From a virus (taxonomy: Duplodnaviria; Caudoviricetes): 64,000 nucleotides of DNA. Positions 1-64,000 of this stretch are shown one piece after another. The DNA lies in the IMG/VR virus record IMGVR_UViG_3300029305_004606, positions 96,001-160,000 of that record. One strand, given 5' to 3'. Numbering within the stretch: position 1 is the first letter of the stretch; every line of letters starts with the position of its first letter. The position numbers were made by a program, and so were the translations under genes. Under the pieces are notes generated by a model. That model was not told where the DNA came from, searched no databases, and worked only from the letters and a program-made list of their open reading frames with translations.

Positions 1-2
1 TT

Positions 3-119
3 TGGGTTATCGAGGAATTTGGTTTAAAAAGAGAATATATCAAGATTGCTAAGCATCAGGAAGAAAAAGAGAGAATAAAAATACAGAAGGAGAAAGAGAA
101 AAATGATCAAGCAAATTAA
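3..119 (+). CDS. 3' end of a hypothetical protein (partial, runs off window start)
   Basis: Open frame 3-119 (WVIEEFGLKREYIKIAKHQEEKERIKIQKEKEKNDQAN*), overlapping the start of the next gene. Confidence 0.6.
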   Translation, partial: WVIEEFGLKREYIKIAKHQEEKERIKIQKEKEKNDQAN

Positions 120-537
120 AGGTGACATGTTTAATTATGTAACTGAGAATGATTATATTGCACATTGTATCTCAGCAGATTTTGCTCTCGGTGCCGGAAT
201 TGCTAAAACAATTGATCTTAAATATGGTATTAGATCCACGTTATTATCTAATCCAGATTATAAGAAAAATTACAAAGATGGAAATGGATATGTTATTGCT
301 ACAGGTCATATATTTAATTTGGTTACTAAAGCCAGATACAATGATAAACCTACATATGCTAGTTTAGATAATGCCCTTATAAAGTTAGCTGAACTTTGTA
401 AATGTAGAAAAATTGATACTATTCATATGCCCAGAATAGGATGCGGTTTAGACAGATTACATTGGGATCTTGTATTTCCTATGATTTGTAGAATCTTTAC
501 AGAGTACGGTATCAATGTAACAATTTATCATTTGTAA
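103..537 (+). CDS. Macrodomain (ADP-ribose binding/hydrolase, TARG1/DarG-like) protein
   Basis: IKGDMF...IAHCISADFALGAGIAK...IFNLVTK...IHMPRIGCGLDRLHW motifs typical of TARG1-type macrodomains; AGGAG RBS. Confidence 0.88.
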   Translation: MIKQIKGDMFNYVTENDYIAHCISADFALGAGIAKTIDLKYGIRSTLLSNPDYKKNYKDGNGYVIATGHIFNLVTKARYNDKPTYASLDNALIKLAELCKCRKIDTIHMPRIGCGLDRLHWDLVFPMICRIFTEYGINVTIYHL

Positions 538-548
538 TGAGGAGGATT

Positions 549-578
549 ATGGATAGATATATTAAAAAATATTATTAG
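549..578 (+). CDS. Possible 9-aa minigene or gene remnant (MDRYIKKYY)
   Basis: GAGGAGG directly upstream of ATG 549; TAG at 576-578; followed by the RBS of the next gene. Confidence 0.3.
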   Translation: MDRYIKKYY

Positions 579-593
579 AAGGAGGAAAATAAT

Positions 594-1136
594 ATGTACG
601 ATATCAAGAAATTAGTTCATGGTAATCATGTAACGGTTGAAGAGGTGATTGAACAATTGAAAAAATTACCTCAAAAAGCAGTGTTTACTTGTTGTGGTGA
701 CGAATATTTATTTATTCATGTTGAAGAAGATGGATCTGTAGTTACTCTTGATAATGAGATTCTTTGTGAAGTTGGAGCTTATCCTGATGATATATTGGAT
801 GTATTTCCTAATGATAACGAGGTTCCTAGATTTGGTGGGTCTCTTCATAGAAATATGATTCAGGTAAGATATTATCCAGATGAACGTGAAAAAGCTAGAT
901 GTAAAGAGCATGAGTATGATCTTATAGAAGGTTGTATGTATTGGATGACTGAAGATGATTATATAACAGAATCTCAGTTAGTAGATATTTATAGTGGAAT
1001 CTTTACTGAAAATGGTCCTGTTGGAACTGTTATCCGGTCATGTTTAAAAACAACAGGTAACAAATATTGTTACAAAGATTATTTATTAGCACAGGAGGAT
1101 GAAAATCATGAGATTAGCAAAGATAACTCAAACTGA
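594..1136 (+). CDS. Hypothetical protein
   Basis: 180-aa ORF with AAGGAGG RBS. Confidence 0.8.
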   Translation: MYDIKKLVHGNHVTVEEVIEQLKKLPQKAVFTCCGDEYLFIHVEEDGSVVTLDNEILCEVGAYPDDILDVFPNDNEVPRFGGSLHRNMIQVRYYPDEREKARCKEHEYDLIEGCMYWMTEDDYITESQLVDIYSGIFTENGPVGTVIRSCLKTTGNKYCYKDYLLAQEDENHEISKDNSN

Positions 1137-1695
1137 TCAAAGACAAAGTTTAGGTAGATCGTATGTTGCATTTGCCAATCAAGGTGTTGAATTTGGTCTT
1201 TTCTTTAGATTGCCTATAAGAAAAATAATATATTCATCGGCGGATTATTATCAGACAGGATTTTATCTCTCAGATTATATTGCTATATGTAAATCAAAAT
1301 TAAAAAGAGTGTGGCAATATCTTCTCGGTAATAAACAAGCAGTATTTAATGCACTTGATCCTGAGTATTTTAATAATGAAGAAAATATCGGTATAGAGGT
1401 TAACAAGTTTGTTTTTCCAATATATTTTAAAAGATATTATCAGGAAATTACATGTATCAATATGGATGATGATGTAGATACTGTTATCGAGTGGATAGAA
1501 TCATATGGATATCATGATAAGTATACACATGATCTTGGCGATTGTATCAAAGAAGTAACAAAAATTCATTTTAAGTACAAAATGACTGATACTAAAATAA
1601 GAACTGGCAAGAAGTATCTTTATACTCATATGATAGGTATGATCGAACTGGTAAAACTTATTGAATCGAAAGTAAAAGTCACAGAAGATGGTTAG
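1108..1695 (+). CDS. Hypothetical protein
   Basis: ORF 1099-1695; AGGAGG spacing favours ATG 1108. Confidence 0.75.
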   Translation: MRLAKITQTDQRQSLGRSYVAFANQGVEFGLFFRLPIRKIIYSSADYYQTGFYLSDYIAICKSKLKRVWQYLLGNKQAVFNALDPEYFNNEENIGIEVNKFVFPIYFKRYYQEITCINMDDDVDTVIEWIESYGYHDKYTHDLGDCIKEVTKIHFKYKMTDTKIRTGKKYLYTHMIGMIELVKLIESKVKVTEDG

Positions 1696-1713
1696 AAAAG
1701 GAGATATGGTACC

Positions 1714-2097
1714 ATGGATAAAATTGAAGCAATTTGTATTAATCATTTGGGTGTTTCTAGATCGTTTACAACTACAGCAATAGGACGCAGTCCTAATTCA
1801 GATAGATTTAGAAAAATGTATTTGTTCAATAGATTCTACCCTGAAGCTACTGCAACTTTCACGGAAATATGTGACACTGATATTACAGATATTGATAATG
1901 GTTTTGAAACTAGATGTTTGTGTCATTCTAGTAATAATGTAACTTTAACTGTTAAAGATTATGATAAAGAAACGGGGAACTGTGTAGATTGTGTAATTAT
2001 TTTACCATTTGATGTTGCTTTGTTTCTTGGTCTTGATCCAGGTGTAGATGTTATTGGAACAGTAATCTTATTCAAGGAGGATACAAATGATGACTAA
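1714..2097 (+). CDS. Hypothetical protein
   Basis: 127-aa ORF, AAGGAG RBS, operon context. Confidence 0.75.
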   Translation: MDKIEAICINHLGVSRSFTTTAIGRSPNSDRFRKMYLFNRFYPEATATFTEICDTDITDIDNGFETRCLCHSSNNVTLTVKDYDKETGNCVDCVIILPFDVALFLGLDPGVDVIGTVILFKEDTNDD

Positions 2098-2398
2098 AAA
2101 TAAGAAAATTATGAAACTTTTTGAAGACTCTGTTAGAGATATCAGAATTCTTAAGAGAGCTGCTAAACAAATTAGAGATAAGTTTATATCAGCGGACAAA
2201 GATATTTCTGAAATTCTTAAATGGATTATAAAGACTGAACTTGACTCGAAAAGTACACATCATGTATGTTTAACAATTCATACCTGTAATTCGGAACAAG
2301 CTCAAAAGTTAAGAGATATAGGTTTTACAGTAACTGAAGATAGAAATGAATTTGGACAACTTTGTGGTCATGATATAAGTTGGGAGGCGGTAGAATGA
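2087..2398 (+). CDS. Hypothetical protein
   Basis: 103-aa ORF, AAGGAGG RBS, overlaps neighbours. Confidence 0.75.
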   Translation: MMTKNKKIMKLFEDSVRDIRILKRAAKQIRDKFISADKDISEILKWIIKTELDSKSTHHVCLTIHTCNSEQAQKLRDIGFTVTEDRNEFGQLCGHDISWEAVE

Positions 2399-3342
2399 AA
2401 GTACCTAATATTATTTCAGGATATAATGAAGAAACAAAACAGTTTACTTATATTCTTGAAGGAAATACTTGTAATTATAATTTATCTAGATTGCTTGCTA
2501 TGCCTGCAGTTTCAGATATCTTTTCTAGTTTTCAATATAGAAAGGATATAGTATTTTGTAATGGTGTTATTCAGAAAGGTTTTCAGAAAATGATTAATAT
2601 GATTCCTGAAGATATCATTCTGAAATTTCTTCATACTATGGATAGTAAAGCAAATATAGATAATATAGAAGACAGATCTAATTTGGAATATTGTTCTCTT
2701 AGTATGTATATAGATGATGATGTTGCTCATCAAAATATCCCTGCTATATTTTTCGATTTCAATAAACATATTCCGGGTTGTAGAAAGTCTGGAAAGATTA
2801 TTATACTTGGTGAATTTATTATTACAGTGCTAATATATCCTGGTGTAGTGGATATAGATCATCCTGAAAATAACAGGATTTATACAGATTATACTATCTA
2901 TGATCGAAAAGATATAAGCAAATTTATATATTCTCTTACCGGTGTTAATTATGACACCAAGTTTTTTATGGTTGATAATTTTCCAGCATATCCTCATATT
3001 AGGGAAGTAATTAAGAAAACAATTAATCTTGACCCTAACCATGTAATTCATCATCATACTATTGTCTATGCTAATACTTACGATGAACGAGCATTTGTTC
3101 AAGCAATTGATATTGTACATGATATGGACGATATGGGTGGTATTCATATATTAGATAATTATTTTGAACCATCTATAACAAAGATATTATTGGCTATTGG
3201 TGAAGATATTCCGGAAAATTTTGAGAGACTTAAATCTATTGTAACTTATAATGAGCTGGAGAACAGTTCCGTATATGATTTGTTTGGAAATCATGCAACT
3301 TTTAAACAATTTAAAGATTCAATTTCTATTAGGAGGGATTAA
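2395..3342 (+). CDS. Hypothetical protein
   Basis: ORF 2380-3342; GGGAGG precedes ATG 2395 (ATGA overlap with upstream stop). Confidence 0.75.
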   Translation: MKVPNIISGYNEETKQFTYILEGNTCNYNLSRLLAMPAVSDIFSSFQYRKDIVFCNGVIQKGFQKMINMIPEDIILKFLHTMDSKANIDNIEDRSNLEYCSLSMYIDDDVAHQNIPAIFFDFNKHIPGCRKSGKIIILGEFIITVLIYPGVVDIDHPENNRIYTDYTIYDRKDISKFIYSLTGVNYDTKFFMVDNFPAYPHIREVIKKTINLDPNHVIHHHTIVYANTYDERAFVQAIDIVHDMDDMGGIHILDNYFEPSITKILLAIGEDIPENFERLKSIVTYNELENSSVYDLFGNHATFKQFKDSISIRRD

Positions 3343-3343
3343 A

Positions 3344-4063
3344 ATGTCCGCAAAATACGATTTAAACACTATGGCTGCTCTTGGTAATTTGTTCGAAGGT
3401 ACTATGTTTGATAAAGTATTCAAAGAAACTTTCACGAAAACATTTGCAGAACTTAAAGAAACAACAGATGGAATTACAGCTTTTCAAAAGGCTAATGCTG
3501 CAGCTACTGCACAATCTATAAGATTTCTCCCGTTATTGATGAGAATCAATTATTTACTTAATAGCTTAGTAAAGATTGATGAAGTTAAGAATGAAGATGT
3601 AGGGGATATCGATCCATTGGTAGATTGGGATTTTATTAACCAGATTCTTACAGATAATATTGAACCTTCAGATTACAATTGTGGTGAAAGGAAAGTAAAT
3701 TCTGTCGAAGAATTGAAACAGTATAAGATTGATATTGAACTTGCGTTATCTGATATTCAGCCTTGGATAATAAGAAAATGTAAACAGTGTGGAGAAGAAT
3801 TTTCTATATTTTTCTCTGAAGCAGAATATTTCAATCAGAAAGAAATGCAGCTTCCTAAAAGATGTAAGAAATGTCGAAAAGCTAGAAAGGATGCAGCTAA
3901 TAAGAAGATTGATGAATCTCATCAGGCATTGGCAAAAGCTATACTTGATGATGTACACAATAAAGCAGAAGAAATTACAAAGAGTATAGAGGAAGCTAAA
4001 GAAGAGCGTAAGAAGTTCGGATCTGCTTCTATGGCTGATGCTTTGAAGAGAGCTGGTTTTTAA
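3344..4063 (+). CDS. Zinc-ribbon (zf-trcl-like) domain protein
   Basis: CKQCGEEFSIFFSEAEYFNQKEMQLPKRCKKCR matches the CxxCG..F.....E..FY......PKRCxxCR zinc-ribbon pattern; AGGAGG precedes ATG 3344. Confidence 0.8.
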   Translation: MSAKYDLNTMAALGNLFEGTMFDKVFKETFTKTFAELKETTDGITAFQKANAAATAQSIRFLPLLMRINYLLNSLVKIDEVKNEDVGDIDPLVDWDFINQILTDNIEPSDYNCGERKVNSVEELKQYKIDIELALSDIQPWIIRKCKQCGEEFSIFFSEAEYFNQKEMQLPKRCKKCRKARKDAANKKIDESHQALAKAILDDVHNKAEEITKSIEEAKEERKKFGSASMADALKRAGF

Positions 4064-4097
4064 TAAGAAATTAAATTTAATATGGTACCATAATAAC

Positions 4098-4123
4098 ACC
4101 CTCTAGGTTTTGACCTAGAGGGT
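4098..4123 (+). other. Intergenic stem-loop without U-tract
   Basis: ACCCTCTAGGT-TTTG-ACCTAGAGGGT, just upstream of the RBS of the 4143 gene. Confidence 0.6.
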
Positions 4124-4142
4124 ACAAAGGAGCGAATAAACT

Positions 4143-5672
4143 ATGAAGAGAAAATATAATGAAATCGAAAGAGGATTGTTAAAAGTAAATCCAATGTACA
4201 AGTCTGCTATAGATACATTCTATGAAGTGGATAAGAAATATGTTAAAGAAGAATTATATGCAGATTATACAGGAAAAGAAAATGATTTATTAATTATCCT
4301 GTATTATCGAACACTCTGTAAAGTGTATAGAGAGTGTGAAAAAATTGGTAGCTTTAGAAACTTTGACGATATTGTTGGTTCTGTAACTATAAAAGTTACA
4401 GAATATATTTTGTCTAAGCATTCTATAGTAAATACATCAGGTAAAATTGCAGATTATGTGAGAGTTGTTATGAAAGATTTGGAACCAATTGTAGACACAT
4501 TTGTTCCACTTAGACAATGTAAAGATATAGAATCGCATAGTAACGTTGAAGATGCTTATATAGAGTCAGAAATTGTAGATAAGATGATCGATATTGTATA
4601 TCATAATCTAACCATAAGAGAACAAAAAATTCTTGAAGATATTGCAGATGATTATACTCTTAAAGAAATGGGAGAGAAATATAATGTAACTATTCATAGA
4701 ATCTCTCAGATCAGAAATAAAGCATTCAGAAAGATTCGTACAAGAATGAGTAAATTTTTATCAGAGCCCACCATCAAAAGATCAACCAAAATATATTCAA
4801 CTGGAGCTAGGTTATCTAGTGATAAGAGTACAAGAAGTATAGAAGATCTTAAGATGATAAAATATATCGAAAGTCTTGATGAAAGACATGATATTGATGA
4901 TGACGACTGGTGCTTTGTATCATCTGATAGCTTGAGAAATAAATTATTTGACAGTATCGCTGTAACCAGATTTTGTATGTGTAATTTTGATACTAAAATA
5001 GATACATTGTATAATTTTTATAGAGATATTCCAAAAACAGAAGGTCTCTGTGATATTTATAACATATTTGCAAATTTTTGTAGGAATTATTATATTGGAA
5101 CAAATCTTTATCACAAATTGGAAAATAAATCATATATAGAAGCTATTTTGTTCCATTTATTCTTATCTTCTGTAGAATTTGCTATTATAAACGAAAATGC
5201 CTATGCAGGTATGCAAATGTATGAATGTATGGTATCAGAATATGGTGAGCGATTAAGTAAATATATTACTGTTGCAAAACCAATTATGGGATCAAACAAA
5301 TATGCTGTTATAAATTATATTGCTTTAGCAATGAGAATTTACAAGTGTTCAATCATTAGATTTGTAGATGGAAGATCTTTTTCTCGTAAAGATATATTAA
5401 AAGATTTATTATGTAAGGAAAGATTTTATGATAAATATACTAAATTTAGTAAGATCTGCACTTTTAATGATATTATGAAAGAAGTAGAAAAGTTTGGTAT
5501 AGATAAAATTGCAGCTCCTGGTATTATTCCAACTTATTCTTATTTTATTCAGGTTTTGGAGGATAGAATTTTGGATAAGAAGCTCCTGTCTAAAGTTTTA
5601 GATTTTCTTGTTAGCAATTATATTATAACCGAAGAAGCATCTGTAATTATTTTAAATAATGGAGGATTATAA
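4143..5672 (+). CDS. Sigma70 region-4 HTH-containing protein with long C-terminal extension
   Basis: LTIREQKIL...YTLKEMGEKYNVTIHRISQIRNKAFRKIR closely follows the sigma70 region 4.2 consensus. Confidence 0.75.
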   Translation: MKRKYNEIERGLLKVNPMYKSAIDTFYEVDKKYVKEELYADYTGKENDLLIILYYRTLCKVYRECEKIGSFRNFDDIVGSVTIKVTEYILSKHSIVNTSGKIADYVRVVMKDLEPIVDTFVPLRQCKDIESHSNVEDAYIESEIVDKMIDIVYHNLTIREQKILEDIADDYTLKEMGEKYNVTIHRISQIRNKAFRKIRTRMSKFLSEPTIKRSTKIYSTGARLSSDKSTRSIEDLKMIKYIESLDERHDIDDDDWCFVSSDSLRNKLFDSIAVTRFCMCNFDTKIDTLYNFYRDIPKTEGLCDIYNIFANFCRNYYIGTNLYHKLENKSYIEAILFHLFLSSVEFAIINENAYAGMQMYECMVSEYGERLSKYITVAKPIMGSNKYAVINYIALAMRIYKCSIIRFVDGRSFSRKDILKDLLCKERFYDKYTKFSKICTFNDIMKEVEKFGIDKIAAPGIIPTYSYFIQVLEDRILDKKLLSKVLDFLVSNYIITEEASVIILNNGGL

Positions 5673-7266
5673 AATTATGAAAGAAAGATTAATAAAATTA
5701 AATAATACCATTTTTAATGGTGAAAGATCCGCAAATGTTATTCAAATTAATTTAGTTAGAGATAAGAATTCTATACATGATCCTTATTCTCGTTTTGAAA
5801 TTGATCTTGATTTTGACAAGGTTGAAATTTCTCGTGGTATGATATTTTATGATGACCCTTCTACAGCTGGAATAGGAATATTTAAAGCTGATGGTGATGA
5901 ATCTAAACTTGCAGATGCTAGTAATATGTATCTTGTAAATAAGCTTAATTATATATTTTCTGGGTTATCTAGTTCTATTATCGGAAATGCTGATGCAAGA
6001 AGAGCAAATTTTCATGTTGCTTGGAATGATGAATTTGAAATTTATGAAGTATCTAATAATTTGCTGAATAATTCTCCTCTTGACGAGAAGATGGTAAAAC
6101 AGTTAGCAGCTTCTTCCGGTTCATTAAAAAGACATTTCGAGCAAAAGCTTGTAATTCCTAAAGAAGTAATTACTTTGCTTGTAGTTTATCCAAATACTGC
6201 AACAATTCCTCTTGTATTTGGTTATAATGTATCTTGTCCTGATGTAAATCTTATATTAGCCGATGATCCTACTTGTATATATTCATCATTTAAAGAACAG
6301 TTTGAATTCTATGATGAAGTTGTAACTATATCAAATCCTATGACAATCGGATTAGATTCTAATTATTGCAAAGTAAAAAATGCTATACATGTATTGGAAA
6401 ACGAGAAGATTGAAAGAGAAGTAGATCCCGAAACTGATCAGGTAAGATATATATATTCTACTGATAATATAACCGGTATGTTCTATGAGGATGGAACCGA
6501 TGCTGTATTTTATTTAAGAAATGAGCTCAATGAATATCTGTTATATGATTACAGTAAAAACTACAATGCAAACCAGTATAAATTCTTTGAAAGTTTATAT
6601 AAATCTGAAGAATTACATGATAAGGATTCGCTTGATGATTTTAGACTTCTGTTGATGGATTTATTTAGAGATAATTTCTTATGTAGTTATCTTCAGATTA
6701 TGCCTATGGGAGAATATAAAGTATACTTTGATAACAAGAATATTAGAACATATCATGTGTGGGTTAAAGATGAAATGCATGGATGTAATAAAGTGATTAC
6801 TTTATATGGTGGTGATTTTGTTATGATAAGAGAATTTTACAATTTACATCCACTTCATAAAGGTGATTTTTCTCTTGCAATTTTCAAAATAAACAAAGCT
6901 CCAGAAAGTGCTACAACTGTATTAAATTCTAAAGTCAAATTTGACTATGATTATGATGGATTTGTAGATATGTATTATTCTGGTAATATCGGAACTAAAT
7001 TTGCTTTTGAAGGAAATATTTCTGAGAGTGCTAAGGAGGAATCTCAGTTTAATCACAATGAAGTTGTTCAGAAATTTGGTTATCATTGCATTGATGTAGA
7101 AAATCTTATGATGGACAAATTGTACAATCATGTTGTAGGTAGCACTGTACCATTAATTAAGAAATACGATTCAATGTTCTATCCGGTAGATAAAATAGAT
7201 CAGATCATTATTCGTAATTATTTCGGTCTTCCTGTAAATCATAGATATATAAATATTAGAGTTTAA
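5659..7266 (+). CDS. Hypothetical protein
   Basis: 535-aa ORF; start may be ATG 5677 after GGAGG. Confidence 0.8.
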   Translation: MEDYKIMKERLIKLNNTIFNGERSANVIQINLVRDKNSIHDPYSRFEIDLDFDKVEISRGMIFYDDPSTAGIGIFKADGDESKLADASNMYLVNKLNYIFSGLSSSIIGNADARRANFHVAWNDEFEIYEVSNNLLNNSPLDEKMVKQLAASSGSLKRHFEQKLVIPKEVITLLVVYPNTATIPLVFGYNVSCPDVNLILADDPTCIYSSFKEQFEFYDEVVTISNPMTIGLDSNYCKVKNAIHVLENEKIEREVDPETDQVRYIYSTDNITGMFYEDGTDAVFYLRNELNEYLLYDYSKNYNANQYKFFESLYKSEELHDKDSLDDFRLLLMDLFRDNFLCSYLQIMPMGEYKVYFDNKNIRTYHVWVKDEMHGCNKVITLYGGDFVMIREFYNLHPLHKGDFSLAIFKINKAPESATTVLNSKVKFDYDYDGFVDMYYSGNIGTKFAFEGNISESAKEESQFNHNEVVQKFGYHCIDVENLMMDKLYNHVVGSTVPLIKKYDSMFYPVDKIDQIIIRNYFGLPVNHRYINIRV

Positions 7267-7276
7267 TCTTTTCTTT

Positions 7277-7312
7277 ATCCGGGGCAAAAATAACTGCCCC
7301 GGATTCTTTTTT
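7277..7312 (+). terminator. Intrinsic terminator
   Basis: ATCCGGGGCA/TGCCCCGGAT stem followed by TCTTTTTT. Confidence 0.85.
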
Positions 7313-7354
7313 GCTATTTTATTAGTAGTAATTGTAAGAAAATACATCGTTATT

Positions 7355-7368
7355 GACATATCTATAAT
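7355..7368 (+). promoter_or_regulatory. Late-type phage promoter (GACA-N6-TAAT)
   Basis: Matches the motif recurring upstream of about 16 transcription units in this window. Confidence 0.55.
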
Positions 7369-7393
7369 AAATATATGAAAGGATGTAGTAACG

Positions 7394-8107
7394 ATGATTT
7401 TTAATAATGAATTTATTGATCCTAAATCTAGTAATTTCGTTATAGATATGATAAAAAATCCAGATACATTGAATATATTCAGTGATGCTTCTATGAGAGC
7501 TAGATCAAAAAATATACTTGATACTTGTTATGGTTCAGTAGCTGTTAATAAAGATACAATAATAGATGAAAAATTTAGATTGAGTTCAGAATCTACAGTT
7601 CCAGCTGCAGAAATAAGAGGTATTAGATGCTCATTAAGTTTAGCTTTACAATATAGACATCAGTATAAAGTTATAAATATCTTCTCAGACTCTCAAGTTG
7701 CATTATTTAGTTTAAGAGATTATGTTTATGGTTGGAAGTATAGAAGTGATGGACATATTTACAATAAATCTGCTAAAGTGGTAAAAAACGAAGAATTATT
7801 TGTAGAATGTTTCCAGCTATTACAGGAATTAAGAAAGACAAATATAGTTAATTTATATCACCAACCTGGACATGTTGAAAATGGATTAGAAAATCTTAGA
7901 TATGGTATTAGCGTTTTCAAAAAATCAAATGGTATTTTAGGAACTGTTGATTATAATACTATTAGATACATATCTCTGTACAATAACTATGTAGATAGCA
8001 AGTCTAGATCTTTTATAAGAGGGATAAATATATATGAGAATACTTTTTGTGACCCATTAATATTTTACCCAAAGCCTGACATTTTTAATAATATACGGTA
8101 TATCTAA
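7394..8107 (+). CDS. rnhA: Ribonuclease HI
   Basis: IFSDAS...AAEIRGI...IFSDSQVA...VKNEEL...HQPGH...NNYVD: RNase HI D/E/D/H/D residues. Confidence 0.88.
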   Translation: MIFNNEFIDPKSSNFVIDMIKNPDTLNIFSDASMRARSKNILDTCYGSVAVNKDTIIDEKFRLSSESTVPAAEIRGIRCSLSLALQYRHQYKVINIFSDSQVALFSLRDYVYGWKYRSDGHIYNKSAKVVKNEELFVECFQLLQELRKTNIVNLYHQPGHVENGLENLRYGISVFKKSNGILGTVDYNTIRYISLYNNYVDSKSRSFIRGINIYENTFCDPLIFYPKPDIFNNIRYI

Positions 8108-8118
8108 AACCGTATGAA

Positions 8119-8131
8119 ATTATATATTATA
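8119..8131 (+). promoter_or_regulatory. Early-type phage promoter (ATTATATATTATA)
   Basis: Exact 13-mer repeated upstream of several + strand genes; resembles the TATATTAC-type early motif of phiKZ-related phages. Confidence 0.7.
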
Positions 8132-8163
8132 TAATAAATAAGAGTAAAGGAGATTGAACTATT

Positions 8164-9123
8164 ATGGATCAGAAGATGCAAAATTTTTCAGAAAACAGGG
8201 AAACAATAGTCCCTATTACTTTTGTGAACGGTAACATTAGAGCAACTGAAGAGTTGAATTCTATGTTTACTCTTCCTTACGATTTGGCAGTTCTTGGTAG
8301 AGCAACAACTTTGGATGGTTGCGAGAATATTGCAAAATCTGGACAGGTTTCAGAGCCTGTGTTTAAGTCATTTGCTATGGATGTAGTTAGAATGAATAAG
8401 AACAACTTTGAGGATGCAATTAAAGTTTATTTGCTTATGAACTGTAGAGAATTTATTTATTCATTCGTATGTCATATGATGAATAATATCTGCGATGTTC
8501 AGGCAAATCCTAATTACAGACCGGCTGATGACGATGATTATGATGATGGATATTATTCTTCACCTTATTATATCAATGACAGAGATATTGATAAGTTGGT
8601 TCTTGATCATCTTAATACTTTTGTATTTGCTACATCTACAAATGGTGATATGACAAAAATATATTATTACCAGTTGATGAACAGTTTGTATTTCCAGGTT
8701 GTAGCATTTGTAGATGGTCTTATTAGAGCTACTTCTTTCAGAAGATATACAAGAAATAACAGAGTGTTCAATAAACTGGTAGAAAAGGTATATGGACCTA
8801 ACAATGGTATTGATCCTAAGACTTTAACAGCAGAATTCAGATATACATTTTCTACTTCTATTATGAGAGAGATGGCTGAAAAGGAACTTCCTGTATTATA
8901 TCAGGGATTACACAAAATCTTTATGACAGCAGCATCTATGGCTTGTATTGATGCTATTCCTAATGGTAGAGAAGAAATCTTCGGAGCAGCTCAGCCTCAG
9001 ATTCCTGATCATCAACATGAATGTATGTGTGGTGGAAATTGTCATCATGAAGAGCAGCCTAGTCCGGCAGCTTCAGCAATTCCTCCTACTCCTAAAGGAT
9101 TTGGAAGAGGAAAACGTAAATAA
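8164..9123 (+). CDS. Hypothetical early protein with C-terminal His/Cys cluster
   Basis: 319-aa ORF, AAGGAG RBS, HQHECMCGGNCHH near the C-terminus. Confidence 0.8.
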   Translation: MDQKMQNFSENRETIVPITFVNGNIRATEELNSMFTLPYDLAVLGRATTLDGCENIAKSGQVSEPVFKSFAMDVVRMNKNNFEDAIKVYLLMNCREFIYSFVCHMMNNICDVQANPNYRPADDDDYDDGYYSSPYYINDRDIDKLVLDHLNTFVFATSTNGDMTKIYYYQLMNSLYFQVVAFVDGLIRATSFRRYTRNNRVFNKLVEKVYGPNNGIDPKTLTAEFRYTFSTSIMREMAEKELPVLYQGLHKIFMTAASMACIDAIPNGREEIFGAAQPQIPDHQHECMCGGNCHHEEQPSPAASAIPPTPKGFGRGKRK

Positions 9124-9143
9124 ATTAAAAGAGGTGAATGTCA

Positions 9144-9329
9144 ATGAATATTATGGAGAACAATCCTAACAATGTACTTAAGCCTAATCTTAAGACATTA
9201 TTAGCCGAGCGTCAGGAACTTGATGCAGAGAGAAAAGCTAGTAAGAGTTTCTTTGAAAGAATGAAAATCTCTAGCAAAATAGCTGCAGTTGATAAGCAGA
9301 TAGCTAGTATTGATCTGAAGACCAAGTAG
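9144..9329 (+). CDS. Small hypothetical coiled-coil protein
   Basis: ORF 9138-9329; GAGGTG spacing favours ATG 9144. Confidence 0.65.
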   Translation: MNIMENNPNNVLKPNLKTLLAERQELDAERKASKSFFERMKISSKIAAVDKQIASIDLKTK

Positions 9330-9336
9330 TACTATG

Positions 9337-9349
9337 ATTATATATTATA
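9337..9349 (+). promoter_or_regulatory. Early-type phage promoter (ATTATATATTATA)
   Basis: Exact motif upstream of the RBS of the 9378 gene. Confidence 0.7.
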
Positions 9350-9377
9350 ATTATGGTATAAAAGGAGGCATATAATT

Positions 9378-10769
9378 ATGAGATCAGAAGATTTTTATAC
9401 AGGAGAGCCGGTAGTAACTGGCTCTCCGATTTCATTTTCAGAAAATATGGTACCATCTAATAATGATGTTACAGAAGCAGCAAATATGGCAGCTTTTGGA
9501 GCATATGCATATGATCCTGGTATGAGACAACAATTAATGACACCTGGTGGATATGGTTATGGAGTAAGTCCAAACTTTATGAATCCACCAACTCAGTTTG
9601 GAGGTGTAGTATATCAACCTCCTATGTATGGAATAGGAGCACCACCTAGTCCATATGGAAATATTCAGCCTAGTTATAACATATATCGTCCTAATATGCC
9701 CAATCCTGCAATGCAGATGGGTATGGTGCAACCTCAATATCAGCAAGTACCAACTCAGTATCATATTCCTGGAGTGAATATGGGTGGTGAATATATGCCA
9801 CCTGCAGATTTTGAACAAAGATTATCTGAATTAGAAATGGCTTACTATTCCAAAGTAATTAATCAACAGGCTATAGATGAAGTAAACATGTCCATGAATC
9901 AATCTGTATACGGTTATGGATATAATGGTGGGTTTAATTATTATGGAATGCCATTCTATAATCAGTATCAGTATTCTTCTGCAGATTTAGAACTTAGACG
10001 AGCTGTAGAAGCTATGCAGCAGGAAGCTAGAGATAATCGAATGGCTTTCAATATGCAAATGTCAAGACTTGCTCACAACTTCAGTGGTCATGAAATTACG
10101 GACGAGCAAATCAGAGAAAGATATGAAGGTAGAACAATTGATATTCCTCAGCAAAGCGGAATAGTTGTTACACCTCAAGATTATTGGGAAATCGGAAGGT
10201 TCTATCAAACAGAACCGTTTGATAATTCTCAAATGTATAGAGATCATTTCAATAGAGTTAGAGAAGAGTTCCAAAAGATTATTCCAGCAAACTCAGATCT
10301 TCAATCTACTTTCAGTAATATGGGTATTGTTGCAGCCCAGTATGAAATGGAAGAGGAGATGCATAGAAGACGAGATGGTGGAAACCTCTATAATAACACC
10401 GATAATGCTTATAAGCGATTAATTCGTAAGAAAGCAAAAGAAAGATATGCAGCTGAAAAAGGTATAGTATTATCAAATACTGGAGCTGCTCTTCCTAATT
10501 TCTCTGCTCAGCAAGCTAAGCAGAATTTTATATCTAACTCTACTCTGTCAAACTGTGCAACTTTGCAGGATGATGGAACATTGAATGTATCATTAAGATT
10601 ACCTTGTAATGTAGGAAGTCATGCTGGACAAATGTATGAAGTGAACAGTCAGGAGTCTCAGTATGATGAAAAGAGAGCAAGATTTGGACAGTTTATCGAT
10701 TCGATTCCCGGTTCTATATATTTAGATCAAAAGAAACGGGAAAAGATGGAGGATTATAAGTATGAATGA
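9378..10769 (+). CDS. Hypothetical protein with G/Y/Q/N/P/M-rich low-complexity (prion-like) N-terminal region
   Basis: 463-aa ORF, AAGGAGG RBS; GGYGYG, QPQYQQ and YGYGYNGGFNYYG segments. Confidence 0.8.
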   Translation: MRSEDFYTGEPVVTGSPISFSENMVPSNNDVTEAANMAAFGAYAYDPGMRQQLMTPGGYGYGVSPNFMNPPTQFGGVVYQPPMYGIGAPPSPYGNIQPSYNIYRPNMPNPAMQMGMVQPQYQQVPTQYHIPGVNMGGEYMPPADFEQRLSELEMAYYSKVINQQAIDEVNMSMNQSVYGYGYNGGFNYYGMPFYNQYQYSSADLELRRAVEAMQQEARDNRMAFNMQMSRLAHNFSGHEITDEQIRERYEGRTIDIPQQSGIVVTPQDYWEIGRFYQTEPFDNSQMYRDHFNRVREEFQKIIPANSDLQSTFSNMGIVAAQYEMEEEMHRRRDGGNLYNNTDNAYKRLIRKKAKERYAAEKGIVLSNTGAALPNFSAQQAKQNFISNSTLSNCATLQDDGTLNVSLRLPCNVGSHAGQMYEVNSQESQYDEKRARFGQFIDSIPGSIYLDQKKREKMEDYKYE

Positions 10770-13119
10770 TGATCGTAATTATATCTTAGATAGACTTAAA
10801 AGTCGAAGTATCTCTATTGATGAGTTTAATTTCGATAACTTAAAAGCACCACCGTTATCTATGTTTCTAACACCTGGAGATATTCAGGAATTAAACTCAA
10901 TTGCAACATCTTTAAAATTATCTGCTAAACCTCAGGAAAGATACAGGTTGATTGATCAAGTTATGAATAGAAGAGGATTGGTTAAATTCTTATCCGGAAC
11001 TAATCGAGTTACTTATCGTCATCCTGAATTTCCTGATATATTGTTTAAGGTTGCTAGTGATGCTGTTGGTATTAGTGACAATCCGGCAGAATTTTACAAT
11101 CAGCATTTGCTTAAACCGTTTGTAACAAAAATATTCGAAGTAAGTCCTGGAGGGGTTGTAGCAATTACAGAAAGGGTAAATCCAATAACTTCTAGGGAAG
11201 AATTCTTATCAGTTGCAGACGATATATTTGAATTGATAACAGAATGGTTGATAGGAGAATATGTATTAGCAGACTTTGGTTCTAAATTTTTCATGAATTA
11301 TGGAATCAGAAAAGGATTTGGATGTGTATTGTTAGACTATCCATATCTTTATAAGCTTGATGGTAATAAGTTGTATTGTAATAAACCAGATCATACTTCA
11401 CCTACAGGTAAATGTGAAGGTACAATAGATTATGATAGTGGTTACAACTTTTTACATTGTACAAAATGTGGTGCAACTTATAAAGCCAAAGAGTTGGAAC
11501 AAAAAATCAAAAATAATGAAATCATAAATATTGACGAAGGAGAGAAGAAAATGGAAATCATTATCAAAGGTGGCAGCAAGGATTTAAAGGAAAGAAAGAT
11601 CAGAACTATGGATTCTGATAATGCAAATTTTGCAGAAACAATTATGTCTACTGGTCAGCTTGGTGAGAGAATGGAAGGTGCAATTCAGAGAGCAGTAGCA
11701 GAAGCAGCTGAAAGAACTGTTGTAAACACCTCTAATATCGGTGGTTCTGAGTATAAGTTTGAGGTTAGAACTAACAAAAGAACCAATGCTCCTATACCTG
11801 TAGAGGAACCTAAGCAGGAAGAGAAGAAAGTAAATAAGAGCGATGACGATAAGGTAATAGCTCCTGCACCTAAAAAAGAATCCAAGAAGGATAAGAAGAA
11901 AGAGAAATCTGGAGCTCCTGTAGCACCTATTGTTACAGAAGAACCTGTTGCTCCTATTGTTAAGGTAGAAGAAGAGCTTACAGTTAATGGTGTGAATCCC
12001 AAGGCAGGTATTGCAGAATCTCCTATTAGTATTTCTGAAGAGACTAAGAAAGAGTTTGCAAATGTTGACCAGGATAAAGAACCTAGTCCTGTAGAAACTA
12101 TTGAGAGAGCTATCAACAACATTACAAGATGTATGAACGAGATTGAAATTGATGTTGTTAAAGATGATATCATGGAAAGATTGTTCATTGCTGTTGCTTC
12201 TATGCTTCCTAATAATAACAAGAGTCTTCATATGCTTATCTCTGCTGCAAGAGATATTATTGATGCTGATATTGAAGAAGATGAAATCGATGATCATACT
12301 ATTATGGATATGGAAGCTATCCTTTCTTTTGTAGGTAAGAGTATCGTTGATGATTCTGATTGTGAAGCATCAGAAGATGGTCCGGATAAGATTACTCGTT
12401 TACAGGAATCTGTTGACAAATTAACAGCTTATAACGAAGAGCTCAATGTAACTGTTGGCAAACTTACAGCAGAAAATCAGGAGCTTCAGGAATCATATGA
12501 GAAAGCTACAGAATTAATCGAATGTCTTGAAAAGAAGTATGATAAAACTTCTAAGGATTTGATTGATGTTGAAGATGAATTAAGTTCTGTTAAGTCAGAT
12601 AGGGATCAGATTCAGAGAGAACTTGATGATGTAAAAGCAGCAAATGAACAACTTGTAAGTCAGGTAGAAGTTCTTGAGTCTGAAAAGGCTACAGCTTCAG
12701 AAGCTGAAATTACAGGTCCTAAATTTACTGATGATGAAATTATTGGTATTAAGACATTTGAAGCAGTAACTGTCGATCTTCAGGAATTACTTCCTACACA
12801 GGAAGAGTCACATAATATCGTTGTTCTTGTTGATGAAGATGGCAAGTATGTAGCAATTGACAAATTGATGATTGCTATCGATGAAGTTGATGGTATTTCT
12901 ATTGATGAAGCTGAATTTGTCTCTAAAGAATATATTGCTGATTTGATGGCAGTTGCAGAAGGTCATATGGCTACAGAAGAATCTGATACTGATGCTAACA
13001 ATGAAGAATCTGCTGAAGAGGTTGAGGATTCTGAAGAGACAGAAGATGTTCCTGTAGATTCTAATATTGCAATTGCTACACAGCAGTTTTTAGATGAAGA
13101 GGAGAAATTGGAGGTATAA
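10762..13119 (+). CDS. Protein-kinase-like N-terminal domain + Zn ribbon + acidic coiled-coil tail
   Basis: SGTNRV (Gly loop), LFKVA (Lys), NPAEF (helix C Glu), ADFG..MNYG (catalytic loop), LLDYP (DFG-like); CNKP...C...CTKCG; heptad acidic region near the C-terminus. Confidence 0.65.
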   Translation: MNDDRNYILDRLKSRSISIDEFNFDNLKAPPLSMFLTPGDIQELNSIATSLKLSAKPQERYRLIDQVMNRRGLVKFLSGTNRVTYRHPEFPDILFKVASDAVGISDNPAEFYNQHLLKPFVTKIFEVSPGGVVAITERVNPITSREEFLSVADDIFELITEWLIGEYVLADFGSKFFMNYGIRKGFGCVLLDYPYLYKLDGNKLYCNKPDHTSPTGKCEGTIDYDSGYNFLHCTKCGATYKAKELEQKIKNNEIINIDEGEKKMEIIIKGGSKDLKERKIRTMDSDNANFAETIMSTGQLGERMEGAIQRAVAEAAERTVVNTSNIGGSEYKFEVRTNKRTNAPIPVEEPKQEEKKVNKSDDDKVIAPAPKKESKKDKKKEKSGAPVAPIVTEEPVAPIVKVEEELTVNGVNPKAGIAESPISISEETKKEFANVDQDKEPSPVETIERAINNITRCMNEIEIDVVKDDIMERLFIAVASMLPNNNKSLHMLISAARDIIDADIEEDEIDDHTIMDMEAILSFVGKSIVDDSDCEASEDGPDKITRLQESVDKLTAYNEELNVTVGKLTAENQELQESYEKATELIECLEKKYDKTSKDLIDVEDELSSVKSDRDQIQRELDDVKAANEQLVSQVEVLESEKATASEAEITGPKFTDDEIIGIKTFEAVTVDLQELLPTQEESHNIVVLVDEDGKYVAIDKLMIAIDEVDGISIDEAEFVSKEYIADLMAVAEGHMATEESDTDANNEESAEEVEDSEETEDVPVDSNIAIATQQFLDEEEKLEV

Positions 13120-13122
13120 ACG

Positions 13123-13797
13123 ATGTCTTTACTCAAAGGAACTATATACATTACCGAAGATGTAAATCTTGTTATGTCTATACCTTATAACGGTAATACA
13201 AAAATAGTTAACCTTGATGAGGACGGAGTGCTTCCGGAGATGAATCACATTTTGGCGGGAACATGTTTGCTCCCGCCAATTGAAGCCAAAATTGCTGAAG
13301 TGGACGGTAATCAATCATTATATGATACGATATATTCAAATCATCTATTGATGCCGTTCCAACAGCAATTTATGGCTGCTCTGTTAGCATATCTGTACAA
13401 AGGTGGTAATTTAATTTTGTTTTTACCTGAGTTGGGTTATACTAACACAAAAGAAATGGTAATATTCGAAATATTCAAACTATATGGTGTTCATATTGGT
13501 ATGATTGGTGCACAGGATCCTATGGTAGCAAATTGTTATTATGACGAAACTTGTGTTCCTATGTGGTTAAATAGTATATATTCTGTGTCTGCTATTACTC
13601 CATACGAATTTTTATATATGTATCCTTTAGATGCTATATTGAACAACAATGTGATTGTACAAAAATTAGTACGAGAATTAAATCCATATGGTGAGAATTA
13701 TAATGACCAGGTAGCATATATTCAGGAATTTAGAAAGAAGATTCATGATAATCCTAATGTAAGACCTGCTTTGTTTAATAAATATGAAGCTTTTTAG
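13123..13797 (+). CDS. Hypothetical protein (paralog of 13813-14355)
   Basis: GGAGG RBS; LLPP...Y.N.....YLY.G..+++ pattern shared with the next gene. Confidence 0.8.
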   Translation: MSLLKGTIYITEDVNLVMSIPYNGNTKIVNLDEDGVLPEMNHILAGTCLLPPIEAKIAEVDGNQSLYDTIYSNHLLMPFQQQFMAALLAYLYKGGNLILFLPELGYTNTKEMVIFEIFKLYGVHIGMIGAQDPMVANCYYDETCVPMWLNSIYSVSAITPYEFLYMYPLDAILNNNVIVQKLVRELNPYGENYNDQVAYIQEFRKKIHDNPNVRPALFNKYEAF

Positions 13798-13812
13798 AGG
13801 AGGTAATGAGAT

Positions 13813-14355
13813 ATGCTGATGTATGGTGAAGATAAACCAGAAGTATTATCTTTAACTTTCTCAGGAACCGGTATGATATTTAACTTAACTTCGTATAAGG
13901 AGGGATATAATAGATTGAATCTGTTGGTTCCTCCTAATGAGTTGGGAAGATTTACTGATAGAGATTTCGATATAGCTTATGCAAATTATGTTATGATGAA
14001 TGATACAGTATTTTGTCAGTTTTTCTGGATAATATATAATTTGTATATTGGAAACCATGTTTTTATAATAGCTAATCCGGCAGATTGGAGCGAAAACATT
14101 CTCGAATCTCTACTCAAACTTATACAGCAAAGATATGGTTATAATGCAATAAGAATTGACAATGATGATGATTATATCTATGCTGCTAATTTTATGAACC
14201 CTGGTTTTGCTCCTGGGTTTGGATTATATAATCTTGACCAGGATAAAGAAAGATTTACTTATCTAATGGAGTCTTATAGACTTGCTAACAACGGAGCATT
14301 ACCTTATCAATTAGATGGTTTTGTAGTACCACCTGATAATCCGGAGGAAGCATAA
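13813..14355 (+). CDS. Hypothetical protein (paralog of 13123-13797)
   Basis: AGGAGGT RBS; LLVPP...YANY...YNLYIGNHVFII. Confidence 0.8.
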   Translation: MLMYGEDKPEVLSLTFSGTGMIFNLTSYKEGYNRLNLLVPPNELGRFTDRDFDIAYANYVMMNDTVFCQFFWIIYNLYIGNHVFIIANPADWSENILESLLKLIQQRYGYNAIRIDNDDDYIYAANFMNPGFAPGFGLYNLDQDKERFTYLMESYRLANNGALPYQLDGFVVPPDNPEEA

Positions 14356-14377
14356 ACTTCCTCCGGAATTTATTTTT
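14340..14377 (+). terminator. Probable intrinsic terminator overlapping the stop codon
   Basis: TCCGGAGGAAG/CTTCCTCCGGA stem followed by a T-rich tract. Confidence 0.65.
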
Positions 14378-15007
14378 ATGAAAGAAAGGATACTTTTTAT
14401 GTCAGAAGCAAATATAGCAATTAAATATCAAAATAAAGTAATAGAAGATAATAAAGTAGTAGCATTAATGTGTCCAAAATGTTATGGATTAATTGGATCC
14501 ATTTCTCAGAAATTAAAAACCGAGTTTTGGACTATAGAAGGTGGAGAGCAAAAGTTCTATGGACATAATGTAAGATTTGATGTAGATGGACAATGTGAAT
14601 ATTGTGGAGAATATATTGATCAATATATAGAGATTGATGGCGATCTTGCTGCTACTATATCTAATCTTAATCAGAAAGGTTGGAAAACAAACTTCTGTTG
14701 TGCTGGACATCCTATATCAACTTCTGCATATATAGCATTTAAACATAATCATTATCTTAAATATATTTCTGTATTGCCTAAAGGATGGAAACTGGATGTT
14801 AAAGACTATTCCGTAATGAGAGAATTTATTATAAGATCAGAACTTGGTAAATATGATCCTATTGAATTATATGAATGGTCTAAGAGATTGCCTATTATTC
14901 CAAACACAACAAGTTTAAAAAGAATTCCTGATAAAGAACTTATTGATATTATAATGAGTATGAAAGAAGATCAGTTAGATTTTGATGACGAAGAAACACA
15001 GGAATAA
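14378..15007 (+). CDS. Zn-binding hypothetical protein with KGWKTNFCCAGH motif
   Basis: CPKC...CEYC pairs plus a LN.KG..T..CC.GH motif; start may be ATG 14399. Confidence 0.7.
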   Translation: MKERILFMSEANIAIKYQNKVIEDNKVVALMCPKCYGLIGSISQKLKTEFWTIEGGEQKFYGHNVRFDVDGQCEYCGEYIDQYIEIDGDLAATISNLNQKGWKTNFCCAGHPISTSAYIAFKHNHYLKYISVLPKGWKLDVKDYSVMREFIIRSELGKYDPIELYEWSKRLPIIPNTTSLKRIPDKELIDIIMSMKEDQLDFDDEETQE

Positions 15008-15019
15008 ATGGAGGTTAAT

Positions 15020-15235
15020 ATGTTGTATTTATCTAGACCAAAAGAAGATTTTACAATAACCACAACAACAGGATATCCTACAGAATTTAATAAAGATAAA
15101 CTTTATGGTATGGATATTGTATTAGGATTTGTAACTGGTGGAGAAGATAAGTATTATGTAAAAGATAAGTATGGATATAATATTCCTTTTACTAAGAATG
15201 AGTATGAAGAATTCTTTGAAACTGTAAAAGAATAA
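15020..15235 (+). CDS. Small hypothetical protein
   Basis: GGAGGT precedes ATG 15020. Confidence 0.7.
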   Translation: MLYLSRPKEDFTITTTTGYPTEFNKDKLYGMDIVLGFVTGGEDKYYVKDKYGYNIPFTKNEYEEFFETVKE

Positions 15236-15259
15236 ATATAATCATAGAAGGAGATTTAT

Positions 15260-16093
15260 ATGAAAAATCCGGCAATAGATATAGCAAAATCTGTAAATTA
15301 TTTATCTCCTTCTAGATTAATATCTGGAAGGATAGTAGAATATGATATCAAAGCTGCAAATATTTCGTGTTTAAGACAAACAGGATTTATTACAGAGGAA
15401 GATTATCAATATCTTTTAAGATTACCTAAGAAACAAAGAGAAATAGAAATAGGTCTCAGAATAAAACAAGATCCAAAGGTATATACTAATATCCAGAAAG
15501 GTATTAAATGGGCTAAGGAACAATTAGTTACTGTAAATAATATACAAGAAGATCAGATTGTTAGAATTGCTAATGATGCTGTGTATATCAATACTCTTGT
15601 TGATTTACCAATAATTAAATTTGGAGATTATATACAATTTGTTCCTAAGTCAGTTTCAAATATATATCTTAATCTAAACAAGACAATAGTATTATTAAAT
15701 TTTCATCAAGATGGAAATATATCAGTAGATGTAAAAGGTATCGCTGATAATCAGATTCCTTTGCATGAAAATTATATAATCAATGCTATTGTAACTTGTA
15801 TAGTTTATATAGAAAGGTCAGGTATTCAAGAAGCTGTAGCTTACTTGTCAGATTTATGTCAGCATTATGTAAGATATGATTTACCAATAGGATATTATAG
15901 AGAATTCAATGCTTTTTCGTGTTACAGAATAAAGAATATATTTGGTCCTTATAATCCTTTTAATGGTGATACATTTGGTGCTGATAATCTTAACGAAGCT
16001 GACAAATATTCGCTTGATATTAATTATAATTATTCTGTACTTAGAGAATTATGGTCTATATTGCTTGAAATTTACAGTTTCAGAATACATTAA
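15260..16093 (+). CDS. DNA polymerase family-B-like palm fragment (divergent or split)
   Basis: VEYDIKAANISCL (motif A-like) and RIANDAVYI (motif C-like) in only 277 aa; no exonuclease domain. Confidence 0.55.
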   Translation: MKNPAIDIAKSVNYLSPSRLISGRIVEYDIKAANISCLRQTGFITEEDYQYLLRLPKKQREIEIGLRIKQDPKVYTNIQKGIKWAKEQLVTVNNIQEDQIVRIANDAVYINTLVDLPIIKFGDYIQFVPKSVSNIYLNLNKTIVLLNFHQDGNISVDVKGIADNQIPLHENYIINAIVTCIVYIERSGIQEAVAYLSDLCQHYVRYDLPIGYYREFNAFSCYRIKNIFGPYNPFNGDTFGADNLNEADKYSLDINYNYSVLRELWSILLEIYSFRIH

Positions 16094-16109
16094 AATTCTA
16101 TAAGCCGAG

Positions 16110-16123
16110 AACATATATGTAAT
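16110..16123 (+). promoter_or_regulatory. Late-type phage promoter (AACA-TATATG-TAAT)
   Basis: Perfect AACA-N6-TAAT. Confidence 0.65.
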
Positions 16124-16266
16124 GCTATCTGGAACAAGGGCGTGCGGACAGTTGGCAGGTGCGATTATTCTTACATATACTAAGTTCTTGACTTTGGTGT
16201 GAACTATGTAACCCCAAGAAGACCCCTAGAGCTTCGGCGGCTCTAGGGGTCTTCGTTTCTTTTTTT
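16121..16266 (+). ncRNA. Candidate small RNA (or near-leaderless 26-aa peptide, 16122-16202)
   Basis: Promoter, GC-elevated body with TTACAT..AGTTC/GAACT-ATGTAA hairpin, then a strong terminator. Confidence 0.45.
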
Positions 16267-16270
16267 ATTT
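16218..16270. terminator. Terminator between convergent units
   Basis: GAAGACCCCTAGAGC/GCTCTAGGGGTCTTC 15-bp stem followed by a T-tract. Confidence 0.85.
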
Positions 16271-16722
16271 TAAGATAAAGTGGATGAATTGAAAGCTGAT
16301 ACTTGATCAACTGCAATTGATTTTACTTTAGAATTGATAAACTTTAATAGATCTTCATCATTAGAAATATTATATATCATTTTAATATAGAAAATATATA
16401 ATTCCGAGATTTCAAGAGCTATAACTTTAGTAATATCTCTTACCATAATCTCACAATCTTCTTCTTTAATATATTCAATCTTTCTAACTATAAACTTCAT
16501 AGAAATATATCTTTGAATATATCTCTCAAAATATTCATCAATATATTGATTGATAGATTCAATCGATAGAACACTGAAAAGATTATATTTTTCGTTTTTG
16601 ATCTTCATTTCTTCCAATTTATTTTTTGGCTCTAAGTAATTCTTAGTAATATAAATTGTACTCCATGTACAGAAAGACAATACTAATATAATTACTATTA
16701 ATAAAAATATATAATTCATCAT
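16270..16722 (-). CDS. Membrane-anchored hypothetical protein
   Basis: N-terminal hydrophobic helix YIFLLIVIILVLSFCTWSTIYI; overlaps upstream gene. Confidence 0.75.
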   Translation of the reverse strand: MMNYIFLLIVIILVLSFCTWSTIYITKNYLEPKNKLEEMKIKNEKYNLFSVLSIESINQYIDEYFERYIQRYISMKFIVRKIEYIKEEDCEIMVRDITKVIALEISELYIFYIKMIYNISNDEDLLKFINSKVKSIAVDQVSAFNSSTLS

Positions 16723-17492
16723 AATAACAATTCTCCATTTCCGTTATTTTCAAGATATCCGTATGCTTGTTTATCAGGTAAATATCCACAATCTGCTACA
16801 GCCCAACCATATTCATTATAGTGAGCAAATCCTAATATTTCTTCTTGATGAGGTAATTGTACACTCAAAGGTAAATTATTCTGATACTTCTTGATATAAT
16901 TTATAACCTTTGCCGCAATGTCGTAAGTTATACCGTATCTATATCTAGATAATAATTCCCACCATCTTCCAAAAGTCATTTCAGGTGGTATATAAGCATT
17001 AGGATCATTAGTATATTTTTGATGAGCAGTCTTGCATAAAAACGTAACACCAACTCTATTTTGTCTATGTTCCTCTATAAGTAATTGTACCAAATCAAAA
17101 GTACTAATAATTCCTATAGTATTTACTACATGAGAAGTTATAAGTAAACAGATATCAAATAATCCTAATACATTATGATGTAATTCTATATCTGCATCTT
17201 CTGTAGTAATATTTCCCATTACTTGACATCTATCTATTCCTAATGATTCTATTAAAAATGCTTTATAAGCTTTATATTCTTTACTAGCTCTAAATCTACT
17301 CTCAGCATTCTTTAAAAAGTTTCTAAATGTATCTACATCAGCTAAAGTTTCCTTAGTCTGGTAAAAGAAAAGGTCTGAAGTAGCATATGGTGAATGAACC
17401 ATAGGATTCTTATCATCATATGTAATTACTTCAGGAAATGTATTATATTCATGATGAACTGGTACTGTAACTAATTCATTCATATTATTCAC
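16719..17492 (-). CDS. HNH-like protein (paralog of 28125-28946)
   Basis: E..FR.S.EY..Y...C...IELHH...LC.T.HQ pattern; preceded by a late-type promoter. Confidence 0.6.
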   Translation of the reverse strand: MNNMNELVTVPVHHEYNTFPEVITYDDKNPMVHSPYATSDLFFYQTKETLADVDTFRNFLKNAESRFRASKEYKAYKAFLIESLGIDRCQVMGNITTEDADIELHHNVLGLFDICLLITSHVVNTIGIISTFDLVQLLIEEHRQNRVGVTFLCKTAHQKYTNDPNAYIPPEMTFGRWWELLSRYRYGITYDIAAKVINYIKKYQNNLPLSVQLPHQEEILGFAHYNEYGWAVADCGYLPDKQAYGYLENNGNGELLL

Positions 17493-17528
17493 CGTCCTTC
17501 TTTGTGAACTTTAAAAGGGTCACTTATT

Positions 17529-17542
17529 ATTAATATAAAGTT
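17529..17542 (-). promoter_or_regulatory. Late-type promoter (AACT-TTATAT-TAAT on minus strand)
   Basis: Motif upstream of the 17492 start; divergent from the promoter at 17558. Confidence 0.6.
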
Positions 17543-17557
17543 TTTCTGCTTATTTTC

Positions 17558-17571
17558 CACATATTATTAAT
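17558..17571 (+). promoter_or_regulatory. Late-type promoter (CACA-TATTAT-TAAT)
   Basis: Motif just upstream of AGGAGGTG RBS. Confidence 0.6.
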
Positions 17572-17592
17572 TTTAAACAGGAGGTGAAAATA

Positions 17593-20500
17593 ATGGCTTA
17601 CGTCAAAAATAAGGCATTTACTGACCATCCTCTAATGGATGAGATTTGCTTTAATTGTAAACGTATTCTGAAAGGTATAGTTGTCAAGAACGATGTATTG
17701 GCTAATCAAAAAGAAACAGAAAAATCAATTGAAAATGCCGAAATGTATTCAGTATACAAACGATACGGAACTATTCCATTTGAAATGTTTCCATTTAATG
17801 AAGACATGTTATATACTTTTGGATATACAAAATATCAAGTTAGAGCAATTCTTCAAGACCGGAACGCTATTCCTAAAGAAGACAGAGAAAAACTTACAGA
17901 ATTTGCTAATCAGTATTTCTTAGATAATTATTTTGAAGCTGATGGTAGATTTAAAGAAGAAAATGATTATTACAGAATGCTTACCGGATTGCCTCCATAT
18001 GAAACTGGTGAGGAATATTATATCTATTTATCACAATCTGATATTCCTAATACTTATGGAAAGAAAGTAGATTTATCTCTTCCACTTCATATGCAGGATA
18101 AACACCTGATTAATGTTTTATATTCTAACGGTGTTATTGATACATTGAGAACTAGATATCGTGGTTCCAATTATTCATACATGCTATATCTTGGTGATAG
18201 AGCTATTGATTTATTCACTGCTAGAAAAGCTAGCAAATGGGATATATTATATATTCCAAACGTAGAAGATCTTGTTAAAGATAAATTTATAGAATTCTAT
18301 CGTGTAAATAGAGATATGTATGCAAACCGTTCTTATCAGGAATTTTATGCTGATACTGGAGAATATTATGATCAGATGATGATTGTCATTGTTCTGGCTC
18401 AAACTTTCAATGACTTAATTGTAGATACTCCTCAGTGGTATATTAGAAGAGATATATTCGATTTAAGATCTTGTCAATACTTCTTAGAATCTAATGGAGT
18501 TGAATTCTTTAAGATTATTCCTTTGAAGTATCAGATTAGAATTGTAAAAAATCTGAATAGATTGATTTCATACAAATCTTCTAATAAGAATGCTATGGAT
18601 ATTTTAGATATCTTTGATATTGATAATACTAAGATATTTAAATATTGGCTATATAAAAAGAAAATTGATAATGTCAATGTTTATGAAGATGATAAGACAT
18701 TTGAAAATGGAGATAATCCTGGAGAAACTGGAGAGAATGATCTCGATTATGATTTTGGATCATTAGAAGAAGGTAAAAGTAAAACTTCTGTTGTTGCAGA
18801 AGGAGATGATTGGGATTTTAATCTTCTTGCTACTTATTCTTTTGATGATATTAAAGGTGTTGAATTTGACGAAAATGATAGAGTTAATTTAGTTGACACT
18901 AAAGATACTGCTATTGGACAATATGAACTTGAATTTATTGCTTCCGAAATTAATGAATCATATGATGATTATATTAAGGAATCTAGGTATAGAACTCCTT
19001 ATGATGATATTACTCTTCAGGATAAATTCTGGGATGGTGATCTTGAACATGAATTTGTAAAGAGCGAGATCTTAAAACAGGATTTCACAATTGTTGGAAC
19101 AAAGTATATGTCACTTGAATATGAAGTAGACTTGGAAAAATTCCAATATCAGATGTCATACTTATTGGGACTGATTATAAATTCTAATCTTGATACTTCT
19201 GATTTGGTAATTGGAGTTCCATCTATTGATGAATTTGCTCACTTTACTATTTCAGATTTGTTCTTATTCTTAATTGCACTTACAAACAACTATAGTGTTA
19301 GAGACGGAAGAAGTGGTTCTGAGACTAGACTATTTGATTTGTGGCAAGGTGTTACTCCAGAGATTGATGAAAAGCTCTATGATTGGAAAAAGAAATATTT
19401 CCCTGAATTTTTCATTAAGAAAGATGGTAGAGTAAATGGATTCAATCCCGATGTTGATATAAATTCTTTAGTGAAGATTCTCGAAAGAAGACATTCTCAT
19501 TATAGATTTGGACACGGTGATACAGAAAATGCTATTCCTCTTGTAGGTGAAGAATATAAAGCTAGAGCTCATGAATGGATTAAAGAACTTGGTGTATTTG
19601 ATTATACTGCTCCTAATTATAAGCTCAAAAGTATCAACGATCTAATCAAAGTTTATCATAGTAATACAAAATGCTATGATATTTTAAAAGAAGCTTTAAA
19701 TAATGCTTCTGATCAGGATGATAAGAAATATATGGAATATATTTTCCAGGAATTGTACACAAGAGATTTTGATATCGATTATTACACAGATCCTGATACA
19801 GGAAGAACTTATGAAAACTTGGTAGATATTATTAAAGATCATAATTATATTCTGTATTCTACTTATCATAAGATTATGCAGGAAACAAATATTGAATCTC
19901 GTCAAGATACTATTAGAGCTGTAATGGATGACGTTATTAGTACTCTTCAATATTATTTATCTGCTGATGGAATGGATTTCTTATTTTCATTTACATCAAA
20001 TGAATCATTCTCATCTATTATCTATTATATTTACTTGATGATTAACTTCTTCAAGTCATATAAAGTATATTTCTTAGATCCATATATCACTTTTAGTTCT
20101 AGTAATAAAAATGAAAACAATGCTAAAGCTATTGATAGAGTTGAAGAATGGAAATATGAATATACTAAATGGGATAGAGCTTTTGTATCAGATGCAATTA
20201 CAGGTATCAGTGTACAGCTTTATATGCCAGATAAATCTATTATAGAATTAACATCTGGTGATGAAGTTGATATTTATGCTCATCATGAACCTAATTTATT
20301 TATGGATTATGATTATGATGGATATACTGAAGATGAATCTATATCAAGAGAAGATGTCAATGGTGGAACTGCTGACGAAACAAAGATTGCTCCGTATATA
20401 ATGATTAACGGTGGTAAGTCTTATCAGAAAAATATAGATCTTTCCAATATTGATGGTGGAGAAGCTAATCAATATGATAGAGATTATTGCGATATTGATG

Positions 20501-21024
20501 GTGGAGAAGCTCTGCATAAAGATGATATCAAAACAGATATGTTTGGTAGTCAGAAATTCAATTATATGATTGATGGTGGATGTGCAGATGGAAGAAGATT
20601 CATCAATAATTTAATAGATTTATATCTGGTTGGGACTCAGTTATTTGGAGATGTTATTATTTCTCCAAGAACTAGATTTATCGAAATTAAAGAAGATGGT
20701 TTATATGTAAACCCTGATAATTTTGCAAGTCCTGCACAGTTTATTAATCTAATAAATACTGTTAACTATTTGGTCGATGAGATTTTGGTAAAAGGTTCTG
20801 AAATTGCAGAGGACCTTAAAGTTATGACAAACATGACTCTGTTTGAAGCTAGAGTAAAGAAATGTGTTAACGAAATTACATATGATATGGAATATGTAAT
20901 TAATAATGTTTTGAATAGCGATAATTACCTTAATGGAATAAAGACTATAATAGATGATATTAATGCAGCTTTGGTTGCAGAATATAAGACAGTAATTAAT
21001 CCTTATGCATGGAAAGAACTTTAG
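17593..21024 (+). CDS. Large virion structural protein, probably baseplate, with C-terminal (D/N)GG repeats
   Basis: AGGAGGTG RBS before ATG 17593; late promoter; repeated INGG/IDGG motifs as in tail/baseplate proteins. Confidence 0.6.
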   Translation: MAYVKNKAFTDHPLMDEICFNCKRILKGIVVKNDVLANQKETEKSIENAEMYSVYKRYGTIPFEMFPFNEDMLYTFGYTKYQVRAILQDRNAIPKEDREKLTEFANQYFLDNYFEADGRFKEENDYYRMLTGLPPYETGEEYYIYLSQSDIPNTYGKKVDLSLPLHMQDKHLINVLYSNGVIDTLRTRYRGSNYSYMLYLGDRAIDLFTARKASKWDILYIPNVEDLVKDKFIEFYRVNRDMYANRSYQEFYADTGEYYDQMMIVIVLAQTFNDLIVDTPQWYIRRDIFDLRSCQYFLESNGVEFFKIIPLKYQIRIVKNLNRLISYKSSNKNAMDILDIFDIDNTKIFKYWLYKKKIDNVNVYEDDKTFENGDNPGETGENDLDYDFGSLEEGKSKTSVVAEGDDWDFNLLATYSFDDIKGVEFDENDRVNLVDTKDTAIGQYELEFIASEINESYDDYIKESRYRTPYDDITLQDKFWDGDLEHEFVKSEILKQDFTIVGTKYMSLEYEVDLEKFQYQMSYLLGLIINSNLDTSDLVIGVPSIDEFAHFTISDLFLFLIALTNNYSVRDGRSGSETRLFDLWQGVTPEIDEKLYDWKKKYFPEFFIKKDGRVNGFNPDVDINSLVKILERRHSHYRFGHGDTENAIPLVGEEYKARAHEWIKELGVFDYTAPNYKLKSINDLIKVYHSNTKCYDILKEALNNASDQDDKKYMEYIFQELYTRDFDIDYYTDPDTGRTYENLVDIIKDHNYILYSTYHKIMQETNIESRQDTIRAVMDDVISTLQYYLSADGMDFLFSFTSNESFSSIIYYIYLMINFFKSYKVYFLDPYITFSSSNKNENNAKAIDRVEEWKYEYTKWDRAFVSDAITGISVQLYMPDKSIIELTSGDEVDIYAHHEPNLFMDYDYDGYTEDESISREDVNGGTADETKIAPYIMINGGKSYQKNIDLSNIDGGEANQYDRDYCDIDGGEALHKDDIKTDMFGSQKFNYMIDGGCADGRRFINNLIDLYLVGTQLFGDVIISPRTRFIEIKEDGLYVNPDNFASPAQFINLINTVNYLVDEILVKGSEIAEDLKVMTNMTLFEARVKKCVNEITYDMEYVINNVLNSDNYLNGIKTIIDDINAALVAEYKTVINPYAWKEL

Positions 21025-21042
21025 AATGGAGGAAATATTAAA

Positions 21043-21918
21043 ATGGTTAAAACAATCATGGCTTCAGAAGATGCTCGTGTTAAAAGAGAAGAATCCAGTT
21101 TAACTATTGAAGATAGACTTAAGGCTGGTCCTAAGAGAACAAAAGTAACTTTAATCAATCATGATACTGGTGAAACATTAGGTGTATATGAAAATAAGTT
21201 GACTATTTCTGGTTCTCAGTATAATGCTATGAGAGCATTTGGTCTTCAGGTAGCTGGTGTAGAATTTCCTAGCTACAATGATGAAATGAAATTAGATAAT
21301 ACAACTACAGCTGCACCTAAGAATGAGAAAATTGTATGTCTCTTCTGTGTATCTGATACTGGTTGTGGATCTACTCCTAAAGATGTAAAGGTTGCTTCTT
21401 ATACAGATAGAATCAATCCTGCACCTGAAAATCCTGCAAATGTGAGAGAATTTGATAGTAGCATGATTATGCCTTTCAGATTTGTAGATAAAAATAAAGA
21501 TCTTAATGATGATCTTAGAAAGTATTATTTTGGTCGTAAGACTTTTAATATTCTTAATAAGATTGGTTATTACTTTAAGACTTTCGATACAGAACCTCAG
21601 CTTTATGTAAGATATGCTGATGGTACTCCTATTACTCCGGAAATGTATAATGTACATTCTGAACAAACAGCTGAATGTTTCATTCAGACAAGATTGAGAA
21701 TTACAACTCTCGATTTTAGAGATTATTTTGAGCAGGTTCTTGGATGGGATAAGGCTAGAATTAGTTCTCTTTCTTTATGTTATGCTTGGCATGATGATAC
21801 TATTGATAAGTATAGATATTATCAGGACATTACTCCTTATTCTATCTTATATTTCTCTTATCAGTGGTTGGTAGATGCTAATGTAGCAATTGATGTACTT
21901 TACGACATTTACTATTAA
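21043..21918 (+). CDS. Probable virion structural (baseplate/tail) protein
   Basis: Co-transcribed with the preceding structural gene; GGAGG RBS; call rests on context. Confidence 0.5.
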   Translation: MVKTIMASEDARVKREESSLTIEDRLKAGPKRTKVTLINHDTGETLGVYENKLTISGSQYNAMRAFGLQVAGVEFPSYNDEMKLDNTTTAAPKNEKIVCLFCVSDTGCGSTPKDVKVASYTDRINPAPENPANVREFDSSMIMPFRFVDKNKDLNDDLRKYYFGRKTFNILNKIGYYFKTFDTEPQLYVRYADGTPITPEMYNVHSEQTAECFIQTRLRITTLDFRDYFEQVLGWDKARISSLSLCYAWHDDTIDKYRYYQDITPYSILYFSYQWLVDANVAIDVLYDIYY

Positions 21919-21923
21919 AATAT

Positions 21924-21960
21924 AGAGACCGAGGTTGTTCTATAACCTCGGTCTTTAATT
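21924..21960 (+). terminator. Stem-loop / weak terminator
   Basis: AGACCGAGGTT/AACCTCGGTCT stem followed by TTAATT. Confidence 0.55.
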
Positions 21961-21984
21961 ATACAAAGAAGGGAGCTATATAGT

Positions 21985-23295
21985 ATGGCTAGAGTATCTA
22001 AAAACTGGGGTTCGCCTAGTCCTAATTATAAAGATATTGGATTTGATCCTAAAAATCTTAACTCTAAAACTCTCGTAGATATGATGTGTAATTTGAAACA
22101 GGAACATATTACTTCATCTTTAGTAATGAAATTATTTGGTTCATTTAAAGGAAAGAAGTTATGTAATCATTATGATACTTTTACAGTACCTGTTGGGTGT
22201 TATTCTTTTGAGAACGATAAAGGTAAAGTTGTATCTAACAAAACACCTTTTGTTACTACATTTGGCATCTGGATTTTTAATATTTTTATGATTTCAGGTT
22301 TAGGTATGGCAAAAATTGTTGGTGGATATATTAACGAAAACCTTACAAAAAAGAGTTTTAATAAAATTCATCAGCAAATTCTCAATGCTTTGATTGAAGA
22401 TAAGATTGATGTTGTTTCATATAAGAAATTTATTACTAATATCGATTTTATTATGCCTTGGGAAACTTTCTTATCTCCTGCACAATCAGAAAAACTTTTA
22501 TCTTGTACAAAAGAAATTGGTAAAATGAAAGCCAGATTAATTAAAGAAAATAAGGCTGCAGTTGATGCCGGTGATCCTGTTGTTGTAGAACAAATTGAAA
22601 AAAAGTTGTTAGATTTTGCTCTTGAATATCTTAAAGATGATCCTGCATTAGATGGATATCTTTCTGGTGCTGGTGGATCAATTGGCAATAACTTCAAAAA
22701 CATGTATGTTATGAAAGGTGTAGTTAGAGATCCCGATCCCAATACATCAAAAGAATATAATTGTGCTGTATCATCTTTCATTGATGGTATTGCTCCTGAA
22801 GAATATTCTTTATTGGCAAATTCATTGTCAGGCGGTCCTTATTCTCGTGCTAAGAAGACCGAATTAGGCGGATATTGGGAAAAGCTTATTGAAGCTGCAG
22901 AAAACACAGTAGTATTGGCTGGTAAAGGTACAGACTGTAAATCAGATAAGTATATTGAAACAGTTTTAACTGATGATTTGGTAGGTTCTTTCATGTACAG
23001 TTATGTCTTAAAAAGCGATGGTAATTTGGAAGAATTAAATTCTGAAACTATAGACAAATATAGAAATAAGAAAATTAAAGCAAGATCTACTTTATTCTGT
23101 AAAGAATATGCTAAGACTGGACATGTATGTAACATGTGTGCAGGAAACTTCTTTTATAGAAGAGGAAGTGAAAATATTGGACTTGCATGTTCTCAAATTA
23201 GTACCAAGTTAAAGCTTGTTTCAATGAAGGCTTTCCATGATTCTACTGTTAATACTACAGAAATGGATGTAATGAAAGCTTTTGGATTAAAGTAA
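21985..23295 (+). CDS. rpoC: Multisubunit RNA polymerase beta'-like subunit, split fragment (F-loop, bridge helix, Zn site, trigger-loop start)
   Basis: SGAGGS, SSFIDGIAPEEY, KKTELGGYWEK (bridge helix), DC..RSTLFC..VCNMCAG (Zn), NIGLA..SMKAFH (cf. TMRTFH); no DxDGD motif in this piece. Confidence 0.88.
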   Translation: MARVSKNWGSPSPNYKDIGFDPKNLNSKTLVDMMCNLKQEHITSSLVMKLFGSFKGKKLCNHYDTFTVPVGCYSFENDKGKVVSNKTPFVTTFGIWIFNIFMISGLGMAKIVGGYINENLTKKSFNKIHQQILNALIEDKIDVVSYKKFITNIDFIMPWETFLSPAQSEKLLSCTKEIGKMKARLIKENKAAVDAGDPVVVEQIEKKLLDFALEYLKDDPALDGYLSGAGGSIGNNFKNMYVMKGVVRDPDPNTSKEYNCAVSSFIDGIAPEEYSLLANSLSGGPYSRAKKTELGGYWEKLIEAAENTVVLAGKGTDCKSDKYIETVLTDDLVGSFMYSYVLKSDGNLEELNSETIDKYRNKKIKARSTLFCKEYAKTGHVCNMCAGNFFYRRGSENIGLACSQISTKLKLVSMKAFHDSTVNTTEMDVMKAFGLK

Positions 23296-23300
23296 ATAAT

Positions 23301-23331
23301 ATGCTAGTAGACTGGTAATGTCTACTAGCAT
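23301..23331. other. Intergenic stem-loop
   Basis: ATGCTAGTAGAC/GTCTACTAGCAT 12-bp inverted repeat. Confidence 0.6.
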
Positions 23332-23362
23332 AAAATATAAAAATTATAATAGAGGTGAAATT

Positions 23363-23659
23363 ATGACAAAAAATGATGTAGAAAAATTGTTTGTAAAAGT
23401 GTGCACTAATAGATCGCCAGCTGTTGATTTTAAAAACGGTAAAAGAGTTCCTTTTTTATATAGAAGAAATGATTTAACCGAATTTGCTAAACAAGCATTT
23501 GAAGAGGGTAAGAATTATATATACACAGAACCTGTTAATCCTAATAATCCGTACGGTACTCAAAGAAGATGTGAACCAAAATATGTATATAAATTAAGGG
23601 ATAATTTGTCAGAAGAACAATATAAAGAACTTATTGAATCTATAAAAAATAATTGTTAA
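23363..23659 (+). CDS. Hypothetical protein
   Basis: AGAGGTG precedes ATG 23363 within ORF 23318-23659. Confidence 0.65.
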   Translation: MTKNDVEKLFVKVCTNRSPAVDFKNGKRVPFLYRRNDLTEFAKQAFEEGKNYIYTEPVNPNNPYGTQRRCEPKYVYKLRDNLSEEQYKELIESIKNNC

Positions 23660-23673
23660 GCTTTCATATTTCA

Positions 23674-23686
23674 ATTATATATTATA
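23674..23686 (+). promoter_or_regulatory. Early-type promoter (ATTATATATTATA)
   Basis: Exact motif; followed by an ORF-less region and a terminator. Confidence 0.65.
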
Positions 23687-23689
23687 ATA

Positions 23690-23848
23690 CTGATACATAA
23701 GAGATTCTTTTGATTTACATATGATTTTATTCATAAATACATAGGATATTATATAATATCAAAATCTAGTTAATTGTTTTAAATAAACTTATATAAAACA
23801 CTAGATAGGTCCTGGGCGAAAGCCCAGGACTACTTTATTTATTTTTTG
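23690..23848 (+). ncRNA. Candidate early small RNA
   Basis: Early promoter, no RBS or ORF, ATCTAG..TGTTTT/AAAACA-CTAGAT hairpin, GAAA-tetraloop terminator. Confidence 0.4.
23809..23848 (+). terminator. Intrinsic terminator with GAAA tetraloop
   Basis: GTCCTGGGC-GAAA-GCCCAGGAC followed by a T-rich tract. Confidence 0.85.
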
Positions 23849-23853
23849 TTTCA

Positions 23854-23866
23854 ATTATATATTATA
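23854..23866 (+). promoter_or_regulatory. Early-type promoter (ATTATATATTATA)
   Basis: Exact motif upstream of the 23911 gene. Confidence 0.7.
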
Positions 23867-23910
23867 TTTTTGATATAAAACAAATGATACTTTTTATGGA
23901 GGTATAATCT

Positions 23911-25212
23911 ATGGATTACACAAGAGAACAATTGATCAGTATGTTACCTAGATTTGATAGGTATAACAGAGAGAAACAAACAAAAAATATAGTTGATCTT
24001 TTATCTGATAAAAATTTGTTAGATCTATATGAATTAGATAAATTAGATACTACAAGTGGTAGACGATTTTATAAGAATTATCTTTCTCATGCTAAGAAAC
24101 AATATTCTTGTTATATGAAAGATGATATTTGGTCTGGAGAAATTGATGAAAATAAAATGAGAGAAATCTTTGAAACTTATTATGTTTCTGTATTAAAAGA
24201 TTTTATCAAAATGAGACCTACATATATCTATGGTAGAGAAACAGAAGGAACACATCAGGTATTCCAAGATAGAAAAATGTATGATGATATTCTTGAATAT
24301 ATACAGAATTTATATATGAAATTTTTATCAAAAGAAAATAAAATTTGGTATATATTTATTTGTAATAATGATCCAAAGGGATTAGCTGCATGTTTCCTCA
24401 ATAAATACGGCGATGTAAAAATGGAATTATTTGATAATATGATGAATAAGATCAAAGAAGATTTAAGGTATATTAATACTATTCCTTTTATTGCAAAATG
24501 TCCAGTTAGTATATATCGTCAAGAAAATAGATTTAGAGAAGAATATTCTAGATATATAAGAGAAACAGGATTAAGAGAAATGTATGCAGAAATCAATAAA
24601 ACTAAAAATAAACAGATAAAATCTACAGATGCTATAAAAGTAATTGAAGAATTTGTTAATTCTGAAGAATATGATGCTGTAAAATATTTCTATAATGATA
24701 AATATCCTGATAGAAATTACCATAATGATGTGGAACTTGTAAAAGAGTTTGATCCTGATTTGCATGTAAGATATATAGAAAAGACTGATACTACTCATAG
24801 AACTAGATATGCTATTTTATCAGCAACAGGAAGAAAGCTTAAGGATGCTATTATTAAATCCAAATATAAATTATCATTATTAGAATTCTTTAATATTTAT
24901 AATCCTGGTACTATTGCTAATTTTTTAAATTATAAAAATAATGTAATCAAGAATCTACAACCAGATGTGTATAATGTTCTTAATTCATATCTTCGTAAAC
25001 TTAGTTTTAGACAAATCGAAATAAAAGAAATTATGGAGATGAAAGTTATTATTAATGGTAGAGAATTAGCTAATGAAGAAAAAGAAATGATACTCAAGTA
25101 TATCAAAGATAACAAATTACCTTTCATGTTTAGACTTTATAATGAAATTTATAGAGAATATATAAAAGGTAATCTTGATCTTAATAAACCATTTAAGGAG
25201 GATACTTTATAA
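23911..25212 (+). CDS. Hypothetical early protein
   Basis: 433-aa ORF, GGAGGT RBS. Confidence 0.8.
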   Translation: MDYTREQLISMLPRFDRYNREKQTKNIVDLLSDKNLLDLYELDKLDTTSGRRFYKNYLSHAKKQYSCYMKDDIWSGEIDENKMREIFETYYVSVLKDFIKMRPTYIYGRETEGTHQVFQDRKMYDDILEYIQNLYMKFLSKENKIWYIFICNNDPKGLAACFLNKYGDVKMELFDNMMNKIKEDLRYINTIPFIAKCPVSIYRQENRFREEYSRYIRETGLREMYAEINKTKNKQIKSTDAIKVIEEFVNSEEYDAVKYFYNDKYPDRNYHNDVELVKEFDPDLHVRYIEKTDTTHRTRYAILSATGRKLKDAIIKSKYKLSLLEFFNIYNPGTIANFLNYKNNVIKNLQPDVYNVLNSYLRKLSFRQIEIKEIMEMKVIINGRELANEEKEMILKYIKDNKLPFMFRLYNEIYREYIKGNLDLNKPFKEDTL

Positions 25213-25472
25213 TGACTATGGTAAAAACAGAAATTCATGGAGCAATTGTAGACAAATTTGTTATCAGACCTATCAATGGTCCTAGTGATTCTATTGTTAT
25301 GGAATCAATTGGTGATAAGAAAGAACCTGCAGTTTTTAATACTGAAGAGGATGTACAAAAGTATTTAGATTTTATGGATATTGACCAGGAAGAAAGAGCT
25401 AATATAAAGATAGATTGTACTAATATTAGTTATTTCAATAACGGTGGTATTTTGGTAGAATTTGAAGAGTAA
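25212..25472 (+). CDS. Small hypothetical protein
   Basis: AAGGAGG RBS, TAATG stop/start coupling. Confidence 0.75.
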   Translation: MTMVKTEIHGAIVDKFVIRPINGPSDSIVMESIGDKKEPAVFNTEEDVQKYLDFMDIDQEERANIKIDCTNISYFNNGGILVEFEE

Positions 25473-25500
25473 GTTTCAATCTACCTTGATACATAAATAT

Positions 25501-25660
25501 AACGGTGGATAGTACTCATGAAAATTTGTGCTAAGGCTCCCCGGCTGATGTATACAAATTCCATTGACAAAAATTAAATAAAATACCATAATAGTGCAAA
25601 CAGTTTTAGCAGAGTGATTTCCACCGTTGTCACTCTGCTAGAGCTAATATTTTATTTTTT
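25501..25660 (+). ncRNA. Candidate structured small RNA
   Basis: TACA-N6-TAAC promoter at 25490-25503; 5' AACGGTGGA complementary to TCCACCGTT in the loop of the 3' terminator hairpin (25607-25640); internal AATTTGTG/TACAAATT hairpin with CTCCCC loop. Confidence 0.55.
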
Positions 25661-25692
25661 ATAAAAACATTGCTTATAAAGTTTTACATTTA

Positions 25693-25730
25693 CTAGTAGA
25701 CTTTATCGTCTACTAGAGTTTTTATTTTGT
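25693..25730 (+). terminator. Intrinsic terminator
   Basis: CTAGTAGAC/GTCTACTAG stem followed by a T-tract. Confidence 0.65.
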
Positions 25731-25751
25731 TTTATATATAGCGATTTTTCG

Positions 25752-25765
25752 AACTTTATATTAAT
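25752..25765 (+). promoter_or_regulatory. Late-type promoter (AACT-TTATAT-TAAT)
   Basis: Motif upstream of the metalloprotease gene. Confidence 0.6.
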
Positions 25766-25803
25766 ATCAGTGACTAATTTAATTAGTCGGAAGGAGAGTA
25801 ATT

Positions 25804-27123
25804 ATGTCTATTTTATATGTAGAAGATTTGATTGCTTCTCGTCGAAATGATATTGTTATGAATGAAGCTTACGTTGGTAAGTCTCAGACACTGTTGGATA
25901 TAGAAAGAGAATTTAATAAGATGCGTTCTGAAAAATTAGATTTCTATTCTAATATAAGTCAGCATCCTAGCATTATCAGAATTAATCGACTTTTTGAGAA
26001 GCAATTCGGAATGTATCTTTTTGCTTTAAAGATTGATCCTACAAAAGAGCATAATGCATATACAATGGTTATTGCTAATAACTTTGATATTGCTCACTAT
26101 ACAGATCTTCCTAGTTTAGTATCAGGAACTATGTCTGAAGGTTTTCGTTGGAAAGAAGATAATGGTCTTTGTATTATTATCAATATATCTTATGGTATGC
26201 TTATTGATGAAAATCTTACAGACTCTGAATTGGTAGCTATCATATTACATGAAATTGGTCATAATTTTGCAGATGCTTTATATGGAGAAATTAATATTGC
26301 TAATAAGAAACAGATGATAGAATATGAGAAATATCTTTCTAGTTATGCTACAGTAATAGGTTTCTTACTTGCACTACCTTACTATATTAAAGCTAAACAG
26401 CTCTTAAAAGAATATAATAATAGTACAAGAGTAGAAAGAGAATCAAAACCTAAAAAGACTTCTAAATTAAGAGGTATTTTAACAGGTCTTGGTGCTAAAT
26501 GGAAAGATTATCAGTCATATAAAGCTGAAATAAGAGCAAGAAAACGTGGCGGAAAAGTTTACAGAGATGCTAAACGTAGAGCTGGAGAAGTGGCTAAAAA
26601 AGCTGCTAGAGAAGGATTAGAAAGACAAAATGAAGTTATTGCAGATAAATTTGCAGGTATATATGGATATGCTGTAGAGATTTCTTCTGCATTATCAAAA
26701 CTTACTTATCATAAATCAGAAGCTGCTAAGAAATTGGAAGCAGCTGGTGGTAGAGTAGCTGATGCTAGTAGAGACTTTGATGATGCTGTTAAAGATATTT
26801 GTGATTACGATTGTCATCCTCATCTTATACAGAGAATTAATGAAGAAATTAAGTTACTTGAAAGGGAAGTAGCTAAAGATGATATTGATCCTCGTTTCAA
26901 GGTTATTATGTATGATCAGTTAGATCAATTAAGAAGTTTATTAGCAAAGATTACTAAGACATCAAAATTATTGTCTAAGGATGAAAATGCTAAAAATGCT
27001 TATCATGATTACGTTAACAAAAATTGTCCTACTGCAGTATCAGATGAGATTGAAGATAAAATCGAACAATCTCTTGATAGATTATTTGAAGAGGATAAAA
27101 AGAAGACAAAGAAATTAAAATAA
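25804..27123 (+). CDS. Zinc metalloprotease (HEXXH, M48-like), probably virion-associated
   Basis: LVAIILHEIGH, EVIADKFA..YGY..SSALSKL and HP...RI motifs; late promoter. Confidence 0.8.
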   Translation: MSILYVEDLIASRRNDIVMNEAYVGKSQTLLDIEREFNKMRSEKLDFYSNISQHPSIIRINRLFEKQFGMYLFALKIDPTKEHNAYTMVIANNFDIAHYTDLPSLVSGTMSEGFRWKEDNGLCIIINISYGMLIDENLTDSELVAIILHEIGHNFADALYGEINIANKKQMIEYEKYLSSYATVIGFLLALPYYIKAKQLLKEYNNSTRVERESKPKKTSKLRGILTGLGAKWKDYQSYKAEIRARKRGGKVYRDAKRRAGEVAKKAAREGLERQNEVIADKFAGIYGYAVEISSALSKLTYHKSEAAKKLEAAGGRVADASRDFDDAVKDICDYDCHPHLIQRINEEIKLLEREVAKDDIDPRFKVIMYDQLDQLRSLLAKITKTSKLLSKDENAKNAYHDYVNKNCPTAVSDEIEDKIEQSLDRLFEEDKKKTKKLK

Positions 27124-27137
27124 ATGGAGGTATTCTC

Positions 27138-28085
27138 ATGAATGCATATGTAAGTGAATCTGTTCGTGCTATGCTTGAACAGAAACAGATTTCTAATATT
27201 TCTGAATCATTTGGTGATTATGCTTTATCAGAAGATGCTCAGGCTATTAGATCAAGAATCAATGATATTGTTACTAAAGGTTCATGTTCTATTGTTGAAA
27301 TGAATGAAGTGATTACAAGTATCAAAGATTCTAATTTATCAGAATCTACTCAAAGATTTCTGGTTAAGAAGATTTTCAACATCTTTAATGAAGCAGATGA
27401 AGAAGAATTTGTAGAAGAAGGTATTGCTTTACTTGGTAATACTAAATTTGATGGAGATCCGGTTAAAAATGCAGAATATATCGCTCTGCTTAAAGAAATG
27501 GACAAATTTGTTGCTCATCTTGTAGATTTATTAGATGCAGATTTTGATATTGCAGACGATATTCTTAATATTCTTGAAACTTCAGCTAAGAGTGCTAAGA
27601 ATAAAGAGGATATCGATAAATGTATTTCTAATTGTCTTAACAGATTTGATGCTGGAAATAAGAAATATAATCAGGATCTTTATAAGGAATATTATCAGAA
27701 GTTTGTTAAATTTAATAGAATCGGTAAGAGTTTCAATAATAGATACTCTAAGATTACTATGGCTGAAAAGAAAATTATTGATGAGAAATTTGATAAGATT
27801 CTTGGAACACTTTATGGTGATATTATCAGAGATTGGTTTAAGTTCGAAGCTTTCAACAATGATACACCTAAGACAGATAAGCTCAATGCAGCTTGGTTAA
27901 AGCTTAAAGAAATTGACAGAGATAAAACTGTTGAACTTTCTAACAGAATTCTCAATCCTATGTATAACTATCTTGCTAAGAGCTGGTCTCAGACAGTTAA
28001 CAATGTTAATTATATGAGAAAAATCTTAGGTATTGAGCTTGAAGATACTATCAAATGGAAAATTGTTCATAAATTGTATAAGTAG
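27138..28085 (+). CDS. Probable internal head protein with cleavable N-terminal propeptide
   Basis: Repeated hydrophobic-x-E-S/A sites in the N-terminal 100 aa (VSES, ISES, LSES, FNEA); late operon. Confidence 0.5.
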   Translation: MNAYVSESVRAMLEQKQISNISESFGDYALSEDAQAIRSRINDIVTKGSCSIVEMNEVITSIKDSNLSESTQRFLVKKIFNIFNEADEEEFVEEGIALLGNTKFDGDPVKNAEYIALLKEMDKFVAHLVDLLDADFDIADDILNILETSAKSAKNKEDIDKCISNCLNRFDAGNKKYNQDLYKEYYQKFVKFNRIGKSFNNRYSKITMAEKKIIDEKFDKILGTLYGDIIRDWFKFEAFNNDTPKTDKLNAAWLKLKEIDRDKTVELSNRILNPMYNYLAKSWSQTVNNVNYMRKILGIELEDTIKWKIVHKLYK

Positions 28086-28094
28086 AATAATAAG

Positions 28095-28126
28095 TCCGGT
28101 GGAGTGATAAACTCCACCGGATTTTT
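28095..28126. terminator. Terminator between convergent genes
   Basis: TCCGGTGGAGT/ACTCCACCGGA stem followed by TTTTT. Confidence 0.8.
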
Positions 28127-28946
28127 ACCGTTTTATTAAACTAGGATCAAACGAAATAGGACAAATTACTTCTTTCTTTTGAACTATTGGTGTAGAATTT
28201 TTATCTTCTATACTAGGAAGAATATAATTATTATTTCTTATCTCATTCATTTGTTCAATCATAGCAGTATTAATACCAGACATATCAGGAAGCATATAGT
28301 TTTGATCAGTGATTTGATAAGTTACTCTATTTTCATCTAATATAGTAGTATTAAGAATTCTACTTTGTTTTTCTTCAGTATACTTTTCTATCCTATCTAA
28401 TATTTCTAATAAACCAGGTTCTATAAAAGGCTCATAATATTGAACAAATACATTATATCTTCCTAATACTTTGTCGGCAGGAATAAATAATCTACTAGCA
28501 TGAGATACTTGATGTACAGTTTCAGATAATGATATAAGTCCAATTATTAATTTATAATGAGCAATCATAACTTCTTTTGCTACCATTTGAACTTCAAGTG
28601 ATTCATTATAATATTTTCTCTTATTTACAACTATTTCAGTTATATCGTGAAGAGAAAAAGGATAATGATGAATTTCAATCTTAATATCAAAAGTTTCAGT
28701 ATTATCTACTCCTTGAATAAAAGCACATTGATTCATTTGCATATAATCTCTTATATATGCTATAAATCTTCTATATTCAAAACTTCTTCTTACAGACTTT
28801 TCTATATCATCTATATAATGCTTATAACTTTTTTCATCTTCTAGACAATAACATTCAAAATCACATACCGGTATTTCTGCATTTGCAATTATAATTTTAT
28901 TTGGTAGATTACTTTCTTGTATTTGTATTCCATCAGGATCAATCAT
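28125..28946 (-). CDS. HNH-like protein (paralog of 16719-17492)
   Basis: EKSVRRSFEY...NQC...IEIHHYP...LSETVHQVSH; AAGGAGG RBS. Confidence 0.6.
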   Translation of the reverse strand: MIDPDGIQIQESNLPNKIIIANAEIPVCDFECYCLEDEKSYKHYIDDIEKSVRRSFEYRRFIAYIRDYMQMNQCAFIQGVDNTETFDIKIEIHHYPFSLHDITEIVVNKRKYYNESLEVQMVAKEVMIAHYKLIIGLISLSETVHQVSHASRLFIPADKVLGRYNVFVQYYEPFIEPGLLEILDRIEKYTEEKQSRILNTTILDENRVTYQITDQNYMLPDMSGINTAMIEQMNEIRNNNYILPSIEDKNSTPIVQKKEVICPISFDPSLIKR

Positions 28947-29120
28947 TATCAGTATCCTCCTTTTTATTTTACATTTAAACTTTTATATAGATATCAATTA
29001 TCGTTTAATTATAATGATATATAATTTATAATATATACAATTATCATATTTTTAATAACTCTCTACGATAAAGTTTTAATTAAGTGTATTTTCAAGATAT
29101 TTTTAACATTATTCAATATA

Positions 29121-29133
29121 ATTATATATTATA
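29121..29133 (+). promoter_or_regulatory. Early-type promoter (ATTATATATTATA)
   Basis: Exact motif; a divergent near-copy (TGTATATATTATA) lies on the minus strand at 29027-29039. Confidence 0.7.
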
Positions 29134-29187
29134 ATTAAGATATAAAGATGATACTATATTAATATTATACAGAAAGGATATTATAAT

Positions 29188-29724
29188 ATGAATGAAGTTA
29201 TTTTTTCTTCAGAAAACAACGAGTATAAAATTAGACTTACAAAACAAAAGAAATTTTTCACTCAATCTCAATTTGGGCAATATAATTGTACAATAGAATT
29301 CTATAATAGTATAAATCTTCTTGTTTTAAAAATTAATTGTACTGAAAAAGAATTATATTTATGCATACAAAAATTATCAGAACTTGGAACAAATATTATG
29401 GTCGTTGGAGATACAGAAGGAATAGAATTATCTTCAGTTATAGAATTTAATTCTACTGGCGATTTGAATAATTATTTTTGGTATTTATCGACAACAAATA
29501 TTACTACATTCCCTATGGATTATCCAACTGATGATGATATTATGTGCTCTATATGTATATTTTCTAATAAAATGGATCAAAATTCATTAAGAATTTTTCT
29601 TCCTATGACATATTCATTTCTTGATGTTATGATATATAATATATATTTAGTTTTAGAAGATATTCCATATTTAGATGAACTGAATAATCAGGTTATAAAG
29701 GAATTTATAGAGGGGGAGTTATAA
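29188..29724 (+). CDS. Hypothetical early protein (paralog of 29726-30304)
   Basis: 178-aa ORF; N-terminal pattern shared with the next gene. Confidence 0.75.
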   Translation: MNEVIFSSENNEYKIRLTKQKKFFTQSQFGQYNCTIEFYNSINLLVLKINCTEKELYLCIQKLSELGTNIMVVGDTEGIELSSVIEFNSTGDLNNYFWYLSTTNITTFPMDYPTDDDIMCSICIFSNKMDQNSLRIFLPMTYSFLDVMIYNIYLVLEDIPYLDELNNQVIKEFIEGEL

Positions 29725-29725
29725 T

Positions 29726-30304
29726 ATGAAAGAACCTGTAGTTTTTAGATCTCAGAATCAAGATATTATAATAGAATTTCAAAAAGAAAAGGTTAATAGG
29801 GTATTTTCATTTGCTAAAACTGATGAAGAAGATAGATATTTATATACTATGATTTTTAAGAATATTTTAGGTTCTATTATAAAAGTTATTCAGCTTTCTG
29901 ATTGTGAAATGTATATACTTCTTGATAATATTTATAATTTTATATATACAAATTCTGATAATATGTCTGTTTCTTTATCATGTAAAGATTCTGTTGGAAA
30001 ATCATATATTTTTGTTATAGATACTGATATAATTGAACCAGAAATATTTGCAGAATATAATTCGTATCAATTATCTCATACATTGTCAATTAAAAGAAAA
30101 AATATTTTTAAGATATATGAACATATTTCTGAATCATTAGTTTCTGTATTATCTTTTGAGATATCTAATTCAATTCCAGAATTTGCAAATTGTATATATG
30201 AAATATGTATACAGGGTATGGATATACCTAGAGAACAATTATCTGAAATTACTGCAACTAATATTGGAACTTTATTAAAACCTGATTTTTTACTTGGAAA
30301 ATAA
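29726..30304 (+). CDS. Hypothetical early protein (paralog of 29188-29724)
   Basis: 192-aa ORF with GGGGAG RBS. Confidence 0.75.
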   Translation: MKEPVVFRSQNQDIIIEFQKEKVNRVFSFAKTDEEDRYLYTMIFKNILGSIIKVIQLSDCEMYILLDNIYNFIYTNSDNMSVSLSCKDSVGKSYIFVIDTDIIEPEIFAEYNSYQLSHTLSIKRKNIFKIYEHISESLVSVLSFEISNSIPEFANCIYEICIQGMDIPREQLSEITATNIGTLLKPDFLLGK

Positions 30305-30332
30305 TAAATTAATACAACCAGAACAGTTCAGT

Positions 30333-30680
30333 AGAATAGAGGGGCGGGGGCAGGGAGAGAGTAGGAATAAAAGGGTCTATTTTATATTAACTATATTTTT
30401 ATAAAAGATAAAGTATTAGTTTAAATTCTATTTAAAATATTAGAATTTTAGGTAAGCAAAAAGTTAAAATTAAAAAACTTTTTGCTTATAAACAATGTGA
30501 TAGAGAATACCCTCTCGGGAGGGGAGTTCCTCCCCTCCCTGGCGGGACGCCACCCCTCCCCTAATATAAGTGCCCGCCATAATAATAGACCCGTACTTTG
30601 TACGAATTTTTTCTTAATATAGTTTATTTTTTGAGATTTGTCCCCTATAGGTTTATAGCCTATAGGGGTTATTTTTCTTT
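30333..30680 (+). ncRNA. Candidate large structured ncRNA (or structured replication origin)
   Basis: AACA-N6-TA promoter at 30322; G-tract at the 5' end; at least six nested helices; terminator at 30642-30680; no ORF. Confidence 0.55.
30642..30680 (+). terminator. Intrinsic terminator
   Basis: CCCCTATAGG/CCTATAGGGG stem followed by TTATTTTTCTTT. Confidence 0.8.
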
Positions 30681-30687
30681 TATTTCT

Positions 30688-30895
30688 AAAAATGTAAAAG
30701 TTGAGTTTTTCAATAATATACTATAATTATGAATAGAAGATAGATATCAATTAAAAGTTGGGATTTTATCTAATATTTAATCTATATATTTTGATATATA
30801 AATATTATAGATTTTACTAGAAATATTAGGTAATCGAAAAATGTAAAAGTCAAGAATTTCGGTTATATAATATAATAGTGAATAAAGAGATATAG
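30688..30895 (+). promoter_or_regulatory. Tandem duplicated early-type promoters
   Basis: AAAAATGTAAAAGT followed by ATAATATACTATA (30713-30725) and again by GTTATATAATATA (30862-30874), each followed by TGAATA. Confidence 0.6.
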
Positions 30896-30927
30896 TTATT
30901 TCTATCAAAAGAAAAGGAGGTGAAAGC

Positions 30928-31044
30928 ATGAAAGGAATAATTATATTATCTGTTGGAATTACAGCAGGATTCTGTCTAGCATGTTATGCATTAGACGAAC
31001 AACCTTCTTATGCTTTTGATAGGTTGGTTGAACATTTTTCCTAA
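30928..31044 (+). CDS. 38-aa membrane peptide (below the ORF-track cutoff)
   Basis: AAGGAGGTG RBS; MKGIIILSVGITAGFCLACYALDEQPSYAFDRLVEHFS. Confidence 0.7.
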   Translation: MKGIIILSVGITAGFCLACYALDEQPSYAFDRLVEHFS

Positions 31045-31109
31045 GATCCGAGGAATAAAACGGATCAATTCGTCATCAAAAAATAATTAAGAAAATGGAG
31101 GAAAGAAAA

Positions 31110-31508
31110 ATGATGAATGTATTAGCAGAAGCTGCGTTATCAGCAGGTGTAAAAACAGGTTGTAAAATTGGAGCAAAAGTAGCTTGTTATGTAGGTGGTA
31201 CATTACTTGGTTATGGAGTAAGCCAGGTGGTAATGCCTGAAGTTCGTAAAAGTATGGACAAATACATGACAAAGAAATTTGGAGAAGAAGCATGGAATCA
31301 TGCTCAGGCTACCGGTCAGTTTACTGAAGAGATGCAAGAAGAAATCAATTGGTACAATTGGGAAGCTACTTGTATCAATGGGTTATGTAATGCAGTTGGA
31401 GCAATCGCTTCAGCATTTGCAGATACTGCAGCTTGTAAAGCAATTGATAAGTCAGAATTTTCAGGTACTTGCAATGGTTTTACAATTGGAAACAATTATA
31501 AGATTTAA
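31110..31508 (+). CDS. Early small membrane-associated protein (Gly/Ala-rich helices)
   Basis: GGAGG precedes ATG 31110; two Gly/Ala-rich hydrophobic segments. Confidence 0.7.
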   Translation: MMNVLAEAALSAGVKTGCKIGAKVACYVGGTLLGYGVSQVVMPEVRKSMDKYMTKKFGEEAWNHAQATGQFTEEMQEEINWYNWEATCINGLCNAVGAIASAFADTAACKAIDKSEFSGTCNGFTIGNNYKI

Positions 31509-31617
31509 GTTTCCAAATTACAATTTCATATGGTAAATATAGTAACTATTAATTTCCCTTGAGGGAACAAATGATACTCTTATTTAAGAAAAATAATATT
31601 ATAAGGAGGACAAAAAT

Positions 31618-32208
31618 ATGAGTATGAAGAGTGTAGCATTAGCAACTATGGGAGCAACAGCAGGTTTTGTAGCAGGTAATTATTTATATAACCTGGATAA
31701 GGAAGCAAACAAATATAAGGAGGTACCTGTACCTTTTTATACAGTACGCAAAGTAGCTGACGATATCAGCAAAGAAACCAAGAAAATGGTTGACGAGATA
31801 AAGGCTAAATGTTGTAAGAATGCTGAAGAAGTTATTGATGAAGATGTTGTGGAAGAAGTAGAACAGCAGATTCATGAGGTAACAGATGAAGAAGTTGCAG
31901 AAGAACTTAAGAGTTCTGAACAGCCTATTATTGACGCTACTGTTGTAGATGGTAAAGCTGTAGAAGTTGATGGAGAAGGAAATCCTGTATCTATGCAAAC
32001 AATTAATGAAGATCAGCAGAATGTTGCAGAATCTTCTCAAACTATAGTTGGAAATACTGAGGAAACAACTATCCCTCAGTTTACTGTAGTTGATCAGGTC
32101 CCTGTAAATAAGGAAGATAAACAGGAAGAAAGTAAAGCTGAAGAGCAGAAAGCCCCTACAACAACTAAAGCTACTACAAAAGGTAGCAAAGCAAAAGCTG
32201 GAAAATAA
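31618..32208 (+). CDS. Early protein with N-terminal Gly-zipper membrane anchor and acidic disordered tail
   Basis: VALATMGATAGFVAGNYLY followed by an E/Q-rich region; AAGGAGG RBS. Confidence 0.75.
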   Translation: MSMKSVALATMGATAGFVAGNYLYNLDKEANKYKEVPVPFYTVRKVADDISKETKKMVDEIKAKCCKNAEEVIDEDVVEEVEQQIHEVTDEEVAEELKSSEQPIIDATVVDGKAVEVDGEGNPVSMQTINEDQQNVAESSQTIVGNTEETTIPQFTVVDQVPVNKEDKQEESKAEEQKAPTTTKATTKGSKAKAGK

Positions 32209-32295
32209 TTAACCAGCTACTTATAAACTGAATACGGAACAAATTAACTAAGATCCCGGGTTGGGATAAATATTAAATTTTTGGAGGACAAGAAT

Positions 32296-32640
32296 ATGGT
32301 AGGAAAGTTATTAGCACAGGCAGGAATTATTGTAGTAGAAACATTAGCAGTTACAGCTGCAAATTATGCAACAAATACATGTATCGATATGTATGCACAT
32401 CCGGATTTAAAGGATTGCAAGACAGATGAAGAGAAAGCTGAAAAGATTCAGAAGTTCGAAAAGACTATGAATATCATTAAGCCGGTTGCTTGTGTTCTTG
32501 AAGCTGGATTAATTGGAGCAGGTGCAGGTCTTGCAATTGAAGCAGTTGACAGATCCGGAAAAGCATCAGCTGTAAAGGAATCTTCTGAAGAGAAGAGTAA
32601 TGAAAGTGCAGCATTAATTGGATGCAACTACCTTATCTAA
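32296..32640 (+). CDS. Early small membrane-associated protein (Gly/Ala-rich helices)
   Basis: GGAGG precedes ATG 32296; same two-helix layout as the 31110 gene. Confidence 0.7.
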   Translation: MVGKLLAQAGIIVVETLAVTAANYATNTCIDMYAHPDLKDCKTDEEKAEKIQKFEKTMNIIKPVACVLEAGLIGAGAGLAIEAVDRSGKASAVKESSEEKSNESAALIGCNYLI

Positions 32641-32675
32641 GGTAGTTGCATTTTCTCATTATGGAGGTAATAAAA

Positions 32676-32939
32676 ATGGCGATTATATTTATAGTATTGG
32701 TTATAGCCAATTGGATTTTGTACCACAAGATGTTTGATGTGGTGTATTTTAATTTTGGAGCCGGCATCTTCAAAGAATTCGCAGCTTGTATTTTCTTGGC
32801 TGGAATTGAGATGGCTCTATTTGCAGCAGCTGGACCTTTTATAATTGCATTATTAGTAGCAGTTGTTATTATCTGCTCTATAAGAAAATATATTAAAAAG
32901 AAAGAAGGTCAAAAGCCTATCCTCCCTAATGAGGATTAA
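32676..32939 (+). CDS. Small integral membrane protein (about 3 TM helices)
   Basis: GGAGGT precedes ATG 32676; hydrophobic segments and basic tail. Confidence 0.75.
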   Translation: MAIIFIVLVIANWILYHKMFDVVYFNFGAGIFKEFAACIFLAGIEMALFAAAGPFIIALLVAVVIICSIRKYIKKKEGQKPILPNED

Positions 32940-32954
32940 AATTTTACAAATAAG

Positions 32955-33000
32955 AGAACCGGTGGGAGTTATGACCCCACCGGTTTCTTTTTTATTTTTT
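32955..33000. terminator. Terminator between convergent genes
   Basis: AACCGGTGGG/CCCACCGGTT stem followed by a long T-tract. Confidence 0.85.
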
Positions 33001-36000
33001 ATACTGTAGTATCATCCCAAGGAATTCCCATGATATCTTTTACAGAACGATCGAGTTCGATCATAAGTTTCTGTAAGCTACCATATATAAATGTACTTGT
33101 AACAAGTCGTTTAGAGATAGATGAATCACCTACAAAAGCATCAATCTTTTCATTAGGTCTAAACTCAGTGTAAGGTTCCTGACCGATAGGGAAGATATTT
33201 TTCTCTACAGCTTTATTTGCTGAGTTATAAACAATCTTATCACCTACACCAACAGTATCAAGATATTCTACATAGAATTCAATCAATACTGCTTCTTGTG
33301 CTCTCTTAAGTTTACCTGTAGGAGGCAAAGCATAATGAGCAGGAACCTTAGACATTGAAAGTCCATTATCTTTGATAATCTTTGCTCTTTTCTTTATAGG
33401 TCTTTCATAGTCTTCAACGATTTTTCTTAATGATTCAGACATATCATCATATTCGATGGTTCTAAACATCTTGATATCAACAAGAGTACCAGTAACTTCA
33501 GATTTAAGTTTTCTTTTTCCAATATCTGAAATATCACCATCAGTTAAAGCATCCATTAATTCTGATGCATCTTCATCATCAACTGCAGTTTCCCACATGA
33601 GAATTGTATCTGAAGCTTCAACATGATCACCTATTTTTCCAATACTGAATACTTTGGAATCTTTATCCACAACAGCAGCGAATTTAACGATAATTCTGGT
33701 AGCAAGTTTCTTCGCCATAGAATCAGATATAATACCTGAATCTTCAAATCCTTCATCAGTATTAAGAATAGCAATCTTAGCAAGTTTTCCAATGTTATAA
33801 GCTAGATTGTTTGATTCACCTAACTTATTAGAGAAACTATACTTGTCATAAGCAAGAATACAATCCTTTTTAAACTTCAAGTTAACTTTAGCTCCATCCA
33901 TAGCATCTAACTTAAGAGGAACAAAGTATCCACCATCAGAGTTCTTTTCAGTAGTTTCAGAAAGATTAATATAATCTTTAGTACCATCTATATACTCTAC
34001 AAGCATATATTCATCCTGCACATATTCTTTGATAATACCATCTTTCTTAGCTTTAAAAGCAAATTTATCTGTAGTCATATAAGGCATAACTTCATCAGAA
34101 CCATTAGTAACTAACAGAGGATCAGAATCTTCTGTTCTAACCATATGTTTAGAAGTCTGAATAAATGACATAGCAGTTCTCATAGGATCATCATGTGTTG
34201 ATCCGAAAGGAATCATTGCTTCTGTAGCAGTTAAAGTATTAGCATCATTCATATTTTCTTTTTTAGATTGCTTTACATAACCTTCTGCAGTTATATTAGC
34301 ATTCATTGTAGACTGTCTTGTAATACCAACATTACCAGCAAAACCTGTAGACATACCTAATACATTTAACATGGAATCATTGTAAGAACGTTTGTCAAGA
34401 GAGTAAGCTCTATCTGCATTCATACCAGAAGGACCCTTAGTTGTAATAGAATTAGTTGTTTCTACATCTCTCAGAGCATTAATACATGAATCATCAGATG
34501 TAATAGTATCTGATAAGAAAGCATCTATAACAGCAGATTGTTTTACTGAAAAACTAGCAAATTTCATTGCATGTTTTAACTGGTTAGAATATACAGCATA
34601 AGCATCTGCCAATGCTTTATAAGCATATACAGAAATTAACTGGTATCTTCTCAATCTTCTTGAAGAAGTATCAGTGTGCTTGATATACTTGTTATCGTTC
34701 AACATAGAATTTCCGTATAACAAAATATCAATAAAGTTTGTAGGAAGATTGTAATACTCAAGAGATTCTTTAATCATAGGATCTACAAACAGGTTATAGA
34801 AGTTATCCAAACCATCAAGTTTCATTCTTCCGCCATAATCATCCATGAATTCTGTATACATACCCTTATTATTAATCTCATTAATATTATACATCTCTGT
34901 ATTACATACCTTGAGACCGTTCATAAGTAAACCAGTTTCATAATTCAAATCATAGACAATATATCCATCATTAAATTCAATCCAGTCTTTGTTTACATCA
35001 TTCTTAATTTCTTTAGAAAGATCTTTTACAATTTCATAGTTGATACCGGCTCTCTTCATTACAGGTTCCAGACCAATATAATAAGCACAAATCAAAATAA
35101 GAGGAATCTTTTCACTCATAATAGAAGCTCTAGAATAAGCAGATACTCTAGGTCTAGTTTGAACATCAAATAACTTTTTAAATTCTTCGTCTACTTTGAA
35201 AATATTTAAACAAAGCATATTGACGAATGTATCAACAATATCAGGAGGGAAATATTCAACAGCATCAAGTTTCTTATTATAAGCAAATGGGAAACCTTTT
35301 CCTGATTCTACTTTATATTTCTTTCTTAATTCATCCTGATTGAAATATACAATCCAATCCTCAGTTTCAATTCTACTAAGAGATCCAGCCAAATCGATAT
35401 AATCTACAGGCAAGTTATACTTAGCACAAACTTTTGTATTATTACCAGTAATAAACTTAATCTTTCTACCAGTATATTTCTTAGCAGCTTTTAATAACTT
35501 AGATACAGCAGGTAATGTTCTACCGGCAGAATCATTAAATCTATATAAGAAAATCTTATTATAGTTAGAAATCAACTGACAAGTTCCCAAATCTGTCTTA
35601 ATAATAGGCATATTAAAGAACTGTGTTTGAATAGACTTACTGTTACCACGAAGTAAGAATCTATTATCTTCCATAATAGGAATATCTAACTTGATTCTAT
35701 ATCTCTTTCCTCTATAGTCTTCCATATCCACATCATAAGTCATAACTCTATCTTCTGAAGTAGAAGTATCTTCGACTTTAAGATCTCTAACAACAATAGG
35801 TCTAGTACAGTTGTTGAAGAAACGGAAAATATTAATAATATCTTTATCAATATTATAATTCTTATCGAAATTAATATATGATAAATCCTTCCATTCTTCT
35901 TTATTCGGAGATGCTACATCAACTGTAGTTTTTTCTTCTTTCTTATCAGATTCATCTTCAAGGATTTCTTTAACAGTTTTACCTTTTACAGATTTATCTA

Positions 36001-38110
36001 ATAATTTTTTATCTAGTTCTGACATTCTAGAAGATCTAGCAGCAGAAATATTAACTTCATCATCAGTACCAAGATCAGCAAGAATTCTCTTAATCTCATC
36101 CTGATCTAATTTGTCCATAGCATCCTCTTCATCCTCTGCTGTTTCGGAAGCATCAGCTACAGCTTGAGCTAATCTTTCAAGTTCTTTTGCTTTTCTAACA
36201 TCTTCTGCTTCTTCTTCTGTTGTATCTTCAATTTCATCATCAGCAATTATATTCTGCTTATTGATTGTTTGTGTTACTTTCTGAGAAGACAGGCTATCAG
36301 ATTGACCAGTCATAGAATTCTTTCTATTTTTCTTGAGCTCATTAGCTTTTTTGATAGAATCCTTATCATCACCAACACACTGTTTCTTAATTTCAATAGC
36401 ATTAGCTACCTTAGCAGTTAAGTCAATACCTTTAACATTTTCGATCTTATCAACAAGTTTTGCAGAGATAACTTCAGGATCTTCTTTCACATCTGCAGAT
36501 GTATCTACATCTTCATCACTAAATTCTTCATTCATACAAATCTTTGTAACAAAGAGTCTCAATTTTACAGAAAGTTTCTTGATTTCTTTGGCATCAATTT
36601 CTGAGAAATTGATCTTAAAGTACTCATTATCTCCAACAAAGATAATATTAAGTTTACCAAAGGTATTCTTAAGCTGTGTTACTGCATTCGTAAACATAAG
36701 CTGATATATACAAGAAATAGGATTTAAAGACTGCTTATAATTCCACACAGATCCATTTCTTAACTTATCCCAATCTTTTACAGGAATAAAGATAGTTTTT
36801 GTATTATATCCACTTTTCTTAAGATTAGGATGATTAATTAATCTTTCTACAAAGTCAAGATAAAGATTAAATCCTTTCTTCAAAGTCCATGTATTATTCT
36901 GAAAGAATACTGAATTATAATAATACAAATCAACAAATATATTCTTTTTCTGGTATTTCTCAATCTCAGGAAAAGCATATTGAATAAAAGGATTATCTTT
37001 CTTTACAGTATCAAGAAGCATTAAAACATCTTTTCTATATCTTAATCTGGAAGAATATAATATTCTCTTCATTTGAGAATTATTATTTGTAGCCTCATTG
37101 ACAAACATAATTTTGTCTCCAGTATTAAGAGTACTTTCATGAATATATTTCATGAAATCTTCTGTCTTCATAGTTTCCTGTTCAGTAAAAGGAACTACAC
37201 CAAAGAACTTAGCACAATCTTTCTTAGTACATAAGAAAACAGGTTCACCTTTAATAAATACTCCAACTTTATTTCCACATACAGGACAAATTTCTGGTAC
37301 TTCTTCACCCTTATCGTTCTTTCTTTCAAGAATATAATCTACAGCTTCTGTAGATTCTGCAATATATTTCTTTAGATTTGTTTCTAAAGATCCTTTATTA
37401 GAAAAATATTCTTCAGGTGTAGGTACATCATCAGGAGTTTCTTCTTCTTTATTTGCAAGATTTCTTCCTCTCATAGCAAAAATAGTTTCTCTTGCCCTAT
37501 CTTCAGAAATAGTACCATTTTGCCACATAGAATATATTAAATCAAGCTGTCCATACATAGTATGATACTTAGGTATACCATCTATAGATTCCTTAATAAA
37601 ATCTTTGTAATATTGGAAGAAACGATTTCTTTCAGAATATTTAATATCATCAATACCAAATTTTTTAATAGCACTAATAATATTTTCAGCTAATTCTTCT
37701 TCGTGTTCAGAATCCACATAATTGAAAAATTTGATAGCAGATCTTACATGTTTCTCTGTATCTAAAGGATACTTTCTCAAACTAGGAATACCAAAATCTT
37801 CATCTTTCAAATCAGATCTCTTAGTTTCTAAGCAAGATTGCAATTCAATCTGTTCCTGAATAATAGAAGATTCTTCTACCTCTTCAATATGTTTCTTATC
37901 GATATAATATGATACATCTTTCTCAAGATAATATCCAGAAAATCTTCTACTATTTACAAACAACTCACTGTTCATCAACTTTCTAGAAGACTCATAGTTA
38001 GGAGTCATCAACAGAATAGCAGACCCCTTTTTCTTATCTCCATTTACAGTTGGTAAGAAAGTTTTCGTTCGATAGATTTTAAAATTTTTCATCTTATCAA
38101 TGAAAATCAT
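32999..38110 (-). CDS. rpoB: Multisubunit RNA polymerase beta-like subunit (probably virion RNAP) with ~700-aa N-terminal extension
   Basis: RFLLRGN, GNVGITR, HDDPMRTAM, EGFEDSGIIS, VGDKIV..ANKAV..I.P and KIDAFV..SISKR correspond to conserved beta motifs; late promoter at 38134-38147. Confidence 0.9.
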   Translation of the reverse strand: MIFIDKMKNFKIYRTKTFLPTVNGDKKKGSAILLMTPNYESSRKLMNSELFVNSRRFSGYYLEKDVSYYIDKKHIEEVEESSIIQEQIELQSCLETKRSDLKDEDFGIPSLRKYPLDTEKHVRSAIKFFNYVDSEHEEELAENIISAIKKFGIDDIKYSERNRFFQYYKDFIKESIDGIPKYHTMYGQLDLIYSMWQNGTISEDRARETIFAMRGRNLANKEEETPDDVPTPEEYFSNKGSLETNLKKYIAESTEAVDYILERKNDKGEEVPEICPVCGNKVGVFIKGEPVFLCTKKDCAKFFGVVPFTEQETMKTEDFMKYIHESTLNTGDKIMFVNEATNNNSQMKRILYSSRLRYRKDVLMLLDTVKKDNPFIQYAFPEIEKYQKKNIFVDLYYYNSVFFQNNTWTLKKGFNLYLDFVERLINHPNLKKSGYNTKTIFIPVKDWDKLRNGSVWNYKQSLNPISCIYQLMFTNAVTQLKNTFGKLNIIFVGDNEYFKINFSEIDAKEIKKLSVKLRLFVTKICMNEEFSDEDVDTSADVKEDPEVISAKLVDKIENVKGIDLTAKVANAIEIKKQCVGDDKDSIKKANELKKNRKNSMTGQSDSLSSQKVTQTINKQNIIADDEIEDTTEEEAEDVRKAKELERLAQAVADASETAEDEEDAMDKLDQDEIKRILADLGTDDEVNISAARSSRMSELDKKLLDKSVKGKTVKEILEDESDKKEEKTTVDVASPNKEEWKDLSYINFDKNYNIDKDIINIFRFFNNCTRPIVVRDLKVEDTSTSEDRVMTYDVDMEDYRGKRYRIKLDIPIMEDNRFLLRGNSKSIQTQFFNMPIIKTDLGTCQLISNYNKIFLYRFNDSAGRTLPAVSKLLKAAKKYTGRKIKFITGNNTKVCAKYNLPVDYIDLAGSLSRIETEDWIVYFNQDELRKKYKVESGKGFPFAYNKKLDAVEYFPPDIVDTFVNMLCLNIFKVDEEFKKLFDVQTRPRVSAYSRASIMSEKIPLILICAYYIGLEPVMKRAGINYEIVKDLSKEIKNDVNKDWIEFNDGYIVYDLNYETGLLMNGLKVCNTEMYNINEINNKGMYTEFMDDYGGRMKLDGLDNFYNLFVDPMIKESLEYYNLPTNFIDILLYGNSMLNDNKYIKHTDTSSRRLRRYQLISVYAYKALADAYAVYSNQLKHAMKFASFSVKQSAVIDAFLSDTITSDDSCINALRDVETTNSITTKGPSGMNADRAYSLDKRSYNDSMLNVLGMSTGFAGNVGITRQSTMNANITAEGYVKQSKKENMNDANTLTATEAMIPFGSTHDDPMRTAMSFIQTSKHMVRTEDSDPLLVTNGSDEVMPYMTTDKFAFKAKKDGIIKEYVQDEYMLVEYIDGTKDYINLSETTEKNSDGGYFVPLKLDAMDGAKVNLKFKKDCILAYDKYSFSNKLGESNNLAYNIGKLAKIAILNTDEGFEDSGIISDSMAKKLATRIIVKFAAVVDKDSKVFSIGKIGDHVEASDTILMWETAVDDEDASELMDALTDGDISDIGKRKLKSEVTGTLVDIKMFRTIEYDDMSESLRKIVEDYERPIKKRAKIIKDNGLSMSKVPAHYALPPTGKLKRAQEAVLIEFYVEYLDTVGVGDKIVYNSANKAVEKNIFPIGQEPYTEFRPNEKIDAFVGDSSISKRLVTSTFIYGSLQKLMIELDRSVKDIMGIPWDDTTV

Positions 38111-38133
38111 GTCGATAACCTCCTTGAATTTTG

Positions 38134-38147
38134 ATTATATAGGTGTT
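38134..38147 (-). promoter_or_regulatory. Late-type promoter (AACA-CCTATA-TAAT on minus strand)
   Basis: Perfect motif upstream of the beta-like gene RBS. Confidence 0.7.
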
Positions 38148-38257
38148 CTCAGCTTATAGATGTTCGATAATTCTTGATACTATAATGAAAAATTAATGGT
38201 ATAAAAACTTTGCTGTAATACTCTAAGTAACTTTAAAATTTAGAGACTTTTATTTCA

Positions 38258-38270
38258 ATTATATATTATA
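38258..38270 (+). promoter_or_regulatory. Early-type promoter (ATTATATATTATA)
   Basis: Exact motif, followed by a 5' hairpin ATAAAGATTT/AAATCTTTAT (38281-38308). Confidence 0.7.
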
Positions 38271-38333
38271 ATATTGAAATATAAAGATTTAATCACCGAA
38301 ATCTTTATAAATAAATTTAAGGAGGCTTTAAAT

Positions 38334-38390
38334 ATGTTACTGGTGATACAAATGACTGGTTTATCCAGATTATATGAACAGGAGAGATGA
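38334..38390 (+). CDS. Possible 18-aa leader peptide (MLLVIQMTGLSRLYEQER)
   Basis: AAGGAGG RBS; stop abuts the ATG of the next gene. Confidence 0.45.
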   Translation: MLLVIQMTGLSRLYEQER

Positions 38391-38391
38391 T

Positions 38392-39177
38392 ATGATATAT
38401 TATTTAGATGGTAGAACCACAGGTATAGCAGTTAAGGTTACTTATAAAAACACAAAGAAACATCGTTTTATAGTAACCAAAGAAAACAAAATTAGATTGT
38501 TTGACAATCTTGAAGTAGCAAAAACTGTTGCAAAAACAGTTACAGGAATCGAGTCCAAAATTGATTATTATATTTCAGTCAACGACAAAATGTATCCATT
38601 GGATAAAATCTATAAAGTACATGGAGTTTATAAGATTATTGATAAAGATACACAAACAATAATCAGTGTAAAAGAAAAGACTGAATATAAAGCTTCGAAG
38701 TTCGGCTATATTGTATTTGAGGACGGAGATACCACCAGATGTGAAAAGAAGTATGGTCATGAAAGAAATGATCAACTTATGAATAGCATTGCAGCAGCTA
38801 TTGAATTAGCTTTTATTGAAAATCGTGACGAATTTGGTGTTGCATATACTGAATCGTATAACTCTGAATTTGTAATCCATCTTAGAAACTGTACTGGTGC
38901 AATACATATTTGTACCAATGGTAACTTAATGGATATTAATCAGTGTAGAAAAGAAGAAGGACTTAAAGTATTTCCATTTTCAAAAAATATGGATAAGTTT
39001 ACTACTTTTTACACATATATTTCTAGAGACGCTTCTGAGCCGTCTAGAGTAAATTCAGAAGAGAAGGCATTGAAATTGTTAGACAGATTACTCACTCGTA
39101 TTTGTGAAATGGAACCTGATGCAAATGCTAAGGTTGTAAATATAGAATATGGTGGATATATTTGTTACGAAATCTAA
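38392..39177 (+). CDS. Hypothetical early protein (paralog of 39208-39963)
   Basis: AGGAG precedes ATG 38392; NQCRKEEGLKVFPFSKNMDKF motif. Confidence 0.75.
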   Translation: MIYYLDGRTTGIAVKVTYKNTKKHRFIVTKENKIRLFDNLEVAKTVAKTVTGIESKIDYYISVNDKMYPLDKIYKVHGVYKIIDKDTQTIISVKEKTEYKASKFGYIVFEDGDTTRCEKKYGHERNDQLMNSIAAAIELAFIENRDEFGVAYTESYNSEFVIHLRNCTGAIHICTNGNLMDINQCRKEEGLKVFPFSKNMDKFTTFYTYISRDASEPSRVNSEEKALKLLDRLLTRICEMEPDANAKVVNIEYGGYICYEI

Positions 39178-39207
39178 TACCTAAAGGAATAAGGAGAAGT
39201 TGAAAAT

Positions 39208-39963
39208 ATGATTAAAACTATTAAACTTGACGGAAAAGATAATTATCTTTTCGACACTAATACTGGAGATATTGTATATCGGTATGATGATGACAAAGAT
39301 CTTCAATTGGTTCTTACTTTGGATGATTCTGTTCTGAATATTAGCAAGAAAAAGATTTCTAGACAGTTTGATGGACAGATTATTGTGCAGCATAATGATG
39401 ATAGATATATTATTGATGATGGTTATTATAACACATTAATTAAGTCTGGTTATATTGTTTATAATGCTTATGATGAGATCAATATTGATCCCGATTTCAA
39501 AGAACATGGTATTGTTTTAAGAGATGGTATTATAAAACAGCTGAGACAAGTGATTATGGAAATCAATAAGGAATATAATTTCATTAACGGAGCTGCACCT
39601 ACAGAACCTACCTTGGAATATTCAGGTAATAAAACTACTCTGAAAATTGATTCTGAAAATGGAGATTTTAGCTATACATTTGTATTTGATACAATCAATA
39701 GTATGGTTAATAAGAATCAAGGAAGAAAAGAAAATGATCTTACATTCTATCCATTTAAGAAATCTATGGACAGATATGGTACTATTTACCTGTCAGTATT
39801 TTGCCAGAAGAATCGACACATTGAAGATAATACGCCTAAGAAGAAATATATTGTACCCGATTCAATTATCAAAGAAATTATCAAGAAATTAAATGATGTT
39901 GATCAGTATCATTATGTATCTAATCAGGTTAAAAGACGTGTTGTTTACTGTAAAGGATTGTAA
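39208..39963 (+). CDS. Hypothetical early protein (paralog of 38392-39177)
   Basis: NQGRKENDLTFYPFKKSMDRY motif; AAGGAG RBS. Confidence 0.75.
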   Translation: MIKTIKLDGKDNYLFDTNTGDIVYRYDDDKDLQLVLTLDDSVLNISKKKISRQFDGQIIVQHNDDRYIIDDGYYNTLIKSGYIVYNAYDEINIDPDFKEHGIVLRDGIIKQLRQVIMEINKEYNFINGAAPTEPTLEYSGNKTTLKIDSENGDFSYTFVFDTINSMVNKNQGRKENDLTFYPFKKSMDRYGTIYLSVFCQKNRHIEDNTPKKKYIVPDSIIKEIIKKLNDVDQYHYVSNQVKRRVVYCKGL

Positions 39964-39974
39964 TTTGAAAATAG

Positions 39975-40009
39975 CCAGTGGGATTTTATCTCCCACTGGT
40001 TTATTTTTT
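39975..40009 (+). terminator. Intrinsic terminator
   Basis: CCAGTGGGA/TCCCACTGG stem followed by TTTATTTTTT. Confidence 0.8.
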
Positions 40010-40034
40010 GATTGATATTTGAGCTAATTTGAAA

Positions 40035-40048
40035 AACATCGATATAAT
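40035..40048 (+). promoter_or_regulatory. Late-type promoter (AACA-TCGATA-TAAT)
   Basis: Perfect motif upstream of the hydrolase gene. Confidence 0.7.
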
Positions 40049-40098
40049 ACCGAATAACTTTGTTTATTAAAAAAATAAATAGGAAAGGGGATAGTAAC

Positions 40099-43000
40099 AT
40101 GACTGATGCTGAAAGAATACAATTTATAGAGCAGATAGCTGTTTTTGTACAAAAACATGCACCAACTTATGGTATATTAGTACATTCTCCTATTATTGCT
40201 CAGGCATGTTTAGAATCCGCATATGGTACCTCTAATAAAGCTCAATATCATAATTATTTTGGATTAAAATATAGAGGTGATAGAGTAACTTGTGCTAGTG
40301 GATATTTTTCTGATACAAGTTCAGAACAAAATGCTGATGGTAGTTATATTACTATTACTACTGATTGGTATAAATTTGATAATATGGATTCTGGTGTTGA
40401 AGGTTATTTCCAGTTTACTAATATAGCAAATTATGATAATCTTAAAGGTGTAACAGATCCTAGAACATATCTTGAAAATATTAAAGCAGATGGATATGCT
40501 ACATCTATTAATTATGTAGATAACGTAATGGCTGTTATAGATAAATGGGACCTTACAAAATATGATAGTCCTATTGAACAAAGAGGAATAAAAGTAGCTA
40601 TTGATGCAGGACATGGATCTAATACTGCTGGAAAAAGACATCCGGATGGATATCGTGAACATTGGTCTGATACTTATATGGCTTTCTATTTGAATCAGAT
40701 TCTTGTAAAGAACGGATTTGAAACATTCAAAACTTCTTGGGATGATGACAATCCCACAGATGATGAAGATATAGAATTAGCTATAAGACAGGCACAGATT
40801 AAAGCATTTGGAGCAGATATTTCTGTATCTATTCATGCCAATGCATATGGAGATGGAGCTAGTTACAATAGTGCTGAAGGTGTATCTACACATTATCATT
40901 CTAATACATCGAGAGTTGGAGATTCAGTAGCTTTAGCTACAGCTATTCAGAATGAATTAATTAAAAATACTACTCAGAAAAACAGAGGTATTGTAGCTCA
41001 AGAATTAGCAATGTGTAACTGTGTTGCTATGGGAACACAAGCATCTGTATTAATGGAAACTGCTTTTATGACTAACTCTAGAGAATCTGCTTTATTACAA
41101 AGCGATGAATTCTGTGTAGAATGTGCTAGAGAAATTGCCCAAGGTATTTTCAATTATTTTGGTATTACAGATGCTGATGCTAATGTTTATGTAGTAGCAG
41201 CTGATAGAAGTCATACTGATGAAGATGATAAAGATATTATAAATGCTACTGTTACTTTAGATAATCCTGTAGTTGAATATTATGGAAATATAAATTGTCC
41301 TGCTCCTACAGTTGTATATGATGGAACAACATTATCTATCAATGTAGATTATACAGTTCAATATTCCAATAATATTAATGCTGGTATTGGTATTGTTACT
41401 ATTACTGGTATTGGAAAGTATACTGGAACGAAAAATGTAGAATTTACTATTAAAGCTAGAGATATTGGAACAGCTTCTTGGGTATACAGTACAGATGCTG
41501 ATAATTGTATCAATATTGATCAATTAGGTTTAACTTGTATTGGTATGACTCTTGTAAAAAATACAGATTATACGTTGGAAGTTAGTTACAAAGATCATGA
41601 AGGTTATAAATTAGCAATCTGTAATGCTTATGGTAAAGGAAATTACTATGGCTCTATCAATGGTGGATTCTTTGTTGAAAAATATCCAGAAGATCCTAAG
41701 ATTGATATCAATAGTATAAGTTTTAGTATAGACCAAAACGACTTTATTTATGATGGTAATGTACATAAACCCGAAGTATCAAATACAGGTGGACTGATTG
41801 TAAATACTGATTATACAGTAACTTATAATGGTACATTTATAGATGCTGGAAATTATAAAGTTATAGTAACAGGTATAAATTCTTATGAGGGTACTATAAC
41901 ATTTTCTGTTACAATACATAGAAAAGAAATTTCTAAAAATAATTTTACTATTAGTCAAAATTATTTCATATATGATGGTTCTATGCATAAACCTGATGTG
42001 ACAAATAATATCGGATTAATTGCAAATAATGATTATACTGTTTCTTATAATGGTGCATTTATTAATGCAGGAGAATATACAGTTGATATTGTAGGTGTAA
42101 ATAATTATATTGGATCTATATCATTTCCTGTAACAATAGACAGAAAAGAAATTTCCAAAGATGATTTTAATGTAGCATCGAATTTAACATACAATGGATC
42201 TGTACAAAAACCTATTGTAAAAAGCTTGAAAGGTTACAGTATAAATACAGATTACAATGTAGAATATATAGGCGATTTTATCAATGTAGGACAATATACA
42301 GTTAATATTACTGGTATTGGAAACTATATTGGAAGTGTAACTTATTCTGTTACTATAAATAGAAAAGATATTAACAATATATCATTTACTATATCTGATA
42401 ATATTTATAATGGATCGCAACAAACTCCTATAATTACTACATCAGAAAAAATAGTTGAAGGACAGGATTATTCTGTTGTATATATTGGAGACATGATAAA
42501 TGTTGGTACATATGATATTATTATATCTGGTATTAATAATTATACAGGAAATGTCAATACTGTAGCAAAAATTGTTCCCAAATCGATAACTTATGACGAT
42601 TTCGATATTTATCCTAAGACGTTTATTTATAATGGAGATAGTAAAGATGTAAGTATTTCATCTTCATTACGCTTGGGAAATGATTATACAGTATCTACTG
42701 AAGAAGATATGGTATCTGTTGGACCCAAAACACTTACATTCCAAGGTATTGGAAATTACACTGGAACTATAACAGATTCTATAGAAATACTACCTTGTAA
42801 TATAGATTCTATATATTTTACAGTAGAACCAGATAGTGCTGTTTATTATGGTGGAACATTATATCCTATTATAAGTTGCGGAAATGGTTTAATAGAAGGA
42901 ACTGATTATAAAGTTTCTTATAAAGGTAAATTTATAGAAGTTGGTAATTATCAGACTATTATTACTGGTATTGGAAATTATACTGGTGAACGAAGTTTTG

Positions 43001-44598
43001 ATATGGTTATTACAAAAAGAGAATTGTCTACTGTAACTATTGATATTGAAACAGATAGTAAAGGATTTTATATAATTGATACTCTTAGATTATATACAGA
43101 AACTGAAGAATTGGTAGCTGGAGAAGATTATAGTTTGACTATCAGTTATACAAACAACTTTGCTACATCTTACAAAGAAGCTACAATTAAAATTACTGGT
43201 ATTAATAATTATAACGGAACAATAACCAAGGTGTATAATGTTTCTGATATTGAATATATAGATATCAATGATTGTATCATTATGGTAAATATTCCTGGTA
43301 CTATATATTATTCTGGTTTTGCTAATAGACCTGAAGTTACTGTTAAATATGGTAATAAATTGCTAACTGAAAATATAGAATATAAAGTTGAATATAAAGA
43401 TAATATCAATGCTGGTAATGCCAAAGTAACTATCTCTGGTATAGGTCTTTATGTAAATTCAAAAACTGAAATTTTTATTATTCAGAGACAAAATATAACC
43501 AATAGAGTGATAACTATAGAACAAACAAGTTATTATTTTACTGGAAAAGATATTACTCCTGCAGTGCAAGTAGAAGGACTAAAGCAAGGATCAGATTATA
43601 CTGTAACTTACAAAGACAATAAATATCCTGGAACTGCTAAAATTATAGTTAATGGTACAAATAACTATATTGGTACTTTAGAGACAGAATTTACTATCGA
43701 AGGTGAAAATATATCTGATTGTATTGCAGAATATGGTACCCCTTCAAAGTATACTGAATATAGAGTAGAAGGTGCTTTTAATCTATATGCTGATTTAGAA
43801 TCATATCAAGCTAAAGAAGCTTTGATAGTAGGAATTGATTATATTATTGCACATGAATCTAGAACAGAATATAGCGAATATACTTTGGTTGGTATTCTTG
43901 TAGAAGGATGTAATCTATATACTGGACAGCATAGATATAGTTTCAGAGTTATAGACAAAGATGAACCTCCAAGAGATATACCTGATGATGATAACGGTGT
44001 ATATAATTTTGGATATCTTAATATACCTGGTTCTGAAACTGCTGTTGGAGATTATGATTTTGGATGTCTTGATTGTGGAATTGATCCAGAAACTGTTGTT
44101 ATAGACGAAAAAGATTATGATTTCAATATTCTTTGTGGAGATGGTCAATATGGTATTAGTCCTGGTGATATTTTTACATTGAAAAATACTTCTATTTATA
44201 CAACTTGTAATGCTGAAGAGGTAGCGTTTAAATGTAATAAAACTATCTATATTTATGACAATATTATTGTTAATGGTAGAGTTAGAGTTGCTCGTATTGA
44301 AGATGCTGTAGATTCTCCTGCTAGAGTATTTGGATGGGTTGTAATAGATGATATTAAGAAACTTAATATTCTTCCTATTGGTGAAAAAGTTATTGTTACC
44401 GGAAAAATCTATGAAAATCCTGATGGTACTGGAAGCTATATTGAAAAGAGTGAAGCAACTATGTATATATCTGGACATGTTAATGGTATAGAAGAAAACA
44501 AATTTCAATACCCTTATATTGTATCTACTACTAAAACAAGTAGAATGCTTGGATATGTATCCAGATTATCAATAGTACAATACTCTGACACATTCTAA
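40099..44598 (+). CDS. Bifunctional peptidoglycan hydrolase: GH73 glucosaminidase + N-acetylmuramoyl-L-alanine amidase (Amidase_3) + Ig-like repeats
   Basis: IIAQACLESAYG..HNYFGLK..GYATS..Y (GH73); VAIDAGHG..E..SVSIHANA..SVLMETAFMTN (amidase_3); repeated Y.G....P....DY.V.Y....ITG.GNY.G units. Confidence 0.88.
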   Translation: MTDAERIQFIEQIAVFVQKHAPTYGILVHSPIIAQACLESAYGTSNKAQYHNYFGLKYRGDRVTCASGYFSDTSSEQNADGSYITITTDWYKFDNMDSGVEGYFQFTNIANYDNLKGVTDPRTYLENIKADGYATSINYVDNVMAVIDKWDLTKYDSPIEQRGIKVAIDAGHGSNTAGKRHPDGYREHWSDTYMAFYLNQILVKNGFETFKTSWDDDNPTDDEDIELAIRQAQIKAFGADISVSIHANAYGDGASYNSAEGVSTHYHSNTSRVGDSVALATAIQNELIKNTTQKNRGIVAQELAMCNCVAMGTQASVLMETAFMTNSRESALLQSDEFCVECAREIAQGIFNYFGITDADANVYVVAADRSHTDEDDKDIINATVTLDNPVVEYYGNINCPAPTVVYDGTTLSINVDYTVQYSNNINAGIGIVTITGIGKYTGTKNVEFTIKARDIGTASWVYSTDADNCINIDQLGLTCIGMTLVKNTDYTLEVSYKDHEGYKLAICNAYGKGNYYGSINGGFFVEKYPEDPKIDINSISFSIDQNDFIYDGNVHKPEVSNTGGLIVNTDYTVTYNGTFIDAGNYKVIVTGINSYEGTITFSVTIHRKEISKNNFTISQNYFIYDGSMHKPDVTNNIGLIANNDYTVSYNGAFINAGEYTVDIVGVNNYIGSISFPVTIDRKEISKDDFNVASNLTYNGSVQKPIVKSLKGYSINTDYNVEYIGDFINVGQYTVNITGIGNYIGSVTYSVTINRKDINNISFTISDNIYNGSQQTPIITTSEKIVEGQDYSVVYIGDMINVGTYDIIISGINNYTGNVNTVAKIVPKSITYDDFDIYPKTFIYNGDSKDVSISSSLRLGNDYTVSTEEDMVSVGPKTLTFQGIGNYTGTITDSIEILPCNIDSIYFTVEPDSAVYYGGTLYPIISCGNGLIEGTDYKVSYKGKFIEVGNYQTIITGIGNYTGERSFDMVITKRELSTVTIDIETDSKGFYIIDTLRLYTETEELVAGEDYSLTISYTNNFATSYKEATIKITGINNYNGTITKVYNVSDIEYIDINDCIIMVNIPGTIYYSGFANRPEVTVKYGNKLLTENIEYKVEYKDNINAGNAKVTISGIGLYVNSKTEIFIIQRQNITNRVITIEQTSYYFTGKDITPAVQVEGLKQGSDYTVTYKDNKYPGTAKIIVNGTNNYIGTLETEFTIEGENISDCIAEYGTPSKYTEYRVEGAFNLYADLESYQAKEALIVGIDYIIAHESRTEYSEYTLVGILVEGCNLYTGQHRYSFRVIDKDEPPRDIPDDDNGVYNFGYLNIPGSETAVGDYDFGCLDCGIDPETVVIDEKDYDFNILCGDGQYGISPGDIFTLKNTSIYTTCNAEEVAFKCNKTIYIYDNIIVNGRVRVARIEDAVDSPARVFGWVVIDDIKKLNILPIGEKVIVTGKIYENPDGTGSYIEKSEATMYISGHVNGIEENKFQYPYIVSTTKTSRMLGYVSRLSIVQYSDTF
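41260..43700 (+). repeat. About 10 tandem ~75-aa Ig-like (MBG-like) repeats within the hydrolase
   Basis: Recurring DYTV.Y...INAG...V.ITGIGNY.G motif. Confidence 0.8.
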
Positions 44599-44611
44599 TT
44601 TTATGTAAAAT

Positions 44612-44645
44612 GGGCAAGCATTATACAGTGCTTGCCCCTCTTTTA
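44612..44645 (+). terminator. Intrinsic terminator
   Basis: GGGCAAGCA/TGCTTGCCC stem followed by CTCTTTT. Confidence 0.75.
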
Positions 44646-44653
44646 ACCCAATT

Positions 44654-44667
44654 CACATATGAATAAT
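44654..44667 (+). promoter_or_regulatory. Late-type promoter (CACA-TATGAA-TAAT)
   Basis: Motif upstream of the tape measure RBS. Confidence 0.6.
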
Positions 44668-44692
44668 CTATTTGAAAGGAGGATAAACCATT

Positions 44693-47600
44693 ATGGCTAC
44701 AACTAATTCAAAGTCAAAAACTTATCTCAAAAATGTGGGAAAATCTTTTGGTTATGCTGCTATGGATGTATTCGAGCATTATAATCCTACCCTCACAAAT
44801 TTGTATAAGAGTAGTAAAGATGCTGTAACTGAAGCTAAACGTCTCTCTAGAGAAGCAAAGATGCAATTGCAGCAGGCTGAAGTTGACTCAGATAAGGGTG
44901 GTATGTCCTATATATTGGAAGATCTTGCTAGTGGTAAATGGTATAATAAAGAACGTCAAACTGAAGATGAAAGATACCTTAGCACGATCGCTAAAGAAGA
45001 AGATTGGGGAGATGACACTACGGCTTCTGCTGTAGCAGATACTGCCAGGGATGTAATGAAGCAAAACGAAGCAAGTACCAGAAAAATTTCTGATTCACTT
45101 GGTGGAGCTGCTCAGAGCATTTCAACATCTATTGGATATGCATCTGCACAATCTGCAGATTACATAGTGAAATCTTTTGGTGCTCAATCTAGAGCATTAT
45201 ATGGTCTTACAGCTAACGGGTTTGATAGAGTAACAAATGTGTTACTTAGTATAAATAATAGTATTGATGGGATTGCTAGTATGGGTGAAGGATTAAATGC
45301 TCATATGAAGAACTCTTCTATTTTTTATATTAATGCTACGCAGAGTTTGAATAGAATTGATACTAATATTGAAAAACTTGTTAAGATGCAGGAAGCTGCT
45401 AATAGATCTCCTAGAGGTATTAGTAGAAAAAATGTAAAAGGTATGGAAAACCTTATTGATTCTGATGGTAATATTGATCTTGTTGCTTACATGAAAATGG
45501 TAAAAGACAATATGGATCAGTATAAGACATTAGCTGAAGCTTTAAAAGATAAAAAGGAAGATTGGATCGGTAATAGAAAAGGTGGAAACATGCTTTCCAA
45601 TACTGTTGTTTCTGTTGTAGATGCAATGATTCCTAAAATGACTAAAGAAGCTATGAAGATAATGAACGAAACTCTCAGAGATGGTTTGATTGCCGGATTA
45701 GCCCGAGGTGGTATGAAAGCTAGAAGAAGTAACAATCCTGTTGCTAATCTTTTAGGCGAAATGTTCTTACCCAAGGATGGTTACAAGGATAAGCTTGATA
45801 CTTCCAATTATGAAAAAGGTCAGGTTGCTTGGGATGGTATTGCTAGAAAATCTTTAGTGGAAGTTATCCCTACATATTTGGCTAAAATTTACGCTGCTTT
45901 AGGTGGTGAAGAAAAGTACTTTGATTACGAAACAGGAAAGTTTGTAAAACTTGAACAAATAAAAGCTGATCATGAATATGACAAGAGAGTATCTGCTGTT
46001 AGAGCTGGAGGAAAAATGAGAACTGATATCCTTGCAGATATCAGGAAGAATGCACCGGCTCAAAGACAAGCTCAGTTAGAAAATGAAGTTGAAAGTTTCT
46101 TTTTACAAGCTTTTGTTGATGGATATGATTTTGTAGAAATTGCTCATATGATAAATGATGCTAATTTTAGAAGAAAGTATGGTATTACCAGAGAATCTGC
46201 TAAATATATCATTGATTATGTTGGAGCAAAAGATGCTACAAAAGCAAGAAGAGCTACAGGATTTGTAGCAGGTGTTGCTAGAGGAAGAAATGAATTTGGT
46301 AATACTATGAGAAGAAGAGAAGCTGCAGGTACATCTAATCTTGTATATGCTTCACATGGATTTGATGGAGGTCCTGCTGGAAATGCTATCAATCAATTTG
46401 CAACAATGACAGATAGTTTCGGCAAGACTCAGGCTTATTATCTTCGTGGTATTTATATGATGACTGGTAATATCTACGGAGCACTTCAGGGACAAGTTGG
46501 AGGTTCTTATAGAGTAAGACCTGATAGAAGAGCAACTGCTTCTACCTACTTTAATCCTGATACTGGTAGATATTCTAGAAGAAGACCTAGAATGACTGGT
46601 GGAGAAAGATCTAATATGGATAATCGCCAGCAAAGACAGGCTGCTTCTACAACAACTAGAAATCGTAATATAAGTATTGAAGATAGAGCAAAATATTATG
46701 GAATGTCAGATGATCAGATTCTTGAAGCAAAGAGAAGAGAAGAAATGGTCAAGAGAGCTCAACAGGCTTTTAATGGTCAGGAATTCACTCCTATTCAGGG
46801 AACAAGTGAAGATGGTCAGCCTAGAGTTAGATCAAGATTTGGTTCAGCTCTTGCTAAAGTAAAAGATTGGTATCAAGCTCCATTTGCTGCTATGACAGAT
46901 ATGATCAATAGCTTTACTCTCGGAATAAACAACATGTTCTGGGGAACAAAAGAGCGAAAAGGTCTTATTGATAAAATTTCTGATTATATGAAATCTCTTT
47001 GGACAAAAGTCTTTGGAGATGAAAATGGTCAGGGTGGAATTGGTATGCAGGCTGCCATGAAAGAAGAGTGGACAAAAATTAAGACTAAGGTTAAAGATAA
47101 AGCTCGAAATTTCATGGGTAATGTTGGTGCTAGAGACCGTGCTGCTGGACAAAGAGAAATTGCTCAAGCAGTGGCAAATCAATTTTCAGGTACTCAAGAA
47201 GTACCTGCTCATGCCCGGGGTCGTAGAATAACGAAGACTGGTCTTATTGCTGTATCTGAAGGTGAATTAGTAATTCCTTCCGAATTTAATCCATATTATC
47301 ATGGTAGAACTAACAAGAGACAGCAGATTAGAAATGAGCAGAGAATAATCAATAAATTCTATGGTGGATTTGCTACAGGTGGTACTGTCGGTGGAGCGTA
47401 TACTGATGGACAATTTGTAGAAGATGTAGATCCAATTACAGGAGAAAAAATATACAAATTTGTTAAACCTGATGGAACTGTAATTAGACTTAAGAAATCC
47501 GAATATGCCAAAAGATTAGCACAATGGAAGATTAAGCAAACTACTCAGGCTATTGATGATAATACTGGGGCAATTACAGCTGCAAAAGATGGTGTAAATC

Positions 47601-50600
47601 TTTTAGGTTCAGGATTAATGGATTTCATTAAAGCTTCTTTATTTGGTACTGATAAACAGCAGGAAGAAGATAAGAAGAAGATTAATATGAAAATGACTGA
47701 TATCTTTAAAGAGATGGGTCATGAAAAAGGAGCTATGGGTATTGGAGCTATCGGCGGACTTGGTGTATCTTTGTTAACTGGTGCTGTTGTGGGTCCTTTA
47801 GCTGGTGCTGCTTTAGGTGCTGGTGTTGGATTATTAGCAAAATCTGAAAAAGTTCAGAAGATGCTCTTTGGTGAAGTTGATGAAAATGGTAATTATGAAA
47901 AAGAATTTGGAAACTTTGTAATGAAGAAACTTCCTAATATTGGTGTAACTGCTGGACTTGGTTTGGCAGGTGGAGCTCTATTAGGATCTCCAATTATTGG
48001 ATTAATTGCTGGTTCTGCTATTGGATTTGCTGGACAATCTGATGCTGTTAAAGATAGACTGTTTGGTAAACTTGATGAAAATGGTGAAAGAAGTAAGGGT
48101 GGTTTAATTAATAAGGAACTGCGTGACAAAATTAAGAAAGCTGCTCCCAATATTGCTGCTGGCGGAATTGCTGGTTTATTAGTTGGACCTTTTGGTTTAG
48201 CTGGCAATTTGATTGTTGGTTCTGCCATTGGATATTTGTCAACTGGAGAAAAATTCCATCAGTATTTCTTTGGTGATGGAAAAGATGACAAAGGTCTTGC
48301 AGGAATTATTCATGAAAAGATTATTAAAGGTCTTGATGATTTAATTCATAATACTGGAAATGCTCTTAAAGGATGGATGAGAAAGACTGGAGCTAAAGTT
48401 GGTAGTAAAATTATGAGCTTTATTAGTAAAGCTCAGAATAAATATGAAACCGGTAAAGCTTCTGGATTAACTAAAGCTATAGGTTGGGCTGCAAGTGTGC
48501 CAGGTAAAGCTCTTAAAGGTGCAACTAATAAAGTTGGAGACCTTGTACAGGGATTAGCTGGTCATAGAAGAGCTAGAAACTTAGCTGAAGGTTATGATGT
48601 TTGGAATGCTGAAGCTGGTAGAAATGCTACTGCTGCTGAAAGATTAGGAATGAGATCTGATGATGATATTTCATCTGCAGCAAATATGGATAGAGCTATT
48701 GCTGGAGCAGACGCTGAACAACTTGCTCAGCTTAAGAATATGCTTACTGACCTTAGAGATCCTAAACTTGCTTTCCAAAAAGTAAAGGACAAATCTACAG
48801 CTACATTGTATTCTGAATTAATGGATGCAGGTATTACAGATAAGAAGCTTATTAAGAAAATTATCAAAGAAGCTGGATCCACAAATAGTACGATTAGATT
48901 GGAAGATTTGATAACAGGATATTCTGAAGATCAACAGAAAGCTATTAGAAAAGCATTTAATAAATCTGATAAAGAAATACAGGCAGCTAAAGATACTAAA
49001 ACTGTTACTAAAGGTAATCTTGCATTACTTAAAGATAAGTTTGGTATTAACTTAGAGGGAAGTTCTAATGCTGATATTGTAAATTATTTGAAAGCTATCG
49101 AGCATGATGAAAAAATACGATTCGGTGAAGATGGATCAGATTTAAATGCTAAAGAAGAAAAATATCAGGATAATGTAGTAACATTGTTAACTGATATGAA
49201 TAATAATATCTCTTTATTTACTGAATATATTACAGGTAAGCGTAATGCTGCAGGTAGATTTGATGGTAATATTGACAAAGAAGGTAATGCTCATTTCTGG
49301 GTACATGGTGACAGAGCAGTATCTGCTGAAGAAGCTATTGCTGGAGCAAGAGGTCAGAGAGATATTATGGAATTTGGTAGAGATACCAAGAATGCTATTG
49401 CCGAAACAACTACAAAAGTTATTGATACTGTAACTGAACCTATTAAAGATGCAGTTGTAGGTACATTTGACTTTGTAAAAGAAAAAGTTGTTACTCCTTT
49501 GTCTGATACTGTAAAAGCTGTAGCTCATACTGCTCAAGATTTATATGGTATCGGTATAAGAGGATTTAATGCTGCAAATCCTGATATTGATACTAGCAAT
49601 TATTATGGACCTACATCTGGAATTGATGTTGTAAATACTGCTCAGAGAACAGCTACAAGAGCTAGTTATCTTGGAGGAAGACTCAAGAGAGGAGCAGGTG
49701 ATGTAATAAAAGCTATTAGAGGCAAAGCTGAAGGTGGCACTATTTCTGGAGATAATACTTTCTTAGATATGCTTGCTGATAAAGTAATCGAAAAAGTTGG
49801 TGGAATCGGAGATTATCTCAAAGGTAAAATGGAATCTGCCAAAGAAAAAATCACTACACATGTTGATGCTTTTGGTAACGTTCATAAGATGACTACTAAT
49901 AATCAGGGCGAAACTGTAGCTGCTACAAATGATTCTACAACAAAGAAATCTAAAGCTGCTATGGATAAGTTTATGAATTCTGTAAACTCTATTCCTGGTA
50001 TGGCTACTGCTATGTCCGGACTATCAAGTATGTTTGGTGGTTTAAAAGACAAACTTCTTGGTGGAGATGAAGAAAAAGGACCTGGATTACTAGAACAACT
50101 TGTAAATGGTTTATTTGATGATACAGACGGATTTATTCCAAATATAATTAATCTTATAACCGGTGGTCAAGGTGGTGGTAAATTTGGTGGTATTACTTTA
50201 AAAAGTATATTTACAAATTTAATTGGACCTGGATTATTAGCAGCTGGATTTGCAGGAGTTTTTGATAATGCTTTTAAGGCTGCAACTGGTGGTGCTTATG
50301 GTAAAAAAGATAATGAAGAGTATTACGATAAAGAAACTGGTCAAGTTGTACAAAAAACTGCTGATGGACAATATACTGATGCTAATGGTAATATTGTATC
50401 TGGAAATATAGGTGTTAGACAGAACGATGTTGCTAGTTTTAGTGACAAATTGAAAGAAAATACAGCTAGAGGTGTTTTAACAAATACTTCTTCTGTTGCA
50501 AGTAAAGTTCTTGGAAATACTAATATTGGAAAGACTATAAGTGCTGCTGGTAGAACAGTTGTTAAAGCTGTTGGTGGAGATGCTGCTGCTATGGCAAGTA

Positions 50601-53600
50601 TTACAGATACTATATTAGATGCTTGTATTAAATTTACAAGTATGCTTGGCAAAATTCCTGCATTAAAAGGTATTGCTGGTAAGATTGATGATATGGGTCT
50701 CGAACTTGCTGAAAAGATTTCAACTAAACTTGCATCATCTGGAGCAAAATCATTACTTAGTAATGCTGCTAATTTTGTTGTATGGGCTAAAATTGCATTT
50801 ATTGTAGTAGACTTTACAACAGGTTATGAGGATGCTAGAACTACACTTGGTATTATAGATGAACCTACAGTTCCTCAGAAAATTATTGCAGGTTTATTAC
50901 GTGCATTAAAGAATTTAATTCCTGTAGTTGGTTCGTTAATTCCTGATAGTTTAGTAATAGATGTATTCTGTAAGTATATTGCTCCATTCTTTGGTATTGA
51001 ACCTGAAGGTTTAATGAAACAGAGAGAAGAAGCAGAAGCAAAAGTTGCAGAGTATAATGCTGCTAACGGTACAAACTATTCTGTAGGTGAGTATAATAAG
51101 GCTGTATTGCATGATTATACTTGGACAGAAAGAATCGGAAATGCTGCAAAATCTACTGTAAACGATGTTAAAGATAAATGGAATGCTGGTGTAACTGCTA
51201 TTAAAGAAAAAGGTTTAGGAGGAGCTATCAAAGATGGAATCTCTAATAACGTTGATATCTTTAAAGAAGCATTCAAAGGTAAAGATGGAGGTCTTGCTGG
51301 AGTTACTTCTGGTATAGGTGCTGTATTAGGAAATCTTTTACCTGGTGTCTTTGGAGAAGTTGCACAAAAGAACACTGAAATTCAAGCTCTTGCTTATAAG
51401 GGTGAGATTGGTGAAATGTGGAAAGTTGCTTTAAGTGACTTCAGTAAAGGTAGTGATGAGGAAGCAAATGTTGGTATATTTAGTAAAATTATCGGACAGA
51501 TTCCTTTATTATTTACCAAGATTAATATGACACCTTTAGCTTTAATCAATAAGGTTATTAGACCTATTATGGATAAAGCTGGAGATGCTTTTAAGGGTAT
51601 CATCGAAGGTGGAAAATATATTGCTACTCTTCCTGCTACTGTAGCTGCTGACACTAAAGCACTTGTATACAGTAAAGAAGATACAGATTTGAAGGATTTC
51701 TTCAATGTATCTAAGTATGAACAGCAAGGTGAAAATGGTTTCTATAATGGTATTATTAAGGCGGTCGCAATGACTAGCCGTGTAGCAAGTTTAGGAACTA
51801 TGATAGTTGGTGCTGTAGGTAAGAGAATTGGAAAAGCTTTTGTTGAAATTAAGGATAAAGTAGTAAACATGGGCAAGGCATTTATTAGCCTTGATACAGG
51901 TATTACAAGGAAAGCGTTAGAAGGTGACGTATCTAACATGTTCTCCTATGTATCTTCTTCTACTTCAGAAGATGCCAATAATCCTCTTGGATTTATTGGT
52001 AAAGTATATGGATATACTACTGCAGCCTTAAGAACTCCTCTTGCTTTAGTTTCTAAGGCAGGTAAAGCTATTGGTAAATTCTTAGTTGAAACAAAAGATA
52101 AAGTTATTACCATGGGTCAAGCTTTTGTAGCATTAGACTCTGGTATCACTAGAAATGCTTTAGCAGGTGATATTGGTGGTATGTTTAACCATGTATCTTC
52201 TTCTACTTCAGAGGATGCCAATAATCCTCTTGGATTCGTTGGTAAGGTGTATGGCTATGTAAATGCTGCTATGAAAACTCCTCTTGCTTTAGTTTCTAAG
52301 GCAGGTAAAGCTATTGGTGGATGGTTGACAAGTGTCAAAGATAAAGTAGTTACTGCTTTCTCTACTATGGCTACGATGGATCAAAGTATTACTGCAAAAG
52401 CTACAGCAGGTGATATAACTGGAATGTTTGACTATGTAGCTGGAGCTACATCAGAAGATGCCGAAAATCCTCTTGGATTTGTAGGTAAAGTATACGGTTA
52501 TGTAAACGCTGCTGGTAAAGTTCCTCTTGCTTTATTATCTAAAGCAGGTCAAGCTATCGGTGGATGGTTTGGTGAAAAAGTAGATGCGTTTAAGACAGAC
52601 GTTGGAACATTAGATTCTGCAAAAGAAGCTCTCAAGGGTATGAGTCAAGATAAATCTAGTTCTATTGGAGATATCATGGGCTATACAACAGAGTTTAGTG
52701 ATAATAATGTATTCAAGGGAATTTTTAACGCTATTTTCGGATTCCAAAAGATTTTCTATAGTGCTGCTAAACTTCTCGGAAATGTATTTGATGCAATCAG
52801 TGGAGTTGTAGATGGTATTAAAGATAAAGTCGGTGGAGTTGTAGATGCTGTTACTGAGAAAGTGTCTGGTGTTAAAGATGCTGTAGTTGAGAAAGTAGAA
52901 GATGTAAAAGAAGGAGCTAAGAAAGTTGTTAATAATGTTAAAGAAGGTGCCAAGAAAGCAGGAGAAACTGTCAAAGGATGGGGAGAAGCTGCTTGGGATG
53001 GTTTAACAGGATGGATAACTGGATCTGGTTCTGGATTTGTTTCTCAATATGATCCTAGATATCAGAATTATAAAGTATCTGGACAGAACTTTGCTGCTAA
53101 GGGTTGCGGTCCTGCTGTAGCTGCTATGGCTGGTAGAGCTCTTGGTAAGAATATTTCTGTTAATGATGCTGTAAATGGTTCTATTGGATATCAGAATGGT
53201 AACGGTGTATCTATTGATTACTTCCAGCAAATGCTTGGTTCTAAGGGAATCAATACTAGATATATTAGTGGTGGTTCTTCTGCTGATTTATATAACTCTA
53301 TTGCTAGTGGTGAGAAGGTTGTATTACTTGGTAGAGATCCTTATAATACTTCTAAAGAATATTCTCCTTTTGGACCTAACAATCATTATGTATTAGCTAC
53401 TGGTATCGATAGAAGAGGAAATGTTATTATTAACGATCCCGAAGCTAGAGGACCTAGAGCTTATAATCCTGCTATTTTGAATTCTGCTAAGTTTGGTGTA
53501 GCTGGTTCTAATAGTGGAATTGGAAGAAGAAGTTCTATTAGAAGATCCTCTAAAGTAAGAAATATTTTCTCAGGCGGATCTTCATATGATACAGAAATTG

Positions 53601-55369
53601 CTAAGCAAGTTTGGGCATTCTTTATTAATAAGGGATACTCTCCTGAATGTACTGCTGGTATTATGGGTAACATGTATGCTGAATCTGCAATGAATCCTAA
53701 AGCTATTCAAAACAATGGCAAAGGACCTGCTGCAGGTATTTGTCAGTGGGAAAACTATAATACTCAGTCTGGTAGATGGAGAAATCTTTACGAATATGCT
53801 AAAGGTAATAATAAAGCTTGGACAGATCTCGATATACAGTTAAGATTTATTCACCATGAGTTACAGTCCAAGGATATTGATAATAGATTATCTGGTAAAA
53901 CTGCATCTAGCAATATTACTAAGACTGGTCTTAATATCAGTAAAGCTATGCCTTATGCACAGTGGAAAGTATGTACAGATATTCCTACTGCTTGTTGCTT
54001 GTTCGAAGCTGCTTTTGAGCGTGCTGGAGTTGTAGCAATGGAGAAGAGAATAAATGCTGCTACTGCTTACTACAATTTATATTCTGGAAAGAGTTATAGT
54101 TATGATGGGTCTATCGGATCTGCTTCTTATACAAGTGATCCTAGTACATCTAGCTCTGATTCTTCTAATAATCCTGGATTATTCAGTAATATCTGGAATG
54201 TTGTTGGAGATATAGGAACTGCATTTTCTAATGCATTCGGAAAAGTCTTCAATAAGAATGATAAATCTGATAATCAGGAAAGACAAGTATATGGTAATAA
54301 TAGTACTGGTTCTAGTAAAGCATTAATAGCTACAGGAACTGCTCCTACAGGAGATATGGCAAATAACTTCCCTTACTTTGGTCAAGGTGAAGCTCCTTGG
54401 GCTACTGAATCTTATGGACAAGGAACTATTAAGTCATCTGGATGTGGTCCTACATCTATGGCTATGGTTGCTAAATCATATGGAATCAACACTGATCCTG
54501 ACAGATTAGCAGATTGGTCTGTAGATAATGGACATAGAATTCCTAATCAAGGTACAAGTTGGGCATTCTTCCCAGCTGCAGCTAAAGAATTAGGATTAAC
54601 GGCTGATCAATTCTCTTCTCCTGCAAAAGCTAAAGAATATCTGAATAATGGAGTACCTATAATCGGATCTATGATGCCTGGTGATTTTACCAAAGGTGGT
54701 CATTATATTGTATTCAGTGGCTTAAAGGGTGATAGAGTATATGTTAACGACCCTGCTTCTAGAAAGAGAACTGGTAATGTTTGGAATGTAGATTCTGCAT
54801 TTAGTCAGGCTAAACAGTTCTGGGCTATTTCTAATAATGGTGTAGGTTCTATTGATAATTCTAAATTATCTGCTGCAGGTTCAGGCTTAGTAAGCTATGA
54901 AGACCTTGCAAATATGTCTGGTGGTTCTTCTGGTATATTAATGAAAGCTAGACCTGGTTCTAGAAATAATATGCCTGCAAGATTATCTAACGGAAGATTA
55001 GTTCCTGTATCTAGTTTCTCTGGTGGAGCTACCACAGATGTAATGACTACTCAAACACAAGCAATGCTTACTAATATTAGTAAGAATGCAAGTAAATCTA
55101 ATAGTGGTATAAGTCCTGAACTTGTAACTAAGTTGCTCACTTCTATTACTCAGATCTTGCAGAATATTGCTAATAATACTGCTCCTGTAGGTAAGATTTA
55201 CCAGGCACTTCTGGCTTATGTACAGGCTGGTGGAGATTCAGGTATCAAGAATGATACTCCAACTCCTATCAAAGTCGATAAGACTAAGAATAACCAAACA
55301 CCTGAACCTGAGATCGATTCAAGTATCGCAAATCTTGTAGGTGTTCTTGCAGAACTTGCAAAGGGTTAA
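44693..55369 (+). CDS. Tape measure protein with C-terminal C39-like peptidase / phage tail lysozyme / C39-like peptidase domains
   Basis: 3558 aa, Ala/Gly/Lys-rich; HARG..VSEGELVIP motif; Gly-zipper hydrophobic stretches; GCGP..HYV..NDP twice; AGIMGNMYAES..GICQW (Phage_lysozyme2-like). Confidence 0.85.
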   Translation: MATTNSKSKTYLKNVGKSFGYAAMDVFEHYNPTLTNLYKSSKDAVTEAKRLSREAKMQLQQAEVDSDKGGMSYILEDLASGKWYNKERQTEDERYLSTIAKEEDWGDDTTASAVADTARDVMKQNEASTRKISDSLGGAAQSISTSIGYASAQSADYIVKSFGAQSRALYGLTANGFDRVTNVLLSINNSIDGIASMGEGLNAHMKNSSIFYINATQSLNRIDTNIEKLVKMQEAANRSPRGISRKNVKGMENLIDSDGNIDLVAYMKMVKDNMDQYKTLAEALKDKKEDWIGNRKGGNMLSNTVVSVVDAMIPKMTKEAMKIMNETLRDGLIAGLARGGMKARRSNNPVANLLGEMFLPKDGYKDKLDTSNYEKGQVAWDGIARKSLVEVIPTYLAKIYAALGGEEKYFDYETGKFVKLEQIKADHEYDKRVSAVRAGGKMRTDILADIRKNAPAQRQAQLENEVESFFLQAFVDGYDFVEIAHMINDANFRRKYGITRESAKYIIDYVGAKDATKARRATGFVAGVARGRNEFGNTMRRREAAGTSNLVYASHGFDGGPAGNAINQFATMTDSFGKTQAYYLRGIYMMTGNIYGALQGQVGGSYRVRPDRRATASTYFNPDTGRYSRRRPRMTGGERSNMDNRQQRQAASTTTRNRNISIEDRAKYYGMSDDQILEAKRREEMVKRAQQAFNGQEFTPIQGTSEDGQPRVRSRFGSALAKVKDWYQAPFAAMTDMINSFTLGINNMFWGTKERKGLIDKISDYMKSLWTKVFGDENGQGGIGMQAAMKEEWTKIKTKVKDKARNFMGNVGARDRAAGQREIAQAVANQFSGTQEVPAHARGRRITKTGLIAVSEGELVIPSEFNPYYHGRTNKRQQIRNEQRIINKFYGGFATGGTVGGAYTDGQFVEDVDPITGEKIYKFVKPDGTVIRLKKSEYAKRLAQWKIKQTTQAIDDNTGAITAAKDGVNLLGSGLMDFIKASLFGTDKQQEEDKKKINMKMTDIFKEMGHEKGAMGIGAIGGLGVSLLTGAVVGPLAGAALGAGVGLLAKSEKVQKMLFGEVDENGNYEKEFGNFVMKKLPNIGVTAGLGLAGGALLGSPIIGLIAGSAIGFAGQSDAVKDRLFGKLDENGERSKGGLINKELRDKIKKAAPNIAAGGIAGLLVGPFGLAGNLIVGSAIGYLSTGEKFHQYFFGDGKDDKGLAGIIHEKIIKGLDDLIHNTGNALKGWMRKTGAKVGSKIMSFISKAQNKYETGKASGLTKAIGWAASVPGKALKGATNKVGDLVQGLAGHRRARNLAEGYDVWNAEAGRNATAAERLGMRSDDDISSAANMDRAIAGADAEQLAQLKNMLTDLRDPKLAFQKVKDKSTATLYSELMDAGITDKKLIKKIIKEAGSTNSTIRLEDLITGYSEDQQKAIRKAFNKSDKEIQAAKDTKTVTKGNLALLKDKFGINLEGSSNADIVNYLKAIEHDEKIRFGEDGSDLNAKEEKYQDNVVTLLTDMNNNISLFTEYITGKRNAAGRFDGNIDKEGNAHFWVHGDRAVSAEEAIAGARGQRDIMEFGRDTKNAIAETTTKVIDTVTEPIKDAVVGTFDFVKEKVVTPLSDTVKAVAHTAQDLYGIGIRGFNAANPDIDTSNYYGPTSGIDVVNTAQRTATRASYLGGRLKRGAGDVIKAIRGKAEGGTISGDNTFLDMLADKVIEKVGGIGDYLKGKMESAKEKITTHVDAFGNVHKMTTNNQGETVAATNDSTTKKSKAAMDKFMNSVNSIPGMATAMSGLSSMFGGLKDKLLGGDEEKGPGLLEQLVNGLFDDTDGFIPNIINLITGGQGGGKFGGITLKSIFTNLIGPGLLAAGFAGVFDNAFKAATGGAYGKKDNEEYYDKETGQVVQKTADGQYTDANGNIVSGNIGVRQNDVASFSDKLKENTARGVLTNTSSVASKVLGNTNIGKTISAAGRTVVKAVGGDAAAMASITDTILDACIKFTSMLGKIPALKGIAGKIDDMGLELAEKISTKLASSGAKSLLSNAANFVVWAKIAFIVVDFTTGYEDARTTLGIIDEPTVPQKIIAGLLRALKNLIPVVGSLIPDSLVIDVFCKYIAPFFGIEPEGLMKQREEAEAKVAEYNAANGTNYSVGEYNKAVLHDYTWTERIGNAAKSTVNDVKDKWNAGVTAIKEKGLGGAIKDGISNNVDIFKEAFKGKDGGLAGVTSGIGAVLGNLLPGVFGEVAQKNTEIQALAYKGEIGEMWKVALSDFSKGSDEEANVGIFSKIIGQIPLLFTKINMTPLALINKVIRPIMDKAGDAFKGIIEGGKYIATLPATVAADTKALVYSKEDTDLKDFFNVSKYEQQGENGFYNGIIKAVAMTSRVASLGTMIVGAVGKRIGKAFVEIKDKVVNMGKAFISLDTGITRKALEGDVSNMFSYVSSSTSEDANNPLGFIGKVYGYTTAALRTPLALVSKAGKAIGKFLVETKDKVITMGQAFVALDSGITRNALAGDIGGMFNHVSSSTSEDANNPLGFVGKVYGYVNAAMKTPLALVSKAGKAIGGWLTSVKDKVVTAFSTMATMDQSITAKATAGDITGMFDYVAGATSEDAENPLGFVGKVYGYVNAAGKVPLALLSKAGQAIGGWFGEKVDAFKTDVGTLDSAKEALKGMSQDKSSSIGDIMGYTTEFSDNNVFKGIFNAIFGFQKIFYSAAKLLGNVFDAISGVVDGIKDKVGGVVDAVTEKVSGVKDAVVEKVEDVKEGAKKVVNNVKEGAKKAGETVKGWGEAAWDGLTGWITGSGSGFVSQYDPRYQNYKVSGQNFAAKGCGPAVAAMAGRALGKNISVNDAVNGSIGYQNGNGVSIDYFQQMLGSKGINTRYISGGSSADLYNSIASGEKVVLLGRDPYNTSKEYSPFGPNNHYVLATGIDRRGNVIINDPEARGPRAYNPAILNSAKFGVAGSNSGIGRRSSIRRSSKVRNIFSGGSSYDTEIAKQVWAFFINKGYSPECTAGIMGNMYAESAMNPKAIQNNGKGPAAGICQWENYNTQSGRWRNLYEYAKGNNKAWTDLDIQLRFIHHELQSKDIDNRLSGKTASSNITKTGLNISKAMPYAQWKVCTDIPTACCLFEAAFERAGVVAMEKRINAATAYYNLYSGKSYSYDGSIGSASYTSDPSTSSSDSSNNPGLFSNIWNVVGDIGTAFSNAFGKVFNKNDKSDNQERQVYGNNSTGSSKALIATGTAPTGDMANNFPYFGQGEAPWATESYGQGTIKSSGCGPTSMAMVAKSYGINTDPDRLADWSVDNGHRIPNQGTSWAFFPAAAKELGLTADQFSSPAKAKEYLNNGVPIIGSMMPGDFTKGGHYIVFSGLKGDRVYVNDPASRKRTGNVWNVDSAFSQAKQFWAISNNGVGSIDNSKLSAAGSGLVSYEDLANMSGGSSGILMKARPGSRNNMPARLSNGRLVPVSSFSGGATTDVMTTQTQAMLTNISKNASKSNSGISPELVTKLLTSITQILQNIANNTAPVGKIYQALLAYVQAGGDSGIKNDTPTPIKVDKTKNNQTPEPEIDSSIANLVGVLAELAKG
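51851..52579 (+). repeat. Three tandem 243-nt (81-aa) repeats in the tape measure gene
   Basis: KDKV...TSEDA.NPLGF.GKVYGY...PLAL.SKAG.AIG starts at 51851, 52094 and 52337. Confidence 0.85.
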
Positions 55370-55377
55370 AATACAAG

Positions 55378-55413
55378 TAAGTTGGAGATAGTGTAACAAC
55401 TATCTCCAACTTA
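55378..55413. other. Intergenic stem-loop overlapping a late-type promoter (AACT-TATGAA-TAAA, 55408-55421)
   Basis: TAAGTTGGAGATAG/CTATCTCCAACTTA 14-bp inverted repeat. Confidence 0.6.
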
Positions 55414-55446
55414 TGAATAAAAATAAAGAGAAAGGTGGAACAAGTT

Positions 55447-56910
55447 ATGCCATCACAATTAAGCAATTATCTAACAGATGAAGAATTGGAAGCTTATATT
55501 ACTGGTAATGACGAATCTAATGTAGACCAGACAATATCAAAGATTATGACTACCAGAACTAATGGTATAGAAGGTTTACCTTATCAGTTTATGGAATCTG
55601 TTGATCGTAGAGTTGTTACAGAAACAGAAACAACTGATGTTGGAAGAAAGTATGGTGAAAGGATATTCTCCAGATTACCTCTTTTATTCTTGACTCCTTG
55701 TGAGCCACTGTTTATGGACGAGTTTACTAGAACTGAAAGAAGAAGTGTAGTTGGTAATCTTCTTGGAAATCTTTCTGGAGACGCTTTACAAACTCTCAAT
55801 TCTTCTGGAAGATATTATACTATAGACTTCAACTACGTTGAATACTATAAGTATTTGAATACAATGCTATCTGCTCTTTCTGTATATCTTGAATATAACG
55901 GAGATAGCTTATACAATACAAAAATTAAAATTGGAGATCAGGAACCAAAAAGAATAGGTACTATTGACTGGTCAAAGGAATTGAATAGTGATTTTAAGAC
56001 TTTCTTCTCCGCTCAAGAAAATGTAGTATTCTATTTAGACGGATTAACTTCCATTTCAGAAAGTTTTGGAAATGATACCACTGAATCATCTCTAGCATCT
56101 CAGATTAATGGTTTCTCGGACACTGCTAGAGAAATTCGATATTTGTTCGGTTCTAGAGGAAATGCTGCTGCTGAATTGGTCAATTCTGGTGCAAGTATAA
56201 CAAGTAGTATTACAGAAAGTATGTCTGGAGCACTTACAAATGTATTTGGTGGTATTGTAGGTTCTATTTCAAACAATGGTGTTAATACACTATTGAATGG
56301 TGGAAAAATTATATTCCCTGAAATGTGGTCTAACTCTAGTTTTGATAAGTCTTATACAATAGATATCAAACTTAGATCTCCTGATCATGATAATTTAAGT
56401 ATCTTTTTGAATGTCTTGAAACCTTATTGTAAAATTCTTGCATTAGTTATGCCAAGACAAACAATATCAGATAGTTCTGGTGACCCTAATGGATATTCTG
56501 CTCCTTTCCTAGTAAAGGCATATTGTAAGGGAATGTTTAATATTGACATGGGAATCATTAGTTCTCTTTCTGTTACAAAAGGTGCTGAATGTTGTTGGAA
56601 TGATGATGGTTTACCTACACAGATTGATATTAGTATTGAGATCAAAGATATGTATAAACATCTTGCTATGTCAACACTTGATATTACACATCCAATTCAG
56701 TCTGCAAGGAATATTGTAAATAATACTGCTTATATGGATTTCTTAGCTAATATGGCTGGATTAAATATAGGTCAGATGGAAGTTGGTAGACGAATTACAA
56801 TGTTATATTATTTGTCACAAAACTATGTATCAAGATCATCTTCCTCTGTATTCCGTAAGTTTGATCAGGGTGTAACAAAATTGATAGGTAAAATGTACAG
56901 AAGTATATAA
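55447..56910 (+). CDS. Probable baseplate hub / tail-tube-initiator-like structural protein
   Basis: Follows the tape measure gene; IFPE.W..S.F.KSY...KLRSP...P.L....G....SLSV......GLPT.I.ISI pattern resembles T4 gp48/54-like tube-fold proteins. Confidence 0.55.
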   Translation: MPSQLSNYLTDEELEAYITGNDESNVDQTISKIMTTRTNGIEGLPYQFMESVDRRVVTETETTDVGRKYGERIFSRLPLLFLTPCEPLFMDEFTRTERRSVVGNLLGNLSGDALQTLNSSGRYYTIDFNYVEYYKYLNTMLSALSVYLEYNGDSLYNTKIKIGDQEPKRIGTIDWSKELNSDFKTFFSAQENVVFYLDGLTSISESFGNDTTESSLASQINGFSDTAREIRYLFGSRGNAAAELVNSGASITSSITESMSGALTNVFGGIVGSISNNGVNTLLNGGKIIFPEMWSNSSFDKSYTIDIKLRSPDHDNLSIFLNVLKPYCKILALVMPRQTISDSSGDPNGYSAPFLVKAYCKGMFNIDMGIISSLSVTKGAECCWNDDGLPTQIDISIEIKDMYKHLAMSTLDITHPIQSARNIVNNTAYMDFLANMAGLNIGQMEVGRRITMLYYLSQNYVSRSSSSVFRKFDQGVTKLIGKMYRSI

Positions 56911-56918
56911 AATGATTT

Positions 56919-56952
56919 AAGAGATACCCTATTATAAGGGTATCTCTTTTAT
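56919..56952 (+). terminator. Intrinsic terminator
   Basis: AAGAGATACCCT/AGGGTATCTCTT stem followed by T's. Confidence 0.75.
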
Positions 56953-57041
56953 TGTATATCATTAGATTTAGTAAAAAATAACAAAAAAAGTAACGGTTTA
57001 ATAATTACTAAACTTACTTTTGGTAGAAAGTGAGGTAAAGT

Positions 57042-57527
57042 ATGGATTATAATAATATTATAGTACCAATTTCATTTGATCCGTCTCTAATTGGTCATAA
57101 TTTTATAATGATAGATGTACCAGGAGAACCTTTTGCTAAGCAGCGACCGAGAGCAGCTAAGAAGGGTAGATATATAACAATATATACTCCTAGAGAGACG
57201 AAACAATATGAAGAAAAAGTAAGAAAAGTTTATAATGCTATGTATGGAAGTTACCAATTAGAGGGTGACTTAACTGCTGAAATAGAAGGAACTTTTTCTA
57301 TTCCTAATTCTGTTTCCAAAAAGAAACGTCAAGAAATGATAGAAGGTAAAGTTCCACATACTAAAAAACCCGATTGTGATAATATGGGTAAAATTTGTTT
57401 GGACGCATTAAATGAAGTAGCCTATCCTGATGATGCAGCAATAAACAAATTATGGATTTCTAAAGAATATGGAGATATTGCTAAAGTGAGAATCACTATA
57501 ATAGAAAATAAAATGATATCAGAATAG
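57042..57527 (+). CDS. rusA: RusA-family Holliday junction resolvase
   Basis: VPGEPFAKQRPR...YTP..T..YE...KKPDCDNMGK..LDALNEVAYPDDA; AACG-N6-TAAT promoter at 56992-57005. Confidence 0.92.
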   Translation: MDYNNIIVPISFDPSLIGHNFIMIDVPGEPFAKQRPRAAKKGRYITIYTPRETKQYEEKVRKVYNAMYGSYQLEGDLTAEIEGTFSIPNSVSKKKRQEMIEGKVPHTKKPDCDNMGKICLDALNEVAYPDDAAINKLWISKEYGDIAKVRITIIENKMISE

Positions 57528-57541
57528 GAGACTGAATAACT

Positions 57542-57916
57542 ATGGATATGAGTAAATATTATGAATATAGGCAAAAAATTAGAGCACTGTATGATCAGGA
57601 GCCGTTTAGTAGTAATGATCTTGGAAGTAAAATTCTTGAGATTAAAGATAAAAATAGGTGTATTGTATCTATGTCTTTAGATCTAAATGCTTATTACATC
57701 CAGGCTCAGTTTGAAGATGGAACACCGTTTGAGAAAGTTAATAAAATTTGCGATTCAATTCTTAAAAGAATTGGATATTATTTATCAGATAATATCGATT
57801 CTATTCCTGATCTTGAACCGGAAGATAAAGATGCGATTAGATCGATGTTAAATAATCCTGCAGCTACATATTGTGATCATATTGTGATTGGAAACATGGT
57901 TAAAATTAACCTGTAA
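57542..57916 (+). CDS. Hypothetical protein
   Basis: 124-aa ORF, AGGAG RBS. Confidence 0.75.
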   Translation: MDMSKYYEYRQKIRALYDQEPFSSNDLGSKILEIKDKNRCIVSMSLDLNAYYIQAQFEDGTPFEKVNKICDSILKRIGYYLSDNIDSIPDLEPEDKDAIRSMLNNPAATYCDHIVIGNMVKINL

Positions 57917-57929
57917 CAAACATAAATAT

Positions 57930-58038
57930 AATGAGTCGGATTGGACACCCGATCTCATAGCTTTTGGATAAAGCTAAAGTTGACATCACCTCAAAGCAGA
58001 ACCCCTAAGGCATTGCTGCCTTAGGGGTTTTGTATTTT
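57930..58038 (+). ncRNA. Candidate small RNA with exposed anti-Shine-Dalgarno-like ATCACCTC
   Basis: Perfect AACA-TAAATA-TAAT promoter (57919-57932); two hairpins; unpaired linker; terminator. Confidence 0.55.
57997..58038. terminator. Terminator between convergent units
   Basis: CAGAACCCCTAAGGC/GCCTTAGGGGTTTTG stem. Confidence 0.85.
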
Positions 58039-58040
58039 GA

Positions 58041-59528
58041 TTATTTCATTCCATCTAATACTTTCTTAATATAAGCAGAATCTACTTTATCAAGCTGCAA
58101 AGTATTAACAGTTTCTAAGAAACCATACATAACCTTAGAAGCTTCTACAATAAGATCTGTATCAAGAGTACCGGATTCGGTAATATAATTTTCTCTTACA
58201 ACTTCATCTTTGATGATACTTCTAGAAAGGTTTCTAGACATCTTTTCGAATACTGTCATATTACGATGCTCTTTAATACTGTCGATATGTCTCTTATAGA
58301 TTCTAACTGATTCTTCAGCAATCTTAGCTTTAGTTTCATCTTTACCGTCAAGATCTTCAATAGTCTTAACATTGTTAGAAATCTTGTTAAGAAGTTCATC
58401 AATCTTTTTCTTATCTTCAGCATTATTTCTGATGAAAGTTTCCTCAGCATCTGCGATTCTAGAACGAATGATTTCTACTGCTTTCTGAACATCTTCTTCT
58501 TTGTTAAGTTCATCGAAGATTTTACCATCATTTCCAGTATGTCCATCAATAGTAGTATCCTGATCTACACCATCATCATCTAACGGTTCACCAAGTTCAT
58601 CATCAACATGATCCTCTACATCTTCTTTAGAAGGCTCGTCATCAGAATCATCGTCTTCATCATCCTCGTCATCGTCATCCTTGTCATCATCTTTAGGATC
58701 ATCTTCAAAGGTAGTATCTTTCAAAGGATCTTCATCTTCTTTCTGCTTTTCATCTTCTTCAGATTTTTCTTCACCAGCAGGTTCTTCAGGAGCTTCTCCT
58801 TCTTCCTTTTTATCTTCACCTTCTTCAGGTTTATCTTCAGATTTAGGAAGCTGAAGTTCTACTTCTTCCTTGCTTTCATTGTCTGCGTCTTCTTCAGCAG
58901 CTTTCTTTTCTTCTCTCTTTTCTGCAGCCTCTTCAGATTTTCTCTCTTCCTCTTCTTTAGCAGCAGTAAAGATCTGACTCATAAAGTCATGTACATCTTT
59001 CTTTCTTGCAGTTTTAAGAAACTCTGCAGCAGCTGCAATAGCAGCATCTTTCTTCTTTGAACCTGAATTTTCTTTTTCATCAGAATCTTCAATAGGTTCT
59101 TCTGCTTCGATTTCTTTTACATCTGCTTCAGCAGCATCTTCTACAATCTGAGTAATTCTAGAAAGCAAATATGTTTTGTTTCCTACTTTACTAAGAATAG
59201 CAGATGCACCACCATTTTCTTTGATCCAGTTTTCTACCATACTCTCTGCAAGAATGATACCATCATCTGTGAGGGTAGAAGCTTCAAGAGCTCCGATATA
59301 GATAGCTTTGATAACTGTACCAAAAGCTTCATTTCTAGCTGCTTCCATAAGAGCTGCTCTAGAAGAAGCCTTACGATTTCTCATATCCATAATAGTATGA
59401 TACTTATTGTTGAACTGTTCTCTCACAGCAACTTTCTCGTTAACAGCATTGATTTCTCTCTGTGCTAACTGAGAACGAGACTCAGCGAGATTCTTATATG
59501 ATTCTACAACTTCGTTTTCACGTCTCAT
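58041..59528 (-). CDS. Highly acidic probable head scaffold / prohead core protein
   Basis: Central D/E-rich disordered region flanked by helical parts; many hydrophobic-x-E-S/A sites; perfect late promoter at 59555-59568 (-). Confidence 0.55.
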   Translation of the reverse strand: MRRENEVVESYKNLAESRSQLAQREINAVNEKVAVREQFNNKYHTIMDMRNRKASSRAALMEAARNEAFGTVIKAIYIGALEASTLTDDGIILAESMVENWIKENGGASAILSKVGNKTYLLSRITQIVEDAAEADVKEIEAEEPIEDSDEKENSGSKKKDAAIAAAAEFLKTARKKDVHDFMSQIFTAAKEEEERKSEEAAEKREEKKAAEEDADNESKEEVELQLPKSEDKPEEGEDKKEEGEAPEEPAGEEKSEEDEKQKEDEDPLKDTTFEDDPKDDDKDDDDEDDEDDDSDDEPSKEDVEDHVDDELGEPLDDDGVDQDTTIDGHTGNDGKIFDELNKEEDVQKAVEIIRSRIADAEETFIRNNAEDKKKIDELLNKISNNVKTIEDLDGKDETKAKIAEESVRIYKRHIDSIKEHRNMTVFEKMSRNLSRSIIKDEVVRENYITESGTLDTDLIVEASKVMYGFLETVNTLQLDKVDSAYIKKVLDGMK

Positions 59529-59567
59529 TAGAGTAAACCTCCTTTATATTGGTTATTAATTGGATGT

Positions 59568-62279
59568 TTAAACAAGTTCGATATAGATGTTAGGAACTAA
59601 TCGATTTGTTTCTTTGTCCTTATGATTCCTAATATTGATAAATTCAGGAACAATTACAGGACTTTCCTCTGATATATTAATAATATGCTGATCATCTGCA
59701 TCAAATCTATTAAAACCAACAAATTCAATGAACCAGATTCTTTCAGAAAATTCATTAATAATATCTCTAATAAGATTAGGAGCGTGCCAATCAGAAATAT
59801 CATTGAGATCTTCAATATAATTCTTAATAGCAAGAGCAACCTCATCTTTAATACTAATATCAGAAGCATCTTTTATAGATAACTTAAATCTCATAGTAAT
59901 ATCAATATCACCAATAAGAGTACTCTGATCTTCCAGAGAATAAGTTAATGAAGGACCATAAGTATTGAAGAATTTAAAATCAATATTCATTGGATTCTCA
60001 AGTAAAGCAAGACAATAATTGATATAAGCTTTCTTTTCTTCAATAGCTTCTAATACATAGTTAGCCCCAGCATCAGTATCCAAATAATGTCTACCAATAC
60101 AAGGTACACCATTAACGATATAGTCAAATTTATTATCAGAGTCTACATCGATTCTGGTATTTGTAATACTGGTATAATTCTCAAAGAAATTAATACCTTC
60201 TACAGCTTTATAGATATTAACTACTGTAAAATCACCATAGTCTGGAGCAATCTTATCAATATCCATTCTAGGATGTATAGTAGTATTAGTTGAATCAAAT
60301 CTAGCTAATACATAAATTGCAGCTTCTGTATTTTCATCAACGTATCCATAGATCTCATGAGAAGAACCTGCTTCTTTCATACCTAATACTTTTAATCTAT
60401 TATGATCATCCATCATATTATCTGTAGCAATTACAGTGTTAAAATTATAGATACCATTATAAGCATTTTCATTATCCCACTCATATTCACATTCTGTCCA
60501 TCTATAAGGTACACCTTCTCTGTACAATACAAGAACAACTTTAAGATTTTCAGTTTCAATTCTCGAAACGTTTTTAGTTCCATCAGGATTAGTAACAATT
60601 TCTTCTGTAAAGTAATTGAATACTGTTTCATGATCAACGATAGACTGAGCAATACCAAATCTAATATTATAATCAGATTGTTTAGTAATAATCTGTCTTG
60701 AGAAATGGAATCTATTTGCAATAAACTGTACATCACAAGCATCATTTACATAATCATATACAAAATATGACTGATAATTAAATCCTGTAAAATAATATGC
60801 TGTATATAATGGATCGTGACACACAACGATATTATACAAGCTTGTATAGTAATAATATCCGGAATTGAAATAAGCATCTGAATATAATTCAGGTATTTCT
60901 GCATCACTTACAGGTTCTGCAATCATAGTTGTAGGGTCAAGTTTAAAGAAAGTACCAGCAGGAAGAATATATCTACCATCATCACAAACCATTAAGAATA
61001 TACTATCAAGAGTAATTCTTAAATTAATTGTATTTGTAGGAATAATGTTTCCAAACTCATCTTTCAACAAGTTATAAGCGTACCAAATTCTTTCTAACTG
61101 ATTATCTCTTTTCTTTTTCATAACAATACGATTTTCATCAGTATTAATCATATTGAAATAACCCTGTAAATCTGTCTCTGTAGTGATACTTCCTCTTGAC
61201 ATAGCAGCTTTAGGAATTAACTTCTGAAGTTCTGCTTTAGTTTTCTTATCACTACCACCTTCAGAATCAGTAACTGCTACAAAATAACAACTAATAGCTT
61301 TGTATCCATACTTATCAGATTCCATATCAACATACAAGCCTTCGGAAGTTCTGTCAATTCCAAGATATTCGAAATTACCAGACTTACCTAAAGTAGTATA
61401 TGCTTTAATTTCAATCTGAGTATTTAATCCAGGCATATAAGATTTATTATCAAATGTAATTCTTACAGTATTATCTGCTGTAAAGATATACCAACAATAA
61501 TTCTCAATATCAGGATTAATTACAGATCCATACATATAAGGAGTAACTAAAGTTTCAACTCCGTTATCTGTACAAGTAACTTTGAAGTTAGCAATTTGAT
61601 TATCATATTGGAAAGTGTAAGTTTTGTTCTCAATGATAGAATCAGATACCATAGAATCAGTGGTAACTTCTACTGTACATTGTCTGAGAGTAGCCTGGAT
61701 ACCAAGATACTTTTCAGGACCAATAGTAATAATAAAAGGTTGCTTCAAATAAGGGTTAGTTATATTGCTTAGAGGGTTATAAATCTTATCTCCATCTTCA
61801 TCAGTAATAATATACTGAGCTGAATATGAGTAATTATTTGTAGAAATTTTTCTTCTTCTAATCCTTACATCATAATCAAGATGAAATTCATAAGTATCAA
61901 TGAAGATAGGACAATCTGCATCAAGATAGAAGCAGTTTTCATCATTGTACTTTTCAATGTCAGATAACTTAACACAGATAGTTGCTGTAATTCTTGCAGG
62001 AGTTGCATTGATATCAGTAATACCATGATAAGTAGCATGAGCTAAGACATTTTTTGTAAGGTTTGCTCTTGTAGCAAACATTTCGTTGCCTAACTGTCCA
62101 GCCATAATTGTAGAAGTCTGAATCTTCTTAGCTTCAGTATCAGCAATAAAACCATATATACCGAGAGCTAGAGTAGTCTCATCTTCGTCTTCAATATATC
62201 TAGCTTGAACTTTCTTAACTGAGTCTAATATATCATAGACATCAGTATTGATTGACCAATCAGTAGTCTTCTTTCCCAT
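59568..62279 (-). CDS. Baseplate wedge subunit (T4 gp6-like)
   Basis: FATRA....VL.HA..G, VRITF, TTLGKSGN and SEGGSD....EL...P.....RGSITTETDL correspond to gp6/baseplate-J motifs. Confidence 0.8.
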   Translation of the reverse strand: MGKKTTDWSINTDVYDILDSVKKVQARYIEDEDETTLALGIYGFIADTEAKKIQTSTIMAGQLGNEMFATRANLTKNVLAHATYHGITDINATPARITATICVKLSDIEKYNDENCFYLDADCPIFIDTYEFHLDYDVRIRRRKISTNNYSYSAQYIITDEDGDKIYNPLSNITNPYLKQPFIITIGPEKYLGIQATLRQCTVEVTTDSMVSDSIIENKTYTFQYDNQIANFKVTCTDNGVETLVTPYMYGSVINPDIENYCWYIFTADNTVRITFDNKSYMPGLNTQIEIKAYTTLGKSGNFEYLGIDRTSEGLYVDMESDKYGYKAISCYFVAVTDSEGGSDKKTKAELQKLIPKAAMSRGSITTETDLQGYFNMINTDENRIVMKKKRDNQLERIWYAYNLLKDEFGNIIPTNTINLRITLDSIFLMVCDDGRYILPAGTFFKLDPTTMIAEPVSDAEIPELYSDAYFNSGYYYYTSLYNIVVCHDPLYTAYYFTGFNYQSYFVYDYVNDACDVQFIANRFHFSRQIITKQSDYNIRFGIAQSIVDHETVFNYFTEEIVTNPDGTKNVSRIETENLKVVLVLYREGVPYRWTECEYEWDNENAYNGIYNFNTVIATDNMMDDHNRLKVLGMKEAGSSHEIYGYVDENTEAAIYVLARFDSTNTTIHPRMDIDKIAPDYGDFTVVNIYKAVEGINFFENYTSITNTRIDVDSDNKFDYIVNGVPCIGRHYLDTDAGANYVLEAIEEKKAYINYCLALLENPMNIDFKFFNTYGPSLTYSLEDQSTLIGDIDITMRFKLSIKDASDISIKDEVALAIKNYIEDLNDISDWHAPNLIRDIINEFSERIWFIEFVGFNRFDADDQHIINISEESPVIVPEFINIRNHKDKETNRLVPNIYIELV

Positions 62280-63424
62280 TATACAACGTCATCTCCTCTC
62301 CATTTAAGTTTATATACATATCCAGTAGGAGAAGCTTTAGCAGCTTCTGTATCTGTTTCCTTTACAATATAAGCTGCTCTAGCAGGTCTCATATCAGCAT
62401 GATCTAAAACTCTATTATGAGGTGTAATCTGATAAGGCTGAGCATTATAATAAGGAAGCGACAAATTATTAAAGTCAGCAATAATATCAGGTCTCATATC
62501 TTCGTAGAATGCTGCTCTGAAATCAACACTATATGAAATACCATTGTCAAAGTTAGGATTTGAAAATACATCTCTAGGAAGAGATTTAGGTACCACACCA
62601 TACATCTTTCCATAATAAATAATAGTTTCCATATCCTCATCTACAATGAATTTATAGATAGCAAACTGATCATGTAAGATCTTGTTTACTGTGTAATACT
62701 TACTGGGAGCTATTACACCATGATGTTTCAAAGTTTCATATTCCTCATAAGCTTTGAAAAACATATAGGTATCTAAATACCTTGTATCCTTAAACTCAAG
62801 AGAAAATTCAGGGTTATCATCTGATGCTTCAGATGATCCCCTATATGAATATCCAACACCATACATATTAGTTGGAGTATCGATCATTTCAGAATTCAAT
62901 GCAGGTACATCAAGATTTGATATAACCTGGTTCTGTAACAGGTGATTGAAAGGATCTGCTGAGCCGACAGATAATTGTAAAGATTTGAGAGTTGTATCTT
63001 TTCTTGTATTAAACAAGTCTACCCAAAAAGGAATATCTGCCAATGCAGCATTAAGTTCACTGGTCTTAAGTACAACGCCATTATCATCCATTGGTAAAAT
63101 ATGCAAATCGGGTCTAGTGAAGAATAAATATTCTCTAGCTGTAGATATTGCTCCATATGGATTCGTTAAACCGAATCTAAATGTCTTATGATGTAATGCA
63201 TTTTTGATCTCATTTCTTTCAAAAATATTTGCACCATGCATTGCAGCTTTAAGCATAGAAGAATTACTTATACCTGATCTGTCAGTGATATTGTTTAATA
63301 TATCATCTCCAGTTAATATAGTTGATGCTCCGCCATCATCATGTGATTCAGGCACAGGTAAAGGTTTCTTAATATTTTCATCTCCATTTTGCCCTCTTGT
63401 TACATCTTTTGATCTTGTTGGCAT
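62279..63424 (-). CDS. Probable baseplate/tail-tube-fold structural protein
   Basis: Coupled to the baseplate wedge gene; YLFFTRPDL..FSLEFKD..YYGK.YGV.PKS.P; late promoter at 63450-63463 (-). Confidence 0.55.
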   Translation of the reverse strand: MPTRSKDVTRGQNGDENIKKPLPVPESHDDGGASTILTGDDILNNITDRSGISNSSMLKAAMHGANIFERNEIKNALHHKTFRFGLTNPYGAISTAREYLFFTRPDLHILPMDDNGVVLKTSELNAALADIPFWVDLFNTRKDTTLKSLQLSVGSADPFNHLLQNQVISNLDVPALNSEMIDTPTNMYGVGYSYRGSSEASDDNPEFSLEFKDTRYLDTYMFFKAYEEYETLKHHGVIAPSKYYTVNKILHDQFAIYKFIVDEDMETIIYYGKMYGVVPKSLPRDVFSNPNFDNGISYSVDFRAAFYEDMRPDIIADFNNLSLPYYNAQPYQITPHNRVLDHADMRPARAAYIVKETDTEAAKASPTGYVYKLKWRGDDVV

Positions 63425-63487
63425 TATCTTAATCCTCCTTTCCGTAAGAATTATAGTAATGTTTGCAGATTACCAAATCTACAGATG

Positions 63488-63500
63488 ATTATATAATATA
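63488..63500 (+). promoter_or_regulatory. Early-type promoter (ATTATATAATATA)
   Basis: One mismatch to the motif; divergent from the late promoter at 63450-63463. Confidence 0.55.
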
Positions 63501-63665
63501 ATAATGAAACAAGAGATAATTATTCTATTTTTATAAGATTTTTAACCTATAATTTCTTTGAATAAAGTGTACTGTATAATCTCAATTTAGACTATTATAA
63601 CTCTCCCCTCACCTTAAAGTTGTGCTTAAACTAAGCATTAAATTTTATTAGGTGGAGGTGTTGTA

Positions 63666-63857
63666 ATGGGTGTAGATAGAAGATTAATCCAGAGTGTTAT
63701 GAACCATTCTGTAGTCGAAGAATTTCTTATCGGAAAGGATAAAAAAGATGGATATATGATCATGAAACCACAAGTAGATTTTAAGATCAATGCTGATATA
63801 AACTGGGACAAAAAATGTGCTAGTTTAAGCATACAATTTAAGTTATTTTTCATCTAA
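63666..63857 (+). CDS. Small hypothetical protein
   Basis: 63-aa ORF with GGAGGTG RBS. Confidence 0.6.
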   Translation: MGVDRRLIQSVMNHSVVEEFLIGKDKKDGYMIMKPQVDFKINADINWDKKCASLSIQFKLFFI

Positions 63858-63931
63858 ATAGAGCCTAAAATTACAGAACACTTTATTTTTTGAACACTCA
63901 TATAAATATTACCGAAAAGGAGGGTAAATCA

Positions 63932-64000
63932 ATGCATAGTGTGTTGAATGAAGGTAGCTTTATGGATGCCATTACTAGCGTTGCAAGTGACGTAGCTAAG
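63932..64000 (+). CDS. 5' end of a probable virion protein (partial)
   Basis: AACA-CTCATA-TAAA promoter at 63893; AAGGAGGG RBS; MHSVLNEG... Confidence 0.6.
   Translation, partial: MHSVLNEGSFMDAITSVASDVAK

Follow-up and report, generated by a model that had tools for sequence, protein, structure and literature searches.

Candidate non-coding RNA genes with AR9-type late promoters in an uncultivated jumbo phage clade

Three intergenic units of an uncultivated jumbo phage (201 kb, 31% GC) are probably non-coding RNA genes, unrelated to one another, single-copy and driven by late promoters, in a clade resembling AR9 and phiR1-37. They lie in a 64,000-nt stretch of the phage genome, here called the window, and are numbered 1, 3 and 4 among four units proposed earlier. 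The phage non-virion RNA polymerase probably transcribes each unit late from an A-11ACA-N6-TA+1 promoter placed just past the stop codon of an upstream late gene, and the intrinsic terminator ending the unit would be common to the mRNA of that gene. This would match the layout of sRNAs that are embedded in a 3′ UTR but have a promoter of their own. Unit 4 most likely base-pairs across the Shine–Dalgarno (SD) sequence and AUG of a specific mRNA. Unit 1 appears to be laid out similarly overall, with two unpaired patches that are conserved, a G-rich and a C-rich one, and unit 3 appears to be a larger GC-rich structured RNA, for which protein binding or a structural role is likelier than seed pairing. 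Here, transcription, late timing, the base-pairing mechanism and the target are all inferred from sequence.

Late promoters and their chance level

A homologue of AR9 gp226 is encoded at genome 187940-189181 (query AR9 g226, L059:9415-10809; E 3.3e-18, 26% identity, 395 residues). In AR9, gp226 is the late-promoter specificity subunit, and the late consensus is A-11ACA-N6-T(A/G)+1 (PMC7598289). An AR9-type late promoter was defined as AACA-N6-T(A/G) with the start at the last base. Units 1, 3 and 4 match this consensus exactly, and unit 2 does not. The same AACA motif precedes 17-18 genes at 25-70 nt, including a virion RNAP beta-like gene and a lysin gene, and as a positive control, the motif before a 495-aa gene is kept in four relatives. 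Structural genes are among those preceded by the motif.

Kinship to named phages is only distant, as the phage proteins are 23-31% identical to their JD-Fnp and phiR1-37 counterparts. A near-identity search with 16 kb found no match in 50,697 phage records, and no sequence similarity to the units was found in these records either. Conservation was judged on metagenomic relatives, all within one narrow clade; units 1-3 are outside the coverage of the IMG/VR relative G001. No tRNA or tmRNA was found.

The bare motif and the architecture barely exceed chance, at about 2 sd above background. Intergenic matches to AACA-N6-T[AG] number 34, compared with 24.0 ± 4.8 in dinucleotide shuffles, and there are 10 motif-to-terminator units free of ORFs, at 7 loci, compared with 5.3 ± 2.2 (maximum 12) for 60 control motifs. 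Comparing the motif-to-terminator spacing with shuffled background was a check that the sequence-only reading itself had proposed, and the pattern came out near background. Units 1, 3 and 4 are taken as real because of cross-genome conservation, not because of motif statistics. While the spacer DNA around them has a mean column identity of 52-57%, their promoters are invariant in 8/8, 4/4 and 4/4 genomes, respectively. The two most stable hairpins of the 201-kb genome are the terminators at 16216-16256 (-31.2 kcal/mol) and 57993-58036 (-29.9 kcal/mol). The 17.3 kb of intergenic DNA contains 13 runs of at least 4 C or G outside terminator stems, of which 8 are inside units 1-3, bearing out the earlier remark that C-runs are rare elsewhere in the intergenic DNA.

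At the sequence level, units 1, 3 and 4 each have their own promoter, an intrinsic terminator and no conserved ORF on either strand. The AACA motif lies 17, 18 and 3 nt, respectively, past the stop codon of the upstream + strand gene, and no terminator stands between that gene and the unit, so each unit is also the 3′ UTR of that gene. This arrangement, together with the near-background motif statistics, fits a reading in which no discrete RNA is made. The units would then be 3′-UTR or terminator structures stabilizing mRNA or insulating convergent transcription, with a chance or accessory AACA, or they would be gene-deletion scars. Scars do occur, as a comparable early-promoter unit (23674-23848) has a real gene under its control in L007 and L009. 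However, the promoter of each unit stays unchanged throughout the relatives, as does the gene-proximal control promoter, and unpaired motifs are kept while hairpins covary, neither of which a stabilizer or scar needs. We consider this reading quite improbable.

Units 1 and 3 and the rejected unit 2

The unit 1 promoter is AACA-TATATG-TA (16110-16121, + strand; predicted RNA start A16121). Its pattern AACAT..A..TAAT is invariant in 8 of 8 related genomes, across which the neighboring 1143-aa protein goes down to 59% identity. The predicted RNA of about 135-145 nt (16121-16266, + strand) would contain hairpin 1 (16123-16157), the conserved G-rich, SD-like motif CAGGUGCGAUUAUU (16156-16169), hairpin 2 (AGUUC 16183-87 / GAACU 16201-05), the C patch ACCCC (16211-16215) and a terminator (16216-16256) plus a U-run. 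In the alignment of relatives, 13 of the 21 pairs of hairpin 1 and the terminator are preserved by two-sided changes, and the closing pair of hairpin 2 changes from A-U to U-A. The ACCCC has an unpaired probability of 0.82 and is present in 6 of 8 genomes; the probability ranges over 0.5-0.94 along the C patch and 0.2-0.6 along the G motif. The best-kept unpaired motif of unit 1 is the G-rich, SD-like one, not a C-rich one. For this motif, the target search gave nothing better than shuffled seeds reach. Unit 1 matches no Rfam family and is absent from the syntenic spot of relatives whose counterparts of the 277-aa neighbor are 27-39% identical. Pairing between units 1 and 4, noticed by inspection, amounts to just 5 bp (AGGUG/CACCU) and was dropped.

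Units 1 and 4 might instead encode leaderless micropeptides, whose AUG would lie in a conserved TAATG 1 nt past the predicted start. The RNA begins with AAUG in 7/8 unit 1 and 3/4 unit 4 sequences, and unit 1 of the window has a 26-codon frame. However, the unit 1 frame is shifted in L003, stops early, after 8 codons, in L004 and lacks the AUG in L009, and the unit 4 frame, of 9 codons, differs in length between genomes and is missing from L023. We regard the micropeptide reading as largely refuted, with very little probability left to it.

The unit 3 promoter, AACA-GTTCAG-TA (30322-30333, + strand; predicted start A30333), is invariant as AACAGTTCAnTAGA in 4/4 genomes. A second promoter, at 30491, is present in the window and lost in relatives. 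The predicted RNA of about 280-350 nt (30333-30680, + strand) would open with a 5′ G-tract (30341-30365), continue through variable AT-rich hairpins to a GC hairpin (30517-30539), a further hairpin (30540-30552) and a C-tract (30553-30562), and end at a weak (30592-30612) or a strong terminator (30639-30671). The G-tract and GGGAGAGAGTnGGAATAAA are nearly invariant among relatives. The GC hairpin is wholly swapped in a 76% relative with its pairing retained (GGGAGGGGAG/CTCCCCTCCC versus GGGGGGAAGG/CCTTCCCCCC). The stretch CCCCUCCCC pairs with the 5′ G-tract, and the G-tract/C-tract pairing is found in all 3 full sequences. With its C-tracts paired internally, unit 3 has no conserved accessible seed. 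A GGGTCTATT/AATAGACCC helix, for which an 11-bp AT helix substitutes in L024, crosses the G-tract/C-tract helix, and the two crossing helices are possibly a pseudoknot. Unit 3 has no Rfam match, its distant search in the 50,697 phage records gave just a 33-nt chance match, and scanning IMG/VR and JGI metagenomes with its motifs as patterns gave unrelated chance matches only. A profile search of IMG/VR with the 192-aa neighbor found none.

The size, GC-richness, long-range helices and possible pseudoknot of unit 3 would suit a protein-binding, decoy or structural RNA engaging, for example, RNA polymerase, ribosomes or a nuclease, or else, for unit 3, a G-rich transcript priming replication via an R-loop. 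In its first form, this reading could take in all the units in place of regulation by base pairing, and the conserved motifs of unit 1 have no significant mRNA complement. On the other hand, neither 6S nor any further Rfam family was matched, and the conserved element of unit 4 is a short unpaired linker, typical of a seed. A replication origin at unit 3 is unsupported, because the minimum of the cumulative GC skew is at genome 18.9 kb and unit 3 is at 126 kb. As an account of the units, we give this reading a small probability.

Unit 2 is a variable spacer. The + strand of 25501-25660 has no AACA-N6-T[AG], the local sequence being AACG-GTGGAT-AG. The surrounding intergenic insert (25473-25803, + strand) holds a σ70-like TTGACA-17-CATAAT (25564-25592), two terminators and, at 25751, a promoter-like motif ACTTTATATTAAT belonging to the gene that follows. 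It is kept only in an 88% relative, absent from L004 and L024, which have a 136-nt spacer, and replaced in L008. Lacking the AACA motif and missing or replaced in relatives, unit 2 was ruled out as an sRNA unit. The architecture that the sequence-only reading had ascribed to four units thus holds for units 1, 3 and 4, with promoter, hairpins, terminator and no conserved ORF, and fails for unit 2.

Unit 4, its seed and a candidate target

The unit 4 promoter, AACA-TAAATA-TA (57919-57930, + strand), predicts a start at A57930, 3 nt past the stop of a 124-aa gene. It reads AAACATAnATnTAATGAG in L021 and L022, and AACA-TAACGA-TA stands at the same place in L023. The predicted RNA of about 105 nt (57930-58038, + strand) would comprise two hairpins (about 57932-57976), a 13-nt unpaired seed UUGACAUCACCUC (57980-57992) and the terminator (57993-58036). 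The seed is kept in 4/4 genomes and is mostly unpaired, with one A-to-G change, which is G·U-compatible, and one 1-nt insertion. Hairpin 1 carries a compensatory double change in L022. In L023, both hairpins are completely different in sequence, while the layout and the seed are retained. A 26-codon ORF on the minus strand is interrupted in both L021 and L022. In the more distant L001, unit 4 is absent, and a 40-nt spacer only is found. We ascribe these patterns to RNA-level selection because compensatory changes occur in the hairpins and terminators of the units, as read from 3-8 sequences per unit, and because the L023 hairpins were replaced while the seed was kept.

Among the three RNAs, only unit 4 has a conserved unpaired seed resembling an anti-SD sequence. 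Its best phage candidate target appears to be a conserved 63-aa gene (9138-9329), whose SD-to-AUG region GAGGTGAATGTCAATG (9131-9146, + strand) would be the pairing site. The 13-nt seed pairs with this start region at -17.7 kcal/mol, the best of 203 start regions. This value is equaled by 2 of 250 shuffled seeds, for an empirical p of about 0.008, which is weakened since about four seeds were tried. Relatives with a virion protein of 77-88% identity keep the complementarity, and in those at 75-76% or lower it is weaker. When seed and target are taken from the same contig (L023/L061), the pair reaches only -16.9 kcal/mol, without clean co-variation.

The units had originally been read as one coordinated late anti-RBS repertoire, whose C-rich strands block SD sites for a global shut-off of early or host translation. 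In accord with this, the unpaired AUCACCUC of unit 4 is conserved and identical to an 8-nt stretch of the usual 3′ tail of 16S rRNA, the ACCCC of unit 1 is mostly unpaired and semi-conserved, and non-terminator intergenic C or G runs cluster in the units. However, the unit 4 seed does not favor the 203 start regions in general, with a mean of -6.67 versus -6.38 ± 0.82 kcal/mol for shuffled seeds; its sites at or below -10 kcal/mol number 21, compared with 12.6 ± 10 for shuffled seeds. Moreover, the C-tracts of unit 3 are paired, the best motif of unit 1 is G-rich, unit 2 is not a unit, and the RNAs have no common sequence. A global block would also harm the phage itself because its own late genes use strong GGAGG sites; GGAGG is present in 87 of the 203 start regions of phage genes. 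We find such a repertoire unlikely.

What stands of it are three units with the traits of discrete, conserved non-coding genes and the unit 4 seed, and what falls are a shared family and a general RBS preference. The C-rich unpaired patch proposed for every unit holds for unit 1, applies loosely to unit 4 (UCACCUC) and fails for unit 3, where it pairs with the G-tract. In nhmmer profile searches, units 1, 3 and 4 found their own orthologues only, with no cross-matches or paralogues. They are separate single-copy families that share no sequence. Rfam 15, including 6S, RsaE, ROOL and GOLLD, gave nothing at the gathering threshold over the whole window, and permissive scans of the three units gave sub-threshold matches only, driven by terminators.

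A bolder version is improbable, in which unit 4, made by the late RNA polymerase of the phage, mimics the 16S anti-SD tail and, with units 1 and 3, reprograms late translation, for instance by masking the SDs of certain phage or host mRNAs or through competition with ribosomes. If it held, these phages would have a layer of translational control made of their own RNA, something so far undescribed in RNAP-encoding jumbo phages.

Relation to known systems

Phage sRNAs are already known as a kind, and units 1, 3 and 4 would be new candidates among them. Almost nothing is known about what sRNAs do in virulent phages, and the jumbo-phage candidates come from RNA-seq of few Pseudomonas phages. What would be gained here are three sequence-defined conserved RNA genes with a recognizable phage-polymerase promoter, one of them with a testable predicted seed-target pair. 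The late-promoter scheme of AR9, AACA-N6-TA combined with a gp226 homologue, would also extend to a clade that is distant and uncultivated.

The late units of AR9, a PBS1-like phage, have the same promoter consensus, and as there, a gp226 homologue is present here and the motif stands before structural genes. AR9 late promoters also drive antisense, non-mRNA transcripts (PMC5312081). That study reports antisense RNAs, and a term search of its text finds no mention of small or non-coding RNA. A full AR9-type late promoter would also have experimentally mapped starts, late timing and a uracil-containing template; the promoters of the present phage are predicted from sequence.

Candidates from Grad-seq and ONT-cappable-seq of phiKZ, and ncRNA1/2 of PAK_P3, are often late-accumulating, UTR-associated and genus-conserved, with function unknown (PMC10914365; PMC8244752). 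The units are likewise phage-encoded, UTR-associated and conserved among close relatives. The Pseudomonas phage ncRNAs are mostly products of 5′-UTR premature termination or processed 3′ UTRs seen in RNA-seq, whereas the units are predicted and have their own conserved promoter.

Enterobacterial sRNAs of the DapZ/MicL type are embedded in 3′ UTRs and have their own promoter, are Hfq-dependent and use sigma-factor promoters. The units resemble them in having a promoter at the end of the upstream ORF, a shared terminator and, in unit 4, a short conserved seed just before the terminator. They differ in that the DapZ/MicL type is bacterial and relies on Hfq and sigma-factor promoters, and has no homology to the units.

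RsaE/RoxS and RNAIII are C-rich-seed sRNAs of Bacillota with repeated UCCC loops. Units 4 and 1 resemble them in their unpaired motifs, C-rich or like an anti-SD, for which pairing to SD regions is proposed. Unlike them, the units have no Rfam match, and each RNA carries its motif only once. Instead of serving as a generic anti-SD, the unit 4 seed is predicted to reach beyond the SD, covering the spacer and the AUG of a single gene.

Promoter motif and layout of the units

The record is a viral genome of 200,990 bp with 31% GC (the window being its bases 96001-160000), and its proteins share no more than 23-31% identity with those of Yersinia phiR1-37 and the Fusobacterium JD-Fnp phages, a distant relationship. 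In AR9, the gp226 subunit of the non-virion RNA polymerase recognizes the late-promoter consensus 5′-A(-11)ACA-N6-T(A/G)(+1) (PMC7598289). Here a gp226 homologue is encoded at genome 187940-189181 (E 3.3e-18), and AACA-N6-TA, which matches the consensus, lies 25-70 nt ahead of 17-18 genes, including a virion RNAP beta-like gene and that of a 1499-aa lysin. The copy ahead of the 495-aa gene is kept in four relatives. On these grounds, AACA-N6-TA can reasonably be read as a late promoter.

The sequence-only reading had assigned one architecture to four intergenic units. Its motif, hairpins and terminator are found in units 1 (16110-16266), 3 (30322-30680) and 4 (57919-58038), but unit 2 (25473-25803) contains no match to AACA-N6-T[AG]. 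The motif lies 17, 18 and 3 nt past the stop codon of an upstream + strand gene in units 1, 3 and 4, respectively. All three are closed by intrinsic terminators, and the two most stable genome-wide belong to units 1 and 4. The hairpins downstream of the motif have fold z-scores of -3.7 to -7.6, mostly due to the terminators. C-runs are indeed rare elsewhere, as had been claimed; 8 of the 13 C or G runs of at least 4 outside terminator stems in 17.3 kb of intergenic DNA fall inside units 1-3.

The bare pattern alone is unconvincing against background, with 34 intergenic motifs versus 24.0 ± 4.8 in shuffles, and 10 ORF-free motif-to-terminator units versus 5.3 ± 2.2 (maximum 12) over 60 control motifs. 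No conserved ORF was found on either strand of any unit across relatives, no Rfam family matched, and profiles of units 1, 3 and 4 matched only their own orthologues.

Conservation and pairing among relatives

The 1143-aa, 495-aa and 463-aa proteins encoded next to the units have homologues at graded identity in Logan and ENA assemblies, and the syntenic loci were taken from these. All relatives belong to one narrow clade, and covariation is based on 3-8 sequences.

Across eight genomes (59-88% identity), the unit 1 promoter AACAT..A..TAAT does not vary and the motif CAGGTGCGATTATT is almost invariant, in a spacer of 148-249 nt flanked by convergent genes. RNAalifold recovers the terminator and a 5′ hairpin, and 13 of their 21 pairs have both-side changes; in a recurrent UGUUC...GAACA hairpin, the window has A-U where relatives have U-A. 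The G-rich motif and C patch of unit 1 yielded no target beating those of shuffled seeds.

For unit 3, four genomes were compared (three at full length); its promoter and G-tract are invariant, a GC hairpin has exchanged its sequence with pairing retained, and the G-tract/C-tract pairing is retained. The C-tracts are paired rather than forming the single-stranded patch proposed earlier, and the crossing of two helices suggests a pseudoknot or alternative folds. A second AACA motif (30491) is not shared by the relatives. A replication origin at unit 3 is unsupported, the GC-skew minimum lying elsewhere, at genome 18.9 kb. Separately, a ~55-nt element, GAAAAATGTAAAAGT...TATAATATAAT..GAATAAAGATA, occurs at window 30692 and 30841 and at genome 56840, the first two copies forming a tandem pair past unit 3 and ahead of a small SD-led ORF (start near 30926).

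All four genomes compared for unit 4 retain its promoter together with UUGACAU(U)C(A/G)CCUC. Hairpin 1 carries a compensatory double change in one relative (L022), and both hairpins differ in sequence with the layout unchanged in another (L023); a more distant relative has a 40-nt terminator spacer alone at this spot. The unpaired 13-nt seed before the terminator (57980-57992) is predicted to pair at -17.7 kcal/mol with GAGGTGAATGTCAATG (9131-9146), the stretch from SD to AUG in a conserved 63-aa gene (9138-9329), a value reached by 2 of 250 shuffled seeds. The complementarity is still present in closer relatives, and the seed has no general preference for start regions. Because the sole matched pair on a single contig (L023/L061) reaches no more than -16.9 kcal/mol, without clean co-variation, we keep this start region as a candidate target only. 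The gene product is conserved, 61-63 aa long and probably coiled-coil; comparison with relatives makes the ATG at 9144 its probable true start.

Unit 2 and other promoter and terminator elements

Unit 2 is retained in the 88% relative only, the others lacking or replacing it. Near its 5′ side, AACGGTGGA (25489-25509) exactly complements TCCACCGTT (25619-25628), which sits in the loop formed by the 25606-25640 hairpin, and a third copy lies at 25441. This lineage-specific pair could act in cis as a switch controlling the 439-aa gene downstream.

A further orphan unit lies 15.5 kb ahead of the window start (genome 80357-80463, minus strand), with a putative AAACATTAATATAAT promoter and, after ~106 nt, a terminator of -21.9 kcal/mol. 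It cannot be a UTR of its neighbours, as it is antisense between two + strand genes. At window 23674-23848, the invariant AT-rich motif TTATATATTATAAT, a likely early promoter, is followed by ~140 nt without an ORF and a terminator that covaries in three relatives (L003, L004 and L008). Since the same promoter directly drives a gene in two others (L007 and L009), this unit could be either an early sRNA or a scar left by gene loss. Yet another promoter-like motif, the third, is (T/A)ACTTTATATTAAT; it stands 37-67 nt ahead of five genes (window 25751 and 17543(-); genome 6763, 181565 and 195947(-)), the copy at 25751 being conserved in relatives. Many terminator stems genome-wide have a CCCTAGAGG / CCTCTAGGG-like core in common, which suggests either that they share an origin or that the phage polymerase favours certain sequences when it terminates.

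Comparison with known noncoding RNAs

The claim of a late sRNA repertoire survives in part: units 1, 3 and 4 stand as predicted sRNA genes, but not as a shared anti-RBS repertoire. Their layout is like that of a 3′-UTR-embedded sRNA with its own promoter. The putative promoter is placed directly past the stop codon of the upstream gene, the terminator would be common to the unit RNA and the upstream mRNA, and a conserved element precedes it. Noncoding RNA candidates of unknown function are known from virulent and jumbo phages (PMC10914365; PMC8244752), and in AR9 antisense RNAs are made from late promoters (PMC5312081). The units are new families inside this already known kind of phage ncRNA candidates.

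Follow-up and report, generated by a model that had tools for sequence, protein, structure and literature searches.

A candidate non-coding RNA module, putatively derived from a decayed gene cassette, upstream of an M48-like protease gene of an AR9-like jumbo phage

In an uncultured AR9-like jumbo phage of 201 kb, an 86-aa gene and the gene of an M48-like protein are separated by a spacer of 331 nt, and a stretch of 190 bases within this spacer can be described as a modest candidate RNA. Judged from sequence comparison, and with slightly better than even confidence, we regard this element as a lineage-restricted, non-coding RNA module of the plus strand, which arose from a wrecked and inverted copy of an early small-ORF cassette. 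A model proposed in a preliminary description, in which the element is a conformational switch that controls read-through into the protease operon, does not hold. Should such an RNA exist, AR9-like jumbo phages would gain one of their very few candidates for a regulatory RNA, and a decayed gene cassette would have given rise to a non-coding RNA. More useful, as by-products of the analysis, are the transcription signals of the phage: an early consensus of the AR9 type, a late consensus with a degenerate position -11 and a third class of promoter-like motifs. To these comes a mobile early cassette in which the ribosome-binding site and the terminator vary together.

According to the favoured reading, an inverted cassette copy would have landed in an early operon, past the stop codon and in front of the operon's original terminator, and would then have decayed. 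Transcripts of the early operon, which encodes proteins of 433 and 86 aa, would cross the core of the remnant and stop at the terminator 25602-45. A late RNA of ~155 nt probably has its start at position 25501 as well; its promoter would be a TACA-N6-TA motif that the element inherited from the strand opposite the terminator loop of the cassette. The 5' box of this late RNA would be paired either locally, in a helix termed P0, or with the terminator loop, and its pairing would shield the 5' end, while loops rich in pyrimidines would stay accessible. The complementarity of 9 nt between the 5' box and the terminator loop would most simply be the leftover of a family trait of the cassettes.

The phage and the locus

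The window, i.e., the whole stretch of DNA analysed here (64,000 nucleotides), comprises bases 96,001-160,000 of a source record of 200,990 bp, which has inverted terminal repeats and a G+C content of 31%. A multisubunit RNA polymerase beta-like protein of the phage is encoded just 5' of the element. The core of the motif AATTATATATTAT-N6-G, which is the early-promoter consensus of the Bacillus phage AR9 (PMC5312081), has 21 matches in the phage, 18 of which are intergenic. Transcription of AR9 is accomplished by viral RNA polymerases only (PMC5312081). No match to GenBank phages was obtained with megablast, blastn or tblastn using both flanking proteins, and scans of IMG/VR for related loci found none. 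Searches of PHROGs and Pfam assigned no function to the cassette protein or to the upstream genes.

Two sites with the early-promoter motif, at ~23676 and ~23856, serve the 433-aa/86-aa operon. The sole terminator between these promoters and position 25602 is found at 23808-31, upstream of the second promoter. Since early transcripts must cross the core and meet the terminator 25602-45 first, the element serves at least as a (structured) 3' UTR. The region 23676-23840 is an ORF-less early unit in its own right, which consists of an early promoter and, ~130 nt further on, a terminator with a GAAA loop; the second early promoter, past this unit, serves the 433-aa gene.

Downstream of the element, a second terminator and the promoter-like motif ACTTTATATTAATA precede the M48-like gene (Table 1), and both are also present in relatives that are devoid of the element. 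The ACTTTATATTAATA motif belongs to a third promoter-like class, which resembles the early consensus yet differs from it. Its core, TTTATATTAAT, has eight matches in the genome, five of which are intergenic, and sites of this class are located in the window at 25753-25766 and 17539 (minus strand) and at genome positions 6767, 181569 and 195943 (minus strand).

Table 1. Features of the locus (window coordinates) and copies of the cassette in related sequences (coordinates of the sequence named)
Feature	Position	Strand	Remarks
86-aa gene	25212..25472	+	final gene of the two-gene 433-aa/86-aa operon; ORF list
Imperfect hairpin, 7 bp	25479..25511	.	fold; reverse complement of a cassette terminator
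TACA-N6-TA late-promoter-like motif	25490..25501	+	predicted start A25501; kept in 5/5 variants
5' box AACGGTGGA	25501..25509	+	SD-like; 3' arm of the relic hairpin; invariant in 5 variants
Local helix P0 (25503-09 with 25560-66)	25503..25566	+	closes the hairpin domain; MFE folds of window, L010 and L024
19-codon ORF behind the SD-like box	25519..25578	+	not conserved
Long irregular hairpin	25523..25560	+	inner 4-bp helix 25535-38/25543-46; apical pyrimidine tetraloop 25539-42
Sigma-70-like TTGACA-17-CATAAT	25564..25592	+	11/12 match; probably fortuitous
A-rich variable linker	25569..25601	+	66-94% identity, least conserved part
Intrinsic terminator hairpin	25602..25645	+	17 bp (25602-18/25629-45); 10-nt loop 25619-28 holding the 5'-box complement
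U-rich terminator tail	25648..25660	+	sequence
Second terminator	25693..25716	+	homologous to the lone terminator here in element-free relatives (vs L003, L004, L006, L010)
Promoter-like motif ACTTTATATTAATA of the M48-like gene	25753..25766	+	conserved in all relatives, element present or absent
M48-like zinc protease gene, 439 aa	25804..27123	+	HEIGH at residue 149; Pfam PF01435, E=2.5e-4; 212 homologues
Cassette copy, L003	2255..2645	+	
Cassette copies, L002, L008 and L010	spacers	-	
Cassette copy, L019	2376..2781		
Cassette copy, L021	2376..2759		
Cassette copy, L022	2376..2756		

Distribution of the element

The 212 homologues of the M48-like protein were taken from a large protein collection, and the surrounding contigs were fetched; assembled relatives stem from ERZ1767614, ERZ1767610, SRR6425774, SRR24653830 and ERZ28436078. 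The element was found in the window and in L002, L008/L009, L010 and L024, and it is absent from L003, L004 and L006. It is thus limited to the closest clade, whose M48-like proteins are 94-95% identical (L002, L008/L009, L010), and to the 712-bp sequence L024. In L004 and L006 (82-83% identical protein), the spacer has a length of 136-142 nt and contains a single terminator together with the motif ACTTTATATTAA(A)TA. L003 (89% identical protein) possesses a terminator and a cassette on the plus strand at this site, which is composed of an early promoter, a structured leader, an ORF of 56 aa and a terminator. In the closest clade, a cassette of this kind lies behind the element, this time on the minus strand; in the window's own genome, no cassette adjoins the element. 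The site is hypervariable, with inserts of 136 to 681 nt. A pattern scan for further copies gave no match in IMG/VR and none in the GTDB genomes, and the eight matches in JGI metagenomes were all chance hits in unrelated coding DNA; a looser pattern yielded 15 matches in IMG/VR, none of which was confirmed by model R1.

Structure, conservation and coding capacity

All sequence features listed in the preliminary description were found at the coordinates given there. The exact complement of AACGGTGGA is located at 25620-25628 within the loop of the terminator hairpin. The terminator stem first described, which corresponds to 25607-17/25630-40, extends to 17 bp, and the hairpin formed by AATTTGTG and TACAAATT corresponds to 25523-30/25553-60, with CTCCCC inside it at 25537-42. 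As far as its sequence can tell, the hairpin 25602-45 was shown to behave as an intrinsic terminator of the plus strand: a stem of 17 bp is followed by a U-run on the transcribed strand, and RNAalifold identified seven changed pairs, two by double and five by single changes, all of which remain paired, and no pair is broken; in L010/L024, an alignment gap coincides with one terminal pair. The sequence of the terminator loop is conserved while the stem changes. The internal hairpin is likewise present and conserved with compatible changes, which are G.U to A-U and U.G to C-G in the RNAalifold structure (25523-60) and G-C to A-U and A-U to G-C in the register first described. The G.U and U.G pairs are compatible with the plus strand only, and a structured RNA of the plus strand is plausible.

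Other details of the earlier description were confirmed in part. CTCCCC is present, but the CCCC loop is not conserved, as the L010 lineage has UCCU at this position. Both alternative pairings exist, and TAGTAC/GTGCTA is part of the MFE fold, but the second one (25525-33 with 25592-600) is lost in L008 and L010. No tRNA or tmRNA was detected in the stretch. No Rfam family reached its gathering threshold; the best sub-threshold hits had 15-20 bits, compared with the 37-160 bits needed. The families without a match include the hammerhead ribozyme, despite a CUGAUG...GAAA resemblance.

Within the close trio, the identity of the core of the element (25501-25568) amounts to 97-100%, and it is 91% in the comparison with L010. 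In the flanking genes and the neighbouring cassette ORF, third codon positions reach 64-82%. Six mismatches in 66 positions were counted between the core and that of L010, where ~16 would be expected at the silent-site rate; the alignments thus show that the core has changed less than silent codon positions. The element is carried by only two independent lineages, so that all covariation stems from one split. A recent exchange of the module could explain part of the high conservation; the cassettes of L002 and L008 are 97% identical at third codon positions. The indels of the L010 lineage (+9, -2, +1 and +4 nt) are located at helix junctions and do not come in multiples of three. The 19-codon ORF has lost its ATG in L010/L024, and its C-terminus differs in L002/L008. 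The indels and the lost ATG together indicate that the element does not code for a protein.

The element as a whole folds into a structure that is more stable than those of shuffled sequences (z -3.5), mostly owing to the terminator. Exact inverted repeats of 9 nt with a gap of 30-150 nt occur 129 times in the window and ~97 times in dinucleotide shuffles. If at least five G/C are required, the AACGGTGGA pair is the only such repeat in the window, and the mean of the shuffles is 1.27; the complementarity alone is therefore not beyond chance in 64 kb. The pair gains weight from the related variants, in all four of which the two 9-mers are unchanged.

Candidate late promoter motif

The preliminary description postulated a late-type promoter in front of the element. 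In AR9, late promoters follow the consensus AACA-N6-TA/G (PMC5312081), and a change at -11 abolishes late transcription (PMC5449584). AR9 late promoters also drive antisense transcripts, and its operons end at predicted terminators (PMC5312081). In the phage studied here, NACA-N6-TA sites peak 35-39 nt before start codons genome-wide, with 16 sites compared with 3.8 expected; four of them are TACA sites, and any of the bases A, C, G and T can stand at -11 in sites at the canonical distance. The phage's late polymerase may read ACA alone. The TACA-N6-TA at 25490 matches ACA-N6-TA and has a T at -11. Since the NACA peak includes any base at -11, the motif at 25490-25501 is a legitimate candidate late promoter for this phage. 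The postulated promoter therefore fits the late consensus of the phage and is kept in five of five variants, but its T at -11 is unlike AR9. TACA-N6-TA is a short motif of low information, for which several hundred matches are expected genome-wide.

A further recurrent motif, AACAAATGATACT, is found at 23883 and 31570 of the window and at ~8 other intergenic sites, close upstream of start codons. It is often located just behind an early promoter and also occurs between the ORF and the terminator of cassettes. AACAAATGATACT contains AACA, but the spacing to TA is 5 nt.

Probable origin from a mobile cassette

The cassette is mobile: related phages have it at various loci and in either orientation, with other sites in L019, L021 and L022. 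It consists of an early promoter, a hairpin leader, an ORF of 55-58 aa with the conserved sequence ...ANQPNKAIWLT...DTYMSLIDPNYP... and a terminator. The phage's own genome contains one copy, at 168,490-168,905, which lies outside the window. On the minus strand, the left end of the element (25479-25520) aligns to cassette 3' ends, including the CCACC-type stem and the loop sequence of the family. The alignment to the cassette terminators (L003) has a z of 7.5, which was reached by 0 of 200 shuffles. The same loop sequence is present in the cassette terminator of the own genome, and the left end also matches L021 and L022. These alignments show the left end to be the reverse complement of a cassette terminator and, by this reading, the relic of a minus-strand copy. 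Thus, the proposed promoter and the 5' box would be the opposite strand of a former minus-strand terminator. The remainder of the element may also be derived from the cassette, with weaker evidence: the second-best match of model R1 in the own genome is the antisense of the 5' part of the own cassette (E 0.015), and the collinear blocks of element and cassette have a z of about 3. This weak homology of the right half counts against the favoured reading, as does the fact that, with no adjacent cassette in the window's own genome, any pairing partner would be remote.

In each cassette, 6-11 nt of the ribosome-binding/start region are the complement of the 5' arm of that cassette's terminator. 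Own-pair matches of at least 7 nt were found in six of eight cassettes, with four different, lineage-specific boxes; cross-pairs between unrelated cassette lineages share 3-6 nt. The match between box and arm could be a long-range interaction in the mRNA or a footprint of cassette movement. Read from the other strand, the 9-mer pair of the element has the same arrangement as that of the cassettes, and it is probably an inherited trait of the cassette family. In three variants, the complementarity comprises 11 nt and reaches 2 nt upstream of the predicted start, which suggests ancestry at the DNA level and fits it better than selection on an RNA helix.

ACA-N6-TA also occurs on the opposite strand of most of the cassette terminator loops inspected, though the loop sequences vary by lineage. 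The loops inspected were those of the own genome (~168,870-168,885, minus strand), L021, L022, L019, L002 and L003, the last of which has a 7-nt spacer. These sites suggest possible late antisense promoters within terminator loops.

Alternative explanations

The preliminary description proposed a late small RNA that starts at 25501, forms a pseudoknot between its 5' end and its own terminator loop and acts as a switch to tune read-through into the M48-like operon. The complementarity is indeed conserved among homologues, as neither 9-mer varies between the window and the four related variants, five sequences in total, and the pair hence shows no covariation. The helix would consist of nine Watson-Crick pairs with -13.7 to -15.2 kcal/mol, which is enough to compete with the nested fold. 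The nested MFE is -41.0 kcal/mol, and -37.2 kcal/mol if box and loop are kept free; as freeing both costs 3.8 kcal/mol and the helix provides -13.7, the pseudoknot is energetically possible. The conservation of the loop sequence in a changing stem and the match of the promoter-like motif to the phage consensus also argue for this model. However, the 5' box has two candidate partners, the terminator loop and the local 7-bp helix with 25560-66, a segment which is transcribed 60 nt before the loop, so that P0 forms first during transcription. Both strands of P0 are invariant, too, and with all three strands invariant, comparative evidence cannot choose between P0 and the loop pairing. The inherited cassette trait, with a match that extends past the predicted start in three variants, further weakens the claim of an end-to-loop pseudoknot. 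The switch is contradicted by the position of the complement. Known attenuators compete for the terminator stem. In the element, no alternative pairing competes with an arm of the terminator stem, and the complement is confined to the loop 25619-28; pairing would therefore not prevent the terminator hairpin, although nine of ten loop bases would pair, which needs the top of the stem to be opened. Moreover, the M48-like gene is preceded by the second terminator and by its own conserved promoter motif, which is kept in element-free relatives. The element thus appears not to gate transcription into the M48-like gene, and we consider the complete model of small RNA, pseudoknot and switch to be quite improbable. 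A more serious competitor, which we nevertheless hold to be doubtful, is that the terminator alone matters and that the rest is a decaying cassette remnant that serves as a spacer. Slightly more distant relatives without the element manage with one terminator, the site is hypervariable in insert length, the core contains four indels and no Rfam family matches. Neutral decay is difficult to reconcile with only six mismatches in 66 core positions, with hairpin changes that are compatible with pairing and with the location of the indels at helix junctions.

Two further explanations concern parts of the element. A tiny late gene, consisting of the SD-like GGTGGA and 19 codons from an ATG at 25519, would have a geometry like that of real late genes with short leaders (e.g., the site at genome position 20473), and one difference from L002/L008 is synonymous. 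We give it very little credence, since start codon and reading frame are gone in L010/L024, the length of the C-terminus differs in each variant and the cassette protein is not similar. No tblastn similarity between the cassette protein and the element was found, and the idea that the ORF is a truncated homologue of the cassette protein was rejected for this reason and for the start lost in L010. Alternatively, a host sigma-70 promoter (25564-25592) could make an RNA of ~55 nt that corresponds to the terminator hairpin; with 11 of 12 matching positions, it is the best site in the 5.5 kb scanned. In relatives, the spacer is 18-19 nt long and the -10 degraded, the -10-like hexamer lies within the weak alignment to the cassette ribosome-binding region and the -35 in a block aligned to the first codons, and AR9-type phages use their own polymerases (PMC5312081), which makes this explanation equally far-fetched. 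Finally, the match of 5' box and loop might be the remnant or the re-use of a built-in shut-off device of the cassette, and the element might be a trans-acting antisense small RNA, a reading that we regard as unlikely. The device would consist of a ribosome-binding region that matches its own terminator arm with lineage-specific covariation and of a late ACA-N6-TA promoter on the opposite strand within the terminator loop. From this promoter, an antisense RNA synthesized by the late polymerase would begin with a mimic of the gene's ribosome-binding site, and the dead copy would have been kept as an antisense RNA against the surviving cassette. In an RNAduplex scan of translation-initiation regions, the cassette ranked 11th of 190, in an output that consisted mainly of long spurious duplexes. 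The idea that the terminator loop co-evolves with the ribosome-binding sites of the cassettes was rejected, as the loop is invariant while the sites change. The derivation of a non-coding plus-strand module from a decayed cassette remains the reading that we favour.

Comparison with known systems

With intrinsic terminators and 3' UTR-derived small RNAs, the element shares a GC-containing stem of 17 bp, a U-run and an upstream A-tract, and, like structured 3' UTRs, it is located directly after the last gene of an operon. It differs from intrinsic terminators in its unusually large (10-12 nt) and sequence-conserved loop and in the presence of a second terminator 50 nt further on. Attenuators and riboswitches also possess an upstream segment that is complementary to part of a terminator element. 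In the element, however, it is the loop that is complementary, Rfam gave no aptamer and the gene has its own promoter behind another terminator.

In Firmicutes, the pyrimidine-rich apical loops of RsaE/RoxS and of the RNAIII terminator hairpin can pair with purine-rich ribosome-binding sites. The element resembles these small RNAs with C-rich loops in its pyrimidine-rich apical loops, which could pair with such sites as well and one of which is in the terminator hairpin. Unlike RsaE/RoxS-type RNAs, it has no Rfam match, its apical loop comprises 4 nt and changes from CCCC to UCCU, and the loop does not co-evolve with cassette ribosome-binding sites. A likeness to type I toxin-antitoxin systems is given in L002, L008 and L010, where the element is convergent with an ORF of 57-58 aa and the terminators abut; however, the small protein is not hydrophobic and the transcripts need not overlap. 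An assignment to this class was rejected, as the protein is hydrophilic, the cassette is found alone in L003, L019, L021 and L022, and the element occurs without an adjacent cassette in the window.

The closest parallel for the proposed promoter is provided by the late promoters of AR9, which are recognized by the nvRNAP. Both have the ACA-N6-TA geometry and a start at A, which is a predicted one in the element, and the AR9 early consensus is also present in the phage (PMC5312081, PMC5449584). The two differ at position -11, which is essential in AR9, whereas it is a T in the element and degenerate genome-wide in the phage described here.

Follow-up and report, generated by a model that had tools for sequence, protein, structure and literature searches.

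Introduction

Short gaps between convergent phage genes may hold no more than a terminator, or they may encode a regulatory RNA, and the locus described here raises the question of which of the two applies. In the stretch of DNA that was analysed (64,000 nucleotides, hereafter the window, corresponding to positions 96001-160000 in a virus record that is 200,990 bp long and bears inverted terminal repeats), an open reading frame (ORF) of 124 amino acids (57542-57916, plus strand) and one of 495 amino acids (58041-59528, minus strand) converge on a gap of 124 nt (57917-58040), which is filled by an apparent promoter-to-terminator unit. No Pfam or PHROG family was found for either of these flanking ORFs. 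A first-pass annotation had proposed that the unit encodes a small RNA (sRNA) displaying an exact mimic of the anti-Shine-Dalgarno (anti-SD) tail of 16S rRNA, through which it would pair with GAGGUGA-type ribosome-binding sites (RBSs). It is thus necessary to ask whether the element is a real RNA and, if so, which sequences its exposed bases would recognise.

Here, we describe the anatomy of the element, its conservation and covariation in uncultured relatives, and its complementarity to the start region of a conserved 61-aa ORF in the same genome. The explanation that we prefer, and advance tentatively at a little below an even chance, is that the element with this anatomy is a late trans-acting antisense RNA that would silence the 61-aa ORF. 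Other explanations are weighed where the evidence that bears on them is presented.

An AR9-like jumbo phage and its promoters

The genome has a GC content of ~31% and encodes split multisubunit RNA polymerase (RNAP) genes, as seen from PHROG RNAP beta matches. The nearest cultured relatives of the RNAP beta protein, at ~30% identity, are those of Staphylococcus jumbo phages of the S6/Madawaska type, Bacillus phage Goe21 (AR9/PBS1 group) and Listeria phage LPJP1. Upstream of ORFs, the SD sequence AAAGGAGGT is enriched 15-25-fold, and AAGGAGG, the dominant SD of this phage, is present in 45-54 upstream regions. An early motif resembling that of AR9, ATATATTA, is enriched ~10-fold upstream of genes. 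In AR9 itself, the early consensus is AAATATATATTAT-N6-G and the late consensus is AACA-N6-TA/G, with the last base serving as the start site (PMC5312081). Together, the RNAP relatives, the SD enrichment and the AR9-like motifs point to an uncultured, distant AR9-like jumbo phage, with a host that would use SD sequences and probably belongs to the Bacillota. Both split RNAPs and AR9-like early promoter motifs are present, as the class of AR9-type late units requires.

Sites of the form AATTATATATTAT-N6-G, which match the AR9 early (virion RNAP) consensus, recur on the plus strand of the window at 8123, 9341, 23678, 23858, 29125 and 38262. Together with ~20 AACA-N6-TA sites in the genome that precede ORFs by 18-80 nt, these six sites provide a draft map of early and late promoters for the phage. 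At both genome ends, within the inverted terminal repeats (genome 1-430 and 200434-200990), a start region reading AAAGAGGTGATAGTATGAGTATAAAAGTT is present, and its near copy at ~198276 (genome 198262-198290) suggests a repeated terminal gene.

Anatomy of the element

The unit begins 3 nt past the stop codon of the 124-aa gene, on the plus strand. Its first feature is a putative late promoter, AACA-TAAATA-TA (57919-57930), which matches the AR9 late consensus and predicts transcription from A57930; the sequence AACATAAATATAAT at 57919-57932 is the sole exact copy in the window. Only one base from this predicted 5′ end lies hairpin 1 (57931-57958), formed by ATGAG-TCGG and CCGA-T-CTCAT, with a loop, AUUGGACAC, that contains a conserved GGAC. 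Hairpin 2 (57958/57959-57976) has the loop UGGAU and is variable and dispensable. The linker that follows, UUGACAUCACCUC (57980-57992), is the proposed seed and contains the anti-SD-like sequence AUCACCUC at 57985-57992. The unit ends with an intrinsic terminator (57996-58039), comprising a stem of 17 pairs including G-U (57996-58033) and a run of U. The first-pass annotation had identified the promoter, both hairpins and the terminator, and all four were found where it had placed them; its terminator stem of 15 bp is counted here as 17 pairs with G-U included.

The terminator is usable in both directions and hence also serves the convergent 495-aa gene. On the other side, no terminator separates the unit from the 124-aa gene, so that the element is also the 3′ UTR of that gene, and the RNA may have two sources, its own promoter and processing. 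Folding of the plus strand gives -47.7 kcal/mol, with a z score of -7.2 relative to shuffled sequences. In this minimum-energy fold the linker partly pairs with the 5′ end, and its mean unpaired probability is 0.61. Rfam covariance models gave no matches in the window at the gathering threshold and nothing relevant at E values up to 1, and scans of the window for tRNA and tmRNA genes found none.

Individual parts of the element are not exceptional when taken alone. The minimal late motif, AACA-N6-T[AG], is low in information, with 253 copies in the 201-kb genome (0.63 per kb per strand) and ~0.08 expected per 124 nt per strand. The sRNA promoter ranks only 47th in a position weight matrix built from 20 upstream-of-gene sites. 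The 8-mer ATCACCTC has three copies in the window versus 1.7 expected, which is not beyond chance on its own. It is the conservation and covariation in homologues, described below, that place the element above chance, though single items are not.

A further AACA-N6-TA match, TTTAACATCGATCTAATC, is found on the minus strand at window position 57849, antisense within the 124-aa ORF, and outscores the sRNA promoter in the matrix. It may represent an antisense late promoter or a chance occurrence.

Conservation and covariation in uncultured relatives

Metagenome assemblies contain 390 homologues of the 495-aa neighbour, and the contexts of 12 of these were compared together with six from JGI and IMG/VR. 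The element can be aligned in every relative with a protein identity of ~58% or more and a gap of 111-181 nt. The element-bearing set (L018-L023, L025-L027, L029 and the window) comprises 11 distinct sequences, the homologues all being from uncultured relatives. In all 11, the AACA and TA of the promoter are invariant, whereas the N6 spacer between them reads TAAATA, TAAATG, TACATG, TATTCA, TAACGA or TGAATA.

The same fold is found in every homologue. Sequence-only alignment with MAFFT followed by RNAalifold detected no structure for hairpin 1, and structure was tested on a covariance-model alignment of eight homologues instead. In this alignment, 96.9% of cells pair and both sides have changed in 11 of 28 pairs; none of 500 shuffles reached the observed covariation, and slid controls paired at 31-54%. 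The double-sided changes are distributed over hairpin 1 (three of nine pairs), hairpin 2 (four of six) and the terminator (4 of 13). The stem of hairpin 1, at 9-14 bp, occurs in six versions that differ in sequence yet all pair, and GGAC is present in the loop throughout; comparison of L026 with L027 adds two further compensatory pairs. Hairpin 2 extends to ~55 nt in L026 and L027 and is absent in L029.

Coding potential was considered on both strands and rejected. The 9-codon ORF on the plus strand is not conserved, being lost in L025 (stop at codon 3), L026 and L029 (no ATG), and neither is a 26-codon ORF on the minus strand that starts in GAGGTGATG. The earlier description of the locus as a non-coding unit running from promoter to terminator is therefore borne out.

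Four further relatives (L003, L004, L005 and L030) keep the synteny, but their gap is only ~40-60 nt and holds the terminator hairpin alone; AACA-N6-TA is missing from all four. This joint presence and absence of element and promoter motif, together with the conservation, indicates a real, selected, non-coding accessory module, and we regard it as very likely that the element is a genuine conserved structured RNA element.

Among cultured phages, no relative of the locus was found in DNA and protein searches of INPHARED, and the 495-aa neighbour has no homologue there. In IMG/VR, an 18-mer from the linker matched only an unrelated coding family, a gapped pattern running from promoter to seed had no matches, and protein scans with the 124-aa, 463-aa and 495-aa queries found either no match or L003 alone, a relative without the RNA. 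Nothing was found among GTDB genome contigs.

A conserved element in this position could in principle act purely in cis, its hairpins and terminator serving only to stabilise and terminate two convergent mRNAs, with no RNA acting in trans. The close spacing to the 124-aa stop codon with no intervening terminator is in line with this, as are the bidirectional use of the terminator and its retention in relatives where the rest is missing. However, an invariant AACA-N6-TA with a variable spacer would be needless in a 3′ UTR, a conserved single-stranded motif of 13-14 nt has no role in termination, and the whole module is gained and lost along with the promoter motif. We consider the purely cis-acting role unlikely, and judge it probable that the element gives rise to an independent transcript.

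The gap itself may accommodate more than one type of RNA. In two other loci (L006:567-790 and L007:4245-4480, on the minus strand of the loci), the same gap holds a different RNA-like insert of ~170-190 nt with a closing stem of 12-13 bp, C/A-rich open regions and a shared UAUUGUAAUAAAA ahead of the terminator; the L006 insert starts with AACA-AGATCA-TA. The convergent gap appears to act as a slot that different late RNAs can occupy.

The layout of the sRNA unit recurs in the window at 16094-16269, in another gap between convergent genes. Here, AACATATATGTA lies 16 nt past the stop codon, and ~110 nt of structured sequence with GGAC and UUGAC is followed by a strong terminator, making this a second candidate late sRNA. 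The sRNA covariance model (R1) has weak matches at 16166-16262 (plus strand) and 16210-16330 (minus strand) of the window, with E values of 0.004-0.0003, and likewise matches terminator-only gaps elsewhere.

The conserved linker and its proposed target

Among the homologues, the linker follows the pattern UUGACA-N2-3-(C)CCU(C), with TTGACA and CCT invariant in all of them. Its mean unpaired probability ranges from 0.59 to 0.91, and it is fully open in most homologues. The sequence ATCACCTC is present in the linker at 57985-57992, as the first-pass annotation had stated; the linker is conserved and mostly open among homologues, and partly paired in the window's own fold. A conserved, unpaired, C-containing linker able to cover an RBS is supported. 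The exact 8-mer AUCACCUC, by comparison, is restricted to the closest relatives. It is replaced by AUCGCCUC in L021, ACACACCUC in L025, AUUCACCUC in L026 and L027 and AUUCACCUUC in L029, so that only CACCU(C) is kept. The better-conserved part of the linker is UUGACA. Reading TTGACA as a sigma-A -35 box was rejected, as no -10 element is present 16-18 nt further on.

Duplex energies between the linker and translation start regions were calculated for 195 genes, with the ORF at 9144 scored from both of its candidate start codons to give 196 regions. The mean is -8.4 kcal/mol, and 7 of the 196 regions, representing six genes, reach -15 kcal/mol or lower. The best of all is the site GAGGUGAAUGUCAA at 9131-9144 (plus strand), which takes in an SD, a 6-nt spacer and the initial A of the start codon for the 61-aa ORF at 9144-9329. 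The window's 13-nt seed pairs there at -20.3 kcal/mol, with a one-base bulge, being one U shorter than the 14-nt linker of the divergent homologues L026 and L027, UUGACAUUCACCUC. Of the latter, GAGGUGAAUGUCAA is the exact complement, a match between the relatives' seed and this genome's site. GAGGUGAAUGUCAA occurs once in the 201-kb genome versus 0.0019 expected under a first-order Markov model, and the expectation summed over the five seed variants tested is ~0.01.

Genome-wide scans with the individual seeds gave graded results. With the window's own linker, 9131-9144 scores -20.5 kcal/mol, a value that two other non-self sites, both within coding regions, also reach. For the L026 seed, 9131-9144 comes first (-25.5 versus -18.1 kcal/mol for the next), as it does for the L029 seed (-23.2 versus -19.6 kcal/mol); it ranks only 6th for the L021 seed and 4th for the L025 seed. 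In L021, where an A is changed to G, pairing at the target would be preserved as G-U. The L025 seed, with CA for UU, has two mismatches at 9131-9144 unless the target has co-varied; an L025-type target co-varying with its seed would read GAGGUGUGUGUCAA or stay within G-U tolerance.

The 61-aa ORF is conserved, with six protein clusters at 66-97% identity. Its product is helical, and one homologue is called from an upstream in-frame ATG as MSMNIM, consistent with the retention of ATG-TCN-ATG. No function was found for the protein in Pfam, PHROGs or the ESM Atlas. The ORF starts 20 nt after gene 8164-9123 and lies in the same operon. Ahead of this operon is an early-type motif, AAATTATATATTAT (8117-8142, at ~8123, plus strand), which matches the AR9 early consensus and would be the early promoter of the operon; the base at its expected start is A, not G. 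An 18-mer from the target had no matches in IMG/VR. A target closer to the RNA was also sought and rejected, as no conserved local site was present within 4.5 kb of it in eight loci.

The first-pass annotation had listed the RBS of 9144 together with those of 17593, 23363 and 30928 as pairing partners. The first is indeed the best predicted target, but the other three offer only 7-nt SD matches at -12 to -13 kcal/mol. We lean slightly towards antisense action for the RNA, and see the ORF at 9144 as a possible target, at somewhat less than even confidence. Outside the window, the linker forms duplexes of -16 to -19.4 kcal/mol with three further start regions, at genome positions 39904, 30399 and 198624, which are possible additional targets; one of them reads GAGGUAUGUCAAAUUAUG, which places AUGUCAA directly after its SD.

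A model for late silencing of the 61-aa ORF

Late transcription, pairing in vivo and repression are what we infer from these features, in the following order. The non-virion RNAP would transcribe an RNA of ~107 nt late in infection, from A57930 to the intrinsic terminator. Hairpin 1, close to the 5′ end, probably shields the RNA from exonucleases that attack 5′ ends, as 5′ stem-loops do in Bacillota. The open linker UUGACAUCACCUC would then act as an antisense seed and pair with GAGGUGAAUGUCAA at 9131-9144, which lies 49 kb away in the early-type operon. With the SD, the spacer and the A of the AUG all covered by this pairing, translation of the 61-aa ORF would be shut off late in infection.

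The same seed might, alternatively, be directed mainly at host mRNAs, with phage targets secondary. Host mRNAs are known targets of some phage sRNAs (PMC12197685), the anatomy of the element is as in trans-acting sRNAs, and SD-like sequence of the type covered by the seed is frequent in hosts that use SDs. Against this stands the exact 14-nt match to a phage RBS, which is already a sufficient target, and we find a primary role on host messages improbable.

Hairpin loops and a possible protein partner

The antisense model leaves the conserved GGAC loop of hairpin 1 unexplained, and there is therefore room for a protein partner. In its strongest form, this would make the element a decoy, with GGAC/GGA loops and the linker titrating a CsrA-like GGA-binding protein or a factor of the 16S 3′ minor domain; such a factor would recognise a hairpin with a GGAA-type loop followed by a AUCACCUCC tail. 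The arrangement of a hairpin followed by a AUCACCUC-like tail loosely recalls helix 45 and the 16S tail. GGAC is invariant in the loop of hairpin 1, and GGA is also present in the loop of hairpin 2 in the close group. However, of the two GGA loops in the window only the GGAC of hairpin 1 is constant across homologues, as against the many such loops in known CsrA sponges. Moreover, hairpin 2 is dispensable to the point of being absent in L029, the identity of the tail is not conserved, and no Rfam family is matched. A protein-binding or decoy RNA is thus a doubtful account of the element, with a small share of our confidence.

Resemblance to the anti-SD tail of 16S rRNA

The resemblance that first drew attention to the locus would, if general, make the RNA a broad regulator, showing the 16S 3′ tail so as to titrate many GAGGUGA-type RBSs of phage or host and damp translation widely. 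The 8-nt identity with the universal 16S tail is real in the window, GAGGTG is present in 11 upstream regions, and the C-containing unpaired linker is conserved. What is conserved in that linker is nevertheless not the 8-mer, which is also not enriched: homologues carry variants of it that share only CACCU(C), and the best-kept UUGACA is absent from the 16S tail. An exact mimic of that tail is hence not the conserved feature of the RNA. In addition, the linker lacks a CCUCC core and fits the dominant SD, AAGGAGG, poorly, and strong duplexes are confined to the six genes mentioned above. On these grounds, a general SD-blocking role is not supported, and we hold the general action on GAGGUGA-type RBSs that had been suggested to be very unlikely. 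According to the antisense model, the anti-SD resemblance would be a by-product of covering an SD.

Least plausible of all, and to our minds very improbable, is a decoy of the 16S rRNA 3′ minor domain, in which a helix-45-like hairpin with a GGAC loop is followed by an (A)UCACCU(C) tail. Such a decoy could sequester a ribosome-maturation protein, or a host factor or defence nuclease directed at the 3′ end of 16S rRNA, and would thereby protect or re-tune ribosomes late in infection, besides or instead of antisense control.

Relation to known regulatory systems

Antisense RNAs that mask an RBS have precedents in phages, namely the c4 RNA of P1 and P7, which acts on icd-ant, and the sar RNA of P22, which acts on ant. 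The late antisense RNA proposed here is similar in that a short structured phage RNA would prevent translation of a phage gene by pairing through exposed bases with its SD and start region. It differs in that the target of c4 is the transcript of its own operon and sar is antisense in cis, whereas the present RNA is encoded 49 kb from its proposed target and has a late promoter of jumbo-phage type. No sequence or Rfam relationship of the element to c4 or sar was found.

The proposed silencing of early messages by a later function has a protein counterpart in phage T4, in which RegA, a repressor, and RegB, a nuclease that cuts at GGAG, shut off early mRNAs. There, too, control is exerted at SD and start regions, but the effector proposed here is an RNA. 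In bacteria, the C-rich-seed sRNAs RsaE/RoxS of Bacillota also present an unpaired C-containing motif between hairpins to a G-rich SD, with a 5′ hairpin and an intrinsic terminator. RsaE/RoxS have several CCCC motifs and constitute an Rfam family, whereas the phage element has a single CACCUC, which a UUGACA extension would convert to gene-specific pairing.

Among jumbo phages, sRNAs have been detected by ONT-cappable-seq in phiKZ and 201phi2-1, with targets that are not known (PMC11512511). These are likewise small non-coding units in phages with multisubunit RNAPs, some of them intergenic and some conserved among relatives (PMC11512511). They are, however, experimentally observed transcripts of Pseudomonas phages, mostly derived from 5′ UTRs, while the present candidate is known from sequence and has a specific predicted target. 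In AR9, seven late promoters drive antisense transcripts, and the study that reports them describes no stand-alone trans-acting sRNA (PMC5312081). The promoter logic of AACA-N6-TA is shared, but the AR9 RNAs are cis-antisense to genes (PMC5312081). On these comparisons, the element is classed as a putative phage-encoded trans-acting antisense RNA, outside any Rfam family, with a late-on-early logic.

Implications

To a promoter class and a structure supported by covariation, the candidate adds a conserved seed and the prediction of one specific target. Its practical limit is that both phage and host are uncultured. If the model is correct, this would be the first function for a jumbo-phage sRNA, with a late RNA switching off an early gene, and AR9-like phages would supplement the temporal programme of their two polymerases with RNA-based, post-transcriptional control.
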